Source of the DNA: Gammaproteobacteria bacterium | GTDB lineage: Bacteria; Pseudomonadota; Gammaproteobacteria; Ga0077536 | DNA: 64,000 bases | Direction: 5' to 3' | NCBI GenBank assembly: GCA_963662545.2 | Contig: CAXXLL010000002.1 | Coordinates: 2,464,001 to 2,528,000 of the forward strand | Part shown: positions 1 to 64,000 of the stretch, piece after piece | Layout: every line of letters begins with the position of its first letter | Position numbering within the stretch: position 1 is the stretch's first letter | Position numbers and translations under genes: made by a program | The notes under the pieces: generated by a model | Told to the model about the DNA's origin: nothing | The model's database searches: none | Seen by the model: only the letters and a program-made list of their open reading frames with translations

Positions 1-80
1 CCGCCGGGTCTTACGGGTACCGGAACTGGATCCCCGGCGTTTACGCCGGCCAAGGTTTTTTTGACCGATAGCCATCCTAG

Positions 81-173
81 CAGCCGGTCGGATTTAGGAG
101 GATTCTACTGCGGCAAAAACCGACGTTTGGCAGCGAGTTGAACAACGATAGGAAATCGTTTTTCAACATCCTG
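81..173. mobile_element. IS-end / MITE remnant (family C)
   Basis: CTAG|CAGCCGGTCGGATTTAG at left and TTTTCAACATCCTG|ATAG at right; related ends recur at 30571-30585 and 53545-53561. Confidence 0.4.
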
Positions 174-203
174 ATAGTTGGGCGACGCAGGAATTGTAAA
201 CAA

Positions 204-234
204 TAAAAAAGCCCTTCCCTGGGGGGAAGAGCTT
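204..234 (-). terminator. Rho-independent terminator downstream of the histone-like gene
   Basis: minus strand AAGCTCTTCCC-CCCA-GGGAAGGGCTT followed by a T-run. Confidence 0.7.
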
Positions 235-308
235 CAATCATTAAGCAGTTGAACTGCGGGTTGTAGCCGAACCGTTAGGCTCGGTTCGCCGGTGGCGGGA
301 ATTTCGTC

Positions 309-847
309 TCACGAAAGCTTATGCTTCCGGTCGTACTCCCTTTCCCACCTCCTTGCGAAACTTTCCACGGCCCTTTGCATGGCTGCGCGCTTCCTTTGCT
401 CGGCTATCCTTTGCTTCGCTGCCTCTCTGCGAGCTGCGAGTCGGGCGCGGACTTCGGCTTTCTTCGCCTGTAGCCCCTCGCGCTCATCAGGTTGGCTGTC
501 GCGCGCCGCTACTTTTTTTGTGCAGCTTTACGTCTGCGCGGCGCCTTCCGACGAGCCTTTTTCTTGGCTACCTTCTTTTTAGCCCGCCGTTTTTTAGTCG
601 GCTTCTTTTTGGCAGCTTTGCGTCGAGTGGCCTTCTTTTTGGCCGCCTTCTTCCTAGTTGCCTTTTTCTTGGTCACCTTGCGCCGAGTCGCCTTCTTCTT
701 GGTACCTTTGCGCCGAGTTGCCTTCTTCTTGGCAACCTTGGCAACCTTCCTCTTAGCTACCTTCCTCTTCGCGGTTTTCTTTCTTCCCGCGGAGGCTTTT
801 CTCCTCGTCGACTTCTTCTTTGCCGCCTTCTTTCTCGCTTTCGCCAT
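309..847 (-). CDS. Histone H1-like Lys/Ala/Arg-rich nucleoid protein. The zero frame ends at 509 (112 aa); the -1 frame continues to 309 (~179 aa)
   Basis: MAKARKKAAKKK, repeated KKATRRK; A-AAA-AAG-TAG at 509-518 followed by an open 67-codon -1 frame. Confidence 0.75.
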
Positions 848-1027
848 AGTTAAGGCCCCCTTTAACGTACGGTTGAAATTAATAACGCAACACCACAGTG
901 GCTTATATACATCACAACTCAAAAAACTTCAATCAATTCGCAGTAATATTTTGCAGTCAATCCAAATTTGCTGGTGGATTCGCAACACTTCACGCTTGCA
1001 GAGTTCATCGACGGTTTCCTCAATAAC

Positions 1028-1741
<714 letters not shown>

Positions 1742-1854
1742 TCATTCTCAATGATCGTTCGATGGTGTGTCGACACACGGAACATCGAAATGATCCCGTT
1801 CAGTTAAACTCGTGCACAATTACTCGGGGCGAACGACTCCTCGCCCACTAGCCG

Positions 1855-2226
1855 ATGAAATTCAACATAGAAGACAGTCCCGGTTCGTTCCGTATCTCGG
1901 CTTACGCACCGGGATGGATTCGCGTACACAATACAGTCATTGAGTCACCGTGCGTGATCACACCGACCGCCATACTTGAAGACCTGTTGCCAGCGACGCT
2001 TGAAGCCGTAAATGCTTCTCACTTCGATAGCCTTCTCGATCTGGCACCGGAGATTGTCATCATGGGTACTGGCAAGCAACAGGTGTTTATCGACTACAAC
2101 TTCGTCCAAATACTCGCGCGACAAAACGTTGGTCTTGAATTCATGGACACCGGTGCCGCTTGCCGTTCGTTCAATATCCTGCTTTCGGAAGGACGCGCGG
2201 TCATAGCGGCCCTATTCATGATTTAA
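1855..2226 (+). CDS. Mth938-like (DUF498) protein
   Basis: PEIVIMGTG and EFMDTGAACRSFNILLSEGR motifs. Confidence 0.9.
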   Translation: MKFNIEDSPGSFRISAYAPGWIRVHNTVIESPCVITPTAILEDLLPATLEAVNASHFDSLLDLAPEIVIMGTGKQQVFIDYNFVQILARQNVGLEFMDTGAACRSFNILLSEGRAVIAALFMI

Positions 2227-2388
2227 GGAACCTCTGAATAAGTCATGGTGCGTCTGAATGGTTCATGCAATGGTGCAGATCAAGGCACGAAGCGCAGTCA
2301 ATAGCGGGGACTATGGGCAAGGTTCGTAACGTAAGGCTCCGCCATTTCATGGGCAAGGCAGATGGGCCATGACTTATTCAGAGGTTCC
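2227..2388 (+). mobile_element. MITE-A copy 1 (162 bp)
   Basis: perfect 22-bp TIR GGAACCTCTGAATAAGTCATGG; flanks TTAA/TTGA; abuts the TAA stop of the Mth938 gene. Confidence 0.92.
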
Positions 2389-2419
2389 TTGAATATGGGG
2401 AGCGCAGTTGTTCAGCTTC

Positions 2420-3352
2420 TCATACCTCCGCAAACAGCGCGTCGACGGAGAATCCCTCGCGCTCAAGTATCTGGCGCAGCCGCTTGAGGGCCTCGATTTG
2501 AATCTGCCTGACCCGCTCGCGCGTAACTCCGATCTCGTTGCCAACTTCTTCGAGCGTGCCGATTTCGCGGCCGTAAAGCCCGAACCGACGTTCGACCACC
2601 GCGCGCTGTTTTTCGTTGAGTTGCGCCAACCATATGTCGATATGCCGTTGCACGTCATCGTTTTGCAGGATGGTGGCAGGATCCGGGTTCTGTTCGTCAG
2701 GTATCGTGTCGAGCAGGGAACGGTCCGAATCGCGTTCGGCGGGCACATCTACTGATGCGATCCTCTCATTCAGCCCCAGCATGCGTTTGACGTCCTCGAT
2801 CGGTCGATCGAGCATGTTTGCGACGTCCTCAGGATTCGGTTCTCGATCGAGCTTCTGAGCCAACTGCCGCGCTGCACGCAGGTAGATATTGATCTCCTTG
2901 ATGACGTGTATGGGCAACCGGATAGTTCGGGTCTGATTCATCAGCGCTCGTTCGATCGTTTGCCGGATCCACCAGGTTGCATAGGTCGAGAAACGAAAAC
3001 CGAGCTCGGGATCGAACTTCTCCACCGCACGGATCAGCCCGAGGTTGCCCTCTTCGATGAGATCCAAAAGCGCGAGTCCGCGATTCATGTATCGTCGAGC
3101 GATCTTGACCACCAGGCGAAGATTGCTCTCGATCATGCGCTTGCGCGCCGCCTCGTTGCCCTTCAGGGAGAGCCTCGAATACTTGACTTCTTCAGCCGCA
3201 CTCAGCAGCGGCGAGAACCCAATCTCATTGAGGTAGAGGCGCGTCGCATCCATGTCGCCGTGCGAGACCTCGCCGGCCTTATATTTGTTGGTATCTTTGG
3301 TATCGGTTTCGTCGGCGGTGCTGGCAGGCAAACTCGAATCCGCTTCGTTCAT
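2420..3352 (-). CDS. rpoS: RNA polymerase sigma factor RpoS (true start may be 3638, see findings)
   Basis: [50 protein letters not shown]; lies downstream of nlpD. Confidence 0.96.
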
Positions 3353-3430
3353 GTCTTGGAGTTGACTTTCGGACTCGGTGATATTGTCGTCGAGTTCAGC
3401 GTCTTTGGCCTTGGCTTTAGCCTTGGTGTT

Positions 3431-3563
3431 GGCTTTAACCTTAGCTTTAACCTTAGCTTTAACCTTAGCTTTAACCTTAGCTTTAACCTTAGCTTTAACC
3501 TTGGCTTTAACCTTGCTTTAACCTTAGCTTTTTGGCTTTGGCTTTGGCTTTGGCTTTGGCCTT
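3431..3563. repeat. Tandem repeats: 7 x 12 bp RGCTTTAACCTT, one 11-bp unit, then ~5 x 6 bp GGCTTT
   Basis: read directly; encodes (AKVK)n and (AK)n on the minus strand. Confidence 0.95.
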
Positions 3564-3653
3564 ACCCGCGCCACCCGCCCGTGCGCGACGCCCGCTATTT
3601 GCGCCCGATCCTTTGTTCTTGATGCGCGGGCCCGCCATTGGTATCTCGGAGTG

Positions 3654-4451
3654 TTATCTTTTCGGCAGAAACTTCAGTGGATCGACCGCCTTGCCGTTTC
3701 TTCGAATTTCAAAATGCAACATCACGTCCTTGGCATCCGTATCGCCCATACGGGCGATCAATTCGCCGGCATTTACGCGTCGCCCTTCTGGAACCAGGCG
3801 CGTATCGTTGTGCGCGTACGCGCTAAGATACGTTTCGTTGTGCTTAATGATAATAAGCTCTCCGTAGCCCCGTAGTCCACTTCCGCTATAGACGACCGTA
3901 CCCGGCGCAGCGGCTATGACAGCCTGACCTATTGCGCCGTGGATTTCGATGCCTTTGGAACCTGATACCGTCGCGGCGGATTTCGTTCTCCCCTGCGTCG
4001 GCCAAACCCACCGAATGGGCAACGATGGGAGCATTTTTTTTGGGCTTTTCGCGTCGACTGCAATTGCTTTAATTGCAGTGGATTTTTTCGACGAGTTCGG
4101 TTTCGATGAAGCGGCGGGGCTGGGCGGCGCCCGCAGACGAAGTTTCTGTCCGACAAAGATCAGATCCGGGTTACTCAATTCATTCCACTTCACGAGATCT
4201 CGGTAATCGATACGGTATCGCCACGCGACAGCGTGCAAGGTGTCGCCTTTCGCTACGATGTATATAGCGGGCCGCAAAGCAGGAAGCTTTGACTTGCGCG
4301 GCCGCGGCGTCGATTTCGTAATGCGCTGCCGGTGCTCGGCCGCCAGCGTCTTCTGATCGATAGGGGCATAGCTCGTGCTTGCGCATCCGGTAGCCAGCGC
4401 AATGACGAGGCTGTAAAGAACTAGAAATGCTCGGCGAGGTCTAAGCCTCAT
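3654..4451 (-). CDS. nlpD: Lipoprotein NlpD (LysM + M23 peptidase-like)
   Basis: lipobox LATGC, LysM (KGDTL...LIFVGQKL), GLRGYGELIIIKH, AYAHN, LHFEIR; pcm-nlpD-rpoS order. Confidence 0.92.
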   Translation of the reverse strand: MRLRPRRAFLVLYSLVIALATGCASTSYAPIDQKTLAAEHRQRITKSTPRPRKSKLPALRPAIYIVAKGDTLHAVAWRYRIDYRDLVKWNELSNPDLIFVGQKLRLRAPPSPAASSKPNSSKKSTAIKAIAVDAKSPKKMLPSLPIRWVWPTQGRTKSAATVSGSKGIEIHGAIGQAVIAAAPGTVVYSGSGLRGYGELIIIKHNETYLSAYAHNDTRLVPEGRRVNAGELIARMGDTDAKDVMLHFEIRRNGKAVDPLKFLPKR

Positions 4452-4457
4452 AAACCG

Positions 4458-5114
4458 CTAACTCACGCCTTCGAGTAGTGGAACGAAGCTTACCCGTTCC
4501 AGTATCTCCTCATCGATACCCCCGTTGTTTTTCGTGTAAAGACGAAGATCCTGAAAACCGGCGCGTCCTATCGGGATGATGAGGCGTCCGCCTGGCGCCA
4601 ACTGATCGAACAACCCTTCGGGCACTCCGACCGGCGCCGCAGCGACCAAAATTCCGTCGAACGGCCCGTTGGCGGGCCATCCCCGGTAGCCATCGCCGTG
4701 GCGAACACGGACGTTCGATATGCGCAGTTCGTGCAGCCGTGTTCTAAGTCGATTGGCCAGGGCTGCAATACGCTCGATCGCGAATACGCGCTCGGCCATA
4801 TGGGCAAGGATTGCGCTTTGATAACCGCAGCCGGCGCCAATTTCAAGTACTTTATCGCGTGTCCCCGTGGCATAGAGTGCTTGGGTCATCGCAGCGACGA
4901 TGTACGGCTGAGAGATCGTTTGTCCGTAGCCTATGGGCAGCGCTGTGTTCTCGTAAGCACGGCTGGCAAGCGCCTCATCGACAAACAGATGCCGAGGTGT
5001 CGTGCGCATGATTTCGAGTACGGCCTCATTGTTGATCCCCATGCTTCTCAACTGTTCGACCAGCCGGTTGCGGGCCCTTTGCGAGGTCATGCCTATCCCG
5101 CGCGGATCAGCCAC
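4458..5114 (-). CDS. pcm: Protein-L-isoaspartate O-methyltransferase
   Basis: GIGMTSQR, PRHLF, QTISQPYIVA, VLEIGAGCGYQ, FVPL. Confidence 0.95.
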   Translation of the reverse strand: MADPRGIGMTSQRARNRLVEQLRSMGINNEAVLEIMRTTPRHLFVDEALASRAYENTALPIGYGQTISQPYIVAAMTQALYATGTRDKVLEIGAGCGYQSAILAHMAERVFAIERIAALANRLRTRLHELRISNVRVRHGDGYRGWPANGPFDGILVAAAPVGVPEGLFDQLAPGGRLIIPIGRAGFQDLRLYTKNNGGIDEEILERVSFVPLLEGVS

Positions 5115-5244
5115 TCGCTTTTACGCCCTCTGGAAGCACGTTACAAATCGTCCACACAGGAGCCCGCGTGCGGGCAAAATGAAATCTGTTCCGTAATGCG
5201 CAACAGATGTTTAGCATCTATCTTGAAATTATACGGGTGCACGT

Positions 5245-6153
5245 TCAAGCGACCTTCAGCAGAAATTCGAGCAACGCTTTTTGAGCGTGAAGCCGGTTGC
5301 CCGCCTCATCCCACACTACGCTGTTTGGGTGGTCGATCACTTCTGCCGTCACTTCCTCGCCTCGGTGGGCGGGTAAACAATGCATGAACAAGACGTCCGG
5401 GGCTGCTAGAGACAGGAGATCGGCGGTAACCTGAAACGGTTGAAATACTTCTTTACGCGCTTCGCGCTCCTCCTCCTGCCCCATGCTGGCCCACACATCG
5501 GTAACTACCAGATGCGCATCCCTCACCGCCTGCTTTGCGTCATGCATGAATTCGACCGGAGCATTTTCGGAGAACGCGTCTCGTCCGCTCGGCGTGAAGC
5601 CCTCCGGTGTCGCCACCCTGAGATCGAAATCCATCAGGTTCGCGGCGTTGATGTAGGAATTGCACATGTTGTTCCCGTCGCCGACCCAGGCGACTTTGCG
5701 GCGCCGAATATCCCCGCGATGTTCATGGAAAGTCATGAGGTCGGCGAGTACTTGGCAGGGATGCAGACTGTTGGTCAGGCCGTTGATAACCGGCACGCTC
5801 GAATGTGCCGCGATACGCTCGACGATTTCATGCTCATAAGTTCGAACCATGATGGCGTCCGACATTTCCGCGAGGACACGAGCAGTGTCCTCTGGCGGTT
5901 CACCCCGGCCGACCTGTGATTCCCTGGTCGAAAGGAAAATTGCCTTACCGCCACCCTCTGCCATCACCGCCTCGAAAGATACGCGGGTACGGGTTGAAGA
6001 TTTTTCGAAGATCATTGCGAGCACCCGGCGTTCGAACAACGGCGGCCGGCGTCCTTCGCGGCGCCAGCGCTTGAGTTCTACCGCTCGTTTGAGCAGATGC
6101 AGGACTTCCTGTCGGTCGAGATCCAATAACGATAGGAAATGACGCACTGACAT
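5245..6153 (-). CDS. argF: Ornithine carbamoyltransferase
   Basis: FEKSSTRTR, HPCQ, DVWASMG, FMHCLP. Confidence 0.96.
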   Translation of the reverse strand: MSVRHFLSLLDLDRQEVLHLLKRAVELKRWRREGRRPPLFERRVLAMIFEKSSTRTRVSFEAVMAEGGGKAIFLSTRESQVGRGEPPEDTARVLAEMSDAIMVRTYEHEIVERIAAHSSVPVINGLTNSLHPCQVLADLMTFHEHRGDIRRRKVAWVGDGNNMCNSYINAANLMDFDLRVATPEGFTPSGRDAFSENAPVEFMHDAKQAVRDAHLVVTDVWASMGQEEEREARKEVFQPFQVTADLLSLAAPDVLFMHCLPAHRGEEVTAEVIDHPNSVVWDEAGNRLHAQKALLEFLLKVA

Positions 6154-6167
6154 CGTGAATCACCAGT

Positions 6168-7358
6168 TTATGATGCTTTTTCGGTAAAGTTACTCACCAG
6201 TCGCACCACCTGCGACACGACTTTGCGCGCTTCTTCGTCGCTCATGATCAAGGGCGGCAGCAGTCGGACCACGCTATCTGCGGTAACGTTCAGTAAGAGA
6301 CCGTCGTCAAGCGCAAGCTTGACAAGGTCTGCGCACGGGCGGTCGAGTTCGATGCCGAGCATAAGGCCGAGACCGCGAATACTCTTGACCGCCGGATTGC
6401 CGTTCAAGGCATCGCCGAATTCGTCCCGCATCATCCGTCCGAGTTCGGCCGCCCGGTCGACCAAGCCATCGCGTTCGATCACCTCGATCACTGCAAGTGC
6501 GGCGCTCGCCGCGAGCGGATTGCCGCCGAAGGTCGATCCGTGCGTGCCGGGCTGTAAAACGTCCGCCGCAGCCCCCGCCGCGATACAGACCCCGATGGGG
6601 ACTCCATTGCCGAGCGCCTTGGCCAAGGTGATCACGTCGGGCGTGACGCCTTCGTGCTGAAAGCCGAACCAAAGGCCGGTGCGCCCCATGCCGGACTGCA
6701 CCTCGTCTATCATCAACAGCAGGCCGCGGTCGTCGCACAGCTTGCGCAATGCCGACAAGTACCGGGCTTTGGGAACGACGATGCCGCCTTCACCCAGAAC
6801 AGGTTCGACGAGTACGGCGACGACGTCAAGCTTACCCGCGGCTTCACCAACGGCATCGATGTCATCGAAGGGAACGTGTACGAACCCGTCTACCAATGGT
6901 TGAAATCCCGCGTGAACTTTTGGGTTGCCGGTAGCGCTCAAAGTCGCCATGGTGCGACCGTGGAAGCTGCCGTCCATCACGATCACCGCCGGCCGGTCGA
7001 TGCCTTTTTCGTGCCCGAACTTACGCGCGATCTTGATCGCAGCTTCATTCGCTTCGGCGCCCGAATTGCAGAAGAATACGCGCTCCATATCCGCTAGCGT
7101 GGTGAGCTTGTGCGCGAGATCTTCCTGCAGCTCGATACGATAAAGGTTGGAAGTGTGCAGCAGTCGTTGTGCCTGTGCCGCAATCGCGGCTGCCACGTCC
7201 GGATGGGCGTGACCCAATCCGCACACCGCAATCCCGCTCAAGGCGTCGAAGTATTCCTTGCCGTCGGTATCCCATAAATACGGCCCGCGACCATGGGTAA
7301 AACTCACGTCGAGCCGTCGGTAGGTTGCCATCAATGCCGAATCCCGAGTTGCAGTCAT
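6168..7358 (-). CDS. argD: Acetylornithine aminotransferase
   Basis: NSGAEANE, FHGRT, DEVQSG, TLAKALG, HGSTFGG; co-oriented with argF. Confidence 0.93.
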   Translation of the reverse strand: MTATRDSALMATYRRLDVSFTHGRGPYLWDTDGKEYFDALSGIAVCGLGHAHPDVAAAIAAQAQRLLHTSNLYRIELQEDLAHKLTTLADMERVFFCNSGAEANEAAIKIARKFGHEKGIDRPAVIVMDGSFHGRTMATLSATGNPKVHAGFQPLVDGFVHVPFDDIDAVGEAAGKLDVVAVLVEPVLGEGGIVVPKARYLSALRKLCDDRGLLLMIDEVQSGMGRTGLWFGFQHEGVTPDVITLAKALGNGVPIGVCIAAGAAADVLQPGTHGSTFGGNPLAASAALAVIEVIERDGLVDRAAELGRMMRDEFGDALNGNPAVKSIRGLGLMLGIELDRPCADLVKLALDDGLLLNVTADSVVRLLPPLIMSDEEARKVVSQVVRLVSNFTEKAS

Positions 7359-7384
7359 AGTGTCGTTTCGATCGTGCGTTTCAC

Positions 7385-7435
7385 AAAAGCGAAGCCCGAC
7401 CGCAGGGTCGGGCTTCAGCCTCTACCGGCAAGGCT
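7385..7435 (-). promoter_or_regulatory. Terminator-like hairpin(s) in the argD leader
   Basis: 11-bp stem GAAGCCCGACC/GGTCGGGCTTC followed by GCTTTT on the minus strand, ~30 bp before the argD start; adjacent AGCCT/AGGCT stem. Confidence 0.55.
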
Positions 7436-7598
7436 AATCTCGTTATCAAGCCCAGGCGAACGGCAGGTCCATCGCGACCGCGCGTTGCATGGGCTAGGCG
7501 TGTTCTGGCTAAGCAACCTCTGAATAAGTCATGGTGCGTCTGAATGGTTCATGCAATGGTGCAGATCAAGTCACGAATCGCAGGCCATAGCGGGTACT

Positions 7599-9021
7599 CA
7601 TAGGTTAGTTCTTAAGCGGCCGCATGAACATGCTGAAGGCCGAGCTTGAGTCGTCCCGAAATGCAATCGCGGTCAGGTTTTGCGCGCTGAGCGTTGCTGG
7701 CCAAATAGCGCAACGCGTGTTCGAGCGGTCGGTGTAAAGAGCGGGGCCGATGGATAAGCGTATGGAGAATGGGACCGAGCACGTGATGAATGCACTTGGC
7801 CGCGGTATGAGTCGAGATGGCGACGTTCAACCAGCGCTCGGTGACATGAGCGCAATAGCGCTGCAGCGTTGCGGCGCATAGTGCGGCCCAGATAAGCCCT
7901 TCGGCGATGTGCGGGTTGGCGGTATCAAAGGCGTGTAGATTGGCGTAAGACTTCCACTCTTTGAAGAGCAGCTCGACCTGCCAGCGTAATCGATACGCGT
8001 CGCTAATATGCTCGGGCGTAAAGGTGGTGGCGTCGAGATTGGTGATGAGATAACGAGGTGCTGCACCTTTTTTAAGGTTGGGGTGCACGACTAAACGACA
8101 GGTCCAGGGTCCCTGCACGCCGTCGAATTGCACGGCCATGTCGAGGCAATCGAAGCGCTTTAAGGTCGATGCCACCGCTTTCAATCGCTGCTTGTCAAAG
8201 CGTTTGACCCGCCGCCCATCGGCGCGACGAGCGGCAACGATCAGCGGATTGATGCCCTGACCCGCGCGCACGATGAAATGGCCGCCGGCGGTGTCGAGCG
8301 CTTCAAAGTAAGGCCGTGCGAAGTAGCCACGGTCGGCCAGCAACAAACCGCCAGCGACCTCTTCAACCGCCGGCAAGAACTGCCGCTCTGCTGAGCTGTC
8401 AGGGCTGAGTACGACCTCGTTCAGGGTCTCACTGAGCAGGTCGAGATCGGCATGGAGTTCCACCGCGGCGGGACTCACGGTCGTGAAGCGACCGGGAAAG
8501 CTGTCCTTCAGCGCCGGTTTTAACGCAAACGAGGTGCCGTCCTGGATGCGGATGTGGTCAAACTGCGCAAATGGGCTGTTGGGTTCGAATCGGAGGACAT
8601 CGCAGGCCAGGCCATTGAGCAATTCGCTTAGCAGCGCTTGCATAAACATCGGAAACTGTTTTTTGGCGAGCTGATTATGAAACGGTTTGTAGCGCACCGT
8701 GGTCGAGCACAGCGCATTGAAAGCGCGTTGAATATCAGCGATACAGCTCGCTGAGTGCCCGGCGAAGCTTTCGATTAGGCTTACCGCTAAACGGAACGGC
8801 GTGACCTCCCTTTCTCGGCGACAGAATCGCGTTGCACGCCCCAAGTCGTTGAGCGTACGCTCGCCTAGCGTGCGTTTTAACTGCCGGCTCACTGTGCTAG
8901 TTTCGCTGTGCTTCATCCGATACTCCCAGATCACGAAGTCGATTGGTGTTGATTTCATGATCTGATCGGATGGAGCGCTTTTGGTTCCCTCTTTTCAACG
9001 GGTTATAAGATCCGACCTATG
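7599..9021 (-). mobile_element. IS4-family insertion sequence, 1423 bp
   Basis: TIR CATAGGTTAGTTCTTA vs CATAGGTCGGATCTTA (13/16); 10-bp target duplication AGCGGGTACT at 7589-7598 and 9022-9031. Confidence 0.93.
7612..8958 (-). CDS. IS4-family DDE transposase (start may be 8916)
   Basis: IQDGT, LADRGY, and YRLRWQVELLFKEWK (Y-2-R-3-E-6-K signature). Confidence 0.95.
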   Translation of the reverse strand: MKSTPIDFVIWEYRMKHSETSTVSRQLKRTLGERTLNDLGRATRFCRREREVTPFRLAVSLIESFAGHSASCIADIQRAFNALCSTTVRYKPFHNQLAKKQFPMFMQALLSELLNGLACDVLRFEPNSPFAQFDHIRIQDGTSFALKPALKDSFPGRFTTVSPAAVELHADLDLLSETLNEVVLSPDSSAERQFLPAVEEVAGGLLLADRGYFARPYFEALDTAGGHFIVRAGQGINPLIVAARRADGRRVKRFDKQRLKAVASTLKRFDCLDMAVQFDGVQGPWTCRLVVHPNLKKGAAPRYLITNLDATTFTPEHISDAYRLRWQVELLFKEWKSYANLHAFDTANPHIAEGLIWAALCAATLQRYCAHVTERWLNVAISTHTAAKCIHHVLGPILHTLIHRPRSLHRPLEHALRYLASNAQRAKPDRDCISGRLKLGLQHVHAAA

Positions 9022-9389
9022 AGCGGGTACTAGGGCTAAGGTTCGTAACGTAAGGCTCCGCGATTTCATGGACAAGGCAGATGGGCCATGACTTATTCAG
9101 AGGTTCCTTAATGCATTGTCCGCAAGAGCTCGCCACGATGCAACTCCTGATAGCGGGAAAACCCAATGGAAACGGCACGATAGGACGCATTGAACCACGC
9201 TCCAACCGGCCTGTAACGGTTGGCGCCACGCGCCCTTCAGCGATGGACTTCTTGAGGAGATCTCGTAGCTAGCGGAATGTTTGCAGTGCTTCGGGGGGGT
9301 CTTGTAAGGCGAGGAGGTATATTAAAATAGAACTCAAGCAATTAGACTCAGTCTATTAGGGTCAGTGCTTTCCCATACGAGGACACCGA

Positions 9390-9704
9390 ATGGATCCCAT
9401 TGAACGCATTAGAAACATTGTCGAATCGAACCCGATCGTGTTATTCATGAAAGGTACGCCACAATTCCCCCAGTGCGGGTTTTCCATGCGTACCTGTGAG
9501 GCCCTCAAAGCCTGCGGGGTCGATTATCACCACGTCGATATACTGGCCGAGCCGGAAATTCGCCAGCACCTGCCGCAGTATTCGAAGTGGCCGACTTTTC
9601 CTCAGCTTTTTGTCGGCGGCGAGTTGGTCGGCGGCTGCGATATAGTGATGGGCATGTATCAAAGCGGCGATCTGGAACGCGTAACGCAAGAAGCGACTGC
9701 CTGA
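9390..9704 (+). CDS. grxD: Monothiol glutaredoxin Grx4
   Basis: LFMKGTP, CGFS, WPTFPQL, GGCDI. Confidence 0.96.
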   Translation: MDPIERIRNIVESNPIVLFMKGTPQFPQCGFSMRTCEALKACGVDYHHVDILAEPEIRQHLPQYSKWPTFPQLFVGGELVGGCDIVMGMYQSGDLERVTQEATA

Positions 9705-9731
9705 GCCGACGGGCCGGGCGGCACCTCCGTC

Positions 9732-10454
9732 CTAGCCGCTATCGCTCTCTCGGTCACTTAACCAGACGCAACGACCATCGCTCCCGCCGTCGATAAGCTC
9801 GAGCTGTCGACGATGCAGTTCCTTCTCCTCACCACGCGGCACAACGACGCTCAGCTCACGGCCCGAAACACCCCTTTGAAACTCATTGCGTTCACGCGTG
9901 TGCGTTGCGCTCCTCGTTTCCAGTTCGAGCGCCCCCTGACCACCGGTCATTGCGAGATAAACTTCGGCTAATAATTCCGCATCGAGCAGTGCGCCGTGGA
10001 TTTCCCGATGCGTGTTGTCGATCTCGTATCGCCGGCACAAAGCATCGAGACTGTTGCGTTGCCCCGGATGCGTTTCGCGCGCGAGCTTGAGCGTATCGAA
10101 CACCGTGCAATAGTCTTCGATACTTCCCCAGGCCGCGCCCAATACGTCGAATTCCGCGTTGATGAAACCGACGTCGAACGGTGCGTTGTGAATGACAAGT
10201 TCCGCGCCCCGAACAAACTCGATGAAATTCGTCGCAATCTCGGCAAACACGGGTTTGTCCCGCAAGTCTTCGAGCGTGATGCCGTGTACCTCGACTGCGC
10301 CGGCGTCGATCTCGCGCTCGGGATTCAGGTATCGTTGAAAACGTGTATTACTGATTCGTCGATCGACGATCTCGACGCAGCCTATTTCAATGATTCGATG
10401 ACCCTGTGAGGGTTCAAGCCCGGTGGTCTCAGTATCCAATACGATTTGACGCAT
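9732..10454 (-). CDS. dnaQ: DNA polymerase III epsilon subunit
   Basis: MRQIVLDTETTG, HNAPFD, HGALLDAELLA, MTGGQ. Confidence 0.96.
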   Translation of the reverse strand: MRQIVLDTETTGLEPSQGHRIIEIGCVEIVDRRISNTRFQRYLNPEREIDAGAVEVHGITLEDLRDKPVFAEIATNFIEFVRGAELVIHNAPFDVGFINAEFDVLGAAWGSIEDYCTVFDTLKLARETHPGQRNSLDALCRRYEIDNTHREIHGALLDAELLAEVYLAMTGGQGALELETRSATHTRERNEFQRGVSGRELSVVVPRGEEKELHRRQLELIDGGSDGRCVWLSDRESDSG

Positions 10455-10487
10455 GAGCACTCCTAATTAGACAGGCTGCTGGCGTTT

Positions 10488-10940
10488 TCAACTATCGATG
10501 AGATCGTCGATGGCCTCGTTGGCCAGGCGATCGGCGGCTTCGTTGCCCGGATCTCCCGCATGTCCGCGTACCCATGACCAATGAACGTCGTGCTCAGCTG
10601 CAAGCTGCTCGAGGCGCTGCCACAGGTCGACATTTTTAACGGGCTTCTTCGATGCGGTTTTCCAGTTCCGCGACCGCCATTGCGGCAACCATTGCGTAAT
10701 GCCGTTCTTCACATATTTTGAATCGGTATAAAGATTGACGCGAATTTTCCGGTTCAACGCGGCGAGCGCCTCGATCGCTGCTGTGAGTTCCATGCGGTTG
10801 TTGGTCGTATCGCGCTCGGCGCCCTTAATCGCGCGTTCGACGTCACCAAAACGCAACAGCGCGCCCCATCCGCCGACCCCCGGATTCCCACGGCAGGCGC
10901 CGTCGGTATAGATTTCCACGATCTCATCTTCGTCGGTCAT
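10488..10940 (-). CDS. rnhA: Ribonuclease HI
   Basis: [37 protein letters not shown]. Confidence 0.97.
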
Positions 10941-10944
10941 GTGA

Positions 10945-11721
10945 TCACGATTCCCTCAGACCGGAACAATTCATTTTACGTGTAGTCGGTTCGACCATGC
11001 CGCCGGCCACCACCCGCCGCCGCTGACGCCAACTGACCTTGAGTGGCGTGATACCTTCGACGCGTTTCTTGCCGACGACAAGATAGATATTGCTGAATAC
11101 GGGCCAACAGAAAGCCCCGAGATTCTCGACGAATTCGAGTCGTTTGTTGAGCCCGGCGCGGTTAATCGACGGCCGAAATGATGCGCGCGAAAAATGAACG
11201 ATGTCGAACCCCAACAGTTGCAGCCAGTCCTTTAAACGGGTGGCGCCGATAAAGCTTCCGCACCAAGGCGCGCGGCGTCGCCATCGCCACAACAAAGACC
11301 ATAGTCCGTGAAAACTCCAAGGATTGAATCCGAGGATGACGAGGTGACCCTCGCCGATCAACACGCGCTCCGCCTCGCGCAGTACCCGCCTGGAATCTTT
11401 AGAGAATTCTAGGACGTGCGGCAGGACGAGCACGTCGATCGCGCTTGCTGCGATCGGTAATGCATCACCGACACACCTCAGTTGCGCGTCCGGATGATTC
11501 GCATGACTGAGTTCAACCACGATTTGATGGGAGATACGGCTCGAGGTAATCAAGCCCTCCGTATAGTGGCATCCCAATTGCACGATGTGGTAGCCGAAAA
11601 GATCTGGCAGGATGCGCCGCAACAATCTGATTTCGGCAGCTGCGACGATACTGCCCGGCTCGCACTCAAACCAGTGATGCAGCTGCACGATCGGCGATTC
11701 ATCATTTAATTCGGAAGGCAT
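10945..11721 (-). CDS. YafS-like class I SAM-dependent methyltransferase
   Basis: [25 protein letters not shown]; conserved position next to rnhA; the upstream ATG at 11763 lies in a MITE remnant. Confidence 0.85.
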
Positions 11722-11740
11722 TGCCCTTAAGTCTTGCGCG

Positions 11741-11839
11741 CCGATTGCATGAAGCTCGGACATCGTCGAATGACCTGATCAATCCTGGTTGCACAATAAG
11801 TTCTCTAAGCGTCGTGGCCGCCTTCGAGCATTAGGCGGG
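11741..11839 (+). mobile_element. MITE-B right-end fragment
   Basis: aligns without gaps to 25583-25681 (CATCGTCGAATG.CCTGAT.AATCCTG...GGCCGCCTTCG.GC..TAGGCGGG). Confidence 0.8.
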
Positions 11840-11965
11840 ATGGTGTGCCGACTGTCGTGCCCGGCCTTGGCGCGCGTAAAGCAGCCAATGCAGCCTGTCA
11901 CGCCGAACGCTGCAGTGCAACGCGAATCCTTGACGCTCACTACCGCCCTTTCTAGCATACCCGTC

Positions 11966-13552
11966 ATGTTGGGGGGTGAAACCAGACGGGGAGGAATCGT
12001 CGCGTGTCTGCTCGCGGCCTGTCTAGTCGGCTGTGCAAACCAGCCTTCTTCGAAGCGCACAGACCCGGATCCGGGTCCATTCGAATCCGGTGGTCAATCA
12101 GGCCTCGAATCAGCGACCGCGCTGGACGGCGGCGGGCAGCGCAAAGCGCCCGCACGGGTCGCCGGCCAAGTGGACGATTTATGGCACCGGATCATCGTCG
12201 AGCTGCGCATGACGCCACCCAGCCACCAGCGTATCGAGGCGGCTGTCGCCGACCTCCGCCGCAATAGCGATTTCGTTTCTGCGGCAACGACGCGCGCCGG
12301 ACCCTATTTGTATTTCATTTACCAGGAGATCGAAAAGCGTCGTCTTCCATTCGAAATAGCGCTCGTGCCGATCATTGAGAGCGGCTACGCGCCGCGCGCC
12401 ACTTCGCCGGATGGCGCCGCTGGAATCTGGCAGCTCATGGCTGCGACCGGGCATCGCTTCGGCCTGCATCAATCGCGCTGGTTCGACGGCCGGCGCGATA
12501 TCGTCGCAAGCACCTACGCGGCACTGGACTACTTTGAAGAATTGAGCGATCGCTTTTACGGCGACTGGCTGCTTGCATTTGCCGCGTATAACTGTGGCGA
12601 GCGTACGGTGGAACGCGCCATCGAACGCAATCAGCGTATGGGGCGACCCACCGATTTCTGGTCGCTCGAATTACCGCGCGAGACCGAGCTTTACGTCCCA
12701 AAGCTGCTCGCCTTGATCGAGGTGCTGTCACATCCCGAAGCACACGGCGTGACGGTTGCCGAGATTCGCTATGCGCCCTACTTCGATAGCGTCGAGGTCA
12801 ATGGTTCGCTCGATCTCAACCGGGTGATCGAGTGGAGCGGCATGTCCACTAAAGAATTCGAGGCTTTGAATCCCGGGTTCCGAACGCGTTACAGCGTGAA
12901 CGGGACGCCGAGCCGAGTGCTGGTACGCAAGAACAAGGCCGAAGCCGTCGCCATCGCGCTCGCCGCACTATCCGACGACGATCGCATGGCGCCGCGCACC
13001 TACACCGTCAAGTCGGGTGAAACCCTGTCGCACATCGCGGCCGAGACCGGCGCGACGGTGGCGGCCCTCAAGCGGGCGAACGGGATGCGTACAAACCGCA
13101 TTCACGCCGGCCAGAACATTTTGATCCCGGTACTCGGTTCGATCACCGGCGGTGAGAGGTCGTTTGACTCTGAGAGTGCCAATACCAGGGTCCATGTCAT
13201 CGTTCGGGGCGATACCTTGTGGGATCTCGCACGGCTCTACGGGACCACCAGCGACGCCCTTGCGGCTGCGAACGACATGCATCCAGACCACACCCTGCGC
13301 CCGGGACGGGAATTGCGCTTGCCGGGCGGCACCGTCAAAGAACCGCCCGGCGCGTCGGTACGCCATTACGAAGTCAAAAAGGGCGATTCGCTATGGACTA
13401 TATCTCGCCGTTTCAAGGTGTCGGTGGCGGAACTCAAGAAATGGAACGGACTGTCCGGCAAGCGCTATCTCAAACCGGGCCAGCGCCTGGTAGTCTACCA
13501 ACCCGCCCCAACTTCCGTCGACGCCCGTCAGGAAATTATAAGAAACCTCTGA
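11966..13552 (+). CDS. mltD: Membrane-bound lytic murein transglycosylase D (SLT + 3 LysM)
   Basis: lipobox LVGC, PIIESG, AAGIWQ, AAYNCG, ETELYVPK, three LysM repeats; the last codons come from the MITE. Confidence 0.9.
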   Translation: MLGGETRRGGIVACLLAACLVGCANQPSSKRTDPDPGPFESGGQSGLESATALDGGGQRKAPARVAGQVDDLWHRIIVELRMTPPSHQRIEAAVADLRRNSDFVSAATTRAGPYLYFIYQEIEKRRLPFEIALVPIIESGYAPRATSPDGAAGIWQLMAATGHRFGLHQSRWFDGRRDIVASTYAALDYFEELSDRFYGDWLLAFAAYNCGERTVERAIERNQRMGRPTDFWSLELPRETELYVPKLLALIEVLSHPEAHGVTVAEIRYAPYFDSVEVNGSLDLNRVIEWSGMSTKEFEALNPGFRTRYSVNGTPSRVLVRKNKAEAVAIALAALSDDDRMAPRTYTVKSGETLSHIAAETGATVAALKRANGMRTNRIHAGQNILIPVLGSITGGERSFDSESANTRVHVIVRGDTLWDLARLYGTTSDALAAANDMHPDHTLRPGRELRLPGGTVKEPPGASVRHYEVKKGDSLWTISRRFKVSVAELKKWNGLSGKRYLKPGQRLVVYQPAPTSVDARQEIIRNL

Positions 13553-13703
13553 ATAAGTCATGACACATCTGCCCTGCCCATGGAATCGCGGAGCCTTACG
13601 TTAGGAACCTTAGCCCTAGTCCCCGCTATGCCGTGCGATTCGTGCCTTGACCTGCACCATTACATGAACCATTCAGACGCACCATGACTTATTCAGAGGT
13701 TTC
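13542..13703 (-). mobile_element. MITE-A copy 3 (162 bp, reverse orientation)
   Basis: TIR GAAACCTCTGAATAAGTCATG; flanks ATAA/TTAA. Confidence 0.92.
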
Positions 13704-13759
13704 TTAATTCACGCGCCGCGAAATCGGAATCAGGATCTCAATTGAGGAGTAGGACTCAC

Positions 13760-15964
13760 ATGCCGGCGCTACCCATACGCATACTGCGTGCCAGCATCGC
13801 GTTTGTCGTGCGCCTGATCCTGCGCGTCCGGATCGAAGGCGTCGATAATTTTCACGCGGCCGGCGAGCACGTGCTCATCGTCGCCAATCACATATCACTG
13901 ATCGACGGCGCCTTGCTGTACCTTTTCCTGCCCGAGCCGCCGACCTTCGCGATCAATGCCGAAATGGCACGCCGCTGGTACTTTAAACCGTTCCTGATGT
14001 TCGTTCATAAGCTCGAGGTGGACACACTCAGCCCCGCCGCGATCAAATCGATGATCAGGCTCATCCAGGGCGGCCGCAAGGCTGTCATTTTTCCCGAAGG
14101 CCGGATCACCACGACCAGCACCATAATGAAAGTCTACGAAGGGCCGGGCATGATTGCCGATAAGGCTGGCGCGATGATTCTGCCGGTCGGTCTGGAAGGA
14201 CCCCAGTACTCGCGTCTGTCCTATCTCAAAGGTCAGGTCCGGCAGCGCTGGTTGCCGCGGGTGCGGATCACGATTCTACCGCCGCGCAGGCTCGATCTGC
14301 CCGACGAAATCCGGGGTAGTGAACGCCGCGCTGCCGGCGCAGAAGCCCTCGCCCGAATTATGCGGGAGGTCTCGTACGAAAACGCTTTCGTGCGCGAAAC
14401 CTTGTTTGACGCGCTGATACGCAGCTCGCGTATTCATGGCCCGCGCCGCGTGGCGGTCGAAGACATCACGGGTACGCGATTGACCTACCATCAGCTGATC
14501 CTGCGTTCGTTCGTGCTCGGCGCATTGATCGCACGAATGACGGACACGCGCGATCGGATCGGCATCATGTTGCCGAGCACGGTTGCGGCAATCGTGACCC
14601 TGTTCGCCTGCCAGGCGCGCGGACGCGAGGCCGCCATGCTCAATTTCACTACGGGCGTACGCGGACTGACGACCGCGATCGAAACTGCGGGAATCAAACT
14701 CGTCTTTACGTCCCGCGCCTTCATCGAAGCGGGACAACTGCAGGCAGAAGCCGCCGCACTAGACGCCGCATCTCGCCTGATATATCTCGAGGACCTCCGC
14801 GACCAGATCGGACTATTACCAAAAATAGTCGGCCTCATCGCTTCGCGAGTGCCAAGCCTGGCGCACCGCCTCTTGCGCTCGGGCCGCGAACCGGACGACC
14901 CCGCGGTCGTCATGTTCACCTCAGGGTCGGAGGGGATCCCCAAGGGAGTCGTCCTATCACACGCCAATCTGCTCGCAAATTACGCGCAGATATCGATGCT
15001 GATCGACCTCACGCGCCACGACCTGGTATTGAATGTACTGCCGGTATTTCATGCCTTCGGTCTGCTCGGCGGATTAATCCTGCCCTTATTAAAGGGCACG
15101 AAGTCCTTCCAGTATCCCAGCCCCCTGCATTACCGCATCATCCCGGAGATCTGTTACGAACAGGGCGTAACTTGCGTGTTCGGCACGGCAACGTTTCTGC
15201 GCGGCTACGCGCGCCAAGCCCATCCCTACGATTTTCACAAAATGCGCTTCGTGATCGCAGGCGCCGAGAAGCTTACTGACGAGACGCGTGAGCTGTGGTT
15301 AGACAAGTTCGGTATCCGGATCTTCGAAGGCTACGGCGCGACGGAAGCAAGCCCTGTCATCGCCGTCAACCACCCGCTCGGTTACCGTCGCGGCAGCGTC
15401 GGCCAGCTGGTGACGAAGATGACGTACTACCTCGAATCCGTCGAGGGTCTGGAGCACGGCGGAGAACTCATCGTTCATGGACCCAACGTGATGCTCGGCT
15501 ATCTGTTCCACGGCAGCGAGGGCGAAATCATACCCCCGTGGACGGAAAAACGCGGCGCTGGCTGGTACGTCACCGGAGATATCGTCACCGTCGACGGCAA
15601 CGGCTACGTCTCCATCCAGGGGCGCGCCAAGCGGTTCGCGAAGATCGGCGGCGAAATGGTGTCGTTGGCGGTGGTCGAAGAAATCGCGGTGGAATTGTGG
15701 CCCGACGGCCGGCACGCGGCCATCGCGATCCCGGACGCGCGCAAGGGCGAACAAATCGTGCTGCTCACCGACGTCGAGGAAGTGAGCCGCAACGCTCTGA
15801 TGGCGGCCGCACGCCGCGCGGGCGCAAGCGAACTCAACATTCCCAAGCAGATCGTGTACCGCGAAGCAATTCCCCTGCTCGGCTCCGGCAAGGTGGACTA
15901 CCTCGCGATCAGGGATCTCGTGTCGAAATACGCAAAGAAACCAGACGGCGCGGAAGAAGCCTGA
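13760..15964 (+). CDS. aas: Bifunctional 2-acyl-GPE acyltransferase / acyl-ACP synthetase
   Basis: NHISLID and FPEGR acyltransferase motifs; FTSGSEGIPKG, EGYGATE, TGD AMP-binding motifs. Confidence 0.92.
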   Translation: MPALPIRILRASIAFVVRLILRVRIEGVDNFHAAGEHVLIVANHISLIDGALLYLFLPEPPTFAINAEMARRWYFKPFLMFVHKLEVDTLSPAAIKSMIRLIQGGRKAVIFPEGRITTTSTIMKVYEGPGMIADKAGAMILPVGLEGPQYSRLSYLKGQVRQRWLPRVRITILPPRRLDLPDEIRGSERRAAGAEALARIMREVSYENAFVRETLFDALIRSSRIHGPRRVAVEDITGTRLTYHQLILRSFVLGALIARMTDTRDRIGIMLPSTVAAIVTLFACQARGREAAMLNFTTGVRGLTTAIETAGIKLVFTSRAFIEAGQLQAEAAALDAASRLIYLEDLRDQIGLLPKIVGLIASRVPSLAHRLLRSGREPDDPAVVMFTSGSEGIPKGVVLSHANLLANYAQISMLIDLTRHDLVLNVLPVFHAFGLLGGLILPLLKGTKSFQYPSPLHYRIIPEICYEQGVTCVFGTATFLRGYARQAHPYDFHKMRFVIAGAEKLTDETRELWLDKFGIRIFEGYGATEASPVIAVNHPLGYRRGSVGQLVTKMTYYLESVEGLEHGGELIVHGPNVMLGYLFHGSEGEIIPPWTEKRGAGWYVTGDIVTVDGNGYVSIQGRAKRFAKIGGEMVSLAVVEEIAVELWPDGRHAAIAIPDARKGEQIVLLTDVEEVSRNALMAAARRAGASELNIPKQIVYREAIPLLGSGKVDYLAIRDLVSKYAKKPDGAEEA

Positions 15965-16015
15965 GCAAAAATTTGCAATGAGGAAACGTGCCGCTCGTTG
16001 CGGCAGAAAGCTTTA

Positions 16016-16035
16016 TTCGCCCGCTTGCGGGCGAA
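16016..16035. repeat. Short palindrome (REP-like core or terminator) between convergent genes
   Basis: TTCGCCCGC-TT-GCGGGCGAA; same core as 29241-29261. Confidence 0.55.
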
Positions 16036-16079
16036 CCCTAAGTACTACAGATTCGGTTCCGGTCATCGCGATCTCGTGA

Positions 16080-16826
16080 TTACATCGGCCGGCCGTTGAT
16101 ACTCCAGTCGTATTCCATAAACTTGATCTTGAAACCACCTATCAGCAATTCCCCGGCCTTCGTTTCGTCGTCGACGTATTGTGCAAGGTATTCGAGGATC
16201 CCCTTATCCGATTCCCCGAAATCGTCTCGGTGCCAGTCGAAAATCTCCGAGATCTTGGCCGTGCGCACGGCTACCGAGAAGCGATTTTTGCGGTTATCGT
16301 TGATGAAAACACGGATATTATCCTCGAGTTGCTGATCGATCGTGTCAATTTTGTAAGCTTCGGAGCGCAGCTGAGGACCGGAATACGACGCCGGTACCAA
16401 GGCGAAATGTGCCCGCGCGTCGTCCAGTTTGAGCACGATGTCACGCTCGATCGAACGTAGATCGAGATTCCTGCCGGCCACGCGATGTTCGGTCGTGCGG
16501 AAAAACTTGAACCGGCCGATCGCATTGATCGGCCTGATGCCATCAATGATGCTTTTTATCGCAAGCGCGTTGTAGGCATTGATCCAGAACGCGAGGCGCG
16601 CCTCCTTATTGTCAAGTGTGTCCGCGTCGAATTCCGATATTGCCTCGATGTACTTGAAAAAGCGGGCGTTGCGGGCGATCGCGGGATAATTGACGTAGCC
16701 GTCTTTAACGTTCCGCTCGAGGACGCCGTCGAGCAGCGAATGGAGTACGCGAACGTCGAACGCATAGGCTGCGGCCGGTACGCAAAGCAAAACTGACAAG
16801 AACGCAAAACCTGCCAGACGATTCAT
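16080..16826 (-). CDS. Exported DUF547 protein
   Basis: signal peptide; LAFWINAYNAL, RAHFALV, KISEIFDW, YDWSIN. Confidence 0.88.
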   Translation of the reverse strand: MNRLAGFAFLSVLLCVPAAAYAFDVRVLHSLLDGVLERNVKDGYVNYPAIARNARFFKYIEAISEFDADTLDNKEARLAFWINAYNALAIKSIIDGIRPINAIGRFKFFRTTEHRVAGRNLDLRSIERDIVLKLDDARAHFALVPASYSGPQLRSEAYKIDTIDQQLEDNIRVFINDNRKNRFSVAVRTAKISEIFDWHRDDFGESDKGILEYLAQYVDDETKAGELLIGGFKIKFMEYDWSINGRPM

Positions 16827-17099
16827 CTGCACAAAATGAAACATAATTGGCGTCATGAGCGTCAATCTTCCGGGTAGCACTGGATTCTGCGAAGCTCTGC
16901 AAGTTCCATGATTACACTGGAACCCGTGAAGTGATTGCCATAATTGACCCATCAATGCAAGAATCGCCGCGATCGACAATCATCATCGAGCGATCGGAAG
17001 GCACAGTTTACACGACAACTCCGATTCGAACTCGGATGCACCCAGTATTCGGATTCCATTGCAGCGAATCGCATACGGGTGCCTGGAGACAGTCGCGCA

Positions 17100-18155
17100 A
17101 TGAGAGAAACAGTCAAGAACTATTATGGTTCGGTCCTGCAGGGATCGGACGATTTACGCACCAGCGTGTGCACGACTTCGTCGGCTCCTTCTGATTACTT
17201 AAAGGGGCTGCTCAGCAACGTACACGAGGAAGTACGCGACCGTTATTATGGCTGCGGCCTGGTCTATCCGGCATCACTCGAGGGCATGCGCGTGTTGGAT
17301 CTGGGATGCGGCGGCGGGCGCGACTGCTACGTTCTCGCGCAGCTGGTCGGCCCGTCGGGCCAGGTTGTGGGTATCGACATGACCGATGAGCAACTCGAGC
17401 TTGCACGTCGCACCATCGACTGGCACACGCGGCGATTCGGCTTCGACACCGCCAACGTCGAGTTCCACAAGGGCTATATCGAAAAACTCGACGAGACCGG
17501 TCTCGAACCCGCGAGTTTCGATCTCATCGTCTCTAACTGCGTCATCAATCTGGCGATCGACAAACCCGCCGTCCTAGACGGGGCCCACACGCTTCTGCGT
17601 GAGGGAGGGGAGATGTACTTTTCCGACATTTATGCCAGCCGGCGTATTCCGGAGGAACTGGCAGTCGACCCGGTGCTTTACGACGAGTGCCTGAGCGGAG
17701 CAATGTATTGGAACGACTTCGAACATCTGGCCCAGGCGATCGGTTTTCGCGATCCCAGGCTGGTCGAAGACTCCATGTTGACCATTCACGACCCGGCGAT
17801 CGCCGATCGCATCGGACACATCGATTTCCACTCCGCGACCTACCGATTATTCAAGCTTGAGGGGCTTGAACCGGCCTGCGAGGATTATGGCCAGGCCGTC
17901 GTCTACAACGGCGGCTTGCCGCATCACCGCGAGCGATTCATTCTCGATAAACACCACTCCATCGAACGCGGCCGCATGTTCCCGGTTTGCGGCAACACCT
18001 GGCGCATGCTGCATGACACGCGTTTCAAGCGGTATTTCGAATTCTTCGGCAGCTGGGATACGCACTACGGTATTTTCGAAGGCTGCGGCAGCTCGATCCC
18101 GTTCGATACCGGGAGCCCGGGTCCGGTCGCAACAGCGTCCCGATCCTGTTGTTGA
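17100..18155 (+). CDS. ArsM/AS3MT-like SAM-dependent methyltransferase
   Basis: VKNYYG...DLRTSVC, YYGCG, LDLGCGGGRD, SNCVINL, ECLSGA, CEDYGQ, C-terminal CC. Confidence 0.85.
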   Translation: MRETVKNYYGSVLQGSDDLRTSVCTTSSAPSDYLKGLLSNVHEEVRDRYYGCGLVYPASLEGMRVLDLGCGGGRDCYVLAQLVGPSGQVVGIDMTDEQLELARRTIDWHTRRFGFDTANVEFHKGYIEKLDETGLEPASFDLIVSNCVINLAIDKPAVLDGAHTLLREGGEMYFSDIYASRRIPEELAVDPVLYDECLSGAMYWNDFEHLAQAIGFRDPRLVEDSMLTIHDPAIADRIGHIDFHSATYRLFKLEGLEPACEDYGQAVVYNGGLPHHRERFILDKHHSIERGRMFPVCGNTWRMLHDTRFKRYFEFFGSWDTHYGIFEGCGSSIPFDTGSPGPVATASRSCC

Positions 18156-18160
18156 CCTAG

Positions 18161-18323
18161 GGAATCTCTGAGTAAGTTTATGGTGCGGGTGAATGGTGCA
18201 TGAAATCGTGCAGATCAAGGCACGATTCGCAGGCCATAGCGGGGACTATGGGCAAGATTCGTAACGTAAGGCTCCGCGATTTCAGGCGCAAGGCAGGTGT
18301 GCCATAACTTATTCAGAGGTTCC
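18161..18323 (+). mobile_element. MITE-A copy 4 (second subfamily)
   Basis: TIRs and internal core match the other copies; flanks CTAG/CTAA; 5 bp after the methyltransferase stop. Confidence 0.92.
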
Positions 18324-18332
18324 CTAATCACT

Positions 18333-20537
18333 ATGCAACGTTCCCGCTGGCTGCTAATCGCCGCTATCGTCCTTGCGATCGTGGTGTTTCTCGCTTTCGA
18401 TCCGGGCCGTTTCCTCAATCTTGCCTACCTGGAAGCCCAACAATCGTCGCTGCAGAATTACGTCGCCGCCTACCCTTTGCAGGCGTCGGGATTCTGTTTT
18501 CTCATCTACACCGTCGCAACGGCCGTATCCATACCGGGCGCATTTGTCATGACCCTTGCCGCTGGCGCCGTATTCGGCGTGCTCTGGGGAACGGTCATCG
18601 TGTCCTTTGCCAGCACCTTTGGCGCAACCATCGCGTTCCTGATGGCGCGTTATCTTTTCCGAGGGTTCGTGCAGGCGCGCTTCGGCCATCGCTTAGTCGC
18701 ACTCAACCGCGGCATAACACGCGACGGTCCCTTCTATCTGCTCACCTTGCGCCTAATCCCTATCGTGTCGTTCATCGCCATCAATCTGTTGATGGCCTTG
18801 ACGCCGATCAGCATGCGGAATTTTTATATCTACAGCCAGATCGGCATGCTGCCCGCAACTGTGGTGTACGTGTACGCAGGTACACAGCTCGCAGGAATCA
18901 ACAGCCTCGGTGACATCGCCTCGCCACCGGTCCTGGTATCGCTTGGTCTTCTCGCCATCTTTCCGTTCATCGCCAAGGCGATCATCAGCACCATCAAGCG
19001 CCGCCGTTTCCTCGCGAAATTCCCGCCACCGCCCGCAGTCGATCGCAATGTCATCGTCATTGGCGCCGGATCCGCGGGTTTGGTCGCCGCCGTTATCGCC
19101 GCCGCGGTAAAAGCCCGCGTATGCTTGATCGAGGAGCAGCGGATGGGCGGCGATTGCCTATACACCGGGTGTGTGCCCTCGAAGGCCCTGCTCAAGGTGT
19201 CTCGGCAAGTGCACCAGGCGCGTGCATGCGAAAAGCTCGGCATCCGCCGCATGGATGTCGAATTCGATTTCGCGGACGTCATGGAACGCGTTCAACGCGT
19301 GATCGAGCGCCTTGAACCGCACGATTCGATCGAGCGCTTTACGGATCTGGGCGTTGAATGCATCCACGGTCGGGCGCGCCTGATCTCGCCCCATGCGGTC
19401 GAGGTCGATGGGCGTGAGTTGAGCGCACGCGCCATTATCCTTGCCACCGGCGCCAGCCCCTTGGTCCCGCCGATCCCCGGCATCGAGGACGTGGCTTACC
19501 TGACTTCGGAAACGGTATGGGCGCTCCGTACCCTGCCCGACCGGTTGCTGGTGCTGGGCGGTGGGCCCGTCGGCTGCGAACTCGCACAGGCATTCGCACG
19601 ACTGGGAAGCCGCGTGACGGTCGTCGAAAAGGCCGAACGATTACTGCCGCGCGAAGACCCGGAAGTCTCCGAATTCATGCGGGGCATATTCGAAGAGGAA
19701 GGCATCACGCTCAAAATCGGCGCGGCCGCGGTTGGCTTTGCGAACGAGGACGGCACCCGGCGCCTACACTGCGAATTGGAGGACGGCGGCGCGGTAAAAC
19801 CTTTCGACGTCGAATTCGACGAAGTCATCCTCGCGCTCGGGCGACGACCCAACGTCGCCGGTTACGGACTGGAAGAACTCGGCATACCGCTCGGCGAGGA
19901 TGGCAGCATTGACGTCAACGACCATCTGCAGACCGCGCTGCCGACCGTATATGCCTGCGGCGATGTCGCCGGCCCCTACCAATTCACGCACACGGCTTCG
20001 CACCAGGCCTGGTATGCAACGGTCAATGCCTTATTCGGAGGACTCAAGCGGTTCGCCGTCGACTACCGCGTCATTCCATGGTGCACGTTTACCGATCCGG
20101 AAGTCGCGCACGTCGGCTTGAACGAAACCGAAGCGCGCGAGCACGGTACCGACTACGAAGTCACGCGCTATGACATCGACGAACTCGATCGGGCCATTGC
20201 TGACGGATCCAATCGCGGCTTTGTCAAAGTGCTCACCGCACCGGGCACCGATCGCATCCTGGGCGCCACGATCGTCAGTGAGCACGCCGGTGACTTGATC
20301 GCGGAGTTCATCCTAGCCATGAAGCACCACCTGGGCCTGAACAAGATCCTGCGAACGATTCACGTCTATCCGACGTTCTCGGAGGCCAACAAAGCCGCGG
20401 CGGCGAACTGGCGGCGCACCCACACCTCACCCAGAATCCTATCTCTGCTCAAACGCTACCATCGCTGGCGTCGTGAAGGCCGGCGCCGCAATGACAAACC
20501 CGCGGCTGCCGCTGCGGAAAGCACGGACCCCCGCTAG
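18333..20537 (+). CDS. DedA/TVP38 membrane domain fused to a MerA/Lpd-like pyridine nucleotide-disulfide oxidoreductase
   Basis: SNARE-associated motifs (PGA...AGAVFG, LRLIP, GMLP); GAGSAG, GGDCLYTGCVPSK, GGGPVG, IHVYPT. Confidence 0.9.
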   Translation: MQRSRWLLIAAIVLAIVVFLAFDPGRFLNLAYLEAQQSSLQNYVAAYPLQASGFCFLIYTVATAVSIPGAFVMTLAAGAVFGVLWGTVIVSFASTFGATIAFLMARYLFRGFVQARFGHRLVALNRGITRDGPFYLLTLRLIPIVSFIAINLLMALTPISMRNFYIYSQIGMLPATVVYVYAGTQLAGINSLGDIASPPVLVSLGLLAIFPFIAKAIISTIKRRRFLAKFPPPPAVDRNVIVIGAGSAGLVAAVIAAAVKARVCLIEEQRMGGDCLYTGCVPSKALLKVSRQVHQARACEKLGIRRMDVEFDFADVMERVQRVIERLEPHDSIERFTDLGVECIHGRARLISPHAVEVDGRELSARAIILATGASPLVPPIPGIEDVAYLTSETVWALRTLPDRLLVLGGGPVGCELAQAFARLGSRVTVVEKAERLLPREDPEVSEFMRGIFEEEGITLKIGAAAVGFANEDGTRRLHCELEDGGAVKPFDVEFDEVILALGRRPNVAGYGLEELGIPLGEDGSIDVNDHLQTALPTVYACGDVAGPYQFTHTASHQAWYATVNALFGGLKRFAVDYRVIPWCTFTDPEVAHVGLNETEAREHGTDYEVTRYDIDELDRAIADGSNRGFVKVLTAPGTDRILGATIVSEHAGDLIAEFILAMKHHLGLNKILRTIHVYPTFSEANKAAAANWRRTHTSPRILSLLKRYHRWRREGRRRNDKPAAAAAESTDPR

Positions 20538-20556
20538 GGACCTGCCGTCCCGCAAA

Positions 20557-21222
20557 TTAGGACGACGCCAGCTTATCGGCGGCGCGGATCGGCTCAGGCA
20601 GGCGAAACCGCGGTGCGCAATCCAGCACCAGGTCGATCGCACTCGTCAAGCTGACGCAATGGCCACTCGATACGAACAGGGGTCTGACTTTTGCTCGCGT
20701 ACGCAAGACGGCGCCGATGCATTCCCCACGGTGCTCGAGCGGCGACCAATCGCCGCGTCGCGCGCCGGGATCGTCGAAACGCCCGACGAGACACGATTTG
20801 GCTACCCCCACCGTTGGTATACCCGCAGCGAGGCCGAGATGACAAGCGCTGCCGATACGCCGCGGATGAGCGAGGCCATGGCCATCGCAGAGCACGATAT
20901 CGGGTTCGACCGCGAGACGGGCAAGCGCATCGAGCATCACCGGTACCTCGCGAAACGACAGCAGGCCCGGAATGTAGGGGAAAAGCGTAGGCCTTTCGAC
21001 CACGACGTCCTCGAGCACTTCGAGTTCCGGAAAACTCATGACGACCACGGCCACGCGGGTAAGCTTGCCGCGCGAAGGAAAACCCGCGTCGATACCCGCC
21101 ACGCGGCGGATCGTCCCGACACGATCGTCGGTGAGCATGCGCGATGCCAGGTGACGCTGCAGTGCCACCGCTTCGGTCGGCGTGAGCCGCCATTGTGCGG
21201 GATCGTCACTGCGCAAAGTCAC
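20557..21222 (-). CDS. nfi: Endonuclease V
   Basis: VAGID, FPYIPGLLSFRE, DGHGLAHPRR, GVAKS, RLPEPIRAAD. Confidence 0.95.
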   Translation of the reverse strand: MTLRSDDPAQWRLTPTEAVALQRHLASRMLTDDRVGTIRRVAGIDAGFPSRGKLTRVAVVVMSFPELEVLEDVVVERPTLFPYIPGLLSFREVPVMLDALARLAVEPDIVLCDGHGLAHPRRIGSACHLGLAAGIPTVGVAKSCLVGRFDDPGARRGDWSPLEHRGECIGAVLRTRAKVRPLFVSSGHCVSLTSAIDLVLDCAPRFRLPEPIRAADKLASS

Positions 21223-21940
21223 TGGCCTCGGCGATAAGGTCTTCGATCAGGGCCGCGAGCAGGCGCTCACCCTTCTCAATCGTCGCCCGCGTCGGATCGC
21301 CATTGACGCCGGTCGGCGAATAGTTCGGCGCATCGGGATCGCTGCGGTTAAAAATCCCGCGTTTGACAGGTACTTCGGCCGGGCGTGCGCGACCGAGTAC
21401 GACGCGGGACGGGTCGATCGCGAGCATGAGTGCCGTCTCGATTTCATCGGCATGGCCGCCGAAAACCTGCTCCTCGATTTCAAGTACCGTCCGCGCGAAG
21501 CGTGGGCCGGCGTAACAGTTGAACAGCCGCGTTGGCGGGCGCGTTGCGCGCGCCTCAAGCAATCGCTCGAGCGGAGGAATGGTACTGATCCCGGTATTCA
21601 ACAGGACGATGCGTGAAGCGCCTGCATGGTCGATGCCGTCGAGGATTTCGGTGATGACGGCGCGGAACGTTTCTTCGCTGAGCGAGATGCTGCCCGGATA
21701 CTCGGTGAACGCGGGATAGTAGCCGTAACTCGCGACCGGCCAGTCGAACGTATCTGCCAGCCGCTCGGCATAAAACGCGGCCTGAATAAAATCGGTCCCG
21801 TGCGGAAGATGCAGACCATGTTCCTTCGATGCCGCGCCGATCGGCAATAAGGCCGCTGCCCCTGTGGCGAGCCGCCGTTCCACCGCGGTCCAGGACAGAT
21901 CCTGCACCCAGTTGCCATCATCCAAGCCGTGTTCAACCAT
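21206..21940 (-). CDS. Creatininase-family amidohydrolase
   Basis: PIGA..KEHGLHLP.GTD, YPGSISL, GHADEIET, GVNGDPT; start uncertain (21940 or 21967). Confidence 0.88.
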   Translation of the reverse strand: MVEHGLDDGNWVQDLSWTAVERRLATGAAALLPIGAASKEHGLHLPHGTDFIQAAFYAERLADTFDWPVASYGYYPAFTEYPGSISLSEETFRAVITEILDGIDHAGASRIVLLNTGISTIPPLERLLEARATRPPTRLFNCYAGPRFARTVLEIEEQVFGGHADEIETALMLAIDPSRVVLGRARPAEVPVKRGIFNRSDPDAPNYSPTGVNGDPTRATIEKGERLLAALIEDLIAEASDFAQ

Positions 21941-21998
21941 GGCTGCTTCCGACCCTTTTTTCGCCATTCACGTTATCATCGCGCATTGCCGCACCTAA

Positions 21999-22159
21999 GG
22001 AACCTCTGGATAAGTTATGGACACCTGCCTTGCGCCTGAAATCGCGGAGCCTTACGTTGCGAATCTTGCCAATAGTCCCCAATATGGCCTGCGATTCGTG
22101 CCTTGATGTGCACGATTTCATGCACCATTCACCCGCACCTTAACTTATGCAGAGGTCCC
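21999..22159 (-). mobile_element. MITE-A copy 5 (second subfamily, reverse orientation)
   Basis: TIRs; perfect 4-bp duplication CTAA/CTAA. Confidence 0.92.
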
Positions 22160-22173
22160 CTAATGCCCGCAAG

Positions 22174-22692
22174 ATGATCGAAGCGATCAAATCAAAAATC
22201 AGGGACATACCGGATTTCCCCGCGCCCGGCGTCGTGTTCAAGGATCTCACGCCTCTCATTCGCGATCACCAGGCGCTGAAACTCGCCACCGAGATGCTGA
22301 TCGACCCCTTCCGGGAAGCGCGCATTACGGCCGTACTCGGCATGGAAGCCCGTGGCTTCATCTTCGGTTCGCTCGCGGCGATGGAACTCGGCGTGGGTTT
22401 CGTACCCCTGCGGAAACCGGGCAAACTCCCCGCGGCGACTTTCAATGTGAGCTACGAACTCGAATACGGTTCTGCAGAACTCCACATGCACACCGACGCG
22501 TTGAACGGCGACGATCGCGTGCTGCTGGTCGACGATCTGATCGCAACCGGCGGCACGGCCGCGGCAAGCCTCGAACTCGCGCAGCGCGCGGGTGCGAACG
22601 TCGTGGCGTGCGCATTTGTGGTGGAACTCGAATTTCTCAACGGCCGCGCCGCACTCGGCGATTGCAATGTCCACACTCTGGTGTGCTATTGA
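22174..22692 (+). CDS. apt: Adenine phosphoribosyltransferase
   Basis: IRDIPDFP.PGVVFKD, EARGFIFG, RKPGKLP, YELEYG, VDDLIATGGT. Confidence 0.96.
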   Translation: MIEAIKSKIRDIPDFPAPGVVFKDLTPLIRDHQALKLATEMLIDPFREARITAVLGMEARGFIFGSLAAMELGVGFVPLRKPGKLPAATFNVSYELEYGSAELHMHTDALNGDDRVLLVDDLIATGGTAAASLELAQRAGANVVACAFVVELEFLNGRAALGDCNVHTLVCY

Positions 22693-23309
22693 GTCTGAAA
22701 GAAATCAGTCCGGATTCAATCCTCGAATTCTGGTTCGGGACTTCGCTCGACGATCCGGAAGCGCTGGCCGCGCGAAACGAAATTTGGTTCGCCGCCGACG
22801 AAGCCTTTGACCAGACAGTGCGCGACCGCTTTGGCGCTCATTTGGAGCAGGCGGCGCGTGGGGATTACAAGCTCTGGAAACTGACGCCACGGGGGACCCT
22901 CGCTCTGATCATCACTTTCGATCAGCTTCCTCGGAACATCTTTCGGAGCACACCGCAGGCGTTTACCTACGATGAACGCGCGCTCGCGCTGTGCCGCGAC
23001 GGCGTTGCCATGGGTATCGATCGTGAACTCGAGCTTATCGAGCGCACTTTCTTTTATATGCCACTTGAACACGCCGAGGATCTCGACGCCCAGGACAAGA
23101 GCTTGGCCTGTTTCGAAGCACTCGACGCCGACGCCCCGGATCCGCTGAAGAAAATCACCACCGCTTACCTGCGCTACGCCGTGACGCATCGCGAGATCGT
23201 GCGCCGCTTCGGCCGTTTCCCGCACCGCAATCTGGTGCTGGGAAGAAAATCGACGCCGGAGGAAATCGAATGGATAGCCTCCGATGGCAATACTTTTGGG
23301 CAGAGTTGA
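22689..23309 (+). CDS. DUF924 family protein
   Basis: ILEFWF, DQLPRNIFR, FFYMPLEHAE, FGRFPHRN..LGR.ST.EE; TTG start overlaps the apt stop. Confidence 0.9.
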   Translation: MSLKEISPDSILEFWFGTSLDDPEALAARNEIWFAADEAFDQTVRDRFGAHLEQAARGDYKLWKLTPRGTLALIITFDQLPRNIFRSTPQAFTYDERALALCRDGVAMGIDRELELIERTFFYMPLEHAEDLDAQDKSLACFEALDADAPDPLKKITTAYLRYAVTHREIVRRFGRFPHRNLVLGRKSTPEEIEWIASDGNTFGQS

Positions 23310-23315
23310 AGATCC

Positions 23316-24095
23316 GTGTGCTTACTGCTCGTAGCGCATGACGCACACCCCGATTACCGGATGATCGTCGCCGCCAACCGCGATGAGTACCACGCGCGGC
23401 CCGCGCTGCCGGCGGACCGCTGGCTGGACAGCCCCGGTATCCTCGGGGGGCGCGATCTCGAAAGCGGTGGCACCTGGCTGGCCATTCACGAGAGCGGTCG
23501 TTTCGCCGCCGTGACCAATGTTCGAGCTGGCCACGCGGTGCGCTCCGGCCCGCGATCGCGCGGCTTGATCGTCACTGACTTCCTTAGCGAGACTACCAGC
23601 GCAGCGGCGTTTACCGCTTCGCTGGCATCCAAGGCGCGCGATTACGATGGTTTCAACCTTCTCGCCCATGACGGTACCGATCTGACCTGGTATTCCAATC
23701 AGGCCGATGAACCGCACACGCTTGAGGCGGGGATCTATACGCTGAGCAATGCGCAACTCGATACGCGCTGGCCAAAAACGGAATGGCTGCGTACGGGCTT
23801 CGATTCCGTCATGAACGACCATGAAGGCGACCCATTTCCCGGCCTGCTCGATCTACTGCGTAAGGCCGAGCGCGCGAGCGATGATGCCTTACCTAATACC
23901 GGCGTCGGACGTGAGATGGAAAGCCTGCTGTCTGCCATTTTTATCGAAGGCAGCCGCTACGGCACGCGCTGTTCGACGGTCGTGACGATCGATCGCGGCA
24001 GTCATATTCGATTCTGTGAACGGCGCTACGACTCGAGCGGACAATGCACGGGGGACAGCTGGTTCGCATTTGAACTAGGCGACGCCGCGCTTTAG
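23316..24095 (+). CDS. NRDE/TANGO2 family protein
   Basis: MCLL...AANRDE, GGTWL, TNVR, SRG, YGTRCST. Confidence 0.93.
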   Translation: MCLLLVAHDAHPDYRMIVAANRDEYHARPALPADRWLDSPGILGGRDLESGGTWLAIHESGRFAAVTNVRAGHAVRSGPRSRGLIVTDFLSETTSAAAFTASLASKARDYDGFNLLAHDGTDLTWYSNQADEPHTLEAGIYTLSNAQLDTRWPKTEWLRTGFDSVMNDHEGDPFPGLLDLLRKAERASDDALPNTGVGREMESLLSAIFIEGSRYGTRCSTVVTIDRGSHIRFCERRYDSSGQCTGDSWFAFELGDAAL

Positions 24096-24124
24096 GATCT
24101 GCTCACCCCATTGCGATATCACCC

Positions 24125-25408
24125 ATGGCGACACCCGTAGCAAACCTCGGACGCCGCATCGGCGAACTTACCAACGCGCGGATCAGTGAACGGTATGCCG
24201 CCGTGCGCGCTCTGACGGAGATCTTGATCGAACCGCTCTCGGCGGAAGACACCTGCGTGCAATCGATGCCCGATGCCAGCCCCGCGAAGTGGCACCTCGC
24301 CCACGTCACCTGGTTTTTCGAGACCTTTGTGCTCGAACCGCACGAAACCGGATTCAAACCGTTCCATCCGGCTTTTCGCGAACTGTTCAATTCGTACTAC
24401 AACTCGATTGGTGAGCAGTACCCGCGCCCGGCTCGCGGCATGATCACACGTCCGTCGTTAGCGGAAGTGATTGACTATCGCCACGCAGTCGACGAACGCA
24501 TAGGCACCGCGATCGAGACCGCTGATCGCGATCTCCTCGGCATCATCGAGCTCGGATTGCACCACGAACAGCAACACCAGGAACTGCTGTTAATGGACAT
24601 CAAACATTTATTGTCCCTTAACCCCTCGTATCCAAGTTATCGCGATTGTGCACAACCCGAGCCGCGGCCGCTGGAACCGCGCCAGCCAGTAGCCTTTGCT
24701 GGCGGTTTAGTTGAGATCGGACACGATGATTTCTCGTTCCGCTACGACAATGAAACGCCCCGCCACAAAGTCTGGCTCGAGCCGTTCGAACTGGAATCGC
24801 GGCCGATTACCAACGGCGAATACCTGGAGTTCGTCGAGAGCGGCTGCTACGAGCTGGCAAGCTTGTGGCTCGCCGACGGCTGGACAAAGATCAACGACGA
24901 GGGCTGGCGCTCACCGGGGTATTGGCGGCGGTGCGATGGCGATTGGTTCGAATTCACGCTCGGCGGCCTTGAACCACTCGACCTCAATGCGCCTGTTTGC
25001 CACGTCAGCCATTATGAAGCGGATGCGTTCGCCCGCTGGGCCGGCGCCCGCCTGCCGAGTGAATTCGAATGGGAAGCCGCCGTCGCCGACATAAAGGTCG
25101 AAGGAAATTTCATGGCTTCCGGTTTTCTCCATCCGCGACAAAGCGGCGACGGCGGCACGAAGCGACTCCACCAGGCATTCGGCGACGTGTGGGAGTGGAC
25201 CCGCTCAGCCTACACACCCTACCCCGGCTTCACGACCGAAAAAGGCGCGATCGGAGAATACAACGGGAAATTCATGAGCAATCAAACCATACTCAAGGGC
25301 GGCGGCTGCGCGACGCCCACCGGGCATTCGCGCGCGAGTTACCGGAATTTCTTTTATCCTCACAACCGTTGGCAATTTTCGGGGATCCGGCTCGCCCACG
25401 ACACCTGA
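24125..25408 (+). CDS. egtB: Ergothioneine biosynthesis sulfoxide synthase
   Basis: QSMPDASPAKWHLAH, FNSYY, HHEQQHQELLL, FGE-sulfatase domain, GEYNGKFM, RASYRNFF. Confidence 0.93.
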   Translation: MATPVANLGRRIGELTNARISERYAAVRALTEILIEPLSAEDTCVQSMPDASPAKWHLAHVTWFFETFVLEPHETGFKPFHPAFRELFNSYYNSIGEQYPRPARGMITRPSLAEVIDYRHAVDERIGTAIETADRDLLGIIELGLHHEQQHQELLLMDIKHLLSLNPSYPSYRDCAQPEPRPLEPRQPVAFAGGLVEIGHDDFSFRYDNETPRHKVWLEPFELESRPITNGEYLEFVESGCYELASLWLADGWTKINDEGWRSPGYWRRCDGDWFEFTLGGLEPLDLNAPVCHVSHYEADAFARWAGARLPSEFEWEAAVADIKVEGNFMASGFLHPRQSGDGGTKRLHQAFGDVWEWTRSAYTPYPGFTTEKGAIGEYNGKFMSNQTILKGGGCATPTGHSRASYRNFFYPHNRWQFSGIRLAHDT

Positions 25409-25423
25409 ACGGGTGCGGGCTAG

Positions 25424-25681
25424 CCCGCCTATTGCACGACGGACGGCGGATACCGGCGCAGGACAGGTGCGTCTGGACGCCGGTCTGGAACTCGAGTCTG
25501 AGCTGTAGCTATGGCGAGAGCTTGACCTGAGTCCAGGCGCACATGGACCAGCCGGTGCCGTCGTAGGCCGCCAGCGGTGGTACCCATTGCAATTTGCTCG
25601 AACATCGTCGAATGGCCTGATTAATCCTGTTCGCTCAACAACTTCTCTGAGCGCCGCGGCCGCCTTCGTGCGATAGGCGGG
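25424..25681 (+). mobile_element. MITE-B, complete 258-bp copy
   Basis: TIR CCCGCCTATTGCACGA vs CCCGCCTATCGCACGA (15/16); CTAG on both sides. Confidence 0.88.
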
Positions 25682-26458
25682 CTAGCTACTCAAGCCGCCA
25701 TTGATCTTCAATGATTGCCCAGTGATGAACGCGGCTTCATCCGAGCAGAGAAAGACCGCGGCCGCCGCGACATCCGCCGGCGTTCCTAAACGCCGCATGG
25801 GCGTCTGCCCGATCACGGCTGCTCGGTAATCGTCATCCATATCCTTTTCTGCGAATGCCGTCGCAATCCAACCGGGCGCGAGTTCATTGACGCGGATCGC
25901 AGGTGCGAGCGAGCGCGCCAGCGAACGGGTGAATCCCGTCACGCCCGCTTTGATCGCGGCGAACATCTCGGGGTTGCGCTCGGCCATACCGGCGAGCGCC
26001 ATATCCCAGGACATGTTGAGAATGACGCCCGCTGCCTGGGTCCGCATGATCTCCGCGACTTTCCACGAGCACAGCATCGTCCCGCGCAAGTCTACGTCGA
26101 TCAGGCGCGACAGCTTCTCCACGTCTTCGAGCTTCGCCGCCGCGCCCGTGAGAATGTCCGCGCCTGCGATGTTGGCCCAGATGTCGATGCCGCCTAGCAG
26201 TCGCTTCGATTCGTGCACGAGACGGTGGACGTCCTTTACGTTCGACACATCGGCCTGGATTTCGCTGCCAGACCCGCCTGCAGCAGAGACAAGCTCCACC
26301 GTCTCGCGTGCCCCGTCATGCGAACGCGCGTAATTCACCACCACCGAAGCGCCTTCTCGGGCAAAAGCAACGGCGATGGCCCGGCCGATGCCACTGCTCG
26401 CACCGGTTATAACTGCGCGTTTATCCGTAAGCCGCATACCGCTTAATGCTTTCATCAA
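25682..26458 (-). CDS. SDR-family oxidoreductase
   Basis: TGASSGIG, NIAG, FAAIK in place of YxxxK, VNELAPG, ITGQ. Confidence 0.9.
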   Translation of the reverse strand: MMKALSGMRLTDKRAVITGASSGIGRAIAVAFAREGASVVVNYARSHDGARETVELVSAAGGSGSEIQADVSNVKDVHRLVHESKRLLGGIDIWANIAGADILTGAAAKLEDVEKLSRLIDVDLRGTMLCSWKVAEIMRTQAAGVILNMSWDMALAGMAERNPEMFAAIKAGVTGFTRSLARSLAPAIRVNELAPGWIATAFAEKDMDDDYRAAVIGQTPMRRLGTPADVAAAAVFLCSDEAAFITGQSLKINGGLSS

Positions 26459-26598
26459 ATTGGTGTTCGACGAAGCCTAGCACGACGATCCGGCGGCAAG
26501 TAGCGGATAAAATTCAATATTGGCCGACCATAGCGCAGTGGTCGCGTCACGCGAACTGTGTTTAAGTTAACGGCTTATCCAGGGGATATTCGGAGTCG

Positions 26599-26907
26599 AT
26601 GGACGACTGGTATCTGTATCTCGTGCGAACGCGGCTCGGTACTTTGTACACGGGGATCTCAACCGATGTTCCAAGACGGCTGTCCGAACACGAGGGCCAT
26701 GAAAAAGGCGCGAAATACTTGCGATCCAAAGGCCCGCTCGAACTCGCCTACGCAGTAAGAATCGGTGACCGAGCACTCGCATTGCGGGCAGAACACGTAT
26801 TGAAGCAGTTGCCGAAAGCGGACAAGGAAAAGATCGTCCGCCGTCAACCCGCGCCCGCGAACCTCTTGGAACTCCTGGGCGTCGCATCTTCAAATCGAAC
26901 GGCGTGA
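26599..26907 (+). CDS. GIY-YIG nuclease (UPF0213/YhbQ-like)
   Basis: WYLYLV, LYTGIST, RRLSEH, GAKYLR. Confidence 0.9.
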   Translation: MDDWYLYLVRTRLGTLYTGISTDVPRRLSEHEGHEKGAKYLRSKGPLELAYAVRIGDRALALRAEHVLKQLPKADKEKIVRRQPAPANLLELLGVASSNRTA

Positions 26908-27030
26908 TGCTTGATACCGGTCCTTTTCGCTTGAGTATTCGCGAGCGGAGCAAAGTGGTTAAATGAACCGAGATGCAACTATGCTGAACACAATACCCAC
27001 CCACTTACAGCCATCCGAGCGTAATAACCC

Positions 27031-27453
27031 ATGAATAAGCTGCTTCGCCCATTGGTCCTTGGTTTCTGCCTACTCGCCACCGCATCATCTGCGATCGCCG
27101 AAGAGGAATTGGGAAAGGTAGCCGAATGCGCGCACTCGGTGGCATCGGTCCCGATAAACATAAAGGGGATCTTGAGCCCGATTTACTCGGCAACATCCAG
27201 CGACGAGCGCCTGGCGGCGGCATCCAAAGAGCTCCATACGCTGATGTCAGAAATCAATTTCTGCCGAGTATTCGTTCTTTCAGGAGAAACGACGAGCACC
27301 GAAAAGCAACGCGATGCAATGGAATGGAAGTCCCTCAATCAGTGGTTGATCCGGCTGACGAATTTCACCAGCCTCAATGCGAAAGGCGATATGGACCTGG
27401 ACTGGAAAGAGGAATACGAACTTTTTATCGAAGTCTACGAATTGGAAATCTAA
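27031..27453 (+). CDS. Exported hypothetical protein
   Basis: signal peptide ending ASSAIA; two Cys; no recognised motif. Confidence 0.7.
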   Translation: MNKLLRPLVLGFCLLATASSAIAEEELGKVAECAHSVASVPINIKGILSPIYSATSSDERLAAASKELHTLMSEINFCRVFVLSGETTSTEKQRDAMEWKSLNQWLIRLTNFTSLNAKGDMDLDWKEEYELFIEVYELEI

Positions 27454-27568
27454 ACGATTTTCCGGCGTTCGATCATTCGAACGGCATCGACTCGACGAGG
27501 TGCTGCGGGCCGCCCGTCCTTGTCGCAAAACCAATGCATGGTTTCCGTAAAGACCTGAGAGCATCATC

Positions 27569-27841
27569 ATGACGATGGAGTGGTATGACTATGTCGGCAC
27601 CGGCGGGGTAATAATGATCCTGATTGCCTATTTCCTGCTGCAGACCGAACGGCTCGCGAGCACTGCGCTCAGCTATTCGGTGCTCAATCTGCTGGGCGCC
27701 TCGTTCATCACTGTGTCGCTGTTGTTCGATTTCAATCTGTCGGCATTCGTCATCGAAGTGTGCTGGGTCGCCATCAGTATCTACGGCATCATGCGCTACG
27801 CTCGGGACAGGCATAAGGGTAGCACCCGCACCGCCGGGTAA
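27569..27841 (+). CDS. Small membrane protein (CBU_0592-like)
   Basis: three hydrophobic helices; AYFLLQ, YSVLNLLGA, FNLSAFVIE.CW..IS. Confidence 0.75.
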   Translation: MTMEWYDYVGTGGVIMILIAYFLLQTERLASTALSYSVLNLLGASFITVSLLFDFNLSAFVIEVCWVAISIYGIMRYARDRHKGSTRTAG

Positions 27842-27999
27842 AGACGCTTTCCGCTTACCGGACATTACTTCGGATATACTCGTGGCCGACGGTCGACGAC
27901 CGCTCAGTAACGGGTCTGCCGGTCGTTTTAGAACTTGAGAAACCGCGCGTGCACCGCGACTGCTGCACCGCTGGATTTCCGACGAGGTAGATATACAAA

Positions 28000-29178
28000 A
28001 TGGCCACCCCAAGCAAGCTCGCAATAGCTGCCAACGTCGATACCAACGGCGCGATCGATGCCGACGGACATGTACTCGAGCCGCTCGATTCACTCGCGGA
28101 TTATCTCGAGGACAAATACAAAGACCGCGCGCTCAAATTGACCGTGGGCGACGATGGTCTGGAATATTTTTTGTGGGACAACAAAATTTCCCGCTTGTGT
28201 TTTGGCGGTTTTGCCGGCGTGCTGGGCGCCATGGGCGATCCGGACATCCTGCCCTCACCGGAGCGGAACTACGCGCGGGGCTGCCCGCTGGCATCCTACG
28301 ATGCCGCCGCGCGCGTCGAGCGCCTCGACGGCGAGGGCCTGTCAAAGGCGATCCTCTACCCGACGCTCGGCCTCTTGTGGGAAGCGGAAATCGAAGATCC
28401 GGCACTGGCCGCGGCGTACTGCCGATCGTACAACCGCTGGATCGTAGACCTGTGCGGCGAGGCGCCCGGCCGGCTCTATCCGATCGCCCACATTTCGCTG
28501 TCGGATGTCGACCTCGCCGTCGCGGAACTCGAACGCGCTGTCAAAGTTGGCTGCCGGGGTGCGATGGTCGCACCCTACACCTGGACGCGCAAAGCGCACG
28601 GCCATCCCTACTACGATGCGTTCTGGGCCAAGGCCCAGGAGCTCGACGTGCCGGTCGGCCTACACCCATCATTCGAGCCCACCCGTTTCTCTCACCACCA
28701 GCGTTTCGATGAACTCAAGCAAGCGGAGCCGCTCGATTTCAGTTTTTACTTCGACGTCCTGGTCGTGCATTCCATGCAGCAAGCCTTCGTATCGCTGTTC
28801 AACTACGGCGTGTTCGAGAAGTTTCCCAAGCTCAAGGTGGTGGTGCTCGAATCTCAGGCCGGCTGGATCGGTTATCTGCTCGATCGCATGGATGCCGTGT
28901 GGGACGGACCGCTCGCGGCAACCACCGAGCTAAAAGAAAAGCCGAGCTTTTACTTTCAGCGGCAGTGCTGGATTTCTGCCGATCCGGACGAACGCGCGCT
29001 GACGCACTTGATCGAATACGTCGGGGCGGACAAGTTCTTCTGGGCAAGTGATTTTCCACACCCCGATCACACCGATGACTATATCGATACGCTCAAGGGG
29101 CTGCTGGCGCCGCTCTCGGTCAAGACACAAAATAAAGTGATGAGCGAAAACGTCGCCCGCGTTTACAAGCTGAACTGA
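28000..29178 (+). CDS. Amidohydrolase_2 family protein
   Basis: IDADGHVLEP, LYPT, YNRW, GLHP, LESQAGW, WASDFPHPD. Confidence 0.9.
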   Translation: MATPSKLAIAANVDTNGAIDADGHVLEPLDSLADYLEDKYKDRALKLTVGDDGLEYFLWDNKISRLCFGGFAGVLGAMGDPDILPSPERNYARGCPLASYDAAARVERLDGEGLSKAILYPTLGLLWEAEIEDPALAAAYCRSYNRWIVDLCGEAPGRLYPIAHISLSDVDLAVAELERAVKVGCRGAMVAPYTWTRKAHGHPYYDAFWAKAQELDVPVGLHPSFEPTRFSHHQRFDELKQAEPLDFSFYFDVLVVHSMQQAFVSLFNYGVFEKFPKLKVVVLESQAGWIGYLLDRMDAVWDGPLAATTELKEKPSFYFQRQCWISADPDERALTHLIEYVGADKFFWASDFPHPDHTDDYIDTLKGLLAPLSVKTQNKVMSENVARVYKLN

Positions 29179-29240
29179 GAGGGAACCAGCGGCGCAAGCG
29201 GGGCCGTTACGGGTTTACTCGCATTAGTCACAGGAGCTCC

Positions 29241-29261
29241 GTAGGAGCCCGCTCGCGGGCG
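29241..29261 (+). repeat. GTAG-type REP-like palindrome
   Basis: GTAGGA-GCCCGC-TC-GCGGGC-G. Confidence 0.6.
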
Positions 29262-29291
29262 CATCTAGAACCCGCATCAAATATTATCTGC

Positions 29292-29323
29292 ATGTGCGGA
29301 TAACTTTGCGGTAGGTTCCTTAA
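29292..29323 (+). mobile_element. Degenerate MITE-A right end
   Basis: ATGTGCGGATAACTT......AGGTTCC|TTAA compared with GTGTGCCATAACTTATTCAGAGGTTCC of copy 4. Confidence 0.4.
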
Positions 29324-29348
29324 ATCGCATGATAAATTGCCCCAACTC

Positions 29349-30479
29349 ATGATTCGATTTAATCCCTTCATGTACTGTACCGTCGGGCGCCGCGCCGAGC
29401 TCGAGCGTGGCATGGCCGGCAAAGACCCGCTGCTGTATCAGCGCATGCTGGACGAAATTGCGGAGTACGTTGCCTACGCCGATGAAGTCGGCTACGCAGG
29501 ATGGGGTCATCCCGAACACCATCTGCAGATCGAGGGTTTCGAAGCATCCAACGACCCGACCCTGATGGGGATGTGGATCGGCATGCACAGCAAGCGGCTG
29601 CGCGTCATCACCTGCGGATTCGTGTCTACCGTGCACAACCCTTTGCGCACGGCCGAAGCGATCTCGACGATGGACAATATGCTCAAGGGTCGTTTCGGCG
29701 TGGGCCTCGTGCGGGGTTACCAAGCCCGCTGGGTCGAGAACTTCAAGGTCAAAGACGAACTCGGCCCAGTCGGTCCGTGGAACAAAAACGAGCCCATGGA
29801 CCTCGCTAATCGCGAATACTTTGCCGAGTACGTCGACCTCGTCGTCAAAGCGCTGACCGAAGATACCTTCAGCTACCAGGGCAAGTACTGGCAGCTGCCG
29901 GCCCCAGGTCTCAAGAATCCGCACGAACACACGGTCTATACGCGTTTTGGCCAGGGGGTCGACGAGGACATGAGCATCCGCGAGGTCGGCATCGCGCCGC
30001 GCCCGTTCCAGACGCCCCATCCGCCTCTGTACGGCGGCTTTTCAGCTTCGCTGCGGACCGCGCGATTCTGGGCCAAGTACGGCGGCAAGCCCATCGTGAT
30101 GTCCTCGAATCTCGAATTCCTTCAGACCTTGTGGGCCGCGTACCGCGAAGAGGCGGCACTTCACGAGCGTGAGGTCGCGCCGGGCGACGAGGCGGCCTGG
30201 GGCGGTCTGATGATCTGCGCCAAGTCGGACAATGAAGCCCAGGAACTGGCCGAGGACATGAAGTGGATGTGGGAAAACTGGGCGATACCCTTTGGTCAGC
30301 CGTTCCCCGAACTCCTGTTCGGCTCGCCCGACACCTTGTGTCGCCGCATCGAGGAAGGTGCGAAGGCGGTGCCGATCAACGAAATGTTCCTGATCATCCC
30401 GCAGGGCATTCACGATCGAGATCAGATCCTGCGTTCACTCGAACTGTTTGGAGAAAAGGTGATCCCCAAGTTCAATTGA
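29349..30479 (+). CDS. Luciferase-like (LLM) flavin-dependent oxidoreductase
   Basis: PEHH, HNPLRTAE, KGRFGVGLVRGYQ, PRPFQTPHPP, ELFGEKVIPKF. Confidence 0.9.
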   Translation: MIRFNPFMYCTVGRRAELERGMAGKDPLLYQRMLDEIAEYVAYADEVGYAGWGHPEHHLQIEGFEASNDPTLMGMWIGMHSKRLRVITCGFVSTVHNPLRTAEAISTMDNMLKGRFGVGLVRGYQARWVENFKVKDELGPVGPWNKNEPMDLANREYFAEYVDLVVKALTEDTFSYQGKYWQLPAPGLKNPHEHTVYTRFGQGVDEDMSIREVGIAPRPFQTPHPPLYGGFSASLRTARFWAKYGGKPIVMSSNLEFLQTLWAAYREEAALHEREVAPGDEAAWGGLMICAKSDNEAQELAEDMKWMWENWAIPFGQPFPELLFGSPDTLCRRIEEGAKAVPINEMFLIIPQGIHDRDQILRSLELFGEKVIPKFN

Positions 30480-30570
30480 AGCCGCTGACGTCCGGGCACC
30501 GCTTAGAGGATGAGCGATATTACGCTCGACGATTCGAAAGCGATTCTTTACCGTCTGTAGCACGAAGACA

Positions 30571-30585
30571 TTTTCCACCATCCTG
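30571..30585. mobile_element. Isolated IS-like end (family C)
   Basis: TTTTCCACCATCCTG|TTAG resembles TTTTTCAACATCCTG|ATAG at 159-177. Confidence 0.35.
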
Positions 30586-30686
30586 TTAGACTCCCCTGCA
30601 GTTTAGCGCCACGAGCAGTTCGTCGGCCGTCACCAGGCGCGCCACGTGGCGGCGCATGTGTCCTGGCCCGGTGTAGGAGCGTATTC

Positions 30687-32546
30687 ATGGACGCATCTTG
30701 GGATCGACTCATTCGGGGCGCCATGGTGTTTGACGGTAGCGGCCGGCAACCCGAAATCGAAGACGTCGCGATAGCGAATGGGCGCATCGCCGCTCGCGGC
30801 CCGGATCTCGACCCATCGAGAGCGCGAGAAGTTGAAAACGCCGTGGGTAAATGGCTCATGCCGGGCCTACTCGACATCCACACCCATATGGATCTCGAAG
30901 TCGAACTCGATGCGGGCCTGTCCGAAGTTGTACGCCACGGAACGACCACCGTCGTGGTCGGTAACTGCAGCATCGGTACGGCGTTCAGGGCGCAACGGCA
31001 TAATGGTGAAGATCCTATTCTCGACTGTTTCGCGCGGGTCGAAAACGTTTCGAAAGGCGTACTCAGGCGCGTCGTCGAAGCGATGGACTGGCAGGGTACG
31101 GCCGACTACCTGAAGCACCTCGACGGACTCGCGCTCGGCCCGAATATCGCACCCCTGGTGCCGCATTCAATGCTTCGCATCGAGGTGATGGGAACACAGG
31201 CGGCCATCGAGCGTGACCCGACGGAAGACGAACTCGCGCGCATGGAAAGCTTGCTTGATGCGGCAATGGAACAAGGTTATATCGGATTTTCGACCGACAA
31301 TATTCCGTTTCATTACCTGGCGAACGAACCTAACACACACTCCAAAATTCCGTCACATTTCGCCTCCCGCACGGAACAGCGCCGCTTGCTCGACATCGTA
31401 CGAACATACGACCGCGTGTGGCAGGTCACACCGGACGCGCTCAGCCGCCTCGGTACGCTCAAGCGCTTCTTCTATACGAGCGGACGCCTATTCGGCAAAC
31501 CTCTCAGAACCACAGCGCTCACCGCGATTGACCTGACCCACGACCGCGGGGTCTGGAAGGTTTTTCTCCAACTCGCGCGCTTGCTGAACTCCTGGCTGCT
31601 GCAAGGCCATTTCCATTTCCAGGTGTTGTCGACCCCGTTCTTGCTGTGGTCGGAAGGCGCGGTGTCACCGATCTTCGAGGAGTTTGAAACGATGCGCCCC
31701 CTGCTCGCAGTCGACGTAGACGACCGCGAAGGGCGCCGCCGCATTCTCGACAATGAGGATTACACCCGGCGCTTCGAGAAAGACTGGTACGACAAGTGCA
31801 TTGTCTCGACCTTTCAGCGAAACATGGATGTGATGTTTATCGATGAATGTCCCGTGCCCGAATGGTGCGGAGGTAACGGCGGCGACGTTTTTCGCCGCCT
31901 CCGCGATTATCATAGCGGCAACGCAAACGCCGCGCGCAGCGATACCGAGCGCGAAGCCTTCGATGCCGCGCCTAACCCGGTTTCTGAACCGGGTTTCTTC
32001 CTCCACCTCATGCGCCATTACGACCGCGATCTTCGCTGGCACATGATCCTCGGCAACGATCGCCCCGAGGTTCTGGAAAAACTACTGTTCGACAAAAACA
32101 CACTACCCGGTTTCAACGACAGCGGTGCACATTTGATCAACCTCGCGTTTTTCGACGGCAACTTGTTAACCCTGAAGATGGCGCAGAAACGCTCGCTCGA
32201 ACGTGTCGCGTACGCAGTGAAACGCCTGACGCGAGATCCCGCGGAATTCTGCGGCCTGGATGTCGGCCGCCTGGACCTCGGCGCCCAAGCTGATATCACC
32301 GTGATCAATCCGGACGCACTCTCGCACTACGATACCGATGCCAACCGGCAGATGGTATATCGCGATATCCTGGGTGATTCGCAACTCGTCAACCGATCGG
32401 ACGGCGTCGTCGATACCGTCTACGTCGCCGGCACTAAGGTCTGGGACCGGGATACAGTGACGCCGGAACTCGGCCGGCGAAAGCTCGGCCGCGCCCTGAC
32501 ATATGCGGATCGCGCGACAACGGCAGAACGGGTGCTCCCGAACTGA
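30687..32546 (+). CDS. N-acyl-D-amino-acid deacylase family amidohydrolase
   Basis: PGLLDIHTHMD, HGTTTVVVGNCS, DSGAH, ADITVINP. Confidence 0.88.
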   Translation: MDASWDRLIRGAMVFDGSGRQPEIEDVAIANGRIAARGPDLDPSRAREVENAVGKWLMPGLLDIHTHMDLEVELDAGLSEVVRHGTTTVVVGNCSIGTAFRAQRHNGEDPILDCFARVENVSKGVLRRVVEAMDWQGTADYLKHLDGLALGPNIAPLVPHSMLRIEVMGTQAAIERDPTEDELARMESLLDAAMEQGYIGFSTDNIPFHYLANEPNTHSKIPSHFASRTEQRRLLDIVRTYDRVWQVTPDALSRLGTLKRFFYTSGRLFGKPLRTTALTAIDLTHDRGVWKVFLQLARLLNSWLLQGHFHFQVLSTPFLLWSEGAVSPIFEEFETMRPLLAVDVDDREGRRRILDNEDYTRRFEKDWYDKCIVSTFQRNMDVMFIDECPVPEWCGGNGGDVFRRLRDYHSGNANAARSDTEREAFDAAPNPVSEPGFFLHLMRHYDRDLRWHMILGNDRPEVLEKLLFDKNTLPGFNDSGAHLINLAFFDGNLLTLKMAQKRSLERVAYAVKRLTRDPAEFCGLDVGRLDLGAQADITVINPDALSHYDTDANRQMVYRDILGDSQLVNRSDGVVDTVYVAGTKVWDRDTVTPELGRRKLGRALTYADRATTAERVLPN

Positions 32547-32828
32547 AGATCGCGGAAAACACGCTATTGACAGGCGGCGAAGATGCCCATTTCGCCGTCG
32601 ACAATCGAATCCGATGGCTGTCTGTCTGACCTGCGATCCCTCTCGCAACTGTTAAGAAATGTGCCGAATGTTGAGTGCCTCTGTCAATACCTACCGATCG
32701 CGCGAGAAAATTGGACTGCGCCATGCCGGAGACGGTCCTGGCGGAGGATGAAAGGCCAGCACGTGACAGCCATCCGGCGGGGAACCGCCAGCATAAGGTG
32801 GACCGATGAACGGAATTTAGTTGACCAT

Positions 32829-33894
32829 CATGAGTGACAACAAACGGCAGGACACCGACTCGCCCGCATCGCGGAGCGATCGACGCTTGCGCCACGAAGT
32901 GACCATCCCCGCTTCCATCATCGGTCGGCAGTCAGCGCCGATCGATTGCGAGATCCGGGATCTCAGCAGTACAGGTATGTGCCTGGCCATAGCCTTGCAG
33001 ATCCCCGACAAAGAGGGGGACGCGCTGGCGGCGGGACGCGAGGCCTCGCTCGTCTTCGCACCGAATCCGGAACATTCACCGGCGGATACCGTTACCCTGC
33101 CCGTAGAGGTCATGTGGCGGCATCCCCAGGGTGTCGGGATTCGGTTTCTCGATATCAATGAGCGGTCGCGTGCGGCGCTCAGCACGATCGCCCGACTAGC
33201 CGTAGACTCACGCTTGGGTGAAATTGCCAAGTTCGGTGCGTTTTCCCCGATAGAGCAGCGTAAGATTATCGGCGCCTGCCGCAAGTCTCCCGACAAACTG
33301 CTGCCCAATATCATCTGGGCAATGCGTACGGACGTTTCGCGGCGCCTGCGCGTGTTTGCCGAAGAGGCGGCGCCGGACGAAGCGGCTAAAGCCCGTACCG
33401 AAGCCGACCTCATTGACGAACATGCCAGCGCGATCGGTCGGACCATCGAGATTCGATTCTTCCGCAGTTTCGCCCAGGCGGCGGACCTTGATCAGACCCA
33501 AGAACTCAAGTTCTCAGATATTACGCCCGAGGCCGGTCCGGACACGGACGGTCAACTCGAAGTCATCGATAATCAGGCGGTCGAGCAGGCAGCAATAGTC
33601 ACCGCGCTGGCCCACGTGGCCGAGGAACACTACAAGTCCACCCTGTTCGAGCTCAATGTTCGCCTCAAAGACGTCGTCGGCCACCGGATGGACAACGAAT
33701 CCAACCCGCTATACCCGACGGCCATCTGCCGTACTTTGTGGGAAGCCACGATTGAATTCTGCGATTCGCCGCGGGTTCGACGTCACCTGCGGGCCGCGAT
33801 TACGGCCCGCGCTGTACCGCTGCTCGGCGAACTCTACGAAACATTACACAAAACGCTCGACGAGCAAGGCGTCCCGCACGCCTTCGATCAATAA
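32829..33894 (+). CDS. PilZ domain + helical DUF1631-like region
   Basis: RRLR (RxxxR) and DLSSTG (D/NxSxxG); later LFELNVRL...NPLYP..IC. Confidence 0.75.
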
Positions 33895-33913
33895 AAAAGC
33901 GGTTCGCGCTTTT
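33895..33913. terminator. Bidirectional terminator-like hairpin
   Basis: AAAAGCG-GTTCG-CGCTTTT between convergent genes. Confidence 0.5.
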
Positions 33914-33930
33914 CCATCTCGCGCGATCCG

Positions 33931-34530
33931 TCAGCGGATCCGGGAGCACATCAGATCGATCCGATCGTTACCGAAATACATGTCGTCACCGTCGAGAAAC
34001 AAGGTCGGCGTGCCATAGCCACCGCGCTCGATCAACTCATCTGTGTTGGCCTTGAGCTTGTCCTTGTACGGCTGGCTCGAAATCCGATCGAAAAAGTCGT
34101 CGCGATCGAGCCCTACGGCTTTCACGATGGTAGCCAATTCCTCGAGCTGCGAAATATCGGCCAGGTCGGTCCAGTAGCGCTTGAACACCGCCCTGGCGTA
34201 CGGCACGAGTACGCCCTGCTCGATCGCGACGAACGCGCCGCGCATGGCCTTGACGCTGTTTACGGGAAAAACCGGCGGCATACCGATCTCGAGCCCGACG
34301 AATCGCGCCCAATCTTGCAAGTCCTTCTTGAAATAGGCGTCCTTTGCCGGTACGGGTTTCTCACGGAACTGATACACGCTTGGATTGACGGTATTGAATA
34401 TGCCGCCGACGAGGATTGGCTTCCACTCGACCTCGACGTCGAGCCCGTCTAGCTGCCGCTGACTGTATTCGAACGCCAGGTAGGTCCAGGGACTGGAACA
34501 ATCGAAATAGAATTCGAGACGGTGTGACAT
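33931..34530 (-). CDS. 2-hydroxychromene-2-carboxylate isomerase / kappa-GST (DsbA family)
   Basis: EFYFDCSSPWTYLA, PILVGGIF, FPVNS, GGYGTPT, FGNDR. Confidence 0.9.
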   Translation of the reverse strand: MSHRLEFYFDCSSPWTYLAFEYSQRQLDGLDVEVEWKPILVGGIFNTVNPSVYQFREKPVPAKDAYFKKDLQDWARFVGLEIGMPPVFPVNSVKAMRGAFVAIEQGVLVPYARAVFKRYWTDLADISQLEELATIVKAVGLDRDDFFDRISSQPYKDKLKANTDELIERGGYGTPTLFLDGDDMYFGNDRIDLMCSRIR

Positions 34531-34584
34531 AGATTTTCTCATTGTCGGTTAAGCGCCGCGGCGCTCGTGATCAATACCGGCCTT

Positions 34585-35604
34585 TCAGTCGTTCCGCGCC
34601 CCACCCCATCGATCGATGTCGATGACGATACGCCCAACGACTTTGCGGCTCGCGATCTCGTCGAAAGCCTGGACCACCTTTGTGAACGGCACGCGGCTGT
34701 GAATGCGCGGTTTGAGAGTACCCGCAGCGGCCATTTCGACCAACGCCTGTTCGACCTCGCGCCCTCCCTGCGGGTTGATCCGTCCGTATGCGCCGGCGCG
34801 TACACCGATGATCGCATATTGTTTGATCAAGGCGTAGTTGACCGGCACGACCGGGATCCGTCCACTGGCGAATCCTATTACGAGCATCCGGCCGAAAGGT
34901 GCGATGCAACGCAAGGACTCATCGAAGATATCACCGCCGATGGGATCGTAAATGACATCCGCGCCACGCCCCGCAGTCAACGCCTTGACCGCCTTACGAA
35001 AGGAGCCAGCCGCATAATCGATCACGTGATCAGCGCCCTTGGAGCGCACGGCGTCGAGTTTATGCGAACCGGTAGCCATGCCGATCACTCGGGCACCCAG
35101 GGCTTTTGCTAGTTCGACCGCGGCCAGGCCGACGCCGCCCGCGGCACCGTGTATCAAAACGGTTTCGCCCGGTTTCAAATTTCCGCGCACGGCGAGTGCG
35201 ACATAGGCCGTTTTGTATGCGATGAGGTAGGTCGCACCCGTCGCAAAATCGAAGGTCTCGGGCAGCGGCAAGCAGTTGTCCGCCGCAGTCGAAACATACT
35301 CGGCAAAGGCGCCGAAGCGGACGGTCGCCATCACCTTGTCGCCCACCGCGCGCTGCACGCCCGGCCCCACGGCGGCAATTTCTCCCGCGAACTCCATGCC
35401 AGGTATAAACGGCAGGGGCGGCTTGAATTGATAGTGCCCTTGCACCATGAGCATGTCGGGAAAACCGATCGCTGCGGCGTGGTTTCGTACCCAAACTTCG
35501 CCGGCCGCAGGTTCCTGGCGCGGCAGATCTTCGATCACGAGATCGTGATAGTCTCCGAGGTTATGGCATCGGTAGGCTTTAAAAGTGGCGGCGCTGGTGT
35601 TCAC
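34585..35604 (-). CDS. NADPH:quinone oxidoreductase family (MDR)
   Basis: YQFKPPLPFIPGMEFAG, HGAAGGVGLAA, YDPIGG, IGFASG. Confidence 0.92.
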   Translation of the reverse strand: MNTSAATFKAYRCHNLGDYHDLVIEDLPRQEPAAGEVWVRNHAAAIGFPDMLMVQGHYQFKPPLPFIPGMEFAGEIAAVGPGVQRAVGDKVMATVRFGAFAEYVSTAADNCLPLPETFDFATGATYLIAYKTAYVALAVRGNLKPGETVLIHGAAGGVGLAAVELAKALGARVIGMATGSHKLDAVRSKGADHVIDYAAGSFRKAVKALTAGRGADVIYDPIGGDIFDESLRCIAPFGRMLVIGFASGRIPVVPVNYALIKQYAIIGVRAGAYGRINPQGGREVEQALVEMAAAGTLKPRIHSRVPFTKVVQAFDEIASRKVVGRIVIDIDRWGGARND

Positions 35605-35651
35605 TACGAGATCCGTCGAGCCGGGCGCTTGGCATCATAAACGGAACGAAG

Positions 35652-36140
35652 ATGATGACGTTATCCGCTCCCGCCGAAACATCCGCTGTACTGCTCAAAG
35701 ATCGTGGTGAAACCGTGGGCATTGCGGAATCCTCGACTGGCGGCCTCATCTCGGCGAGCCTGCTCGCCGTACCCGGCGCATCGGCTTATTTTCTCGGCGC
35801 TACCATCATCTACACGATCCGCGCTCGACGAAAACTTCTAGGTCTGGAAAAGTCCGTGCTCGAACGCCAGGAGCCCCTGAGCGAGGAATACGTCAGCCTG
35901 TGCGCCCGCACCGTCCGCGACCAGCTTCGAGCCACCTGGGGACTCGCGGAACTCGGGGCGACCGGCCCCGCAGGTACGCCTTACGGCCACCCACCCGGCA
36001 TCTGTGTCCTGGCCGTCGCGGGTCCGGTCTCGCTCACGCGGCGCATCGAAACGGGCAGCGCAGACCGTGAAGCGAATATGAACGTCTTTATGCGCAGCGC
36101 ATTGGAGCTTTTTCAACAGGCGATCGAGCAGGCTAGCTGA
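35652..36140 (+). CDS. CinA/PncC-family protein
   Basis: AESSTGGLISA, PGASAYF, GATGP. Confidence 0.85.
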   Translation: MMTLSAPAETSAVLLKDRGETVGIAESSTGGLISASLLAVPGASAYFLGATIIYTIRARRKLLGLEKSVLERQEPLSEEYVSLCARTVRDQLRATWGLAELGATGPAGTPYGHPPGICVLAVAGPVSLTRRIETGSADREANMNVFMRSALELFQQAIEQAS

Positions 36141-36207
36141 GCGACGGCACCAGAGCTACCGTACGCGAAGGAAAGCCTGGCTTACCAGCACCCCCGTAAA
36201 GGCATTG

Positions 36208-36852
36208 ATGGAACACGAATTTTGGCACCGGAAATGGGAGACCGATCAAATCGGCTTCCACGAAACTGCAACACACTCAATGCTGTTATGCTATTGGGAC
36301 GGATTGTGCCTGGGCGCGGGATCGCGCGTCTTCGTCCCCTTGTGCGGAAAATCGAACGACATGCTGTGGCTGCGCGCCCGAGGACATGAGGTCGTCGGCG
36401 TCGAATTGAGCGACATCGCGGCGGCTGCTTTTTTCGAAGAGAACGGAATCGAAGCCGACCGCAGCGAGCACGGTTCGTTCATCGCATACCGCGCACCGGG
36501 TTATGAACTCTTGTGCGGCGATTATTTCGATCTCACCCGCGAGTTGCTAGACGGTGTCGACGTCGTTTACGACCGCGCCGCGCTGATCGCCCTGTCGCCC
36601 GAGCAACGTGGTCAATACGTCGCGCACCTTACCAGGCTTCTCGATCCAGGCACTCCGATCCTGCTGGTAACCGTACGCTACGAACCGGAACTCATCAGTC
36701 CGCCGCCATTCCTCGTCGCAGACGATGAAGTCGAGACACTCTACGCGCCGTCCTGCTCGATCGCGCGATTAGGCACTGCGCCCGCGCTGCTCAAGGGCAA
36801 ACCCTGTGAGGAGGCGGCATACTGCATGATCCGCGAGGTCGGCCGTGGATAA
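36208..36852 (+). CDS. tpm: Thiopurine S-methyltransferase
   Basis: FWHRKW...QIGFH, RVFVPLCGKS.DM, GVELS, YDRAALIAL, PPF. Confidence 0.92.
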   Translation: MEHEFWHRKWETDQIGFHETATHSMLLCYWDGLCLGAGSRVFVPLCGKSNDMLWLRARGHEVVGVELSDIAAAAFFEENGIEADRSEHGSFIAYRAPGYELLCGDYFDLTRELLDGVDVVYDRAALIALSPEQRGQYVAHLTRLLDPGTPILLVTVRYEPELISPPPFLVADDEVETLYAPSCSIARLGTAPALLKGKPCEEAAYCMIREVGRG

Positions 36853-37333
36853 GACCGACACGAAGATGCAGACCGCAGTCGAACGCAGCGGGTTTGATCC
36901 CCACACCGTTTTTATGAAAATCTTAAGCGGCGATCTGCCGGCCACGTTCGTCTATCGCGACGAGCTCGTATCCGCGTTTATGGATATTCAGCCCGTCAAC
37001 ACCGGGCACGTCCTGATCGTGCCGAACATCGCGATCGCAACACTCGCCGAGCTCGATGCCGAAACGGGCGCCCGGCTCTTTCACGTCGGACAGCGTATCG
37101 GTGCGGCGGTCCGGCGCACCGACATCGCCTGCGAAGGCGTGAACCTCTTTCTCGCCGACGGTGTCGCCGCCGGCCAGACCGTTTACCACGTTCACCTCCA
37201 CGTATTACCGCGTTTCGAAAACGACGGCTTCCGGTTTCAGTTTCCGCAAGGCTACTACGATCCGCCTTCGCACGAGGCTATCGAGCACGCCGCCGAGAAG
37301 ATCCGGTCGGCGCTGGCAAACGAAGGAATCTAG
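36845..37333 (+). CDS. HIT family protein
   Basis: FMDIQP, GHVLIVP, AGQTVYHVHLHVLPR. Confidence 0.93.
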   Translation: MDKTDTKMQTAVERSGFDPHTVFMKILSGDLPATFVYRDELVSAFMDIQPVNTGHVLIVPNIAIATLAELDAETGARLFHVGQRIGAAVRRTDIACEGVNLFLADGVAAGQTVYHVHLHVLPRFENDGFRFQFPQGYYDPPSHEAIEHAAEKIRSALANEGI

Positions 37334-38562
37334 CCCGCAGGAACCACGACACCGGGTCCGATGGGCGCCAGGCGTGCGCGCGACAACAGGAACAAAACGA
37401 TCGAAATATTGGCTAGGTTCCAGCCGATCCCGTTGAGAAAAGCCGCACTGTAGGAGCCGGTCCAATCGAATATCACGCCGGAAACCCAGCCGCCGAACGC
37501 CATGCCTAGGACCGAAGCCAGGATGACGACGCCGAGGCGGCTGCCTGCTTCGACCGGCGGAAAATACTCCCGGATGATCAGCGCATAGCAGGGCACGATA
37601 CCGCCCTGGAACAAGCCAAATACCGCTGACACGATATACAGTGACACCAGCGAGTCCGCTGGCAGAAACATCACCAGCGCCACGCATTGGAGTGTCGAAC
37701 CGAGCAGGATCGTCCGCAATCCACCCAGGTGGTCTGAAATCCATCCAAATCCGAGGCGGCTGACGATGCCGCAGCCCAGCATGAGCGACAGCATCTCCGC
37801 CCCGCGCGCGACGCCATAGCCGCGATCCCCGCAGATCGAAACCAAATGGACCTGAGGCATTGCCATGGCGGTGCAGCAACCGAAACCGGCGAGACTGAGC
37901 AGGGTCAAGAGCGCGGTCGGCGACAGGCCCAGCGACTGCGGCGATCCGGCCGAGCCGCCGCCTTCAACGAAGTGCGTGTCGCCAACGGGTTGACGCCGCA
38001 GCGACACCAGCAGCGGCAGCATCGCACCCATGCTCGCGATGCCGATGAAGGAGTAGGTTTCGCGCCATCCCGCGTCCGCGATCATGGCGTAGACGATAGG
38101 CGGCCACACCGCGCCGGCAAGATAACCTCCGCAGGCGCAGATCGCGACGGCAAGTCCGCGTCTGCGGGTAAACCATTTGGAAATATCGGCGATCAACGGT
38201 CCGAACACGGCCCCGCAGCCGAAACAGCCGATCAAGGCATGCATCGCGGCGAACATCCAGTAAGCATCTGCGCGCGCGGCCAGCAGATACGATGCCCCGA
38301 GCGCGACGATGCTGACGGCCAGGGGCCGCACGATGCCGTAGCGATCGACGATGCGGCCGATGATGATGCCACCCACGCCGAAGCCGAACATCACCATCGT
38401 GAACGGCATCGAGGCGTCGCCGCGACTGACCCCGAAGTCGGCCTGAAACGCGGGCATCGCCACCACGCCGATATACATGCCGAGTCCACCGACCATGGAC
38501 AATCCCAAGGCCGCCGCCAGTCGCAGCCAAGCATAGCGCGACTCGATATTTGCAGTTTTCAT
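37330..38562 (-). CDS. MFS transporter (OFA/MCT-like)
   Basis: ~12 TM segments; GRIVDRYG, WFTRRRGLA, GWISDHLG. Confidence 0.92.
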   Translation of the reverse strand: MKTANIESRYAWLRLAAALGLSMVGGLGMYIGVVAMPAFQADFGVSRGDASMPFTMVMFGFGVGGIIIGRIVDRYGIVRPLAVSIVALGASYLLAARADAYWMFAAMHALIGCFGCGAVFGPLIADISKWFTRRRGLAVAICACGGYLAGAVWPPIVYAMIADAGWRETYSFIGIASMGAMLPLLVSLRRQPVGDTHFVEGGGSAGSPQSLGLSPTALLTLLSLAGFGCCTAMAMPQVHLVSICGDRGYGVARGAEMLSLMLGCGIVSRLGFGWISDHLGGLRTILLGSTLQCVALVMFLPADSLVSLYIVSAVFGLFQGGIVPCYALIIREYFPPVEAGSRLGVVILASVLGMAFGGWVSGVIFDWTGSYSAAFLNGIGWNLANISIVLFLLSRARLAPIGPGVVVPAG

Positions 38563-38664
38563 GGTGGCGGTTCGATCTTCCGGCGACGATGGCGGGCTTT
38601 CAAGGACCGTTTACCTATTTCCTGGTAGCACGCATTTTAATTTATGCCTTGTCGAAATAAGTAA

Positions 38665-38811
38665 ACTGTCGTCGAGATCGTCACAGCGATCGTGCTATTC
38701 AGGTATCTCAACCGCTGGAACGACACACTCGCGGCCGACTTTGAGACCTCTCCACAAAAAGTCGCCGAACGTACCCTGGGTGGCGTCGGCTGGGACCCGG
38801 GTAAGCATGCC
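38665..38811 (+). pseudogene. 3' fragment of a CMD/AhpD-like gene
   Basis: VEIVTAIVLFRYLNRWNDTLA...GWDPGKH resembles the C-terminus of that family; in-frame TAA directly upstream. Confidence 0.6.
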
Positions 38812-38867
38812 TGCAACCCACAGTTCATGACTCAGGCAATAGTCAGTTCCGACAAACTGGCCGCGTG

Positions 38868-39407
38868 TCAGCTATCGACGCTCCTGTCGATGACGGCTGG
38901 CGATTCATTACGGGCCTTGGCATCGTCGGTCCAGTAGCGCTTTGCCCAGATACCGTGATAGGGCTCGTCGCCGACTGGCATGCGCCAGGAGCGCACTTCC
39001 GCGCGCCCCAGGGTGACCGAGCACAAGGCGCGCGGCTGATCGTCGGTGCCGTCGACATAGGCATTGGCGTCGTCGACGGGAATATACCGTTCAGCGATGC
39101 GTCGGTAGCGGTCGCGCCAGAGATCGTCAACGCCCACTTCGTAATCGAGGTCAGCGATACCACGAACCACCATCTTGCGGTACGGAATTGTCGGTTCATC
39201 GATACTGAGCGCTACGCGGTGGTCGTGACGGATGTGCCGGAGCCATTCGGAATGCTGCCGCGGCGTGAACCATATTCGCCCTTCCTCGTAGATGAACCAG
39301 ATCGGGGTCACGAGCGGCGCACCGTCGCTGTCGACGGTTGCAATATTCATGATGATCCCAGGCGCGGCCAGGAATTCCTCGCGCTCGGATGAACTCATCT
39401 TGGGCAT
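38868..39407 (-). CDS. Pyridoxamine 5'-phosphate oxidase-like (split-barrel) protein
   Basis: EREEFL, IATVDSDGAPLVTPIWF, VALSID. Confidence 0.85.
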   Translation of the reverse strand: MPKMSSSEREEFLAAPGIIMNIATVDSDGAPLVTPIWFIYEEGRIWFTPRQHSEWLRHIRHDHRVALSIDEPTIPYRKMVVRGIADLDYEVGVDDLWRDRYRRIAERYIPVDDANAYVDGTDDQPRALCSVTLGRAEVRSWRMPVGDEPYHGIWAKRYWTDDAKARNESPAVIDRSVDS

Positions 39408-39570
39408 TTCGGTTTTCCCCTCTCCTATTGAAGGCCGAATTACAGCGTAAGTTCGACTCGCTGCCAAGTGGGGCCGGCGCCGGCGCGCGGCGCTTGAAAT
39501 CCGGCATCTGACAGTCCGTCGGATTAAGCTTGAATTGACTTTCGCTTTGGGGTGGCGCGATGGCCGGGAT

Positions 39571-39871
39571 TCAGGGCGCTGCCTTCGGCGGCCACTCCTG
39601 CTTTAACATCACTTCTCCCATTTCCGAGCCTGGAACGACCTGCCCCTGGTAGATCACATAACGCCCGCCGGGTTCGTCTCCGACCGCAGGACTTTCGATC
39701 CAGATCCACAAATGCCCGGCCACGGTGTCGATGATCAAGGCCTTTTCCGTACCGTATTCGAGGCCGCCATCGATGGGGACGGCCTGATAGCGCCCTTCCG
39801 GTCCGGCGACGGCAGACGGCAGACGGTGAATAGTTCGCAATCAGCGCGAGGAAAAGCAATCGTCTGAGCAT
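39571..39871 (-). pseudogene. Small exported protein frameshifted by a 7-bp duplication
   Basis: signal MLRRLLFLALIA and body SAVAGPEGRYQ lie in different frames; removing one GACGGCA unit gives 97 aa. Confidence 0.75.
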
Positions 39872-40800
39872 AGATTCGCCGGTCGCGGCAGGGTACGCGT
39901 TAACGCGACACCACCTGTGACCCATATACCAAGCTTGCGGGCGGGATGAGTCGGAAGGATGCCACCTTACCGACAAGCCGCGCCTGTATCCAGGGGATCG
40001 CGTCGGTCAGGACCTGCGGCGATCGGTATAGCGCGGGAACATCGGCCACCACGCCGTTGCCCAAGCGGTCGACCGGTACGAGATGAGATGGTCCCCGCCG
40101 GCGGGGCGGTCCGAATCCGGACCAGTCGATCGGATTTGCGACTCCAATCAGTACCGCCACGAGCGCCCTCAGTTCGCCGATCAACTGTGCGCATGCGCGC
40201 CGATAGAGCTTACCGTGGCGAAGACCCTGCAGAGCGCAACTCAGCCCGTCGCCTCCGCGCTTTGCGTTCAGCGGCACGCGCGTCTCCAGGTTCGTCCGGG
40301 GCTCGGCGCCGAGACCATTAGCGCGCAAGTTCAGGCAGCCGGCTGCCTGGCAGAAACGCTTCAAGACGGCCTGCTCGAGGCGCCCGCTTTCGTGCGGCCG
40401 TGGCGCCGCCAGCATGAATTGCCGCGCGGGATCGCTGCCTACGATGATACGTAACGGCCCTTCGGGCCCGAACAGAAAACGAATCTCGGCACCCGCGTCC
40501 GCCGCTCTGGCGATGGTCGTGAGATTTTCGATATACGCTTCGGTCGCCGCGATCCAGCGCGCTGCGTCCGCGCGGCCGTCACGCCTGGCGTCCGACAACA
40601 CCGCGGAATACGCGGTCGCAAGCTCAGCGACAGCCGCTTGCGCGAAGGCGTTCCGCATGCCGCCGGATGCGCGGTCGAGTTCGTCAACCGTACTCGCAAC
40701 CGAAGCGCCTGACGAAAATGTGAACGCGTGACACGCGCCAGCACATAACGCGAATAGCCACCCGCACGATGCCGGGGCGGCTGGGTGCCGACGATGACTA

Positions 40801-41945
40801 AATAGGTGTTCCAAAAACTCGATCAAATAAAAAGAACTCAGGTGACATTCAGAGATCAGAGGTTGTATCGAGCAATCTACGTTCCCGAAAGAGGTCACCT
40901 GAGTATGGATAGTTTAGTGTCATTGACGCGCTCACAGAAACGTCGCTTTAAGCGGTTGATTCAACGCAGCGATAACGGGCGGGTGGTTCGCCGCGCTCAA
41001 GTCCTGTTGCAGTTAGCTTCAGGCGTCTCACCGACGGCCGTGTCACGCAGTTTGTCGGTCGCGCGTTCAACGGTTTATCGATGGGTCACGCAATTCCAGA
41101 CCGCGGGTGAAGCCTTTCTCGAGGCGTGCGGCTCGGGCCGGCGGGCGTATACGGTGGATGACACCCTGTTGGAGACGCTCGCCGAGTTAGTTGAGCAGCC
41201 GCCCAGTGATTATGGCTACCTGCGCAGTACGTGGACGAGCGAGATGCTGGCCGAGACGCTGAATTCGTTGCTGTCACGGCCCATTCACGCCTCTACGGTA
41301 CGTCGCTGGCTAGTTAATTTGGGATTCGGCTGGCGTCGTGCTCGTCCGACCTTACATCTGCGCGACCCACGGGCAGCCACGCGCCTGAAAGCCATTCATC
41401 GTGCGTTGTCTCGAGCCCCATCGGGGCATGAAGTGTTTTACGCCGATGAGGTCGATATCGACCTCAATCCCAAAATCGGTTTCCTTTGGTCTACTCAAGG
41501 TTGTCAACGTGCCATCCCCACGCCTGGGCAAAACCGGAAACGCTATCTGGCGGGCGCGCTGCACGCACGAACCGGTCGCGTTGCGTATGTCGAGGGCACA
41601 CGGAAAAACAGCGACCTATTCCTTTGCCTGCTCGACCACCTGCGGCAAACTTACCGCGCCGCGCGTCGAATTATCTTGATCGTGGATAACTACATCATCC
41701 ACAAATGTCGCTTGGCACACGTCTGGCTAAAGCACAATCCGAAATTCCGATTGCTGTTCCAGCCGGCCTATCAGCCCTGGGTCAATGACATTGAGAAACT
41801 CTGGAAACAGTTGCACGACAATGTCACCCGGAATCATCGTTACTCGACCATCGACCGTCTGATGGACGCAGTACGTGCCTTCATGCGTGCGGCAAGTCCA
41901 TTCCCGGGAAACTGCCCGAGTGTCGCAAGATTTGGATCACCTATT
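40801..41945 (+). mobile_element. IS630-family insertion sequence, 1145 bp
   Basis: TIR AATAGGTGTTCCAAA vs AATAGGTGATCCAAA; TA duplicated within a CTAG target. Confidence 0.94.
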
Positions 41946-41948
41946 TAG
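40905..41948 (+). CDS. IS630 transposase
   Basis: HTH (VARSTVYRW), YADEVDI, IVDNYIIH, DIEKLW catalytic triad; stop formed at the target. Confidence 0.95.
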   Translation: MDSLVSLTRSQKRRFKRLIQRSDNGRVVRRAQVLLQLASGVSPTAVSRSLSVARSTVYRWVTQFQTAGEAFLEACGSGRRAYTVDDTLLETLAELVEQPPSDYGYLRSTWTSEMLAETLNSLLSRPIHASTVRRWLVNLGFGWRRARPTLHLRDPRAATRLKAIHRALSRAPSGHEVFYADEVDIDLNPKIGFLWSTQGCQRAIPTPGQNRKRYLAGALHARTGRVAYVEGTRKNSDLFLCLLDHLRQTYRAARRIILIVDNYIIHKCRLAHVWLKHNPKFRLLFQPAYQPWVNDIEKLWKQLHDNVTRNHRYSTIDRLMDAVRAFMRAASPFPGNCPSVARFGSPI

Positions 41949-42064
41949 GAGCCTTTATGGCATCGATTTCAATCACAAACAGTCATATCGGCCGCGCACC
42001 GTCGGAGTTGACACCGGCAGACAATCGCCGTCAGGCGAACATTTCAATCCAAATCAACCATGAC

Positions 42065-42358
42065 CTAGAGGATCGCGTAATGGTCCTCGAACATCGACCC
42101 TGCTCCGAGTTCGTGCAGCGGCGTCCAGCGCGCCCTGCATGCATCGTCGCCGCCGGCGACCGCGGGCGGCGCCTCGGAGGCGTCGATTTCGAATCGAAAG
42201 ACGTGGGTGATGGTACGGCCGCGAAGCGAGCGGCCAGGCGCGTCGAAAACGCGGTGTTCGCGAGCAGCGCTCTCCTCGAGCACCAAGCCGGTTTCCTCTC
42301 TGAGTTCCCGCACCACGGTACACGCCAAGGTTTCGCCTGGCTCGATGAAGAAGGTCGA
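42065..42358 (-). pseudogene. C-terminal fragment of a NadM-type Nudix hydrolase
   Basis: ETL...RELREETGL Nudix box, FDAPGRSLRGRTITH, GGDDA, FEDH; N-terminus including the PGG motif is missing. Confidence 0.7.
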
Positions 42359-42363
42359 CACCT

Positions 42364-43164
42364 TCAGACGTAAACGCCGAGGACCTTCAGGGCAGCCTCG
42401 AGCAAGGCGCCGTTTGCCGCCGCGACGGCGCGGCCGCCGCCGCGAATCGCCGTGCCCGACCAGTCGGTGACGACGCCGCCTGCCGATTCGACGATCGGGA
42501 TCAGCGGCGCGATGTCGTAATAGGAAAGTTTGGCTTCGACCACCAGATCGATATGGCCGGCGGCCAGCAGACAATAGCCGTAGCAGTCGGCGCCGAACCG
42601 CGTCAGTCGCGTCTGTCCGGCGAGTGCGTTAAAGGCTTCGGTTTCACGGCCAGGGCTGAACATGTCTGGTGAAGTGGCGAACAGGGTTGCCGCGTCGAGT
42701 GCAGACGCCGCGCGGCAGCGTAACGGTGTCGCACCCGCGGCCGTGATGAGTTCGGATCGGCCGTCGCCGCCGACGAAACGATCGCCAACATAGGGTTGAC
42801 TCATCATGCCGAAACGCGGCGCGCCGTGCTCGATCAGTCCGACCAGCGTGCCCCAGGTCGGCATGCCGCTCAAGAACGAACGGGTGCCGTCGATAGGGTC
42901 GATAATCCAGGTGAATTCGCCGGTCCCGGGCTTCTCGGCGGCCTCCTCACCCACGATGCCGTGTGCCGGGAAACGCGCCTCAATCAATCGCCTTAATGCT
43001 GCTTCCGCCGCGCGATCCGCCTCCGTGACGGGATCGAAGTCGTCGGTACCGGCCTTGTTCTCCACCACCAGCGGGGAGCGAAAACGAGGCAGGGTTTCTC
43101 GCGCCGCAGCGACGGCAAGTTCCTCGAAAAACGCCCATACGGTTTCTTGATCAATGCTCGACAT
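42364..43164 (-). CDS. hisN: Histidinol-phosphatase, inositol monophosphatase family
   Basis: FDPVTEADR, IDPIDGTRSF..GMPTWGTL, DCYGY, YDIAPL. Confidence 0.85.
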   Translation of the reverse strand: MSSIDQETVWAFFEELAVAAARETLPRFRSPLVVENKAGTDDFDPVTEADRAAEAALRRLIEARFPAHGIVGEEAAEKPGTGEFTWIIDPIDGTRSFLSGMPTWGTLVGLIEHGAPRFGMMSQPYVGDRFVGGDGRSELITAAGATPLRCRAASALDAATLFATSPDMFSPGRETEAFNALAGQTRLTRFGADCYGYCLLAAGHIDLVVEAKLSYYDIAPLIPIVESAGGVVTDWSGTAIRGGGRAVAAANGALLEAALKVLGVYV

Positions 43165-43430
43165 ACCGGAACCTTAGCACCGCGCGCCGCGGCATCATGG
43201 CACCGGGTACTCCATTTTCCAACTGCGACGGCCGTAAGGCGCCGTCAATCGTGTTGTGGTGCCGTGATCACGGTATGATCGAGGCCAACGCCGGCACTAT
43301 GAACTCACACCGACGATAACAATCAGAAGGCACAAGAGAACGACTAGGACGCCGTAATCTGCAGACGGAATCACCGTGCTGAAGCGGCCCGTATAGACCG
43401 TCGTCCCGCGCCTTACAAGCACATCCGATC

Positions 43431-45908
43431 ATGAATGAATTCATCGCCTCTCTGTACGAACGACTGGTACTGCGGCGTCCGGTCATCGTCCTGACGATAC
43501 TCGCGCTGATGGGCTTGGTGTTCGCATCGGGCACGCGGGATTTTAACCTCGATGCCTCTACCGATGCGCTGCTGCTCGAGAACGACAAGGATCTGCAGGC
43601 TTTCCGCCAACTCTCGATGCGCTACAAGACGCGCGCGTTCCTCTTCATTGCGGTCGTCCCGCCGGACGACATCCTGTCGGACGCCACGCTCGAACGGGTC
43701 GGGTCCCTGCGTGACGAGATCGCCGCCCTCCCCGAGGTACTCGACATCGTCTCGCTCCTCGACGTACCCCTGGTCACTAATGTACCGGGCTCGGTCGCCG
43801 ATATCGCGACCAATTTCCGTACCTTACGTTCGGAAGACGTGAACCTCAGGCGCGCGCGCGAGGAGTTGACGCAGAGCCCGATTTATCAGGACCTCGTAGC
43901 CAGCGCCGACGGCAAGGTCACGGCCTTGCAGGTGTTCCTCAAACCCCATTCCGAGCTGCCCCGCCTGAGTCGCCAGCGGGATCAACTGCTCTACAAAAAG
44001 GCCTACGAAGGTCTCGATCCACAGGAGGAGTCGAACCTGGAGGATCTGCGACCGGACTATGAGAAGGCCAAGAACGAAGCCGCGGCGACGACCCGCAAAG
44101 CGATCGCCGACATCCGCGCCATCATCGTTCGCTACCAGGGGGATATGCGGCTTTACCTCGGTGGGGTGCCGATGATCGAGGACGACGTGATTACTTTCAT
44201 CGGTAACGACCTGGTCAATTTCGGTGCGGGTGTATTCGTCTTTCTGGTCGTCATGCTGACCATCATATTCCGCGAACCCCGCTGGGTTCTGCTCCCGCTC
44301 GCCAGTTGCTTATACGGCAGCACGGTCATGATCGGGCTGCTCGGTATCATCGGGTGGAACGTCACCATCATTTCGTCGAATTTCGTCGCCCTCATGCTCA
44401 TCATCACGATTTCGATGAACATTCACCTGGTGGTGCGATATCGCGAGCTGTTTCGCGATCATCCGGACGCCGATCAGTTCGAGCTCGTCAAACTGACCAC
44501 CCGCCACATGGCGCAGCCGTGTTTTTACACGGCCTTGACCACGATCATCGCATTTGCGTCTCTCGTAGTGAGCGACATCAAGCCGGTCATCGATTTCGGG
44601 TGGATGATGACCATTGGCCTGGCCGTCGTGTTTGGAACTTCTTTCCTGCTCTTTCCGACGCTATTGCTGCTGACCAAGCGCAAGCCGCTGACCCGGGCCG
44701 AAGGCGACAATTATCCCTTCACCGCATTGCTGGGCCGCCTGACCGAACGTTACGGCTCGCTCATACTCGTGCTTGCCGTCGTCATCGGCGCGGCGGGCGC
44801 GGCGGGCATACACCGATTGGAAGTCGAGAACAGCTTCATTTCGTATTTCCGCGAAAACACGGAGATTTACCAGGGCCTTAAGCTCATTGACGAGACCCTA
44901 GGTGGCACGACGCCGATGGACATCGTGCTGAAATTTCCCAAAGACGAACGCCCCGACGACGGCGCGCTCGATGACGATCTCGCGGCCCTGTTCGACGAGG
45001 TCGAGGCCGAAAGCAAAAAATCGGACTCCTGGTTTACGCCCGAGAAACTCGATCGCATCAAACAGATCCACGATTACCTGGACAGCCTGCCCGCCGTCGG
45101 CAAGGTCTTGTCGCTCGCCTCGGCGATACGCGTCGCGGAAAAGATCAACGGCGGCGTCGAATTCACGGCGTTCGAGTTGAACATCATGTACAAGCGCGTC
45201 CCGGCGCCGGTACGCGCGGCGATGCTCGATCCCTATATTTCCATCGAGCACGACGAGGCGCGAATCGCGGTCCGCATTATCGATTCCCTGCCGGACCTCC
45301 GCCGCAAGGAATTGCTCGAGAAAATTGACCTAGACCTTCGCGAAAAATTCGGCCTGGAGGCGCACGAATACGAAATTACGGGCTTGCTCGTGCTGTACAA
45401 CAACTTTCTGCAGAGTCTGTTTCGCTCACAGATCCTGACACTCGGCGCGGTCATGGTCGGAATCATGATCATGTTGACCATCCTCTTTCGATCGCCCGTG
45501 GTTGCGCTGGTCGGCATTATTCCGAATATCCTCGCGGCGACCTGCATCCTGGGCTTCATGGGATGGATGAACATCCCGCTCGACATCATGACGATCACCA
45601 TCGCTGCGATCACGATCGGCATCGCCGTCGACGACTGTATTCACTATCTGTATCGCTACAAAGCCGAATTACCACGCATCGGCGATCCCATCGAAACCAT
45701 GCACTACTGCCACGCCAATATTGCCAAGGCGGCGTTCTACACGACCTTGACGATCACGGTGGGTTTTTCAATTCTCATCATGTCGAACTTTATCCCGACG
45801 GTCCTGTTCGGGATGCTGACGGCCGTGGCCATGATCGTGGCCCTGCTGGCGGCCCTGACCCTGATGCCCAAGCTGATACTCATGTGGCGGCCGTTCGCGT
45901 CGTCCTGA
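43431..45908 (+). CDS. RND-superfamily MMPL/HAE3-type exporter
   Basis: two repeats of 1 TM + large loop + 5 TM; TTIIAF.SL, GIAVDDCIH. Confidence 0.9.
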   Translation: MNEFIASLYERLVLRRPVIVLTILALMGLVFASGTRDFNLDASTDALLLENDKDLQAFRQLSMRYKTRAFLFIAVVPPDDILSDATLERVGSLRDEIAALPEVLDIVSLLDVPLVTNVPGSVADIATNFRTLRSEDVNLRRAREELTQSPIYQDLVASADGKVTALQVFLKPHSELPRLSRQRDQLLYKKAYEGLDPQEESNLEDLRPDYEKAKNEAAATTRKAIADIRAIIVRYQGDMRLYLGGVPMIEDDVITFIGNDLVNFGAGVFVFLVVMLTIIFREPRWVLLPLASCLYGSTVMIGLLGIIGWNVTIISSNFVALMLIITISMNIHLVVRYRELFRDHPDADQFELVKLTTRHMAQPCFYTALTTIIAFASLVVSDIKPVIDFGWMMTIGLAVVFGTSFLLFPTLLLLTKRKPLTRAEGDNYPFTALLGRLTERYGSLILVLAVVIGAAGAAGIHRLEVENSFISYFRENTEIYQGLKLIDETLGGTTPMDIVLKFPKDERPDDGALDDDLAALFDEVEAESKKSDSWFTPEKLDRIKQIHDYLDSLPAVGKVLSLASAIRVAEKINGGVEFTAFELNIMYKRVPAPVRAAMLDPYISIEHDEARIAVRIIDSLPDLRRKELLEKIDLDLREKFGLEAHEYEITGLLVLYNNFLQSLFRSQILTLGAVMVGIMIMLTILFRSPVVALVGIIPNILAATCILGFMGWMNIPLDIMTITIAAITIGIAVDDCIHYLYRYKAELPRIGDPIETMHYCHANIAKAAFYTTLTITVGFSILIMSNFIPTVLFGMLTAVAMIVALLAALTLMPKLILMWRPFASS

Positions 45909-46005
45909 CCACAGCACTAGGTGCGCATTATTATCGTGTTTCAGACCCCTACGATCCCGACAGCTCCGGCGACGGGTTCCTGTGTGTCCACTCGCTTATA
46001 ACATT

Positions 46006-46041
46006 CGGTTATTTGCTTACGGTTATTTCGTATACTAGATT
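46006..46041 (+). promoter_or_regulatory. Candidate sigma70 promoter and direct repeat upstream of mtoX
   Basis: TTGCTT(46013)-17 bp-TAGATT(46036); CGGTTATTT at 46006 and 46020. Confidence 0.4.
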
Positions 46042-46085
46042 GATTCCTGCCCGAAAAGACGACAGGTAAAGACGAGGAGGCTCTC

Positions 46086-47465
46086 ATGACATTCGCTCAT
46101 TCTAAGCATTCGCGCATCGATCGATTCCTGCGCTGCACCTTGGGGCTCGCTCTCACCGCCTTCACTGCAGCGGTGGCGGCGGATGAAACCTGTATGTCGC
46201 CCTACATGGCCAAGATCGTCGGCCAGGAAGACTACGTCTACGTCTGGACTCTGGGCACCGAAGGGCTAGGGGACGAGCAGGACAAGATCGTCACGGTCGA
46301 CGTCAACCCCGCTTCGAAGAGCTACGGCACGATCGTTCACTCCCTCTCGCTTGGTGGTCGTAACGAGGCCCATCATTCCGGATTGACGGATGACCGTCGG
46401 TACCTTTGGGCGACCGGCCTGGACACGAACAAGATCTTCATTATCGACATTCACAGCGACCCGGCGAAGCCGAAACTGCACAGGACTGTTACGGATTTTG
46501 TCGAGAAGAGCGGCGGCGTCGTCGGCCCGCATACGAGTTACGCGATGCCCGGGCGCATGCTGATTACGGGTCTGTCAAATCACAAAGACCATGGCGGTGT
46601 CACCGGCATGGTGGAGTACACCAACGCGGGCGAGTATATCGCCACTTACTGGATGCCGAAGGATGGCGATCTGCAGGGCGCGGTCAAATCCGGAGAATTC
46701 GCCGACGGCTTCGGATACGACGTGAGGGCCCTGCCACGCCGCAACGTGCTCGTGACCTCCTCGTTCACGGGCTGGAACAACTACATGATGGACCTCGGCA
46801 AGATGATGGCGGACGCCGAGGCGATGAAGCAATTCGGCAACACCGTCGTGATCTGGGACCTGCACACCCGCAAGCCCAAAAAGATCCTCGATGTACCGGG
46901 TGCGCCGCTGGAAGTGCGCTGCGCCTGGGGCTCGCAGCACAACTACTGCTTTACCACCACGGCGCTGACGTCGAAGATTTTCCTCATCTACGAAGATGAT
47001 GCCGGCGAATGGCATGCGAAGGACGTCGCCGACATCGCGGATGCGAGCAAGATCCCGCTGCCGGTGGATATCTCCATCGCCGCCGACGATTCGCTGTTGT
47101 GGGTTAATACCTGGAACGACGGTATGACACGCCTGTTTGATATATCCGATCCGCATGCACCGAAGGAGATCTTTACGAACAAGATCGGCGACCAGGTCAA
47201 CATGCTGTCACAGAGCTGGGACGGCAAACGAATTTACTATACATCGTCGCTGCTCACCAACTGGGACAAGAAGGAAGGCAACCCGGGCGACGTCCAGTAC
47301 TTCAAGGCCTACACCTGGGACGGCGAGAAATTGACGCATAAGTTCTCGATTGATTTCGAAGAAGAGAAACTAGGGCGCCCACACCAGATGCGATTCGGCG
47401 CACATGCCTTGTATGCCAACAGCCTACCGCTACCGTCGGGGCCGGCCGTCGCAACCTACCGGTGA
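46086..47465 (+). CDS. mtoX: Methanethiol oxidase (SBP56/SELENBP1 family), periplasmic
   Basis: signal + DETC.SP, VWTLG, EAHH, GPHT, TSSFTGWNNYMMD, PLPVDISI, NWDKK (both candidate TTQ Trp); SCO-MauG downstream. Confidence 0.9.
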   Translation: MTFAHSKHSRIDRFLRCTLGLALTAFTAAVAADETCMSPYMAKIVGQEDYVYVWTLGTEGLGDEQDKIVTVDVNPASKSYGTIVHSLSLGGRNEAHHSGLTDDRRYLWATGLDTNKIFIIDIHSDPAKPKLHRTVTDFVEKSGGVVGPHTSYAMPGRMLITGLSNHKDHGGVTGMVEYTNAGEYIATYWMPKDGDLQGAVKSGEFADGFGYDVRALPRRNVLVTSSFTGWNNYMMDLGKMMADAEAMKQFGNTVVIWDLHTRKPKKILDVPGAPLEVRCAWGSQHNYCFTTTALTSKIFLIYEDDAGEWHAKDVADIADASKIPLPVDISIAADDSLLWVNTWNDGMTRLFDISDPHAPKEIFTNKIGDQVNMLSQSWDGKRIYYTSSLLTNWDKKEGNPGDVQYFKAYTWDGEKLTHKFSIDFEEEKLGRPHQMRFGAHALYANSLPLPSGPAVATYR

Positions 47466-47481
47466 GCACGCCTCGAAACGC

Positions 47482-49305
47482 GTGAGACGCCTGCACCGGG
47501 CGTGCGTGCGCGCGCCCGGTATCGCACTGCTGGCGGCGCTGATCGCTGCGCCGGCCGGTGCCCACGAGAAAGCCTCCGAGGCGCCGGCCGTGCTCGCGCC
47601 CGGCTACGCTGCACTCGAATATCCGGCACCGGTCGCCGGTACCTACGCGCTGCCGGCGCTTGGACCGGCCGCAAATGGCCGCTACCTCGATTCACACGCC
47701 GAAGTGGGTGAATTGTACGACCTGTTCCGCGACCGGGTGACGGTCATCAGCTTCATCTACACGCAATGCGACGACGTTAACGGCTGTCCGCTCGCCACGT
47801 TCGTCATGGGACAAATGGCAAGGCGCCTGCAGGCCGATCCGCAGATCCGCAAGCGCCTCAGGCTGGTCAGCTTCAGTTTCGACATCGACAACGACACGCC
47901 GGCCGCACTCGAGCGATATGCTCAGTCATTCCGTCCAAAGGGCGCGAACTGGGATTTCGTCACCGCACCAGACAGTGCTTCGCTGACCCGGACCCTGGCC
48001 GCTTACCAGCAGTCGGTCCAGCAATCCGAGGGGCATGCGTTCGCGCATATCCTACGCGTATTTCTGGTCGACTCAGGCCTGCGTATCCGAAATATATACA
48101 GTACCGCGTTCCTGCACGCCGATACCCTCGCCGCCGATATCAAGACCGTGCTGCTCGAACAAGGAGATATCGAGTCCGCTGGCGGACTTGCCGCATTCTC
48201 GTCAGGGGCAGAGCACTCGAGCACGGCAGCAGCGGATCCGAACCTGGGGCTACCGCCGCCGGAGGCAATGAACGGCCCGGTGCCTACCGCGGCGCAGGCC
48301 GCGCTCGGCGAGCAGCTTTTTTTCGATCGCCGCTTGTCATTCAATCGCACCATCTCTTGCGCCATGTGCCACATTCCGCTACAGGGGTTTGCGGTCAATG
48401 CGCTAGCGACAGCCGTGGGGATCGAAGGACGCACGGTGAAACGCAATGCGCCGACCTTACTCAACGTCGCGTTTTTGAATACGCTCTTTCACGACGGACG
48501 CGAGAATCGGCTTGAACAACAGGTGTGGGGCCCGCTGCTGGCGCATAACGAAATGGCGAACCCCTCGATCGGCTACGTGCTCGAAAACCTCAAACGCTGG
48601 CCCGAATATCGTGGCCGCTTCAAAGCGGCCTTCGGGGCAGCACCGAGTATGGAAACCGTGGGCCGCGCGCTCGCGTCATACGAACGCACCCTGATCGCCG
48701 GTGGCAGCGCCTTCGACCGGTTCTACTACGCCAAGGATCCGTCGGCCTTGAGCGATGCTGCAAAACGCGGCTTCGCGATCTTTCGCGGCAAGGGTGGGTG
48801 TGCGGCCTGCCATACCTTGAATGACGAGTACGCTCTGTTTACGGACCAGGCGCTGCATAATACCGGCCTCGGCTTTCTCGCCTCAATGACGCCCGGCGAT
48901 GGACGGCGTAGCTTGGCGGTCGCTCCGGGAACTTCGCTCGAATACGACCTCACGGCCGTCGCAGATTCATCGGAAACGCCGCCGAACGATCTCGGCCGCT
49001 ACGAGATTACCGAAGATCCGGACGACCGCTGGAAGTTTCGCACGCCCAGCTTGAGAAACGTATCACTGACGCGTCCGTATATGCACAACGGAACACTGTC
49101 CACACTCGAGGACGTGATCGCGTTCTATAACGACGGTGGTATCCCCAACGATTTACTCGACCCGCTGATCCGACCGCTGGGCCTGACGCATGGAGAGCGC
49201 ACAGATCTGGCGTCTTTTCTGCGCAGCCTCACGAGTGAATCGATCGAGGCACTGGTCGAACGCGCGCAGCAGGTCGAGATCGGTAATCCGAAGTTCGATC
49301 AGTGA
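47482..49305 (+). CDS. SCO1/SenC domain fused to a MauG-like di-heme cytochrome c peroxidase
   Basis: FIYTQCDDVNGCP; CAMCH and CAACH; RNAPT, FHDGR, FRTPSLRNV, PYMHNG; start uncertain. Confidence 0.9.
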   Translation: MRRLHRACVRAPGIALLAALIAAPAGAHEKASEAPAVLAPGYAALEYPAPVAGTYALPALGPAANGRYLDSHAEVGELYDLFRDRVTVISFIYTQCDDVNGCPLATFVMGQMARRLQADPQIRKRLRLVSFSFDIDNDTPAALERYAQSFRPKGANWDFVTAPDSASLTRTLAAYQQSVQQSEGHAFAHILRVFLVDSGLRIRNIYSTAFLHADTLAADIKTVLLEQGDIESAGGLAAFSSGAEHSSTAAADPNLGLPPPEAMNGPVPTAAQAALGEQLFFDRRLSFNRTISCAMCHIPLQGFAVNALATAVGIEGRTVKRNAPTLLNVAFLNTLFHDGRENRLEQQVWGPLLAHNEMANPSIGYVLENLKRWPEYRGRFKAAFGAAPSMETVGRALASYERTLIAGGSAFDRFYYAKDPSALSDAAKRGFAIFRGKGGCAACHTLNDEYALFTDQALHNTGLGFLASMTPGDGRRSLAVAPGTSLEYDLTAVADSSETPPNDLGRYEITEDPDDRWKFRTPSLRNVSLTRPYMHNGTLSTLEDVIAFYNDGGIPNDLLDPLIRPLGLTHGERTDLASFLRSLTSESIEALVERAQQVEIGNPKFDQ

Positions 49306-49520
49306 ATATCGTCCCGTTGGGTAACATCGTGATGGTGGAACGACTCGATAAGACGAAAAGCACGGCAGGCGATGTCGATCTGCCGTGTGTGGGCGTTTTC
49401 GAAAGGCAAGCCGGTGAGACAAAAGTGTGGCGCGACTATTTCGACATATCTACCTATACAAGTGCCATGGCCTCATGATGTGTCCATGAAAGACCTGATC
49501 CCGTAACAAGAGCGACAACA

Positions 49521-50459
49521 ATGCCCGACCTCGTTCTGCACCATTATGATGAAGCGCCTTTCGCCGAAAAAATCCGACTTATCTTCGGCATCAAAGACTT
49601 GGCATGGCATTCCGTCATTCAGCCATCGGCCTTACCCAAGCCGGACCTCGTGCCGCTGACCGGCGGATATCGCAGAACACCCGTGTTCCAAATAGGGGCG
49701 GATATCTATTGCGATACTCAATTGATCGCCGCGGAACTCGAAGCGCTTTACCCGGAGCCGACGATTTTTCCGGATGGTAACGCCGGCCTGGCGTATGCAC
49801 TCGGCAGTTGGGCACACGGCCCTTACGTGGTCAGTTCGGTGGCGATCTACATGGGAGCGGAGGATCCGTTCGCCGGCGACGTCTCGCTACCGCGGCATTT
49901 TTACGAAGATCGCAAGAAGATGTGGATGACCCAGTTCGACACCGATCAACTCGGACCCAAGCTTGCAGGCTACCGCGCGCAACTGGATGCGCACACGGAC
50001 TTCATCAATATGCAGTTGGCCGACGGTCGCGCCTTTTTAACCGGTGACAAACCAAGCCTGGTCGATCTTCACGCGATGTGGGACCCGTGGTTTCTACGCC
50101 GTTTCGCGCCCGTCGAAGCGAGCCGCGCCTACGACAGGTTTCCCGCCATCGAGCAATGGGAAAAACGCCTCGCGGCGATCGGTCAGGGTAGACGCAGCGA
50201 GATGGATCCTAAACGGGCGCTCGAAATCGCCCGTAACACCAGACCCGAACCGGCAACCGGTATCGATCCGAACGATGCGTTAGGCATTAGCGCGGAAACG
50301 ACCGTCCGAGTATCGCCGTCGGACTATGCCGAGGTCGACGTTATCGGCGAACTGGTGGCAACGACGGTGCGCACAGTGACGATTCGGCGCGATGACCCGG
50401 ACGTGGGCCGGGTGCACGTGCATTTTCCCAAAATCGGATACGTCATTGAACCCGTTTAG
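49521..50459 (+). CDS. Glutathione S-transferase family protein
   Basis: LHHY..APFAEK, GGYRRTPV.QIGADIYCDT, VHFPKIGY. Confidence 0.9.
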   Translation: MPDLVLHHYDEAPFAEKIRLIFGIKDLAWHSVIQPSALPKPDLVPLTGGYRRTPVFQIGADIYCDTQLIAAELEALYPEPTIFPDGNAGLAYALGSWAHGPYVVSSVAIYMGAEDPFAGDVSLPRHFYEDRKKMWMTQFDTDQLGPKLAGYRAQLDAHTDFINMQLADGRAFLTGDKPSLVDLHAMWDPWFLRRFAPVEASRAYDRFPAIEQWEKRLAAIGQGRRSEMDPKRALEIARNTRPEPATGIDPNDALGISAETTVRVSPSDYAEVDVIGELVATTVRTVTIRRDDPDVGRVHVHFPKIGYVIEPV

Positions 50460-50512
50460 CCCGCCTATTGCATGAACAATAGCTGATGACGGCGCAGGAC
50501 AGGTAGGTCCGG
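50460..50512 (+). mobile_element. MITE-B left-end fragment
   Basis: TTAG|CCCGCCTATTGCA...CGGCGCAGGACAGGT matches 25424-25476; starts right after the GST stop. Confidence 0.75.
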
Positions 50513-50563
50513 GTGAACGGCACAGCCGCGAACAGCGAGCCATGGACGGCTCGCGCCGAATAC

Positions 50564-50821
50564 TCAACCACCCTTGATCACGGGGACCAGTACGATGGCG
50601 TCGTTTTCCTCGAGTACGCGGGCGCTGGCCGTCGCGTCATCCAGGCGGTCGCCGTTGAGCATGATGAAATACTCGTCTTCGTGCGGGACACCGAGCGCCG
50701 ATATCATTGCCCTCACCGTCGTTCCCGCTGCGGCCTCGCGCGCGAGCGGACCACCCGCCGTATCGACCGCATCGGCATAGTACTCTTGCAGGATACCGAC
50801 GAGGTTGATCGAAACCTGCAC
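50564..50821 (-). CDS. MoaD/ThiS-family protein
   Basis: 85 aa ubiquitin-like; LNG motif; C-terminal GG. Confidence 0.88.
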   Translation of the reverse strand: MQVSINLVGILQEYYADAVDTAGGPLAREAAAGTTVRAMISALGVPHEDEYFIMLNGDRLDDATASARVLEENDAIVLVPVIKGG

Positions 50822-50833
50822 CGCCGTTGGAAA

Positions 50834-52657
50834 CTAGAGCCCCAAGCGACTCAGGGTGTCCGACGTTGGTATGCCCTCGGCCGTCCAGCCACGAACTTCG
50901 TAGTACTTGGGCAGCATCTCGTCGAGCTTACACACCATGCCCTTGGCGGCACCACTCGGCGCGGGTTCCTCGAGAATGCGCTTGGGTAGCGTATCGTCCG
51001 CTTTGGTCAGGCCCGCCGCCGCGTTGAACTGGCGTTCCATGTTCCAGATGCGCTCGCCCATGAGTAACAGCCGATCAACGTCCCATCCGCCTTCGCAGGC
51101 CGCATCGATCTGGGCCGCGTAATGGATCATTTCGCCGCCGACGTTTTTCGGGAATAGGCACAGACCCGTCGAATCGATGGCCGCGATGAAATCTTGCGAA
51201 TCCTTGACCATCGCCGGCTTCTCTTCGACTTCAAGCGTCGTGAAATCATGCGCATAGGGACTTGCCCGTAAATGGCAGGCGCCGCGGTTACTGGTGGCAT
51301 AAGCCAGGCCCATGCCCTGCATGCCGCGACCATCGTACGCGGCGAATTCCTGGCCCTTAACCGCCATCGACAGTTCCGGGTGCCCGTATTTCTCGCATAA
51401 ACGCTTTGAACCCGTGCCGATGTCCACCCCGATCCCCTCACCCTTGGCAATCATTTCGCTCACCCGGCACAAGGCCTCGGCCGAACCGAATTCGAGCTTG
51501 AGCCCGCCGGTGTCCTCATCGGTGATGGCGCCGATATCGTAAAGCTCCATCGCGGCCGCGATGGAGCCGCCCAGCGAGATCGGATCCATGCCGTAATCAT
51601 TGCAGAGAAATCCGACGTAGGTCGCGGCGTCCATATCATCAACGCCGACCGCCGCGCCGAGCGCGTAAGCCGTTTCGTATTCGAGACCGCCTGACGGCAC
51701 CTGGTAGCGTGGCTGGTCCTTGACTGAAAAGTGACTCGGATCGACGTGGCTCAAGCGCCCGCAGCCAATGGTACAGGCAAAGCACGCACTGACCGTGATC
51801 AAATTGACGTGGCCGTTTTCGTTCGGCGATTGCATCGCCTTGGCGTTGAGCTTCTCGTGGCCTTCGAACTGGACCTCGCGATTATTACGCGTCGGCAAGG
51901 CGCCGTAACTGCCGGTCACATCCATCATCGAGATCGTGCCGTGCCGGCTCAAACCGATGCGCGCCTTGGACTCGGCGAGCACCTCACGGAATTCTTTGAT
52001 GGCGACGTCGAAGGCCTTGGAATCGCGGACCCCAACACCCCTGGTGCCACGTACTGCGATGGCCTTTAGCTGCTTAGAGCCCATCACCGCGCCGACGCCG
52101 GAACGTCCCGCTGCCCGATGCAAATCGTTGACGATGCACGCGAAGTGGCAGCCCGATTCTCCCGCCGGTCCAATGGAAGCAACGCGGATCAGCGGGTCGC
52201 CGTGAGCATTCTTGATCGCGGGCTCGAGATCCCACACGCTCTTGCCCCAGAGGTCGCCGGCCCGGATGAGTTTGGCTTTTTCGTTTTCGATGTAGAGGTA
52301 GACGGGTTCCGGAGCACGGCCCTCAAAGATGATCATGTCCCAGCCCGCCATCTTGAGTTCGCCGCCGAATTGCCCGCCGGAGTTGGAACAGGCGATGGCG
52401 CCCGTCAACGCGCCCTTGGTGATGACCGACCAGCGTCCTCCCGTCGGCGCCATCGTCCCGGTGAGAGGGCCGGTCGCAATGATCAGCTTGTTGTCCGGCG
52501 ACATCGGATCGACCTTGGGGTCGACCTCCGCGCTAAAGTACTTGGTGCCGAGACCGCGCTGCCCCAGATACGACTGGGCCCATTCCATATTGAGGTCTTC
52601 GGACACGCAGGTGCCTGCAGTGAGATTCACGCGCAGTAATTTTCCGTGCCAGCCCAT
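50834..52657 (-). CDS. Tungsten-dependent aldehyde:ferredoxin oxidoreductase (AOR family)
   Basis: KLLRVNL, SNSGG, AAGRSGVGAVMGSK, CFACTIGC, LEYE, RGACH, YYEVRGW. Confidence 0.93.
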   Translation of the reverse strand: MGWHGKLLRVNLTAGTCVSEDLNMEWAQSYLGQRGLGTKYFSAEVDPKVDPMSPDNKLIIATGPLTGTMAPTGGRWSVITKGALTGAIACSNSGGQFGGELKMAGWDMIIFEGRAPEPVYLYIENEKAKLIRAGDLWGKSVWDLEPAIKNAHGDPLIRVASIGPAGESGCHFACIVNDLHRAAGRSGVGAVMGSKQLKAIAVRGTRGVGVRDSKAFDVAIKEFREVLAESKARIGLSRHGTISMMDVTGSYGALPTRNNREVQFEGHEKLNAKAMQSPNENGHVNLITVSACFACTIGCGRLSHVDPSHFSVKDQPRYQVPSGGLEYETAYALGAAVGVDDMDAATYVGFLCNDYGMDPISLGGSIAAAMELYDIGAITDEDTGGLKLEFGSAEALCRVSEMIAKGEGIGVDIGTGSKRLCEKYGHPELSMAVKGQEFAAYDGRGMQGMGLAYATSNRGACHLRASPYAHDFTTLEVEEKPAMVKDSQDFIAAIDSTGLCLFPKNVGGEMIHYAAQIDAACEGGWDVDRLLLMGERIWNMERQFNAAAGLTKADDTLPKRILEEPAPSGAAKGMVCKLDEMLPKYYEVRGWTAEGIPTSDTLSRLGL

Positions 52658-52919
52658 TATGACAGCTCCTTAAAAATCGGTACGAGGTCGATCGATTGCA
52701 CATTTTACTCGCTTTGTCCGGCGCTAACAGCCTCTAGGGCTAAGGAAGCCGTGTTGATTTGGGTGGGATAAGGACGGATCCTTCCAAAGGCCCGCAGGGC
52801 GCTATCGGCACCGGCGGCTCGAAGGCGCAGAAAAGACGCCGAAACTTGTTCTCGGTGCCACGGTCGGGGACACTGACCGCCAGCGGCATGACCAGTTTCA
52901 ATAAACTGCAGGACTCATC

Positions 52920-53363
52920 ATGGAGCATTCGATCACAACTGCGCGACAGATCCTCGCCATCACCTTGATGCTGGCATTACCCGCGGCCGCGAGCTGGGCT
53001 CTCGACCCCTCACCTTCGCCGGGAGGTGCGGAAGTTTATTTCATCAGTCCGATGAATGGCGCGCGCCTTGAACGCCCATTCACGGTCAAATTCGGCTTGA
53101 AGGGCATGGGCGTCGCCCCGGCGGGGGTGGATGTGCCGAACACGGGACACCATCACCTATTGATCAACGCAGATCCGATGCCCGATCTCACGCAGCCGCT
53201 GCCGAGTAACGCTCAGGTGCGGCATTTCGGCAAGGGACAGACACAGGCCGAAATAGACCTCGAACCCGGCACCTACACCCTGCAACTCGTGCTCGGCAAC
53301 CACTTGCACATTCCGCACAAGCCGCCGGTCACGAGCGGTACGATACGCGTTACGGTCGAGTAA
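52920..53363 (+). CDS. Exported DUF4399 protein
   Basis: VYFISP, VKFGL.GMGVAPAG, TGHHHLLI, HFGKGQT. Confidence 0.88.
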   Translation: MEHSITTARQILAITLMLALPAAASWALDPSPSPGGAEVYFISPMNGARLERPFTVKFGLKGMGVAPAGVDVPNTGHHHLLINADPMPDLTQPLPSNAQVRHFGKGQTQAEIDLEPGTYTLQLVLGNHLHIPHKPPVTSGTIRVTVE

Positions 53364-53422
53364 GGACGAACATCGCTCGTTTTTTTAAGTCCTTCAGCGC
53401 CTAAATACGATCGCAATCAGCG

Positions 53423-53496
53423 ACAGATGACACAGAGAGACAAAAAAAATATACCGCGCACCTGTTAAATTATTTTTTATTCTCTGTGCACGCTGT
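53423..53496. repeat. Long imperfect palindrome
   Basis: ACAG..GACACAGAGA..AAAAAAATA paired with TATTTTTTA.TCTCTGTG..CGCTGT, between convergent genes. Confidence 0.6.
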
Positions 53497-53544
53497 GGTC
53501 CTATTTTTTTAATCCGTAAGTAACTCTGCGTATCCGCTCAACGG

Positions 53545-53561
53545 CTAAGTCCGAAACGCTG
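53545..53561. mobile_element. Isolated IS-like end (family C)
   Basis: CTAAGTCCGAAACGCTG|CTAG; its reverse complement resembles CTAG|CAGCCGGTCGGATTTAG at 77-97. Confidence 0.45.
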
Positions 53562-54347
53562 CTAGGTGCGGTCAAGCGCACGCGAGAGGAAATCCGAGAT
53601 GTAATCCAGGGTCGCGTCAGTCCGCGCGACATGTGGTGCGTGGCCGCAGCCAACGAAATTGACCGTCTCCACGAGTCCGCTCACTCCCGCCGCGATGCGC
53701 TCGACGTGGATCGAGGTCGAATATGGATCATCGTCGCCACGCAGGGTCAACACGGGTATGTCGATATTCGCGAGATGCTGCTCGATGTTCCAGCTCCTAA
53801 AACCGGGATCGAGCCATGTATCGCACCAGCCGCGGAAGGCACAATCGACGTTGTTGCCGTGATAGCGGACCAGCTTCGAGCGTAAATCGGTCGATTCGTA
53901 GTCGCGTGCGGCCGCCGCGATCGTCGCCACGCCCTTGTCCTCGGTCAGCACGTGCGGCGCCATCAGTATGAGCGCACGGATACGCGGATCGCGCCGCGCG
54001 CCAGCGTACACGATAGCAATCGATGCGCCGTCGCTGTGGCCCAGCAAGATACTGTCTTCGAGCGACGCAGCGTCGAGCACCTGAGGGAGTACGTCGAGGG
54101 CATCGCGTGTGTGGAAATCGAGCGGGCGAGGCAGATCGATGGCGGAGGAGCCTCCGTAGCCCGCGCGGGAATACGTGAAGACCGCCAACCCGGTATTTTC
54201 GTTAAGGCGCGCAGGAAATTTTTTCCACCCGGCCACACAGCCCAGGCCCTCGTGCAGCAGTACGAGGGTCGGGCCGCGACTGCGGCCCGGGAGTCGCTCG
54301 TATTCGAGCGATAGATCCGCGACCGAAATGAATCCGGTCTCGGCCAT
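53562..54347 (-). CDS. Alpha/beta hydrolase
   Basis: LHEGLGC, GHSDGASIA nucleophile elbow, GHAPH. Confidence 0.92.
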   Translation of the reverse strand: MAETGFISVADLSLEYERLPGRSRGPTLVLLHEGLGCVAGWKKFPARLNENTGLAVFTYSRAGYGGSSAIDLPRPLDFHTRDALDVLPQVLDAASLEDSILLGHSDGASIAIVYAGARRDPRIRALILMAPHVLTEDKGVATIAAAARDYESTDLRSKLVRYHGNNVDCAFRGWCDTWLDPGFRSWNIEQHLANIDIPVLTLRGDDDPYSTSIHVERIAAGVSGLVETVNFVGCGHAPHVARTDATLDYISDFLSRALDRT

Positions 54348-54370
54348 CTACCCGCGGAATCTCCCGGCGA

Positions 54371-55765
54371 TCAGGCCGCGAGCAGACCTTCGCCGTTGGC
54401 CCAGTCCAGGGTCGCCGCCATGGCTTTTTCGAACTTGTCGAACATTTCATCGACCTGCTCGGAAGTGATGATGAGCGGCGGACAAAACGCCATGACATCG
54501 CCAATCGCGCGGCAGATCAGACCGTTGGCGTGACAGTGGCTCAGACATTCCGCGCCGACCTTGCCGGCTGGGTCGAAGGCCGTCTTCGACGCCTTGTCCG
54601 CAACCAGTTCGACCGCGCAGAGGAGCCCTACACCGCGCACCTCGCCGACCAGGGGGTGATCGGCGAATCGCTGCACGCGCTCCTGGAACTGGGGCGCCAG
54701 CGCGGCGACGTGATCGAATAATTTATCGCGTTCGTAGATCTCGAGTGTCTTCAAGCCGACGGCGCAGGCGACCGGATGCCCGCTGTAGGTAAAGCCGTGA
54801 CCGAACATGCCCATGTCGTCGGCCGCATCGAGGAAGGCCTGGTAGATTTCGTCCTTGATGATGACGGCGCTCAAGGGTTGATACGCGCTGGTCAACGCTT
54901 TCGCCAGCGAGATCGAATCCGGTTCAATATCGTAGGTGTCGGCGCCGAAGGGATTGCCGGTGCGTCCGAATCCGCAGATCACCTCGTCGTCGATGAACAA
55001 TACGTCGTATTTCTGGAGTACCGTCTGGATTTTCTCGAAATAAGTTGCGGGCGGAGTGATCACGCCGCCCGCACCCATCACGGGTTCCGCGATGAAAGCC
55101 GCAACCGTCTCCGGCCCTTCGTCGAGAATCAGTTTCTCGAGATTTGCCGCCAACCTCGACGAATAGTCTTCTTCCGACTCGCCGGGCTCAGCATATCGCC
55201 AGTAATGCGGCATGTCGGTATGCAGAAAGCGTCCGCCTGCTAGCGGCAGATCAAACCCTTTATGCGAAAGCGGCAGGCCCGTGAGGCTGCCCGCGGCAAG
55301 CGTAATGCCATGGTATCCCTTGACCCGGCCGATGATCTTTTTCTTCTCGGGCCGGCCGATGACATTGTTGTAATACCAGACCAGCTTGATCTGGGTGTCG
55401 TTGGCATCGGATCCGGAGTTACCGAAAAATACCTTTGATTCGTGCAGCGGCACCATCGCTTTGAGTTTCTCAGCGAGTTTGATTCCGACTGCGTGACTCC
55501 TGCCAGAAAAGAGCTGCGCATAGGAAAGCTCTTTTATCTGATCGTAGGCGGCCTGGGCTAGCTCTTCGTTGCCGTAGCCGAGCGCAGTACACCACAGGCC
55601 GGCGAGACCTTCGAGATACTGATTGCCCTGGTCGTCGTACATATAGACGCCTTCCGCGCGCTGCAACACCATGGGGCCCGTCTTATGATGTTGTGCGAGA
55701 TGGGTTTGCGGGTGCAACACACTGGCGAGATCCCTTGCTGCCATGCTTCCGGGTTCAATATTCAA
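54371..55765 (-). CDS. Class III (omega-amine) aminotransferase
   Basis: AGLWC, SGSDAND, YHG, AEPVMG, DEVICGFGRTG, AKALTS, HGFTYSGHP. Confidence 0.93.
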   Translation of the reverse strand: MNIEPGSMAARDLASVLHPQTHLAQHHKTGPMVLQRAEGVYMYDDQGNQYLEGLAGLWCTALGYGNEELAQAAYDQIKELSYAQLFSGRSHAVGIKLAEKLKAMVPLHESKVFFGNSGSDANDTQIKLVWYYNNVIGRPEKKKIIGRVKGYHGITLAAGSLTGLPLSHKGFDLPLAGGRFLHTDMPHYWRYAEPGESEEDYSSRLAANLEKLILDEGPETVAAFIAEPVMGAGGVITPPATYFEKIQTVLQKYDVLFIDDEVICGFGRTGNPFGADTYDIEPDSISLAKALTSAYQPLSAVIIKDEIYQAFLDAADDMGMFGHGFTYSGHPVACAVGLKTLEIYERDKLFDHVAALAPQFQERVQRFADHPLVGEVRGVGLLCAVELVADKASKTAFDPAGKVGAECLSHCHANGLICRAIGDVMAFCPPLIITSEQVDEMFDKFEKAMAATLDWANGEGLLAA

Positions 55766-55888
55766 GACCTATCTCCTTGCTGGGATGGACCTTCGGTGGG
55801 CGGGCAATTCTAGCAGGATGCCGAAAACGCGGTTTGGCGGCAGTGTGCTGAACGGTTCCGGGTACTCTGCCTCCCGCCACGGCACTGC

Positions 55889-56434
55889 TCAGTCCCTGTC
55901 GTCCACCGTCACGAATATCCCAACCGGCGTTGGATCCAGTAGGACGACCAGTGGCTGGCGGCGAAGCGAACTGCCGTCGCCCGCGCTCGCGCGCACCCAC
56001 AGCGCCGACGCCGATTGCATTACGGTGAACTCGGAGTTGCCGGCGTCGAGCGCGCGAACGAGGAAAGGACGCGCGACGGGCGGCAAGCGCATCTCACGTT
56101 GGGCGTAGCGAGAGGCTATCGCGGGACTGATCTGGACATAGGATACTTCTTCAAGCTCCGCGATCGCTTCATCGACAACCACCGCTTCGACCGGGTAAAC
56201 CTGCCACGGCGCCAGTGCGATCGAATCCTCGCCAAATTGATGCGGTGCGCGGTACCAGGGGTGGTCGGATACAACCGCTTCTTGCGGCCCCGGCGTGCAA
56301 GCCGACAAAACAAGAATCACGAGAACACTCGACAATCGACACGCCTGATCCCTGAGGCCGCGAAATTTCTCAATACCCGAAATTCCGCACCTGCGCTGCC
56401 CCACCGAATTACCCATTTCAACCACATTGTTCAT
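55889..56434 (-). CDS. Hypothetical lipoprotein
   Basis: hydrophobic stretch + LSAC lipobox; start uncertain. Confidence 0.6.
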   Translation of the reverse strand: MNNVVEMGNSVGQRRCGISGIEKFRGLRDQACRLSSVLVILVLSACTPGPQEAVVSDHPWYRAPHQFGEDSIALAPWQVYPVEAVVVDEAIAELEEVSYVQISPAIASRYAQREMRLPPVARPFLVRALDAGNSEFTVMQSASALWVRASAGDGSSLRRQPLVVLLDPTPVGIFVTVDDRD

Positions 56435-56617
56435 ACCGCGAGTTTACCCGAGTGACGAAACCCTTGTAACGGTCTTAGACCCCGAGGGAAGTATCGCTGT
56501 CGTTCTCCCGGCGTTCGATGAGACGGCGCTTCCCGCTGCGGTTCCCATTCGCGAGCTTATTCGCCCACCCGCCCGCGAGTAGACTATGCTGGGGAGCAAA
56601 ATCGAGGTGGAACGCAC

Positions 56618-58180
56618 GTGTTCGAACTTACGCAGATGAACTGCCTGGCCGATATTCCGCGCTTGCAGGCGCGTCTCCGCCCGGATGGCACGGCGCAGAT
56701 ATTCGAAGATCGCAGGACGACGTTCGCCGAATTCGATCGGCGCACGAACCAGGTGGCGCGTGCCCTGCTCGACCTCGACCTCGAGCCGCAATCTCGCGTG
56801 GGCTACCTAGGCAAGAATTCAGACCGGTATTTCGAACTGCTTTTCGGCGCTTTTAAATCGAATACCGTCATCGTGGGCGTGAACTGGCGGCTGGCGGCGC
56901 CGGAGATCGAATACATTCTGAACGACGCCGACTGCAAGGTGCTGTTCGTTGGCGCCGAGTATTACGACATGGCCGCGCAGCTTGCTCAGCAGTGTCCCGG
57001 TATTTCGACGATGGTAGCGATGGATGGTGCGCATCGCGAGTGGCCGGCATTCGAGGCATGGCGTGAAACCTGGACGCAGGACGAGGTGCACGTAGCGATC
57101 GCGGCGGACGATGACGCAGTCCAGCTTTATACGAGCGGCACGACGGGCCACCCCAAGGGCGTACAGCTGACCAACGCTAACTTTCTCGCCCTCTTCGAGG
57201 CGACTGAGGCCGCACAATGGGGGATTTTCGAGGCAGGCGACGCGGCATTGGCATGCATGCCGGTGTTTCACATAGCCGGCGTCAACATGGGTGTGCTGTC
57301 CATTGCGCAGGGCACCACCAACGTCATTATGAAAGAGGTCGACCCCGGCCTCATCGTCGATTTCATTTCCCGCTACCGCATCAACTATGTCTTTTTCGTG
57401 CCCGCAGTGATGCTCTTCATGAGCCAGTTACCGAAAATTCGGGACGCGGATTTTTCGTCACTGAAAAAATTATTTTACGGTGCGTCACCGATTAACGAAG
57501 ACCTGCTGAAAGACTCTCAGGAAATATTCGGCTGCGATTTTTATCAAGTCTACGGCCTGACTGAAACGACGGGTGCGGGCACTGTCCTGCCGCCGCAAGA
57601 CCACACCGACGGCAAGCTCCGCTCCTGCGGAAAATCCTATCCCGGTATCGACATCAAGATCGTGGGCGCCGACGGTGAATCACTGCCGCCGGGAGAGGTG
57701 GGTGAGATCGCCATTCGCCATGCGGCGGTGATGAAAGGCTACTGGAACCGCCCCAAAGCAACGGAAGAGGCCATCAAAGACGGTTGGTTTCATACCGGTG
57801 ATGCCGGTTATACCGATGAAGACGGGTATATCTACATCTACGATCGGGTCAAGGACATGATCGTCTCGGGCGGCGAAAACATCTATCCGGCCGAGATCGA
57901 AAACGCTTTATCCGGCCACGAGGCCGTCGCTGACGTCGCGGTGATCGGCGTGCCGGACGAACGCTGGGGCGAGACGGTCAAGGCCGTGATCGTTTTGCTT
58001 CCCGGTGCGGCGTCCTCGGTCGATGAAATCATTGCCTTTGCCCGCACGCGTATCGCCGGATTCAAGGTTCCGAAGTCGATCGATTTCGTCGACGAACTGC
58101 CACGCAACGCTTCGGGCAAGGTCCTGCGACGCGAATTGCGGGCACCCTACTGGGAGGGTAAGGCGAGAAACGTGAATTAG
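56618..58180 (+). CDS. Long-chain fatty acid-CoA ligase
   Basis: YTSGTTGHPKG, YGLTE, HTGD, KDMIVSGGENIYP, ASGK. Confidence 0.93.
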   Translation: MFELTQMNCLADIPRLQARLRPDGTAQIFEDRRTTFAEFDRRTNQVARALLDLDLEPQSRVGYLGKNSDRYFELLFGAFKSNTVIVGVNWRLAAPEIEYILNDADCKVLFVGAEYYDMAAQLAQQCPGISTMVAMDGAHREWPAFEAWRETWTQDEVHVAIAADDDAVQLYTSGTTGHPKGVQLTNANFLALFEATEAAQWGIFEAGDAALACMPVFHIAGVNMGVLSIAQGTTNVIMKEVDPGLIVDFISRYRINYVFFVPAVMLFMSQLPKIRDADFSSLKKLFYGASPINEDLLKDSQEIFGCDFYQVYGLTETTGAGTVLPPQDHTDGKLRSCGKSYPGIDIKIVGADGESLPPGEVGEIAIRHAAVMKGYWNRPKATEEAIKDGWFHTGDAGYTDEDGYIYIYDRVKDMIVSGGENIYPAEIENALSGHEAVADVAVIGVPDERWGETVKAVIVLLPGAASSVDEIIAFARTRIAGFKVPKSIDFVDELPRNASGKVLRRELRAPYWEGKARNVN

Positions 58181-58279
58181 GAGGTCGTGCGACTGGACGC
58201 TGGCGGAACGGCGTTGACCCTCCTTGGGGCGGTCAATGACCGCTAGCGAATCACCGGTGAGGGGACGCCGGCGAGCAAA

Positions 58280-59149
58280 TCAGTATCGCCGCAGAAGCTC
58301 GATGAGACTCGAGGTGTCCCAGCGCTGACCGCCGAGTTTTTGTACTTCCGCGTAGTATCCGTCGATCAAAGTCGTAACCGGCAGGCGGGCACCGTTGCGC
58401 GCGGCTTCGGCGAGGACGATCCCGAGGTCTTTGCGCATCCAGTCGACGGCAAACCCGAAATCGAATTCGCCGCGGCACATGCTGCCGGCGCGGTTTTCCA
58501 TCTGCCACGATTGCGCGGCGCCTCGGGAGATGACTTCAATGACCGCATTCATGTCGAGTTTCGCGCGCTGTCCGAAATCAAGCGCTTCGGCCAGCCCCTG
58601 CAGCACCCCGGCAACGCAGATCTGATTGACCATCTTGGTCAATTGGCCGCTACCCACGGGCCCCATCAAGACGCAGGCGCGCGCATAGGCGTCGATCACG
58701 GGCCGCGCGCGCTCGAAGGCGCGGCCCTCGGCACCGCACATGATGGTCAGCTCACCGTTCTCGGCGCCGGCCTGTCCGCCGGAAACCGGCGCATCGATGA
58801 AGTGCACATCGCGTTCGATCGCGACCGCGGCGAGTTCCCGCGCGACGACGGCGGACGTCGTCGTGTGATCGACGTAGATCGCATCGCGTTCCATGGCCTC
58901 CAGCGCACCCTCGGCGCCCACTAGGATCTCGCGTAGATCGTCATCATTGCCCACGCATGAGAAAACGATCTCGGCTCCGCGTGCGGCATCGCGCGGCGTG
59001 GCCATTGATCGACCGGCGTGTTCGCCTAGCCAACATGCCGCTTTTTCGGCCGTGCGGTTGAAAACGGTGACGTCGTGCCCCGCCGCGCTCAAATGGCCCG
59101 CCATCGAATATCCCATGACACCGAGGCCCAGAAAACTAACTCTCGCCAT
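58280..59149 (-). CDS. Beta-hydroxyacid dehydrogenase (3-hydroxyisobutyrate DH family)
   Basis: FLGLGVMG, DAPVSGG, KMVNQ, KDLG. Confidence 0.93.
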   Translation of the reverse strand: MARVSFLGLGVMGYSMAGHLSAAGHDVTVFNRTAEKAACWLGEHAGRSMATPRDAARGAEIVFSCVGNDDDLREILVGAEGALEAMERDAIYVDHTTTSAVVARELAAVAIERDVHFIDAPVSGGQAGAENGELTIMCGAEGRAFERARPVIDAYARACVLMGPVGSGQLTKMVNQICVAGVLQGLAEALDFGQRAKLDMNAVIEVISRGAAQSWQMENRAGSMCRGEFDFGFAVDWMRKDLGIVLAEAARNGARLPVTTLIDGYYAEVQKLGGQRWDTSSLIELLRRY

Positions 59150-59651
59150 AGATTTCCAGCTCCTGAATTACCTTTCTTTGACTCGCCGTGCTGGTACTGT
59201 CGTTCGAGCACCGAACAATCGAATCAACGGCGATGACGGGTGCGAAGACGGCCTAATGCTGAGGATTGAACGCAGAAATCCGTGCTTCACACGGTCTGCG
59301 AATGTGTTCTCCCGCACGCGAAATAGCGGATTCTATCATCCATAAAGAGCCTATTAAACAATTGGTTGCGATTCTACAGGTTAAAATAAGCAACGCTTTC
59401 AGGAGCGACGAAATTTTAGGATGCCGTCTTCGAAGCTTGTATCGAGCGGGCCGGTTTTGAACGCAGCCACTGCCCATCGAATGGGCATTCTTAACGATCC
59501 GGGAGGAGCGTTTTGGACGTGAGAGAAGCGTTAGGTTGAGGGTCAAGGGCCACGGCTTAATCGCTCTTCGGCATGACGAGACAAATTCAAATTCGCCGGC
59601 AGTCGGGCGATTGCGTTCATGCAGCTGCGCAGTGCGCTGGAACCCTCGATA

Positions 59652-61292
59652 TTAATTGCGGCCCCGGGCACAACCATCAAATCTCGGCTCGCTCGCCCCG
59701 GCATATCCCGTATTGATCCGGCGCACGCATTGATACCCGCCCATAAACTGCTGGACGGCATCAAGGTTGGAAGACATCTCGTGTCCCCGCGATTTCATGT
59801 CGCCGATCAAGCCCTGCTCGAATTCAGCTTCGTAGAACACCTGGCCGGCATCCGCCTGGCGCGTCACCGTCGGCGTATTGAGGCCGTCGTGCCGCATGCG
59901 CGGCGCCCTTCCCGCGGCATCGGGGTCCATATCGAAGTCGAGCATGTTCACCAGCACCTGTACCTGGCCCTGCGGCTGCATGTCGGCGCCCATTACGCCA
60001 AGGCTCATCAAGGGCTCGCCACCGTGCATGACGAAGGCGGGAATGATCGTGTGGAAGGGACGCTTGCCCGGGGCGTAGGCGTTCGGATGTTGCGCGTCGA
60101 GAGAAAACGCAGAGCCGCGGCTCTGCAACGCAAATCCCATTCCGTCGGGCACGAGGCCTGAACCAAACTTGACGAAGATACTTTGAATCAGAGACACCAT
60201 GAGCCCCGCATCGTCGGCCACACTGAGATAAGTTGTATCACCCCGGGACAGGGTTGGATCACCTTGCACCGGACGGCAGAGCGCCCGGTCGGTAATGAGG
60301 GCTGCACGTTCCGCGGCATACCCTTTGTCATTGAGTGCGGCGATGGGTACCGCGCCGAATTCCGGGTCGCCATAAAACCGCGCCCGGTCTTCAAAGGCGA
60401 GTTTCTTCGCCTCGATGAAGCGATGCCAGTAGTCGGCCGACTCGGGACCGTATTCGGCCAGCGGAAAATTCTCGAGGATGTTCAACATTTGCAGAACGGT
60501 CAGGCCCTGGCCGTTCGGCGGCAGTTCGTAGACGTCATAGCCGCGGTACTCCGTCGTGATCGGGTCGACCCACTCGACGCGTGCTTGTGCGAAGTCTTCT
60601 GCGGTCAGTCTGCAGTCGACACCGGCGAGATACGCGACCATTCGCGCAGCGATGTCGCCCTTGTAAAAATCGTCAAACCCTCGTTCGGCAAATCCGGCAT
60701 AGGTGCGCCCAAGGTCCGGGTTGCGTACGGTATCGCCCGCGTTCGGCGGCCTTCCATCGAGGAGAAAGGTTTTCCGCAAGTTGGCTTTGAATTCGTCGGG
60801 GGTGGGCGCGCTCATCGCCATACTCGCCGACTTGTGCCACCACGCCGCGGTTGCGGGGCCGATCTTGACACCCGCTGCGGCATATTCGATTACCGGCGCG
60901 AAGATGTCGCCCAGGTTTAAGCGGCCGAAGCGTTGGTGCAGCGCCGCCCAGCCCCTCACGGCGCCCGGCACGGTGATCGAATGAACGCCGTTGACAGGGA
61001 TCGCCTGATCGCCGTCGAGCCGCCTCTTGAGTTCAGCAAGGCTTTGGGCGCGCGGGCTGCGGCCACTGGCATTCAGGCCATGCAGTTTCCGTGTTGCCGG
61101 ATCCCACACAATGGCGAACAGATCACCACCGGGTCCGCACATGAAGGGTTCGCAGAGACTCAGCATGGCGTTAGCGCCGATCGCGGCGTCGACCGCGCTG
61201 CCGCCGCGCTCGAGTAATTCGACGCCGACGTCGGTGGCCAGAGTCTGGCTGGTCGCGACCATGCCACGGGCTGCGGTAACCGGCCCGCTCAT
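59652..61292 (-). CDS. ggt: Gamma-glutamyltransferase family (no signal peptide)
   Basis: GGSAVDAAI, GGDLF, ELPPNGQG, DTTYLSV (Thr nucleophile), PGKRPFHTI, QPQGQ. Confidence 0.9.
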   Translation of the reverse strand: MSGPVTAARGMVATSQTLATDVGVELLERGGSAVDAAIGANAMLSLCEPFMCGPGGDLFAIVWDPATRKLHGLNASGRSPRAQSLAELKRRLDGDQAIPVNGVHSITVPGAVRGWAALHQRFGRLNLGDIFAPVIEYAAAGVKIGPATAAWWHKSASMAMSAPTPDEFKANLRKTFLLDGRPPNAGDTVRNPDLGRTYAGFAERGFDDFYKGDIAARMVAYLAGVDCRLTAEDFAQARVEWVDPITTEYRGYDVYELPPNGQGLTVLQMLNILENFPLAEYGPESADYWHRFIEAKKLAFEDRARFYGDPEFGAVPIAALNDKGYAAERAALITDRALCRPVQGDPTLSRGDTTYLSVADDAGLMVSLIQSIFVKFGSGLVPDGMGFALQSRGSAFSLDAQHPNAYAPGKRPFHTIIPAFVMHGGEPLMSLGVMGADMQPQGQVQVLVNMLDFDMDPDAAGRAPRMRHDGLNTPTVTRQADAGQVFYEAEFEQGLIGDMKSRGHEMSSNLDAVQQFMGGYQCVRRINTGYAGASEPRFDGCARGRN

Positions 61293-61479
61293 GGCGTTGC
61301 CTCAGCTATGAGTCGATGCCACCCGCTGCTCGAGCGTATAAAAATTAGTTTCCACATCGCGCTATTCTAACCGAGGGACAAGTCCGGATATCTCAGCAAC
61401 GGGGCCTGTTGATCAATAATATTTGGCTTCACTGTGTTCCGTAACTGACCCACTGATCGATTCAGTGCAGTAAGCTTAT

Positions 61480-62838
61480 TCATCCGGAGGCGTGCGCACC
61501 GCTCATGAGCGTACGCAGGTACATCACCGCGCCACCCAATGCCCACAGGCCGCAGATCATCCACTCCTGGGGCCACAGCAGTGCGGCCGGGCTCCAGGGT
61601 AGATAGAGGGTCGCCATGGCGCAGGCAAAGGCAAAGGCGAGCCATCCGCAGACCGGTCCGAACGGTACGCGATAGGGGCGTTCGAGATCGGGTTGCTGGC
61701 GCCTGAGTACGATAAACGCCAGGGCGACCACAGCATAGGCGATGATGACGCCGACGGAGCCCGCGTTGACCAGCCACACCAGTGCGGAACGCCCAAACCA
61801 CGGTGCCACGCAGGATATCGCGCAGATCAGCCACAAGGCGCGCGCGGGACTTGCGTGTTTATCATCCAGCCTGGCCAGCCAAGAAGGCAGCATACGGCTC
61901 GACGCCAGGGCGTAAATGAGCCGGCTGGCGGCGAGGAGAAAGGCATTCCAACTCGTGATGATGCCGGCGATCCCGCCGCACACTAAAACCGTACCCGCCC
62001 AGGTTCCCGACCACGCGGCGACCGCCGCGTCGGCAGTCGTCAGGGTCGATTGCGCGCGCGCCGAAGGGCCCAGTACGTAACCCACTGCGAGCACGATCAA
62101 CACGTAGAAGGCGGCGGCGGCGATCACCGAGAACACCACGAGCGCGCCGATGCGGGCGGGCGGCAGATCGATCTCCTCGGCGGCCTGCGGGATGACGTCG
62201 AAGCCGACGAATAAGATCGGAATCATCACAAGCACACTGAGCGTGCCGGTCAGACCGTTCTCGAACAATGGTGTCATGTTATCCATTCCGCCGCTGAACG
62301 ACGCGCCGCTAATCAGGACCGCGCCCGACAGCAGTATCAGTACTGTAACGAATCCCTGCAGGCGCGCGGCCGTCGAAATGCCCCATACGTTGACGGTGGT
62401 CAACACCAGGGCGGCAGCGATACCGATGGCTATTTGGCTGGCGTAAACATCCCATCCGGCCACCCGCCATAACAGGCCGACCTTGATCGCCGGAAACAGG
62501 TAAGACAGCGCGAAAGGCAGGGCCACTACTTCGAAGGCGACGACCGAGACATAACCGAGCAGCAAGGCCCAGGTACAGACGAAGGAAACATGGGGTCCGA
62601 AAGCGCGGAGGGTGTAGACGTGCTCGCCCCCGACTTTGGGCATGGCCGAAGCGAGTTCGGCATAAGTCAGTGCGATCAAGACCATGCCAATCCCCGCCAC
62701 CGCAAAGGCCAGCGCTGCGCCCAAGGTGCCGGCCTCGCCGATCCACAGGCCCGTCAACAGAACCCAGCTCCAGCCCATGATCGCGCCGAAGGCGAATGCC
62801 ACGACGTGGTGGCGTTTCAGTATCCGTTCAAATTCCAC
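61480..62838 (-). CDS. APC-family amino acid/polyamine permease
   Basis: FGAIMGWSW, YAELASAMP..GGE, FVGFD..PQAAEE, RPYRVP. Confidence 0.92.
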   Translation of the reverse strand: MEFERILKRHHVVAFAFGAIMGWSWVLLTGLWIGEAGTLGAALAFAVAGIGMVLIALTYAELASAMPKVGGEHVYTLRAFGPHVSFVCTWALLLGYVSVVAFEVVALPFALSYLFPAIKVGLLWRVAGWDVYASQIAIGIAAALVLTTVNVWGISTAARLQGFVTVLILLSGAVLISGASFSGGMDNMTPLFENGLTGTLSVLVMIPILFVGFDVIPQAAEEIDLPPARIGALVVFSVIAAAAFYVLIVLAVGYVLGPSARAQSTLTTADAAVAAWSGTWAGTVLVCGGIAGIITSWNAFLLAASRLIYALASSRMLPSWLARLDDKHASPARALWLICAISCVAPWFGRSALVWLVNAGSVGVIIAYAVVALAFIVLRRQQPDLERPYRVPFGPVCGWLAFAFACAMATLYLPWSPAALLWPQEWMICGLWALGGAVMYLRTLMSGAHASG

Positions 62839-62925
62839 GAACGGTTTTTATCGATCCAAATCGGTTCGATTGGCCCGACACGCATGCGCGAGCTTCGTAT
62901 TCCCTTACGTCGATTATCAGCTTAG

Positions 62926-63086
62926 GGAATCTCTGAATAAGTCATGGTGCGTCTGAATTGTTCATGCAATGGTGCAGATCAAGGCACGAATCGCAGGCCA
63001 TAGCGGGGTTAGGGCTAAGGTTCGTAACGTAAGGCTCCGCCATTTCATGGGCCAGGCAGATGGGCCATGACTTATTCAGAGGTTCC
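62926..63086 (+). mobile_element. MITE-A copy 6
   Basis: TIRs and internal core match; flanks TTAG/TTAA. Confidence 0.92.
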
Positions 63087-64000
63087 TTAAAACTTGCGGA
63101 CCATCGTAATCAAAAATCTTGCCGGGATTCAGAATGCCCTTGGGATCCAGCGCTTGCTTGAGGCGCCGCATGAGTGCGATTTCGCTTGCACTGCGCGATA
63201 CCGACAGCCAGGGCTTCTTTTCGAGTCCGATGCCATGTTCCGCCGATACGGAGCCGCCAAGCGAGGCGAGCGGCTCGTAGATCGCGGTCTCGATCTCGTG
63301 CCGGTATTTCTCCGTTTCGTTACCCACGGCCACGGCAAAATGAAGGTTGCCATCGCCGAGGTGGCCAAACGAGAAAAAATCGGCTTCGAAGGCACAGTCG
63401 TTCAGGCGCTGCCTGACAAGGTCGACATAGCTCGCCATCGGCCGCACGGCCAGGCTGACATCGAAGAACACGATGTCGCCCACCTCGAACAAGTGTTCGA
63501 CTTCGTCGCGGACGCGCCAGATGGCCGCGCCTTCGCTGTTCGATTTGGCCACGATCGCATCGGCCAGCAGCCCGTCTTCGTGCGCGCGGGTCAGCGCGTT
63601 CTCGAACGTTTCCGCTTCCCTCTCTTGATTGGCGCCCAGTGATTCGACGATCGCATAAAACGGCCGCTCCGGATCCATCTGCATCGCGGGGCCCCCGACC
63701 TTATCCCGCGTGTAAAGAAAATAGTCCGGCCACATGACTTCATAGGCCGACAGGTTGCCGCTCAGAGCGCCATCGAGATACGACAGGAATTTCAACACCG
63801 CCTCGTAGTTGGGAAAGGCGACCAGGGCCGTGTGCTGGGCGGAGAGCGACGTACGCAGCCGGAGGACCAGGCGCGTGACGACCCCCAGCGTCCCCTCGCT
63901 GCCGATGAAAAGCTGTTTGAGATCGTATCCGGAATTGTTTTTGATCATGACATTCAGCGAGGATACGACGGTGCCGTCGGCCAGAACTGCTTCGAGGCCG
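63076..64000 (-). CDS. FAD-linked oxidase, D-2-hydroxyacid dehydrogenase/GlcD family (5' part outside the window)
   Basis: KNNSGYDLKQLFIGSEGTLG, GHLGDGNLH, SAEHGIG, DPKGILNPGK. Confidence 0.92.
   Translation of the reverse strand, partial: GLEAVLADGTVVSSLNVMIKNNSGYDLKQLFIGSEGTLGVVTRLVLRLRTSLSAQHTALVAFPNYEAVLKFLSYLDGALSGNLSAYEVMWPDYFLYTRDKVGGPAMQMDPERPFYAIVESLGANQEREAETFENALTRAHEDGLLADAIVAKSNSEGAAIWRVRDEVEHLFEVGDIVFFDVSLAVRPMASYVDLVRQRLNDCAFEADFFSFGHLGDGNLHFAVAVGNETEKYRHEIETAIYEPLASLGGSVSAEHGIGLEKKPWLSVSRSASEIALMRRLKQALDPKGILNPGKIFDYDGPQVLRNL

What the first reader, a model, noticed from the sequence alone, without database searches (positions are those of the whole stretch)
2227..63086. Abundant 162-bp whole-length hairpin element (MITE-A) with compensatory base changes
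Seen: six copies (2227, 7513/9032, 13542, 18161, 21999, 62926) plus a remnant near 29300, about one per 10 kb, in two subfamilies. Pairing continues past the 22-bp TIR through GTCTG/CAGAT, CATG/CATG, AATGGTG/CGCCATT, ACGAA/TTCGT and ATAG/CTAT to a ~6-nt apical loop, with many G-T pairs. Covariation: aatGgtg/cgcCatt in copies 1 and 6 versus aatCgtg/cgcGatt in copies 4 and 5 (copies 2 and 3 are mismatched here); gtCatgg/ccatGac versus Tatgg/ccatAac; gAaacc/ggttTc in copy 3. Known: GGAA...GAATAAG ends and YTAR targets resemble IS5-subgroup elements. Inference: this is a non-autonomous element whose interior is selected as an RNA or ssDNA structure, like ERIC or RPE elements. No cognate transposase is in the window.
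Basis: partly seen in the sequence, partly recalled or inferred. Interest (0 to 1): 0.72.

Follow-up and report, generated by a model that had tools for sequence, protein, structure and literature searches.

The report
Widespread hairpin MITE with IS5 ends
This is a 162-base non-coding jumping-DNA element of the IS5 type, and its relatives in many other marine bacteria keep the same long hairpin on one particular strand, which suggests that the fold helps the element spread and does not serve the host.

Summary
The window carries six copies of a 162-bp element with 22-bp terminal inverted repeats. One copy is split by an IS4-family insertion sequence. The claimed remnant near 29300 is not supported.

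Genome-wide there are 132 full-length copies and 19 partial matches. They are flanked by 4-bp YTAR duplications, and a sister species has clean empty sites. It is a mobile IS5-type MITE. No matching transposase is in this genome.

Two lie inside the terminal repeats, and one is a single-step repair of a G-G mismatch. Within this genome most correlated columns are subfamily markers, not base pairs.

The inference is nevertheless largely borne out at a wider scale. A covariance model finds full-length relatives (157-162 nt) in 38 of 151 sampled gammaproteobacterial families. The mid-stems differ completely in sequence but stay paired: 474 double-sided changes against 97-139 in slid controls. G-T exceeds A-C about 4:1 on one strand in 20 of 21 clusters.

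Recent in-situ mutations show no such bias, and insertion orientation does not favour sense transcripts. Selection therefore most likely acts on propagation, not on host function. Whether the folded strand is RNA or single-stranded DNA is unresolved.

The scan noted an IS5-type MITE in another genome before (e1-1402549).

The parts
2227..2388 (+). Copy 1, full 162 bp, stable ('forward') strand on +. The flanking 4-mers are TTAA and TTGA.
   Evidence: 129.8 bits. The syntenic site in G002 is empty and holds a single TTGA.
7513..7598 (+). Copy 2, left part (element positions 1-86).
   Evidence: The whole split copy is absent from the syntenic G002 site.
7599..9021 (-). IS4-family insertion sequence inside copy 2. 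Its 448-aa transposase ORF is at 7612-8958 on the - strand. The 10-nt target duplication equals element positions 77-86.
   Evidence: 11 near-full copies genome-wide, each with a 10-nt duplication. NF033592, 196.5 bits against a cut-off of 115.
9022..9107 (+). Copy 2, right part (element positions 77-162, starting with the duplicated 10 nt).
13542..13703 (-). Copy 3, forward strand on -. A TAA lies directly before its window-left end.
   Evidence: The same site is occupied in the same orientation in G002. It differs from the G002 copy at 31 of 161 sites.
18161..18323 (+). Copy 4, second subfamily, flanked by CTAG and CTAA. It sits between two + strand ORFs.
   Evidence: The G002 site is empty and holds a single TTAG. 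A low-depth metagenome contig of run X15 joins 18160 to 18331.
21999..22160 (-). Copy 5, second subfamily, flanked by CTAA and CTAA.
   Evidence: The same site in G002 is occupied in the opposite orientation.
62926..63086 (+). Copy 6, flanked by TTAG and TTAA.
   Evidence: 123.7 bits.
29283..29322 (.). The claimed remnant. It is not supported as a copy.
   Evidence: 1.8 bits, E 1.7; no match.

Best explanation
The element is a non-autonomous transposon (MITE) of the IS5 family. Its two ends both resemble the transposase-proximal end of about 1.2-kb IS5-family insertion sequences that carry an NF033581-type DDE transposase. Such a transposase, supplied in trans, would bind the 18-22-bp terminal repeats and insert the element at YTAR, duplicating those four bases. 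The target often coincides with a TAA or TAG stop codon. This genome no longer holds such a transposase, so its roughly 130 copies are orphans that decay neutrally.

The element belongs to a superfamily of about 158-162-bp hairpin MITEs spread over many gammaproteobacterial families. In that superfamily the whole-length hairpin of one particular strand is kept by selection, together with a sequence-conserved apical domain. Selection most likely acts when a copy propagates. Only source copies whose forward strand still folds are mobilised efficiently, as single-stranded DNA or as RNA.

Shown: identity as a MITE, mobility, target, relatedness to IS5-family ends, covariation, strand asymmetry. 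Inferred: mobilisation by that transposase, that the fold acts at propagation, and the nature of the single strand.
For: Census and mobility.
- 132 full-length copies of 151 BLASTN clusters; 113 of the 132 are exactly 162 bp.
- 70 of 129 copies have identical flanking 4-mers and 41 differ at one base. 59 of the 70 are YTAR.
- Copies 1, 2 and 4 have empty sites in G002.
- Of 39 G002 copies fetched, 19 lie at sites occupied in G000 (16 in the same orientation) and 15 at sites empty in G000, one of those ambiguous.

Link to IS5-family ISs.
- An IS of 1,198 bp in L269 has a terminal 18 nt identical to the superfamily end, a 324-aa transposase (NF033581, 349 bits against a cut-off of 140) and a CTAG duplication.
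- ISs of 1,157-1,183 bp with YTAR duplications and related ends occur in the same bacterial family and class.

Structure.
- On 52 elements in 21 clusters, 88.2% of cells pair, against 74.3% when shuffled and 34-42% when slid.
- 474 double-sided changes, against 166 shuffled and 97-139 slid. Covariation score 0.413 against 0.06-0.10.

Strand asymmetry.
- The forward strand is the more stable one in 47 of 47 elements, 28 of 28 in G097, 9 of 9 class-wide hits and 130 of 132 copies here. With DNA parameters the figures are 46 of 47 and 127 of 132.
- Interior G-T 123 against A-C 30, with G-T ahead in 20 of 21 clusters.

Level of selection.
- Among variants seen in 3 copies or fewer, G-T 70 against A-C 78 cells.
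- Among commoner variants, 125 against 28 cells, or 12 against 4 distinct variants.
- Low-frequency variants are as common in paired as in unpaired sites, and in the terminal repeats as in the interior.
Against: - Presence of the element and of an NF033581 transposase do not go together. Both occur in 6 of 151 genomes where about 6.5 are expected (Fisher p = 1). The partner is therefore inferred from end identity, not from co-residence.
- Counted as distinct variants, the contrast between rare and common variants is only marginal (Fisher p = 0.05).
- 17 common transversion variants break pairs.
- The structure counted was derived from folds of the same sequences, and the sequences are related. 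Both inflate the contrast somewhat.
- Orthologous G000/G002 copies differ by about 12% (my arithmetic). Four-fold degenerate sites in one syntenic block differ by 20%. This could mean some constraint in place, or gene conversion.
- No DDE IS5-family transposase is known to me to need a folded single strand (recalled).
Confidence: 0.55

Rival explanations
1. Host-level RNA element. Inserted copies are kept because their transcript hairpin acts on neighbouring messages (stability, processing, termination), as reported for ERIC or bcr1.
For: - 119 of 132 copies are intergenic, and 47 abut a stop codon.
- The strand-specific G-T excess fits an RNA.
- Orthologous copies diverge less (about 12%) than four-fold sites (20%).
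- MITE transcripts forming stable stem-loops, and bcr1 with compensatory changes, are on record (passages of PMC3184786; PMC10969869).
Against: - Between tandem genes the stable strand is sense in 32 copies and antisense in 51. At stop codons the split is 22 against 25.
- Rare mutations show no pairing bias.
- Copies are present or absent between sister species.
- No promoter-like or terminator-like site lies in or beside copies 1 and 6.
- The stop-codon position follows from a YTAR target combined with loss of insertions that land inside genes.
Confidence: 0.2
2. The hairpin is a by-product. The element arose as an inverted duplication of one IS end, and its arms are kept alike by DNA-level homogenisation (gene conversion between arms or copies), with no selection on a folded single strand.
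For: - Both arms resemble the same (transposase-proximal) IS end.
- Orthologous copies in G000 and G002 differ in whole haplotype blocks (positions 106-109 and 113) in 6 of 16 pairs, which points to conversion between copies.
Against: - A symmetric DNA process predicts as many A-C as G-T oppositions. Observed are 30 against 123, in the same direction in 20 of 21 clusters.
- Mid-stems of different families share no sequence yet stay paired, with up to five pair types per position.
- A one-base bulge and asymmetric internal loops are conserved across families.
Confidence: 0.1
3. The element is not moved by an IS5-family DDE transposase at all. Some other enzyme acts on the single-stranded hairpin, as REP elements are moved by RAYT or IS200/IS605 elements by their transposase.
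For: - No co-occurrence with NF033581 transposases.
- The fold is strand-specific.
- The forward strand has the leading-strand sequence in 50 copies and the lagging-strand sequence in 82 (binomial p = 0.007).
Against: - 4-bp YTAR duplications and terminal inverted repeats match IS5-family ISs over 18 of 18 nt.
- Variants of the MITE end track variants of IS ends.
- Single-strand transposons of the HUH kind make neither terminal inverted repeats nor duplications (recalled).
- The replication bias is confounded with gene orientation.
Confidence: 0.07

Closest known systems
IS5-family insertion sequences with NF033581-type transposase (IS5 group)
   Same: The terminal sequence is identical over 18 of 18 nt to L269 and over 19 of 21 nt to L138. 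Both make a 4-bp YTAR duplication.
   Different: There is no transposase gene. Both ends copy the transposase-proximal end. The interior is an 80-bp-arm hairpin, whereas the IS ends are complementary over only about 16-18 nt. No such IS is in this genome.
ERIC / IRU elements of enterobacteria
   Same: Both are about 130-160-bp imperfect palindromes, intergenic, found across many genera and able to form a long hairpin. This description of ERIC is recalled, with passages in PMC3184786.
   Different: The terminal sequence and target differ (recalled; I had no ERIC sequence to compare). Here orientation relative to genes gives no sign of an effect on messages.
bcr1 repeats of the Bacillus cereus group
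   Same: About 155 bp, flanked by short direct repeats, with compensatory base changes that keep the fold (passage of PMC3184786).
   Different: bcr1 is described there as having 5-bp repeats and being transcribed. Here the duplication is the 4-bp YTAR, the ends are IS5-type, and transcription is unknown.
Correia (NEMIS) elements of Neisseria
   Same: A high-copy MITE with long terminal repeats whose hairpin transcripts are processed (recalled; mentioned in PMC10969869).
   Different: Correia elements have a different target and carry promoter and IHF sites (recalled). No promoter-like site was found here.
REPINs mobilised by RAYT transposases
   Same: Both are hairpin repeats whose persistence is best understood as selection on the replicator itself (PMC3116915 and bioRxiv 10.1101/2021.07.10.451892, seen as search listings only).
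   Different: REPINs lack terminal inverted repeats of this kind and target duplications (recalled). This element has both.

Membership tests
MITE | Short, non-coding, with terminal inverted repeats | tested here: met
   162 bp with 22-bp repeats. No ORF of 50 aa or more lies within a copy; the ORFs listed around copy 2 belong to the inserted IS or to flanking DNA.
MITE | Many dispersed copies flanked by target-site duplications | tested here: met
   132 full copies. 70 of 129 have identical flanking 4-mers and 41 have one mismatch.
MITE | Evidence of mobility (empty sites) | tested here: met
   Copies 1, 2 and 4 are absent from syntenic G002 sites, which hold a single target. 15 of 39 G002 copies lie at sites empty in G000.
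IS5 family (non-autonomous derivative) | 4-bp duplication of YTAR | tested here: met
   59 of 70 identical duplications are YTAR: TTAG 26, CTAA 20, TTAA 13. The ISs compared have the same target. That YTAR defines the IS5 group is recalled.
IS5 family (non-autonomous derivative) | Ends matching those of an IS that encodes an IS5-family transposase | tested here: met
   L269 matches over 18 of 18 nt and its transposase scores 349 bits on NF033581. L138 matches over 19 of 21 nt. The L252 end equals the end variant of the elements in L245, L246 and L248.
IS5 family (non-autonomous derivative) | Cognate autonomous IS in the same genome | tested here: not met
   No end pair 170-6,000 bp apart bounds an IS5. 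The best tblastn hit is E 1.2e-6. The best NF033581 score is 111.6 bits, under the cut-off of 140.
IS5 family (non-autonomous derivative) | Mobilised in trans by that transposase | not testable with these tools
   This needs a transposition assay.
Any Rfam family | Match to a curated covariance model | tested here: not met
   0 matches at gathering score in the window. No match on the elements at E up to 1 in L092, L113 and L006.
ERIC / IRU | Sequence homology to the ERIC consensus | not tested
The differences named are recalled.
REP / REPIN | Short palindromes without target duplication, linked to a RAYT gene | tested here: not met
   This element has terminal inverted repeats and 4-bp duplications. 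A RAYT gene was not searched for.

The most novel reading that the evidence does not exclude
The 160-nt fold, with its class-wide conserved apical domain, is a working single-stranded module that mobilisation requires. On this reading, IS5-type MITEs of this superfamily are recognised or licensed as a strand-specific fold-back. The fold-back would be single-stranded DNA exposed on one replication template, or a transcript. That is a requirement not described for DDE transposases of the IS5 family, and it would explain why the family persists and spreads in genomes that hold no matching transposase.
Probability: 0.2. Interest if true: 0.8.

Novelty: new member of a known kind. Interest (0 to 1): 0.55.

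Why it matters
Why bacterial MITEs are so often long hairpins is an old question. It is usually answered by their origin (two IS ends joined) or by presumed RNA effects on host genes.

This superfamily is an unusually clean case for study. It is found in about a quarter of the sampled gammaproteobacterial families. Its stems have been rewritten many times yet stay paired. The pairing is read on one strand only. Inserted copies then decay without regard to the fold. This separates selection on the replicator from selection on the host.

It also makes a direct experiment possible: a transposition assay with arm-mismatch and compensatory mutants.

In practical terms, the element is a frequent cause of contig breaks. 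It is also a marker of recent genome change in marine sulfur-oxidising and symbiotic bacteria.

Tried and rejected
- Autonomous partner in this genome. End pairs 170-6,000 bp apart bound membrane-protein genes, an IS630-family IS or an IS4-family IS, not an IS5.
- ORFs beside solo ends. Ten ORFs in other genomes were all ordinary genes or without a family. None was a transposase (the first try failed on a reference containing stop codons).
- G157. It has many young copies and one NF033581-like gene, but that gene has no matching end within 3 mismatches.
- RNA evidence. No RNA holder was listed for window:12000-19000, so expression could not be examined. Contigs of four runs only showed breaks at the copies and one low-depth contig of X15 that skips copy 4.
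- Plasmid collection. BLASTN with a superfamily member gave no match.
- Viral contigs. Of 4 loci, one holds the full IS (L269) and one a short hairpin remnant (L268). L267 and L270 were not examined beyond the model search.
- Within-genome mutual information as a covariation test. It was rejected as evidence because the top pairs are linked subfamily markers.
- Cell-based Fisher test of rare against common variants (p = 4e-10). It overstates the case because copies are not independent. The count of distinct variants gives p = 0.05.
- Intrinsic terminator or promoter role. No such sites lie at copies 1 and 6.
- RNAalifold on the 132 copies returned an empty structure. The fold of the consensus was used instead.
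Full report
OBSERVATION

- A scan for the 16-nt end with up to three mismatches returns exactly twelve ends, two per copy. Shuffles give 0.21 on average, and 0 of 100 shuffles reach twelve.
- Copies at 13542 and 21999 are reverse-oriented.
- The copy at 7513-9107 is split at element positions 77-86 by a 1,423-bp IS4-family insertion sequence. It has a 10-nt target duplication, and its transposase scores 196.5 bits on NF033592.
- Copy 1 folds end to end. As RNA it reaches -85.4 kcal/mol (z -10.6) and as DNA -39.6 kcal/mol (z -8.1). The complementary strand reaches -64.0 and -33.4 kcal/mol.
- The remnant claimed near 29300 is not supported. It scores 1.8 bits (E 1.7) with filters off, and neither the end scan nor BLASTN finds it.

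CENSUS AND MOBILITY

The window is G000:C2:2464001-2528000 in a 5.58-Mb genome with 58% G+C.
- BLASTN finds 151 clusters. Of these, 132 are full length (150-170 bp), 113 are exactly 162 bp, and 68 lie on + and 64 on -.
- Mean identity to the consensus is 91.8%, and mean pairwise identity is 86.8%.
- The window holds one copy per 11 kb, against one per about 42 kb genome-wide.
- Of 129 copies with both anchors, 70 have identical flanking 4-mers and 41 differ at one base. 59 of the 70 are YTAR.
- The sister genome G002 is syntenic with the window at 84-92% identity. It lacks copies 1, 2 and 4 and holds a single target at those sites. It has copy 3 in place, and copy 5 in the opposite orientation.
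- Of 39 G002 copies fetched, 19 lie at sites occupied in G000: 16 in the same orientation, 2 opposite, and 1 with an unrelated insert. 15 lie at sites empty in G000, one of those ambiguous. 5 could not be placed.
- The element therefore moved both before and after these species split. The third genome of the genus, G001 (89% complete), gave no match.

WHICH TRANSPOSASE

No pair of ends 170-6,000 bp apart bounds an IS5 in this genome, although the genome is rich in ISs (108 PF01609 matches).
- In a related genus, a 1,159-bp IS with a TTAA duplication encodes a 317-aa transposase. It scores 337.5 bits on NF033581 and carries PF01609 and PF05598. Its transposase-proximal end shares 18 of 21 nt with the element's end.
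- Such ISs occur in 10 of 81 genomes of the bacterial family. None is in this genus. One of them matches 19 of 21 nt.
- An IS of 1,198 bp on a viral-collection contig (L269) has a terminal 18 nt identical to the superfamily end, a CTAG duplication and a 324-aa transposase scoring 349 bits.
- An IS in G158 (L252) carries an end variant identical over 18 nt to the end of MITE families in three other genomes.
- In this genome the best tblastn hit is E 1.2e-6. The best NF033581 score is 111.6 bits, under the cut-off of 140.
- The element is thus an orphan IS5-type MITE. Both of its arms copy the transposase-proximal IS end.

COVARIATION INSIDE THIS GENOME

On the 132 copies, double-sided pair-keeping changes are confined to a few pairs: 18-145 (19 copies), 37-126 (22), 74-89 (19) and 66-96 (7).
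- The columns with the highest mutual information are mostly not base pairs. They are linked subfamily markers.
- The subfamily that carries 18-145 and 37-126 also carries pair-breaking changes at 27-136, 28-135 and 39-124.
- On this evidence alone the structural claim would not stand.

THE SUPERFAMILY

By their record titles these come from marine gammaproteobacteria:
- Sedimenticola;
- Candidatus Thiodiazotropha;
- tubeworm endosymbionts;
- Thiotrichaceae;
- sponge symbionts;
- Arenicellales.

One MAG is labelled Nitrospirota.
- In the 80 loci fetched, 49 end pairs lie 158-164 bp apart.
- The 51 distinct elements nearly all fold as one hairpin with the same architecture. A one-base bulge sits in the right terminal repeat, the internal loops are asymmetric, and the apical domain is conserved.
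- The consensus printed reads GATCAAGGCGCGAATCGCAnGTAATAGCnGGGCTATTGCGAAGnTTnGCAACG in that domain.
- The mid-stems share no sequence between families.
- On an alignment of 52 elements, 66 pairs are 88.2% paired, against 74.3% after shuffling and 34-42% when partners are slid. There are 474 cells with changes on both sides, against 166 shuffled and 97-139 slid. The covariation score is 0.413 against 0.06-0.10. Single positions show up to five pair types with one broken cell.
- A covariance model built from this alignment finds full-length matches of 157-162 nt in 38 of 151 genomes drawn one per family from the class. G221 among them is unpublished, so without it the count is 37 of 150.
- Genome G097 holds several families, including variants of 184 and 199 bp.

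ONE STRAND

Elements were oriented by sequence homology.
- The forward strand is more stable than its complement in 47 of 47 elements, by 19.4 kcal/mol on average. G-U pairs number 325 against 101.
- The same holds in 28 of 28 elements of G097, 9 of 9 class-wide hits and 130 of 132 copies here. With DNA parameters it holds in 46 of 47 and 127 of 132.
- Counting one representative for each of 21 clusters over fixed pair columns, interior G-T oppositions number 123 and A-C 30. G-T leads in 20 clusters and none shows the reverse.
- Base composition alone would give about 1.3:1 (my arithmetic).
- A process acting on the duplex would treat the two kinds of opposition alike. The fold is therefore read on one strand, as RNA or as single-stranded DNA.

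WHERE SELECTION ACTS

At Watson-Crick consensus pairs in the 132 copies:
- Single transitions seen in three copies or fewer give G-T 70 and A-C 78 cells (32 and 39 distinct variants).
- Commoner variants give 125 and 28 cells (12 and 4 distinct variants).
- The contrast is p = 4e-10 by cells, which overstates it, and p = 0.05 by distinct variants.
- Rare variants are as frequent in paired sites (2.35 per site) as in unpaired sites (1.93), and in the terminal repeats (2.52) as in the interior (2.14).

Gene context rests on my own crude ORF caller, not on an annotation.
- 119 of 132 copies are intergenic. The other 13 overlap ORF ends by at most 75 nt.
- 47 copies abut a stop codon.
- The stable strand is sense in 32 and antisense in 51 copies between tandem genes (p = 0.048), and in 22 against 25 at stop codons.
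- The forward strand has the leading-strand sequence in 50 copies and the lagging-strand sequence in 82 (p = 0.007). This is confounded with gene orientation.

These results fit neutral decay after insertion, with selection for the fold at the moment of propagation.

Against this reading:
- The 16 orthologous pairs with the same orientation differ at 19.9 sites on average, or 12.3% (my arithmetic).
- Four-fold degenerate sites in one syntenic block differ by 20%.
- 6 of the 16 pairs differ in a whole block of linked positions.
This points to gene conversion between copies, or to some constraint in place.

PARTNER PARADOX

In the same 151 genomes, NF033581 transposases over the cut-off occur in 26 (G120 and G221 are unpublished).
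- Both features occur together in 6 genomes, where 6.5 are expected (Fisher p = 1).
- Most carriers, including single-contig genomes, are orphans.
- Either the IS visits and is lost, or something else moves the element. The identity of the ends and of the target favours the first.

COMPARISON AND NOVELTY

- Rfam has no match.
- Five literature searches found no paper on this element or its end sequence.
- Passages of two reviews state that MITE transcripts form long stable stem-loops and that bcr1 of Bacillus shows compensatory changes (PMC3184786; PMC10969869).
- A hairpin MITE with compensatory changes is therefore a known kind of thing.
- What I could not find in print: the class-wide spread of one architecture, the strand-specific pairing, the conserved apical domain, and the contrast between propagated and in-situ mutations.

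LIMITS

- There are no RNA data.
- Gene calls are crude.
- The counted structure was derived from the same sequences.
- Elements within clusters are related.
- The genome search scored at most 19-40 candidates per genome, so copy numbers elsewhere are lower bounds.
- Claims about G120 and G221 rest on unpublished genomes.

Noticed in passing
window 7599-9021; also G000:C3:2821507-2822926: A 1.42-kb IS4-family IS has 11 near-full copies genome-wide, each with a 10-nt duplication that starts just after a TA. Two of the 11 sit at the same apical position of two different MITE copies. A third MITE copy (G000:C3:1181259-1182567) is split at nearly the same place by an IS630-family IS.
   Followed up: partly
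G000/G002 orthologous copies (loci L173, L180, L189, L190, L193, L201): Copies at the same site and in the same orientation in the two species differ in a block of five linked positions (106-109 and 113). This is seen in 6 of 16 pairs and points to gene conversion between copies or repeated parallel change.
   Followed up: partly
window 21999-22160 versus L203 743-904; also L195: Two of 18 shared insertion sites hold the element in opposite orientations in the two species. The cause is either independent insertion at one site or inversion in place.
   Followed up: no
window 3393-3579: About 15 tandem copies of a 12-nt unit. They probably encode a lysine/alanine-rich repeat on the - strand. This was not examined.
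   Followed up: no
window 11741-11839 / 25583-25681 and 25421-25476 / 50457-50512: Two further dispersed repeats (99 nt at 81% identity; 56 nt at 79%) lie side by side at 25421-25681. They may be another small mobile element.
   Followed up: no
whole genome G000: The IS load is very heavy: 108 PF01609 matches, about 50 of them in one family with a 466-aa open frame. Short-read contigs of other samples break at the MITE copies.
   Followed up: no
G000 C2 and C3: The forward strand of the element has the lagging-strand sequence in 82 copies and the leading-strand sequence in 50 (binomial p = 0.007). This is confounded with gene orientation.
   Followed up: partly
G097 (loci L215-L235): One complete sponge-symbiont chromosome carries several families of the superfamily side by side, including variants of 184 and 199 bp. 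All fold better on the forward strand.
   Followed up: partly
left end of every copy, e.g. window 2223-2245: The target plus the terminal repeat carries stop codons in two of three frames within 20 nt. ORFs that run into the element therefore end at once. 13 predicted ORFs end inside a copy (frames worked out by eye).
   Followed up: no
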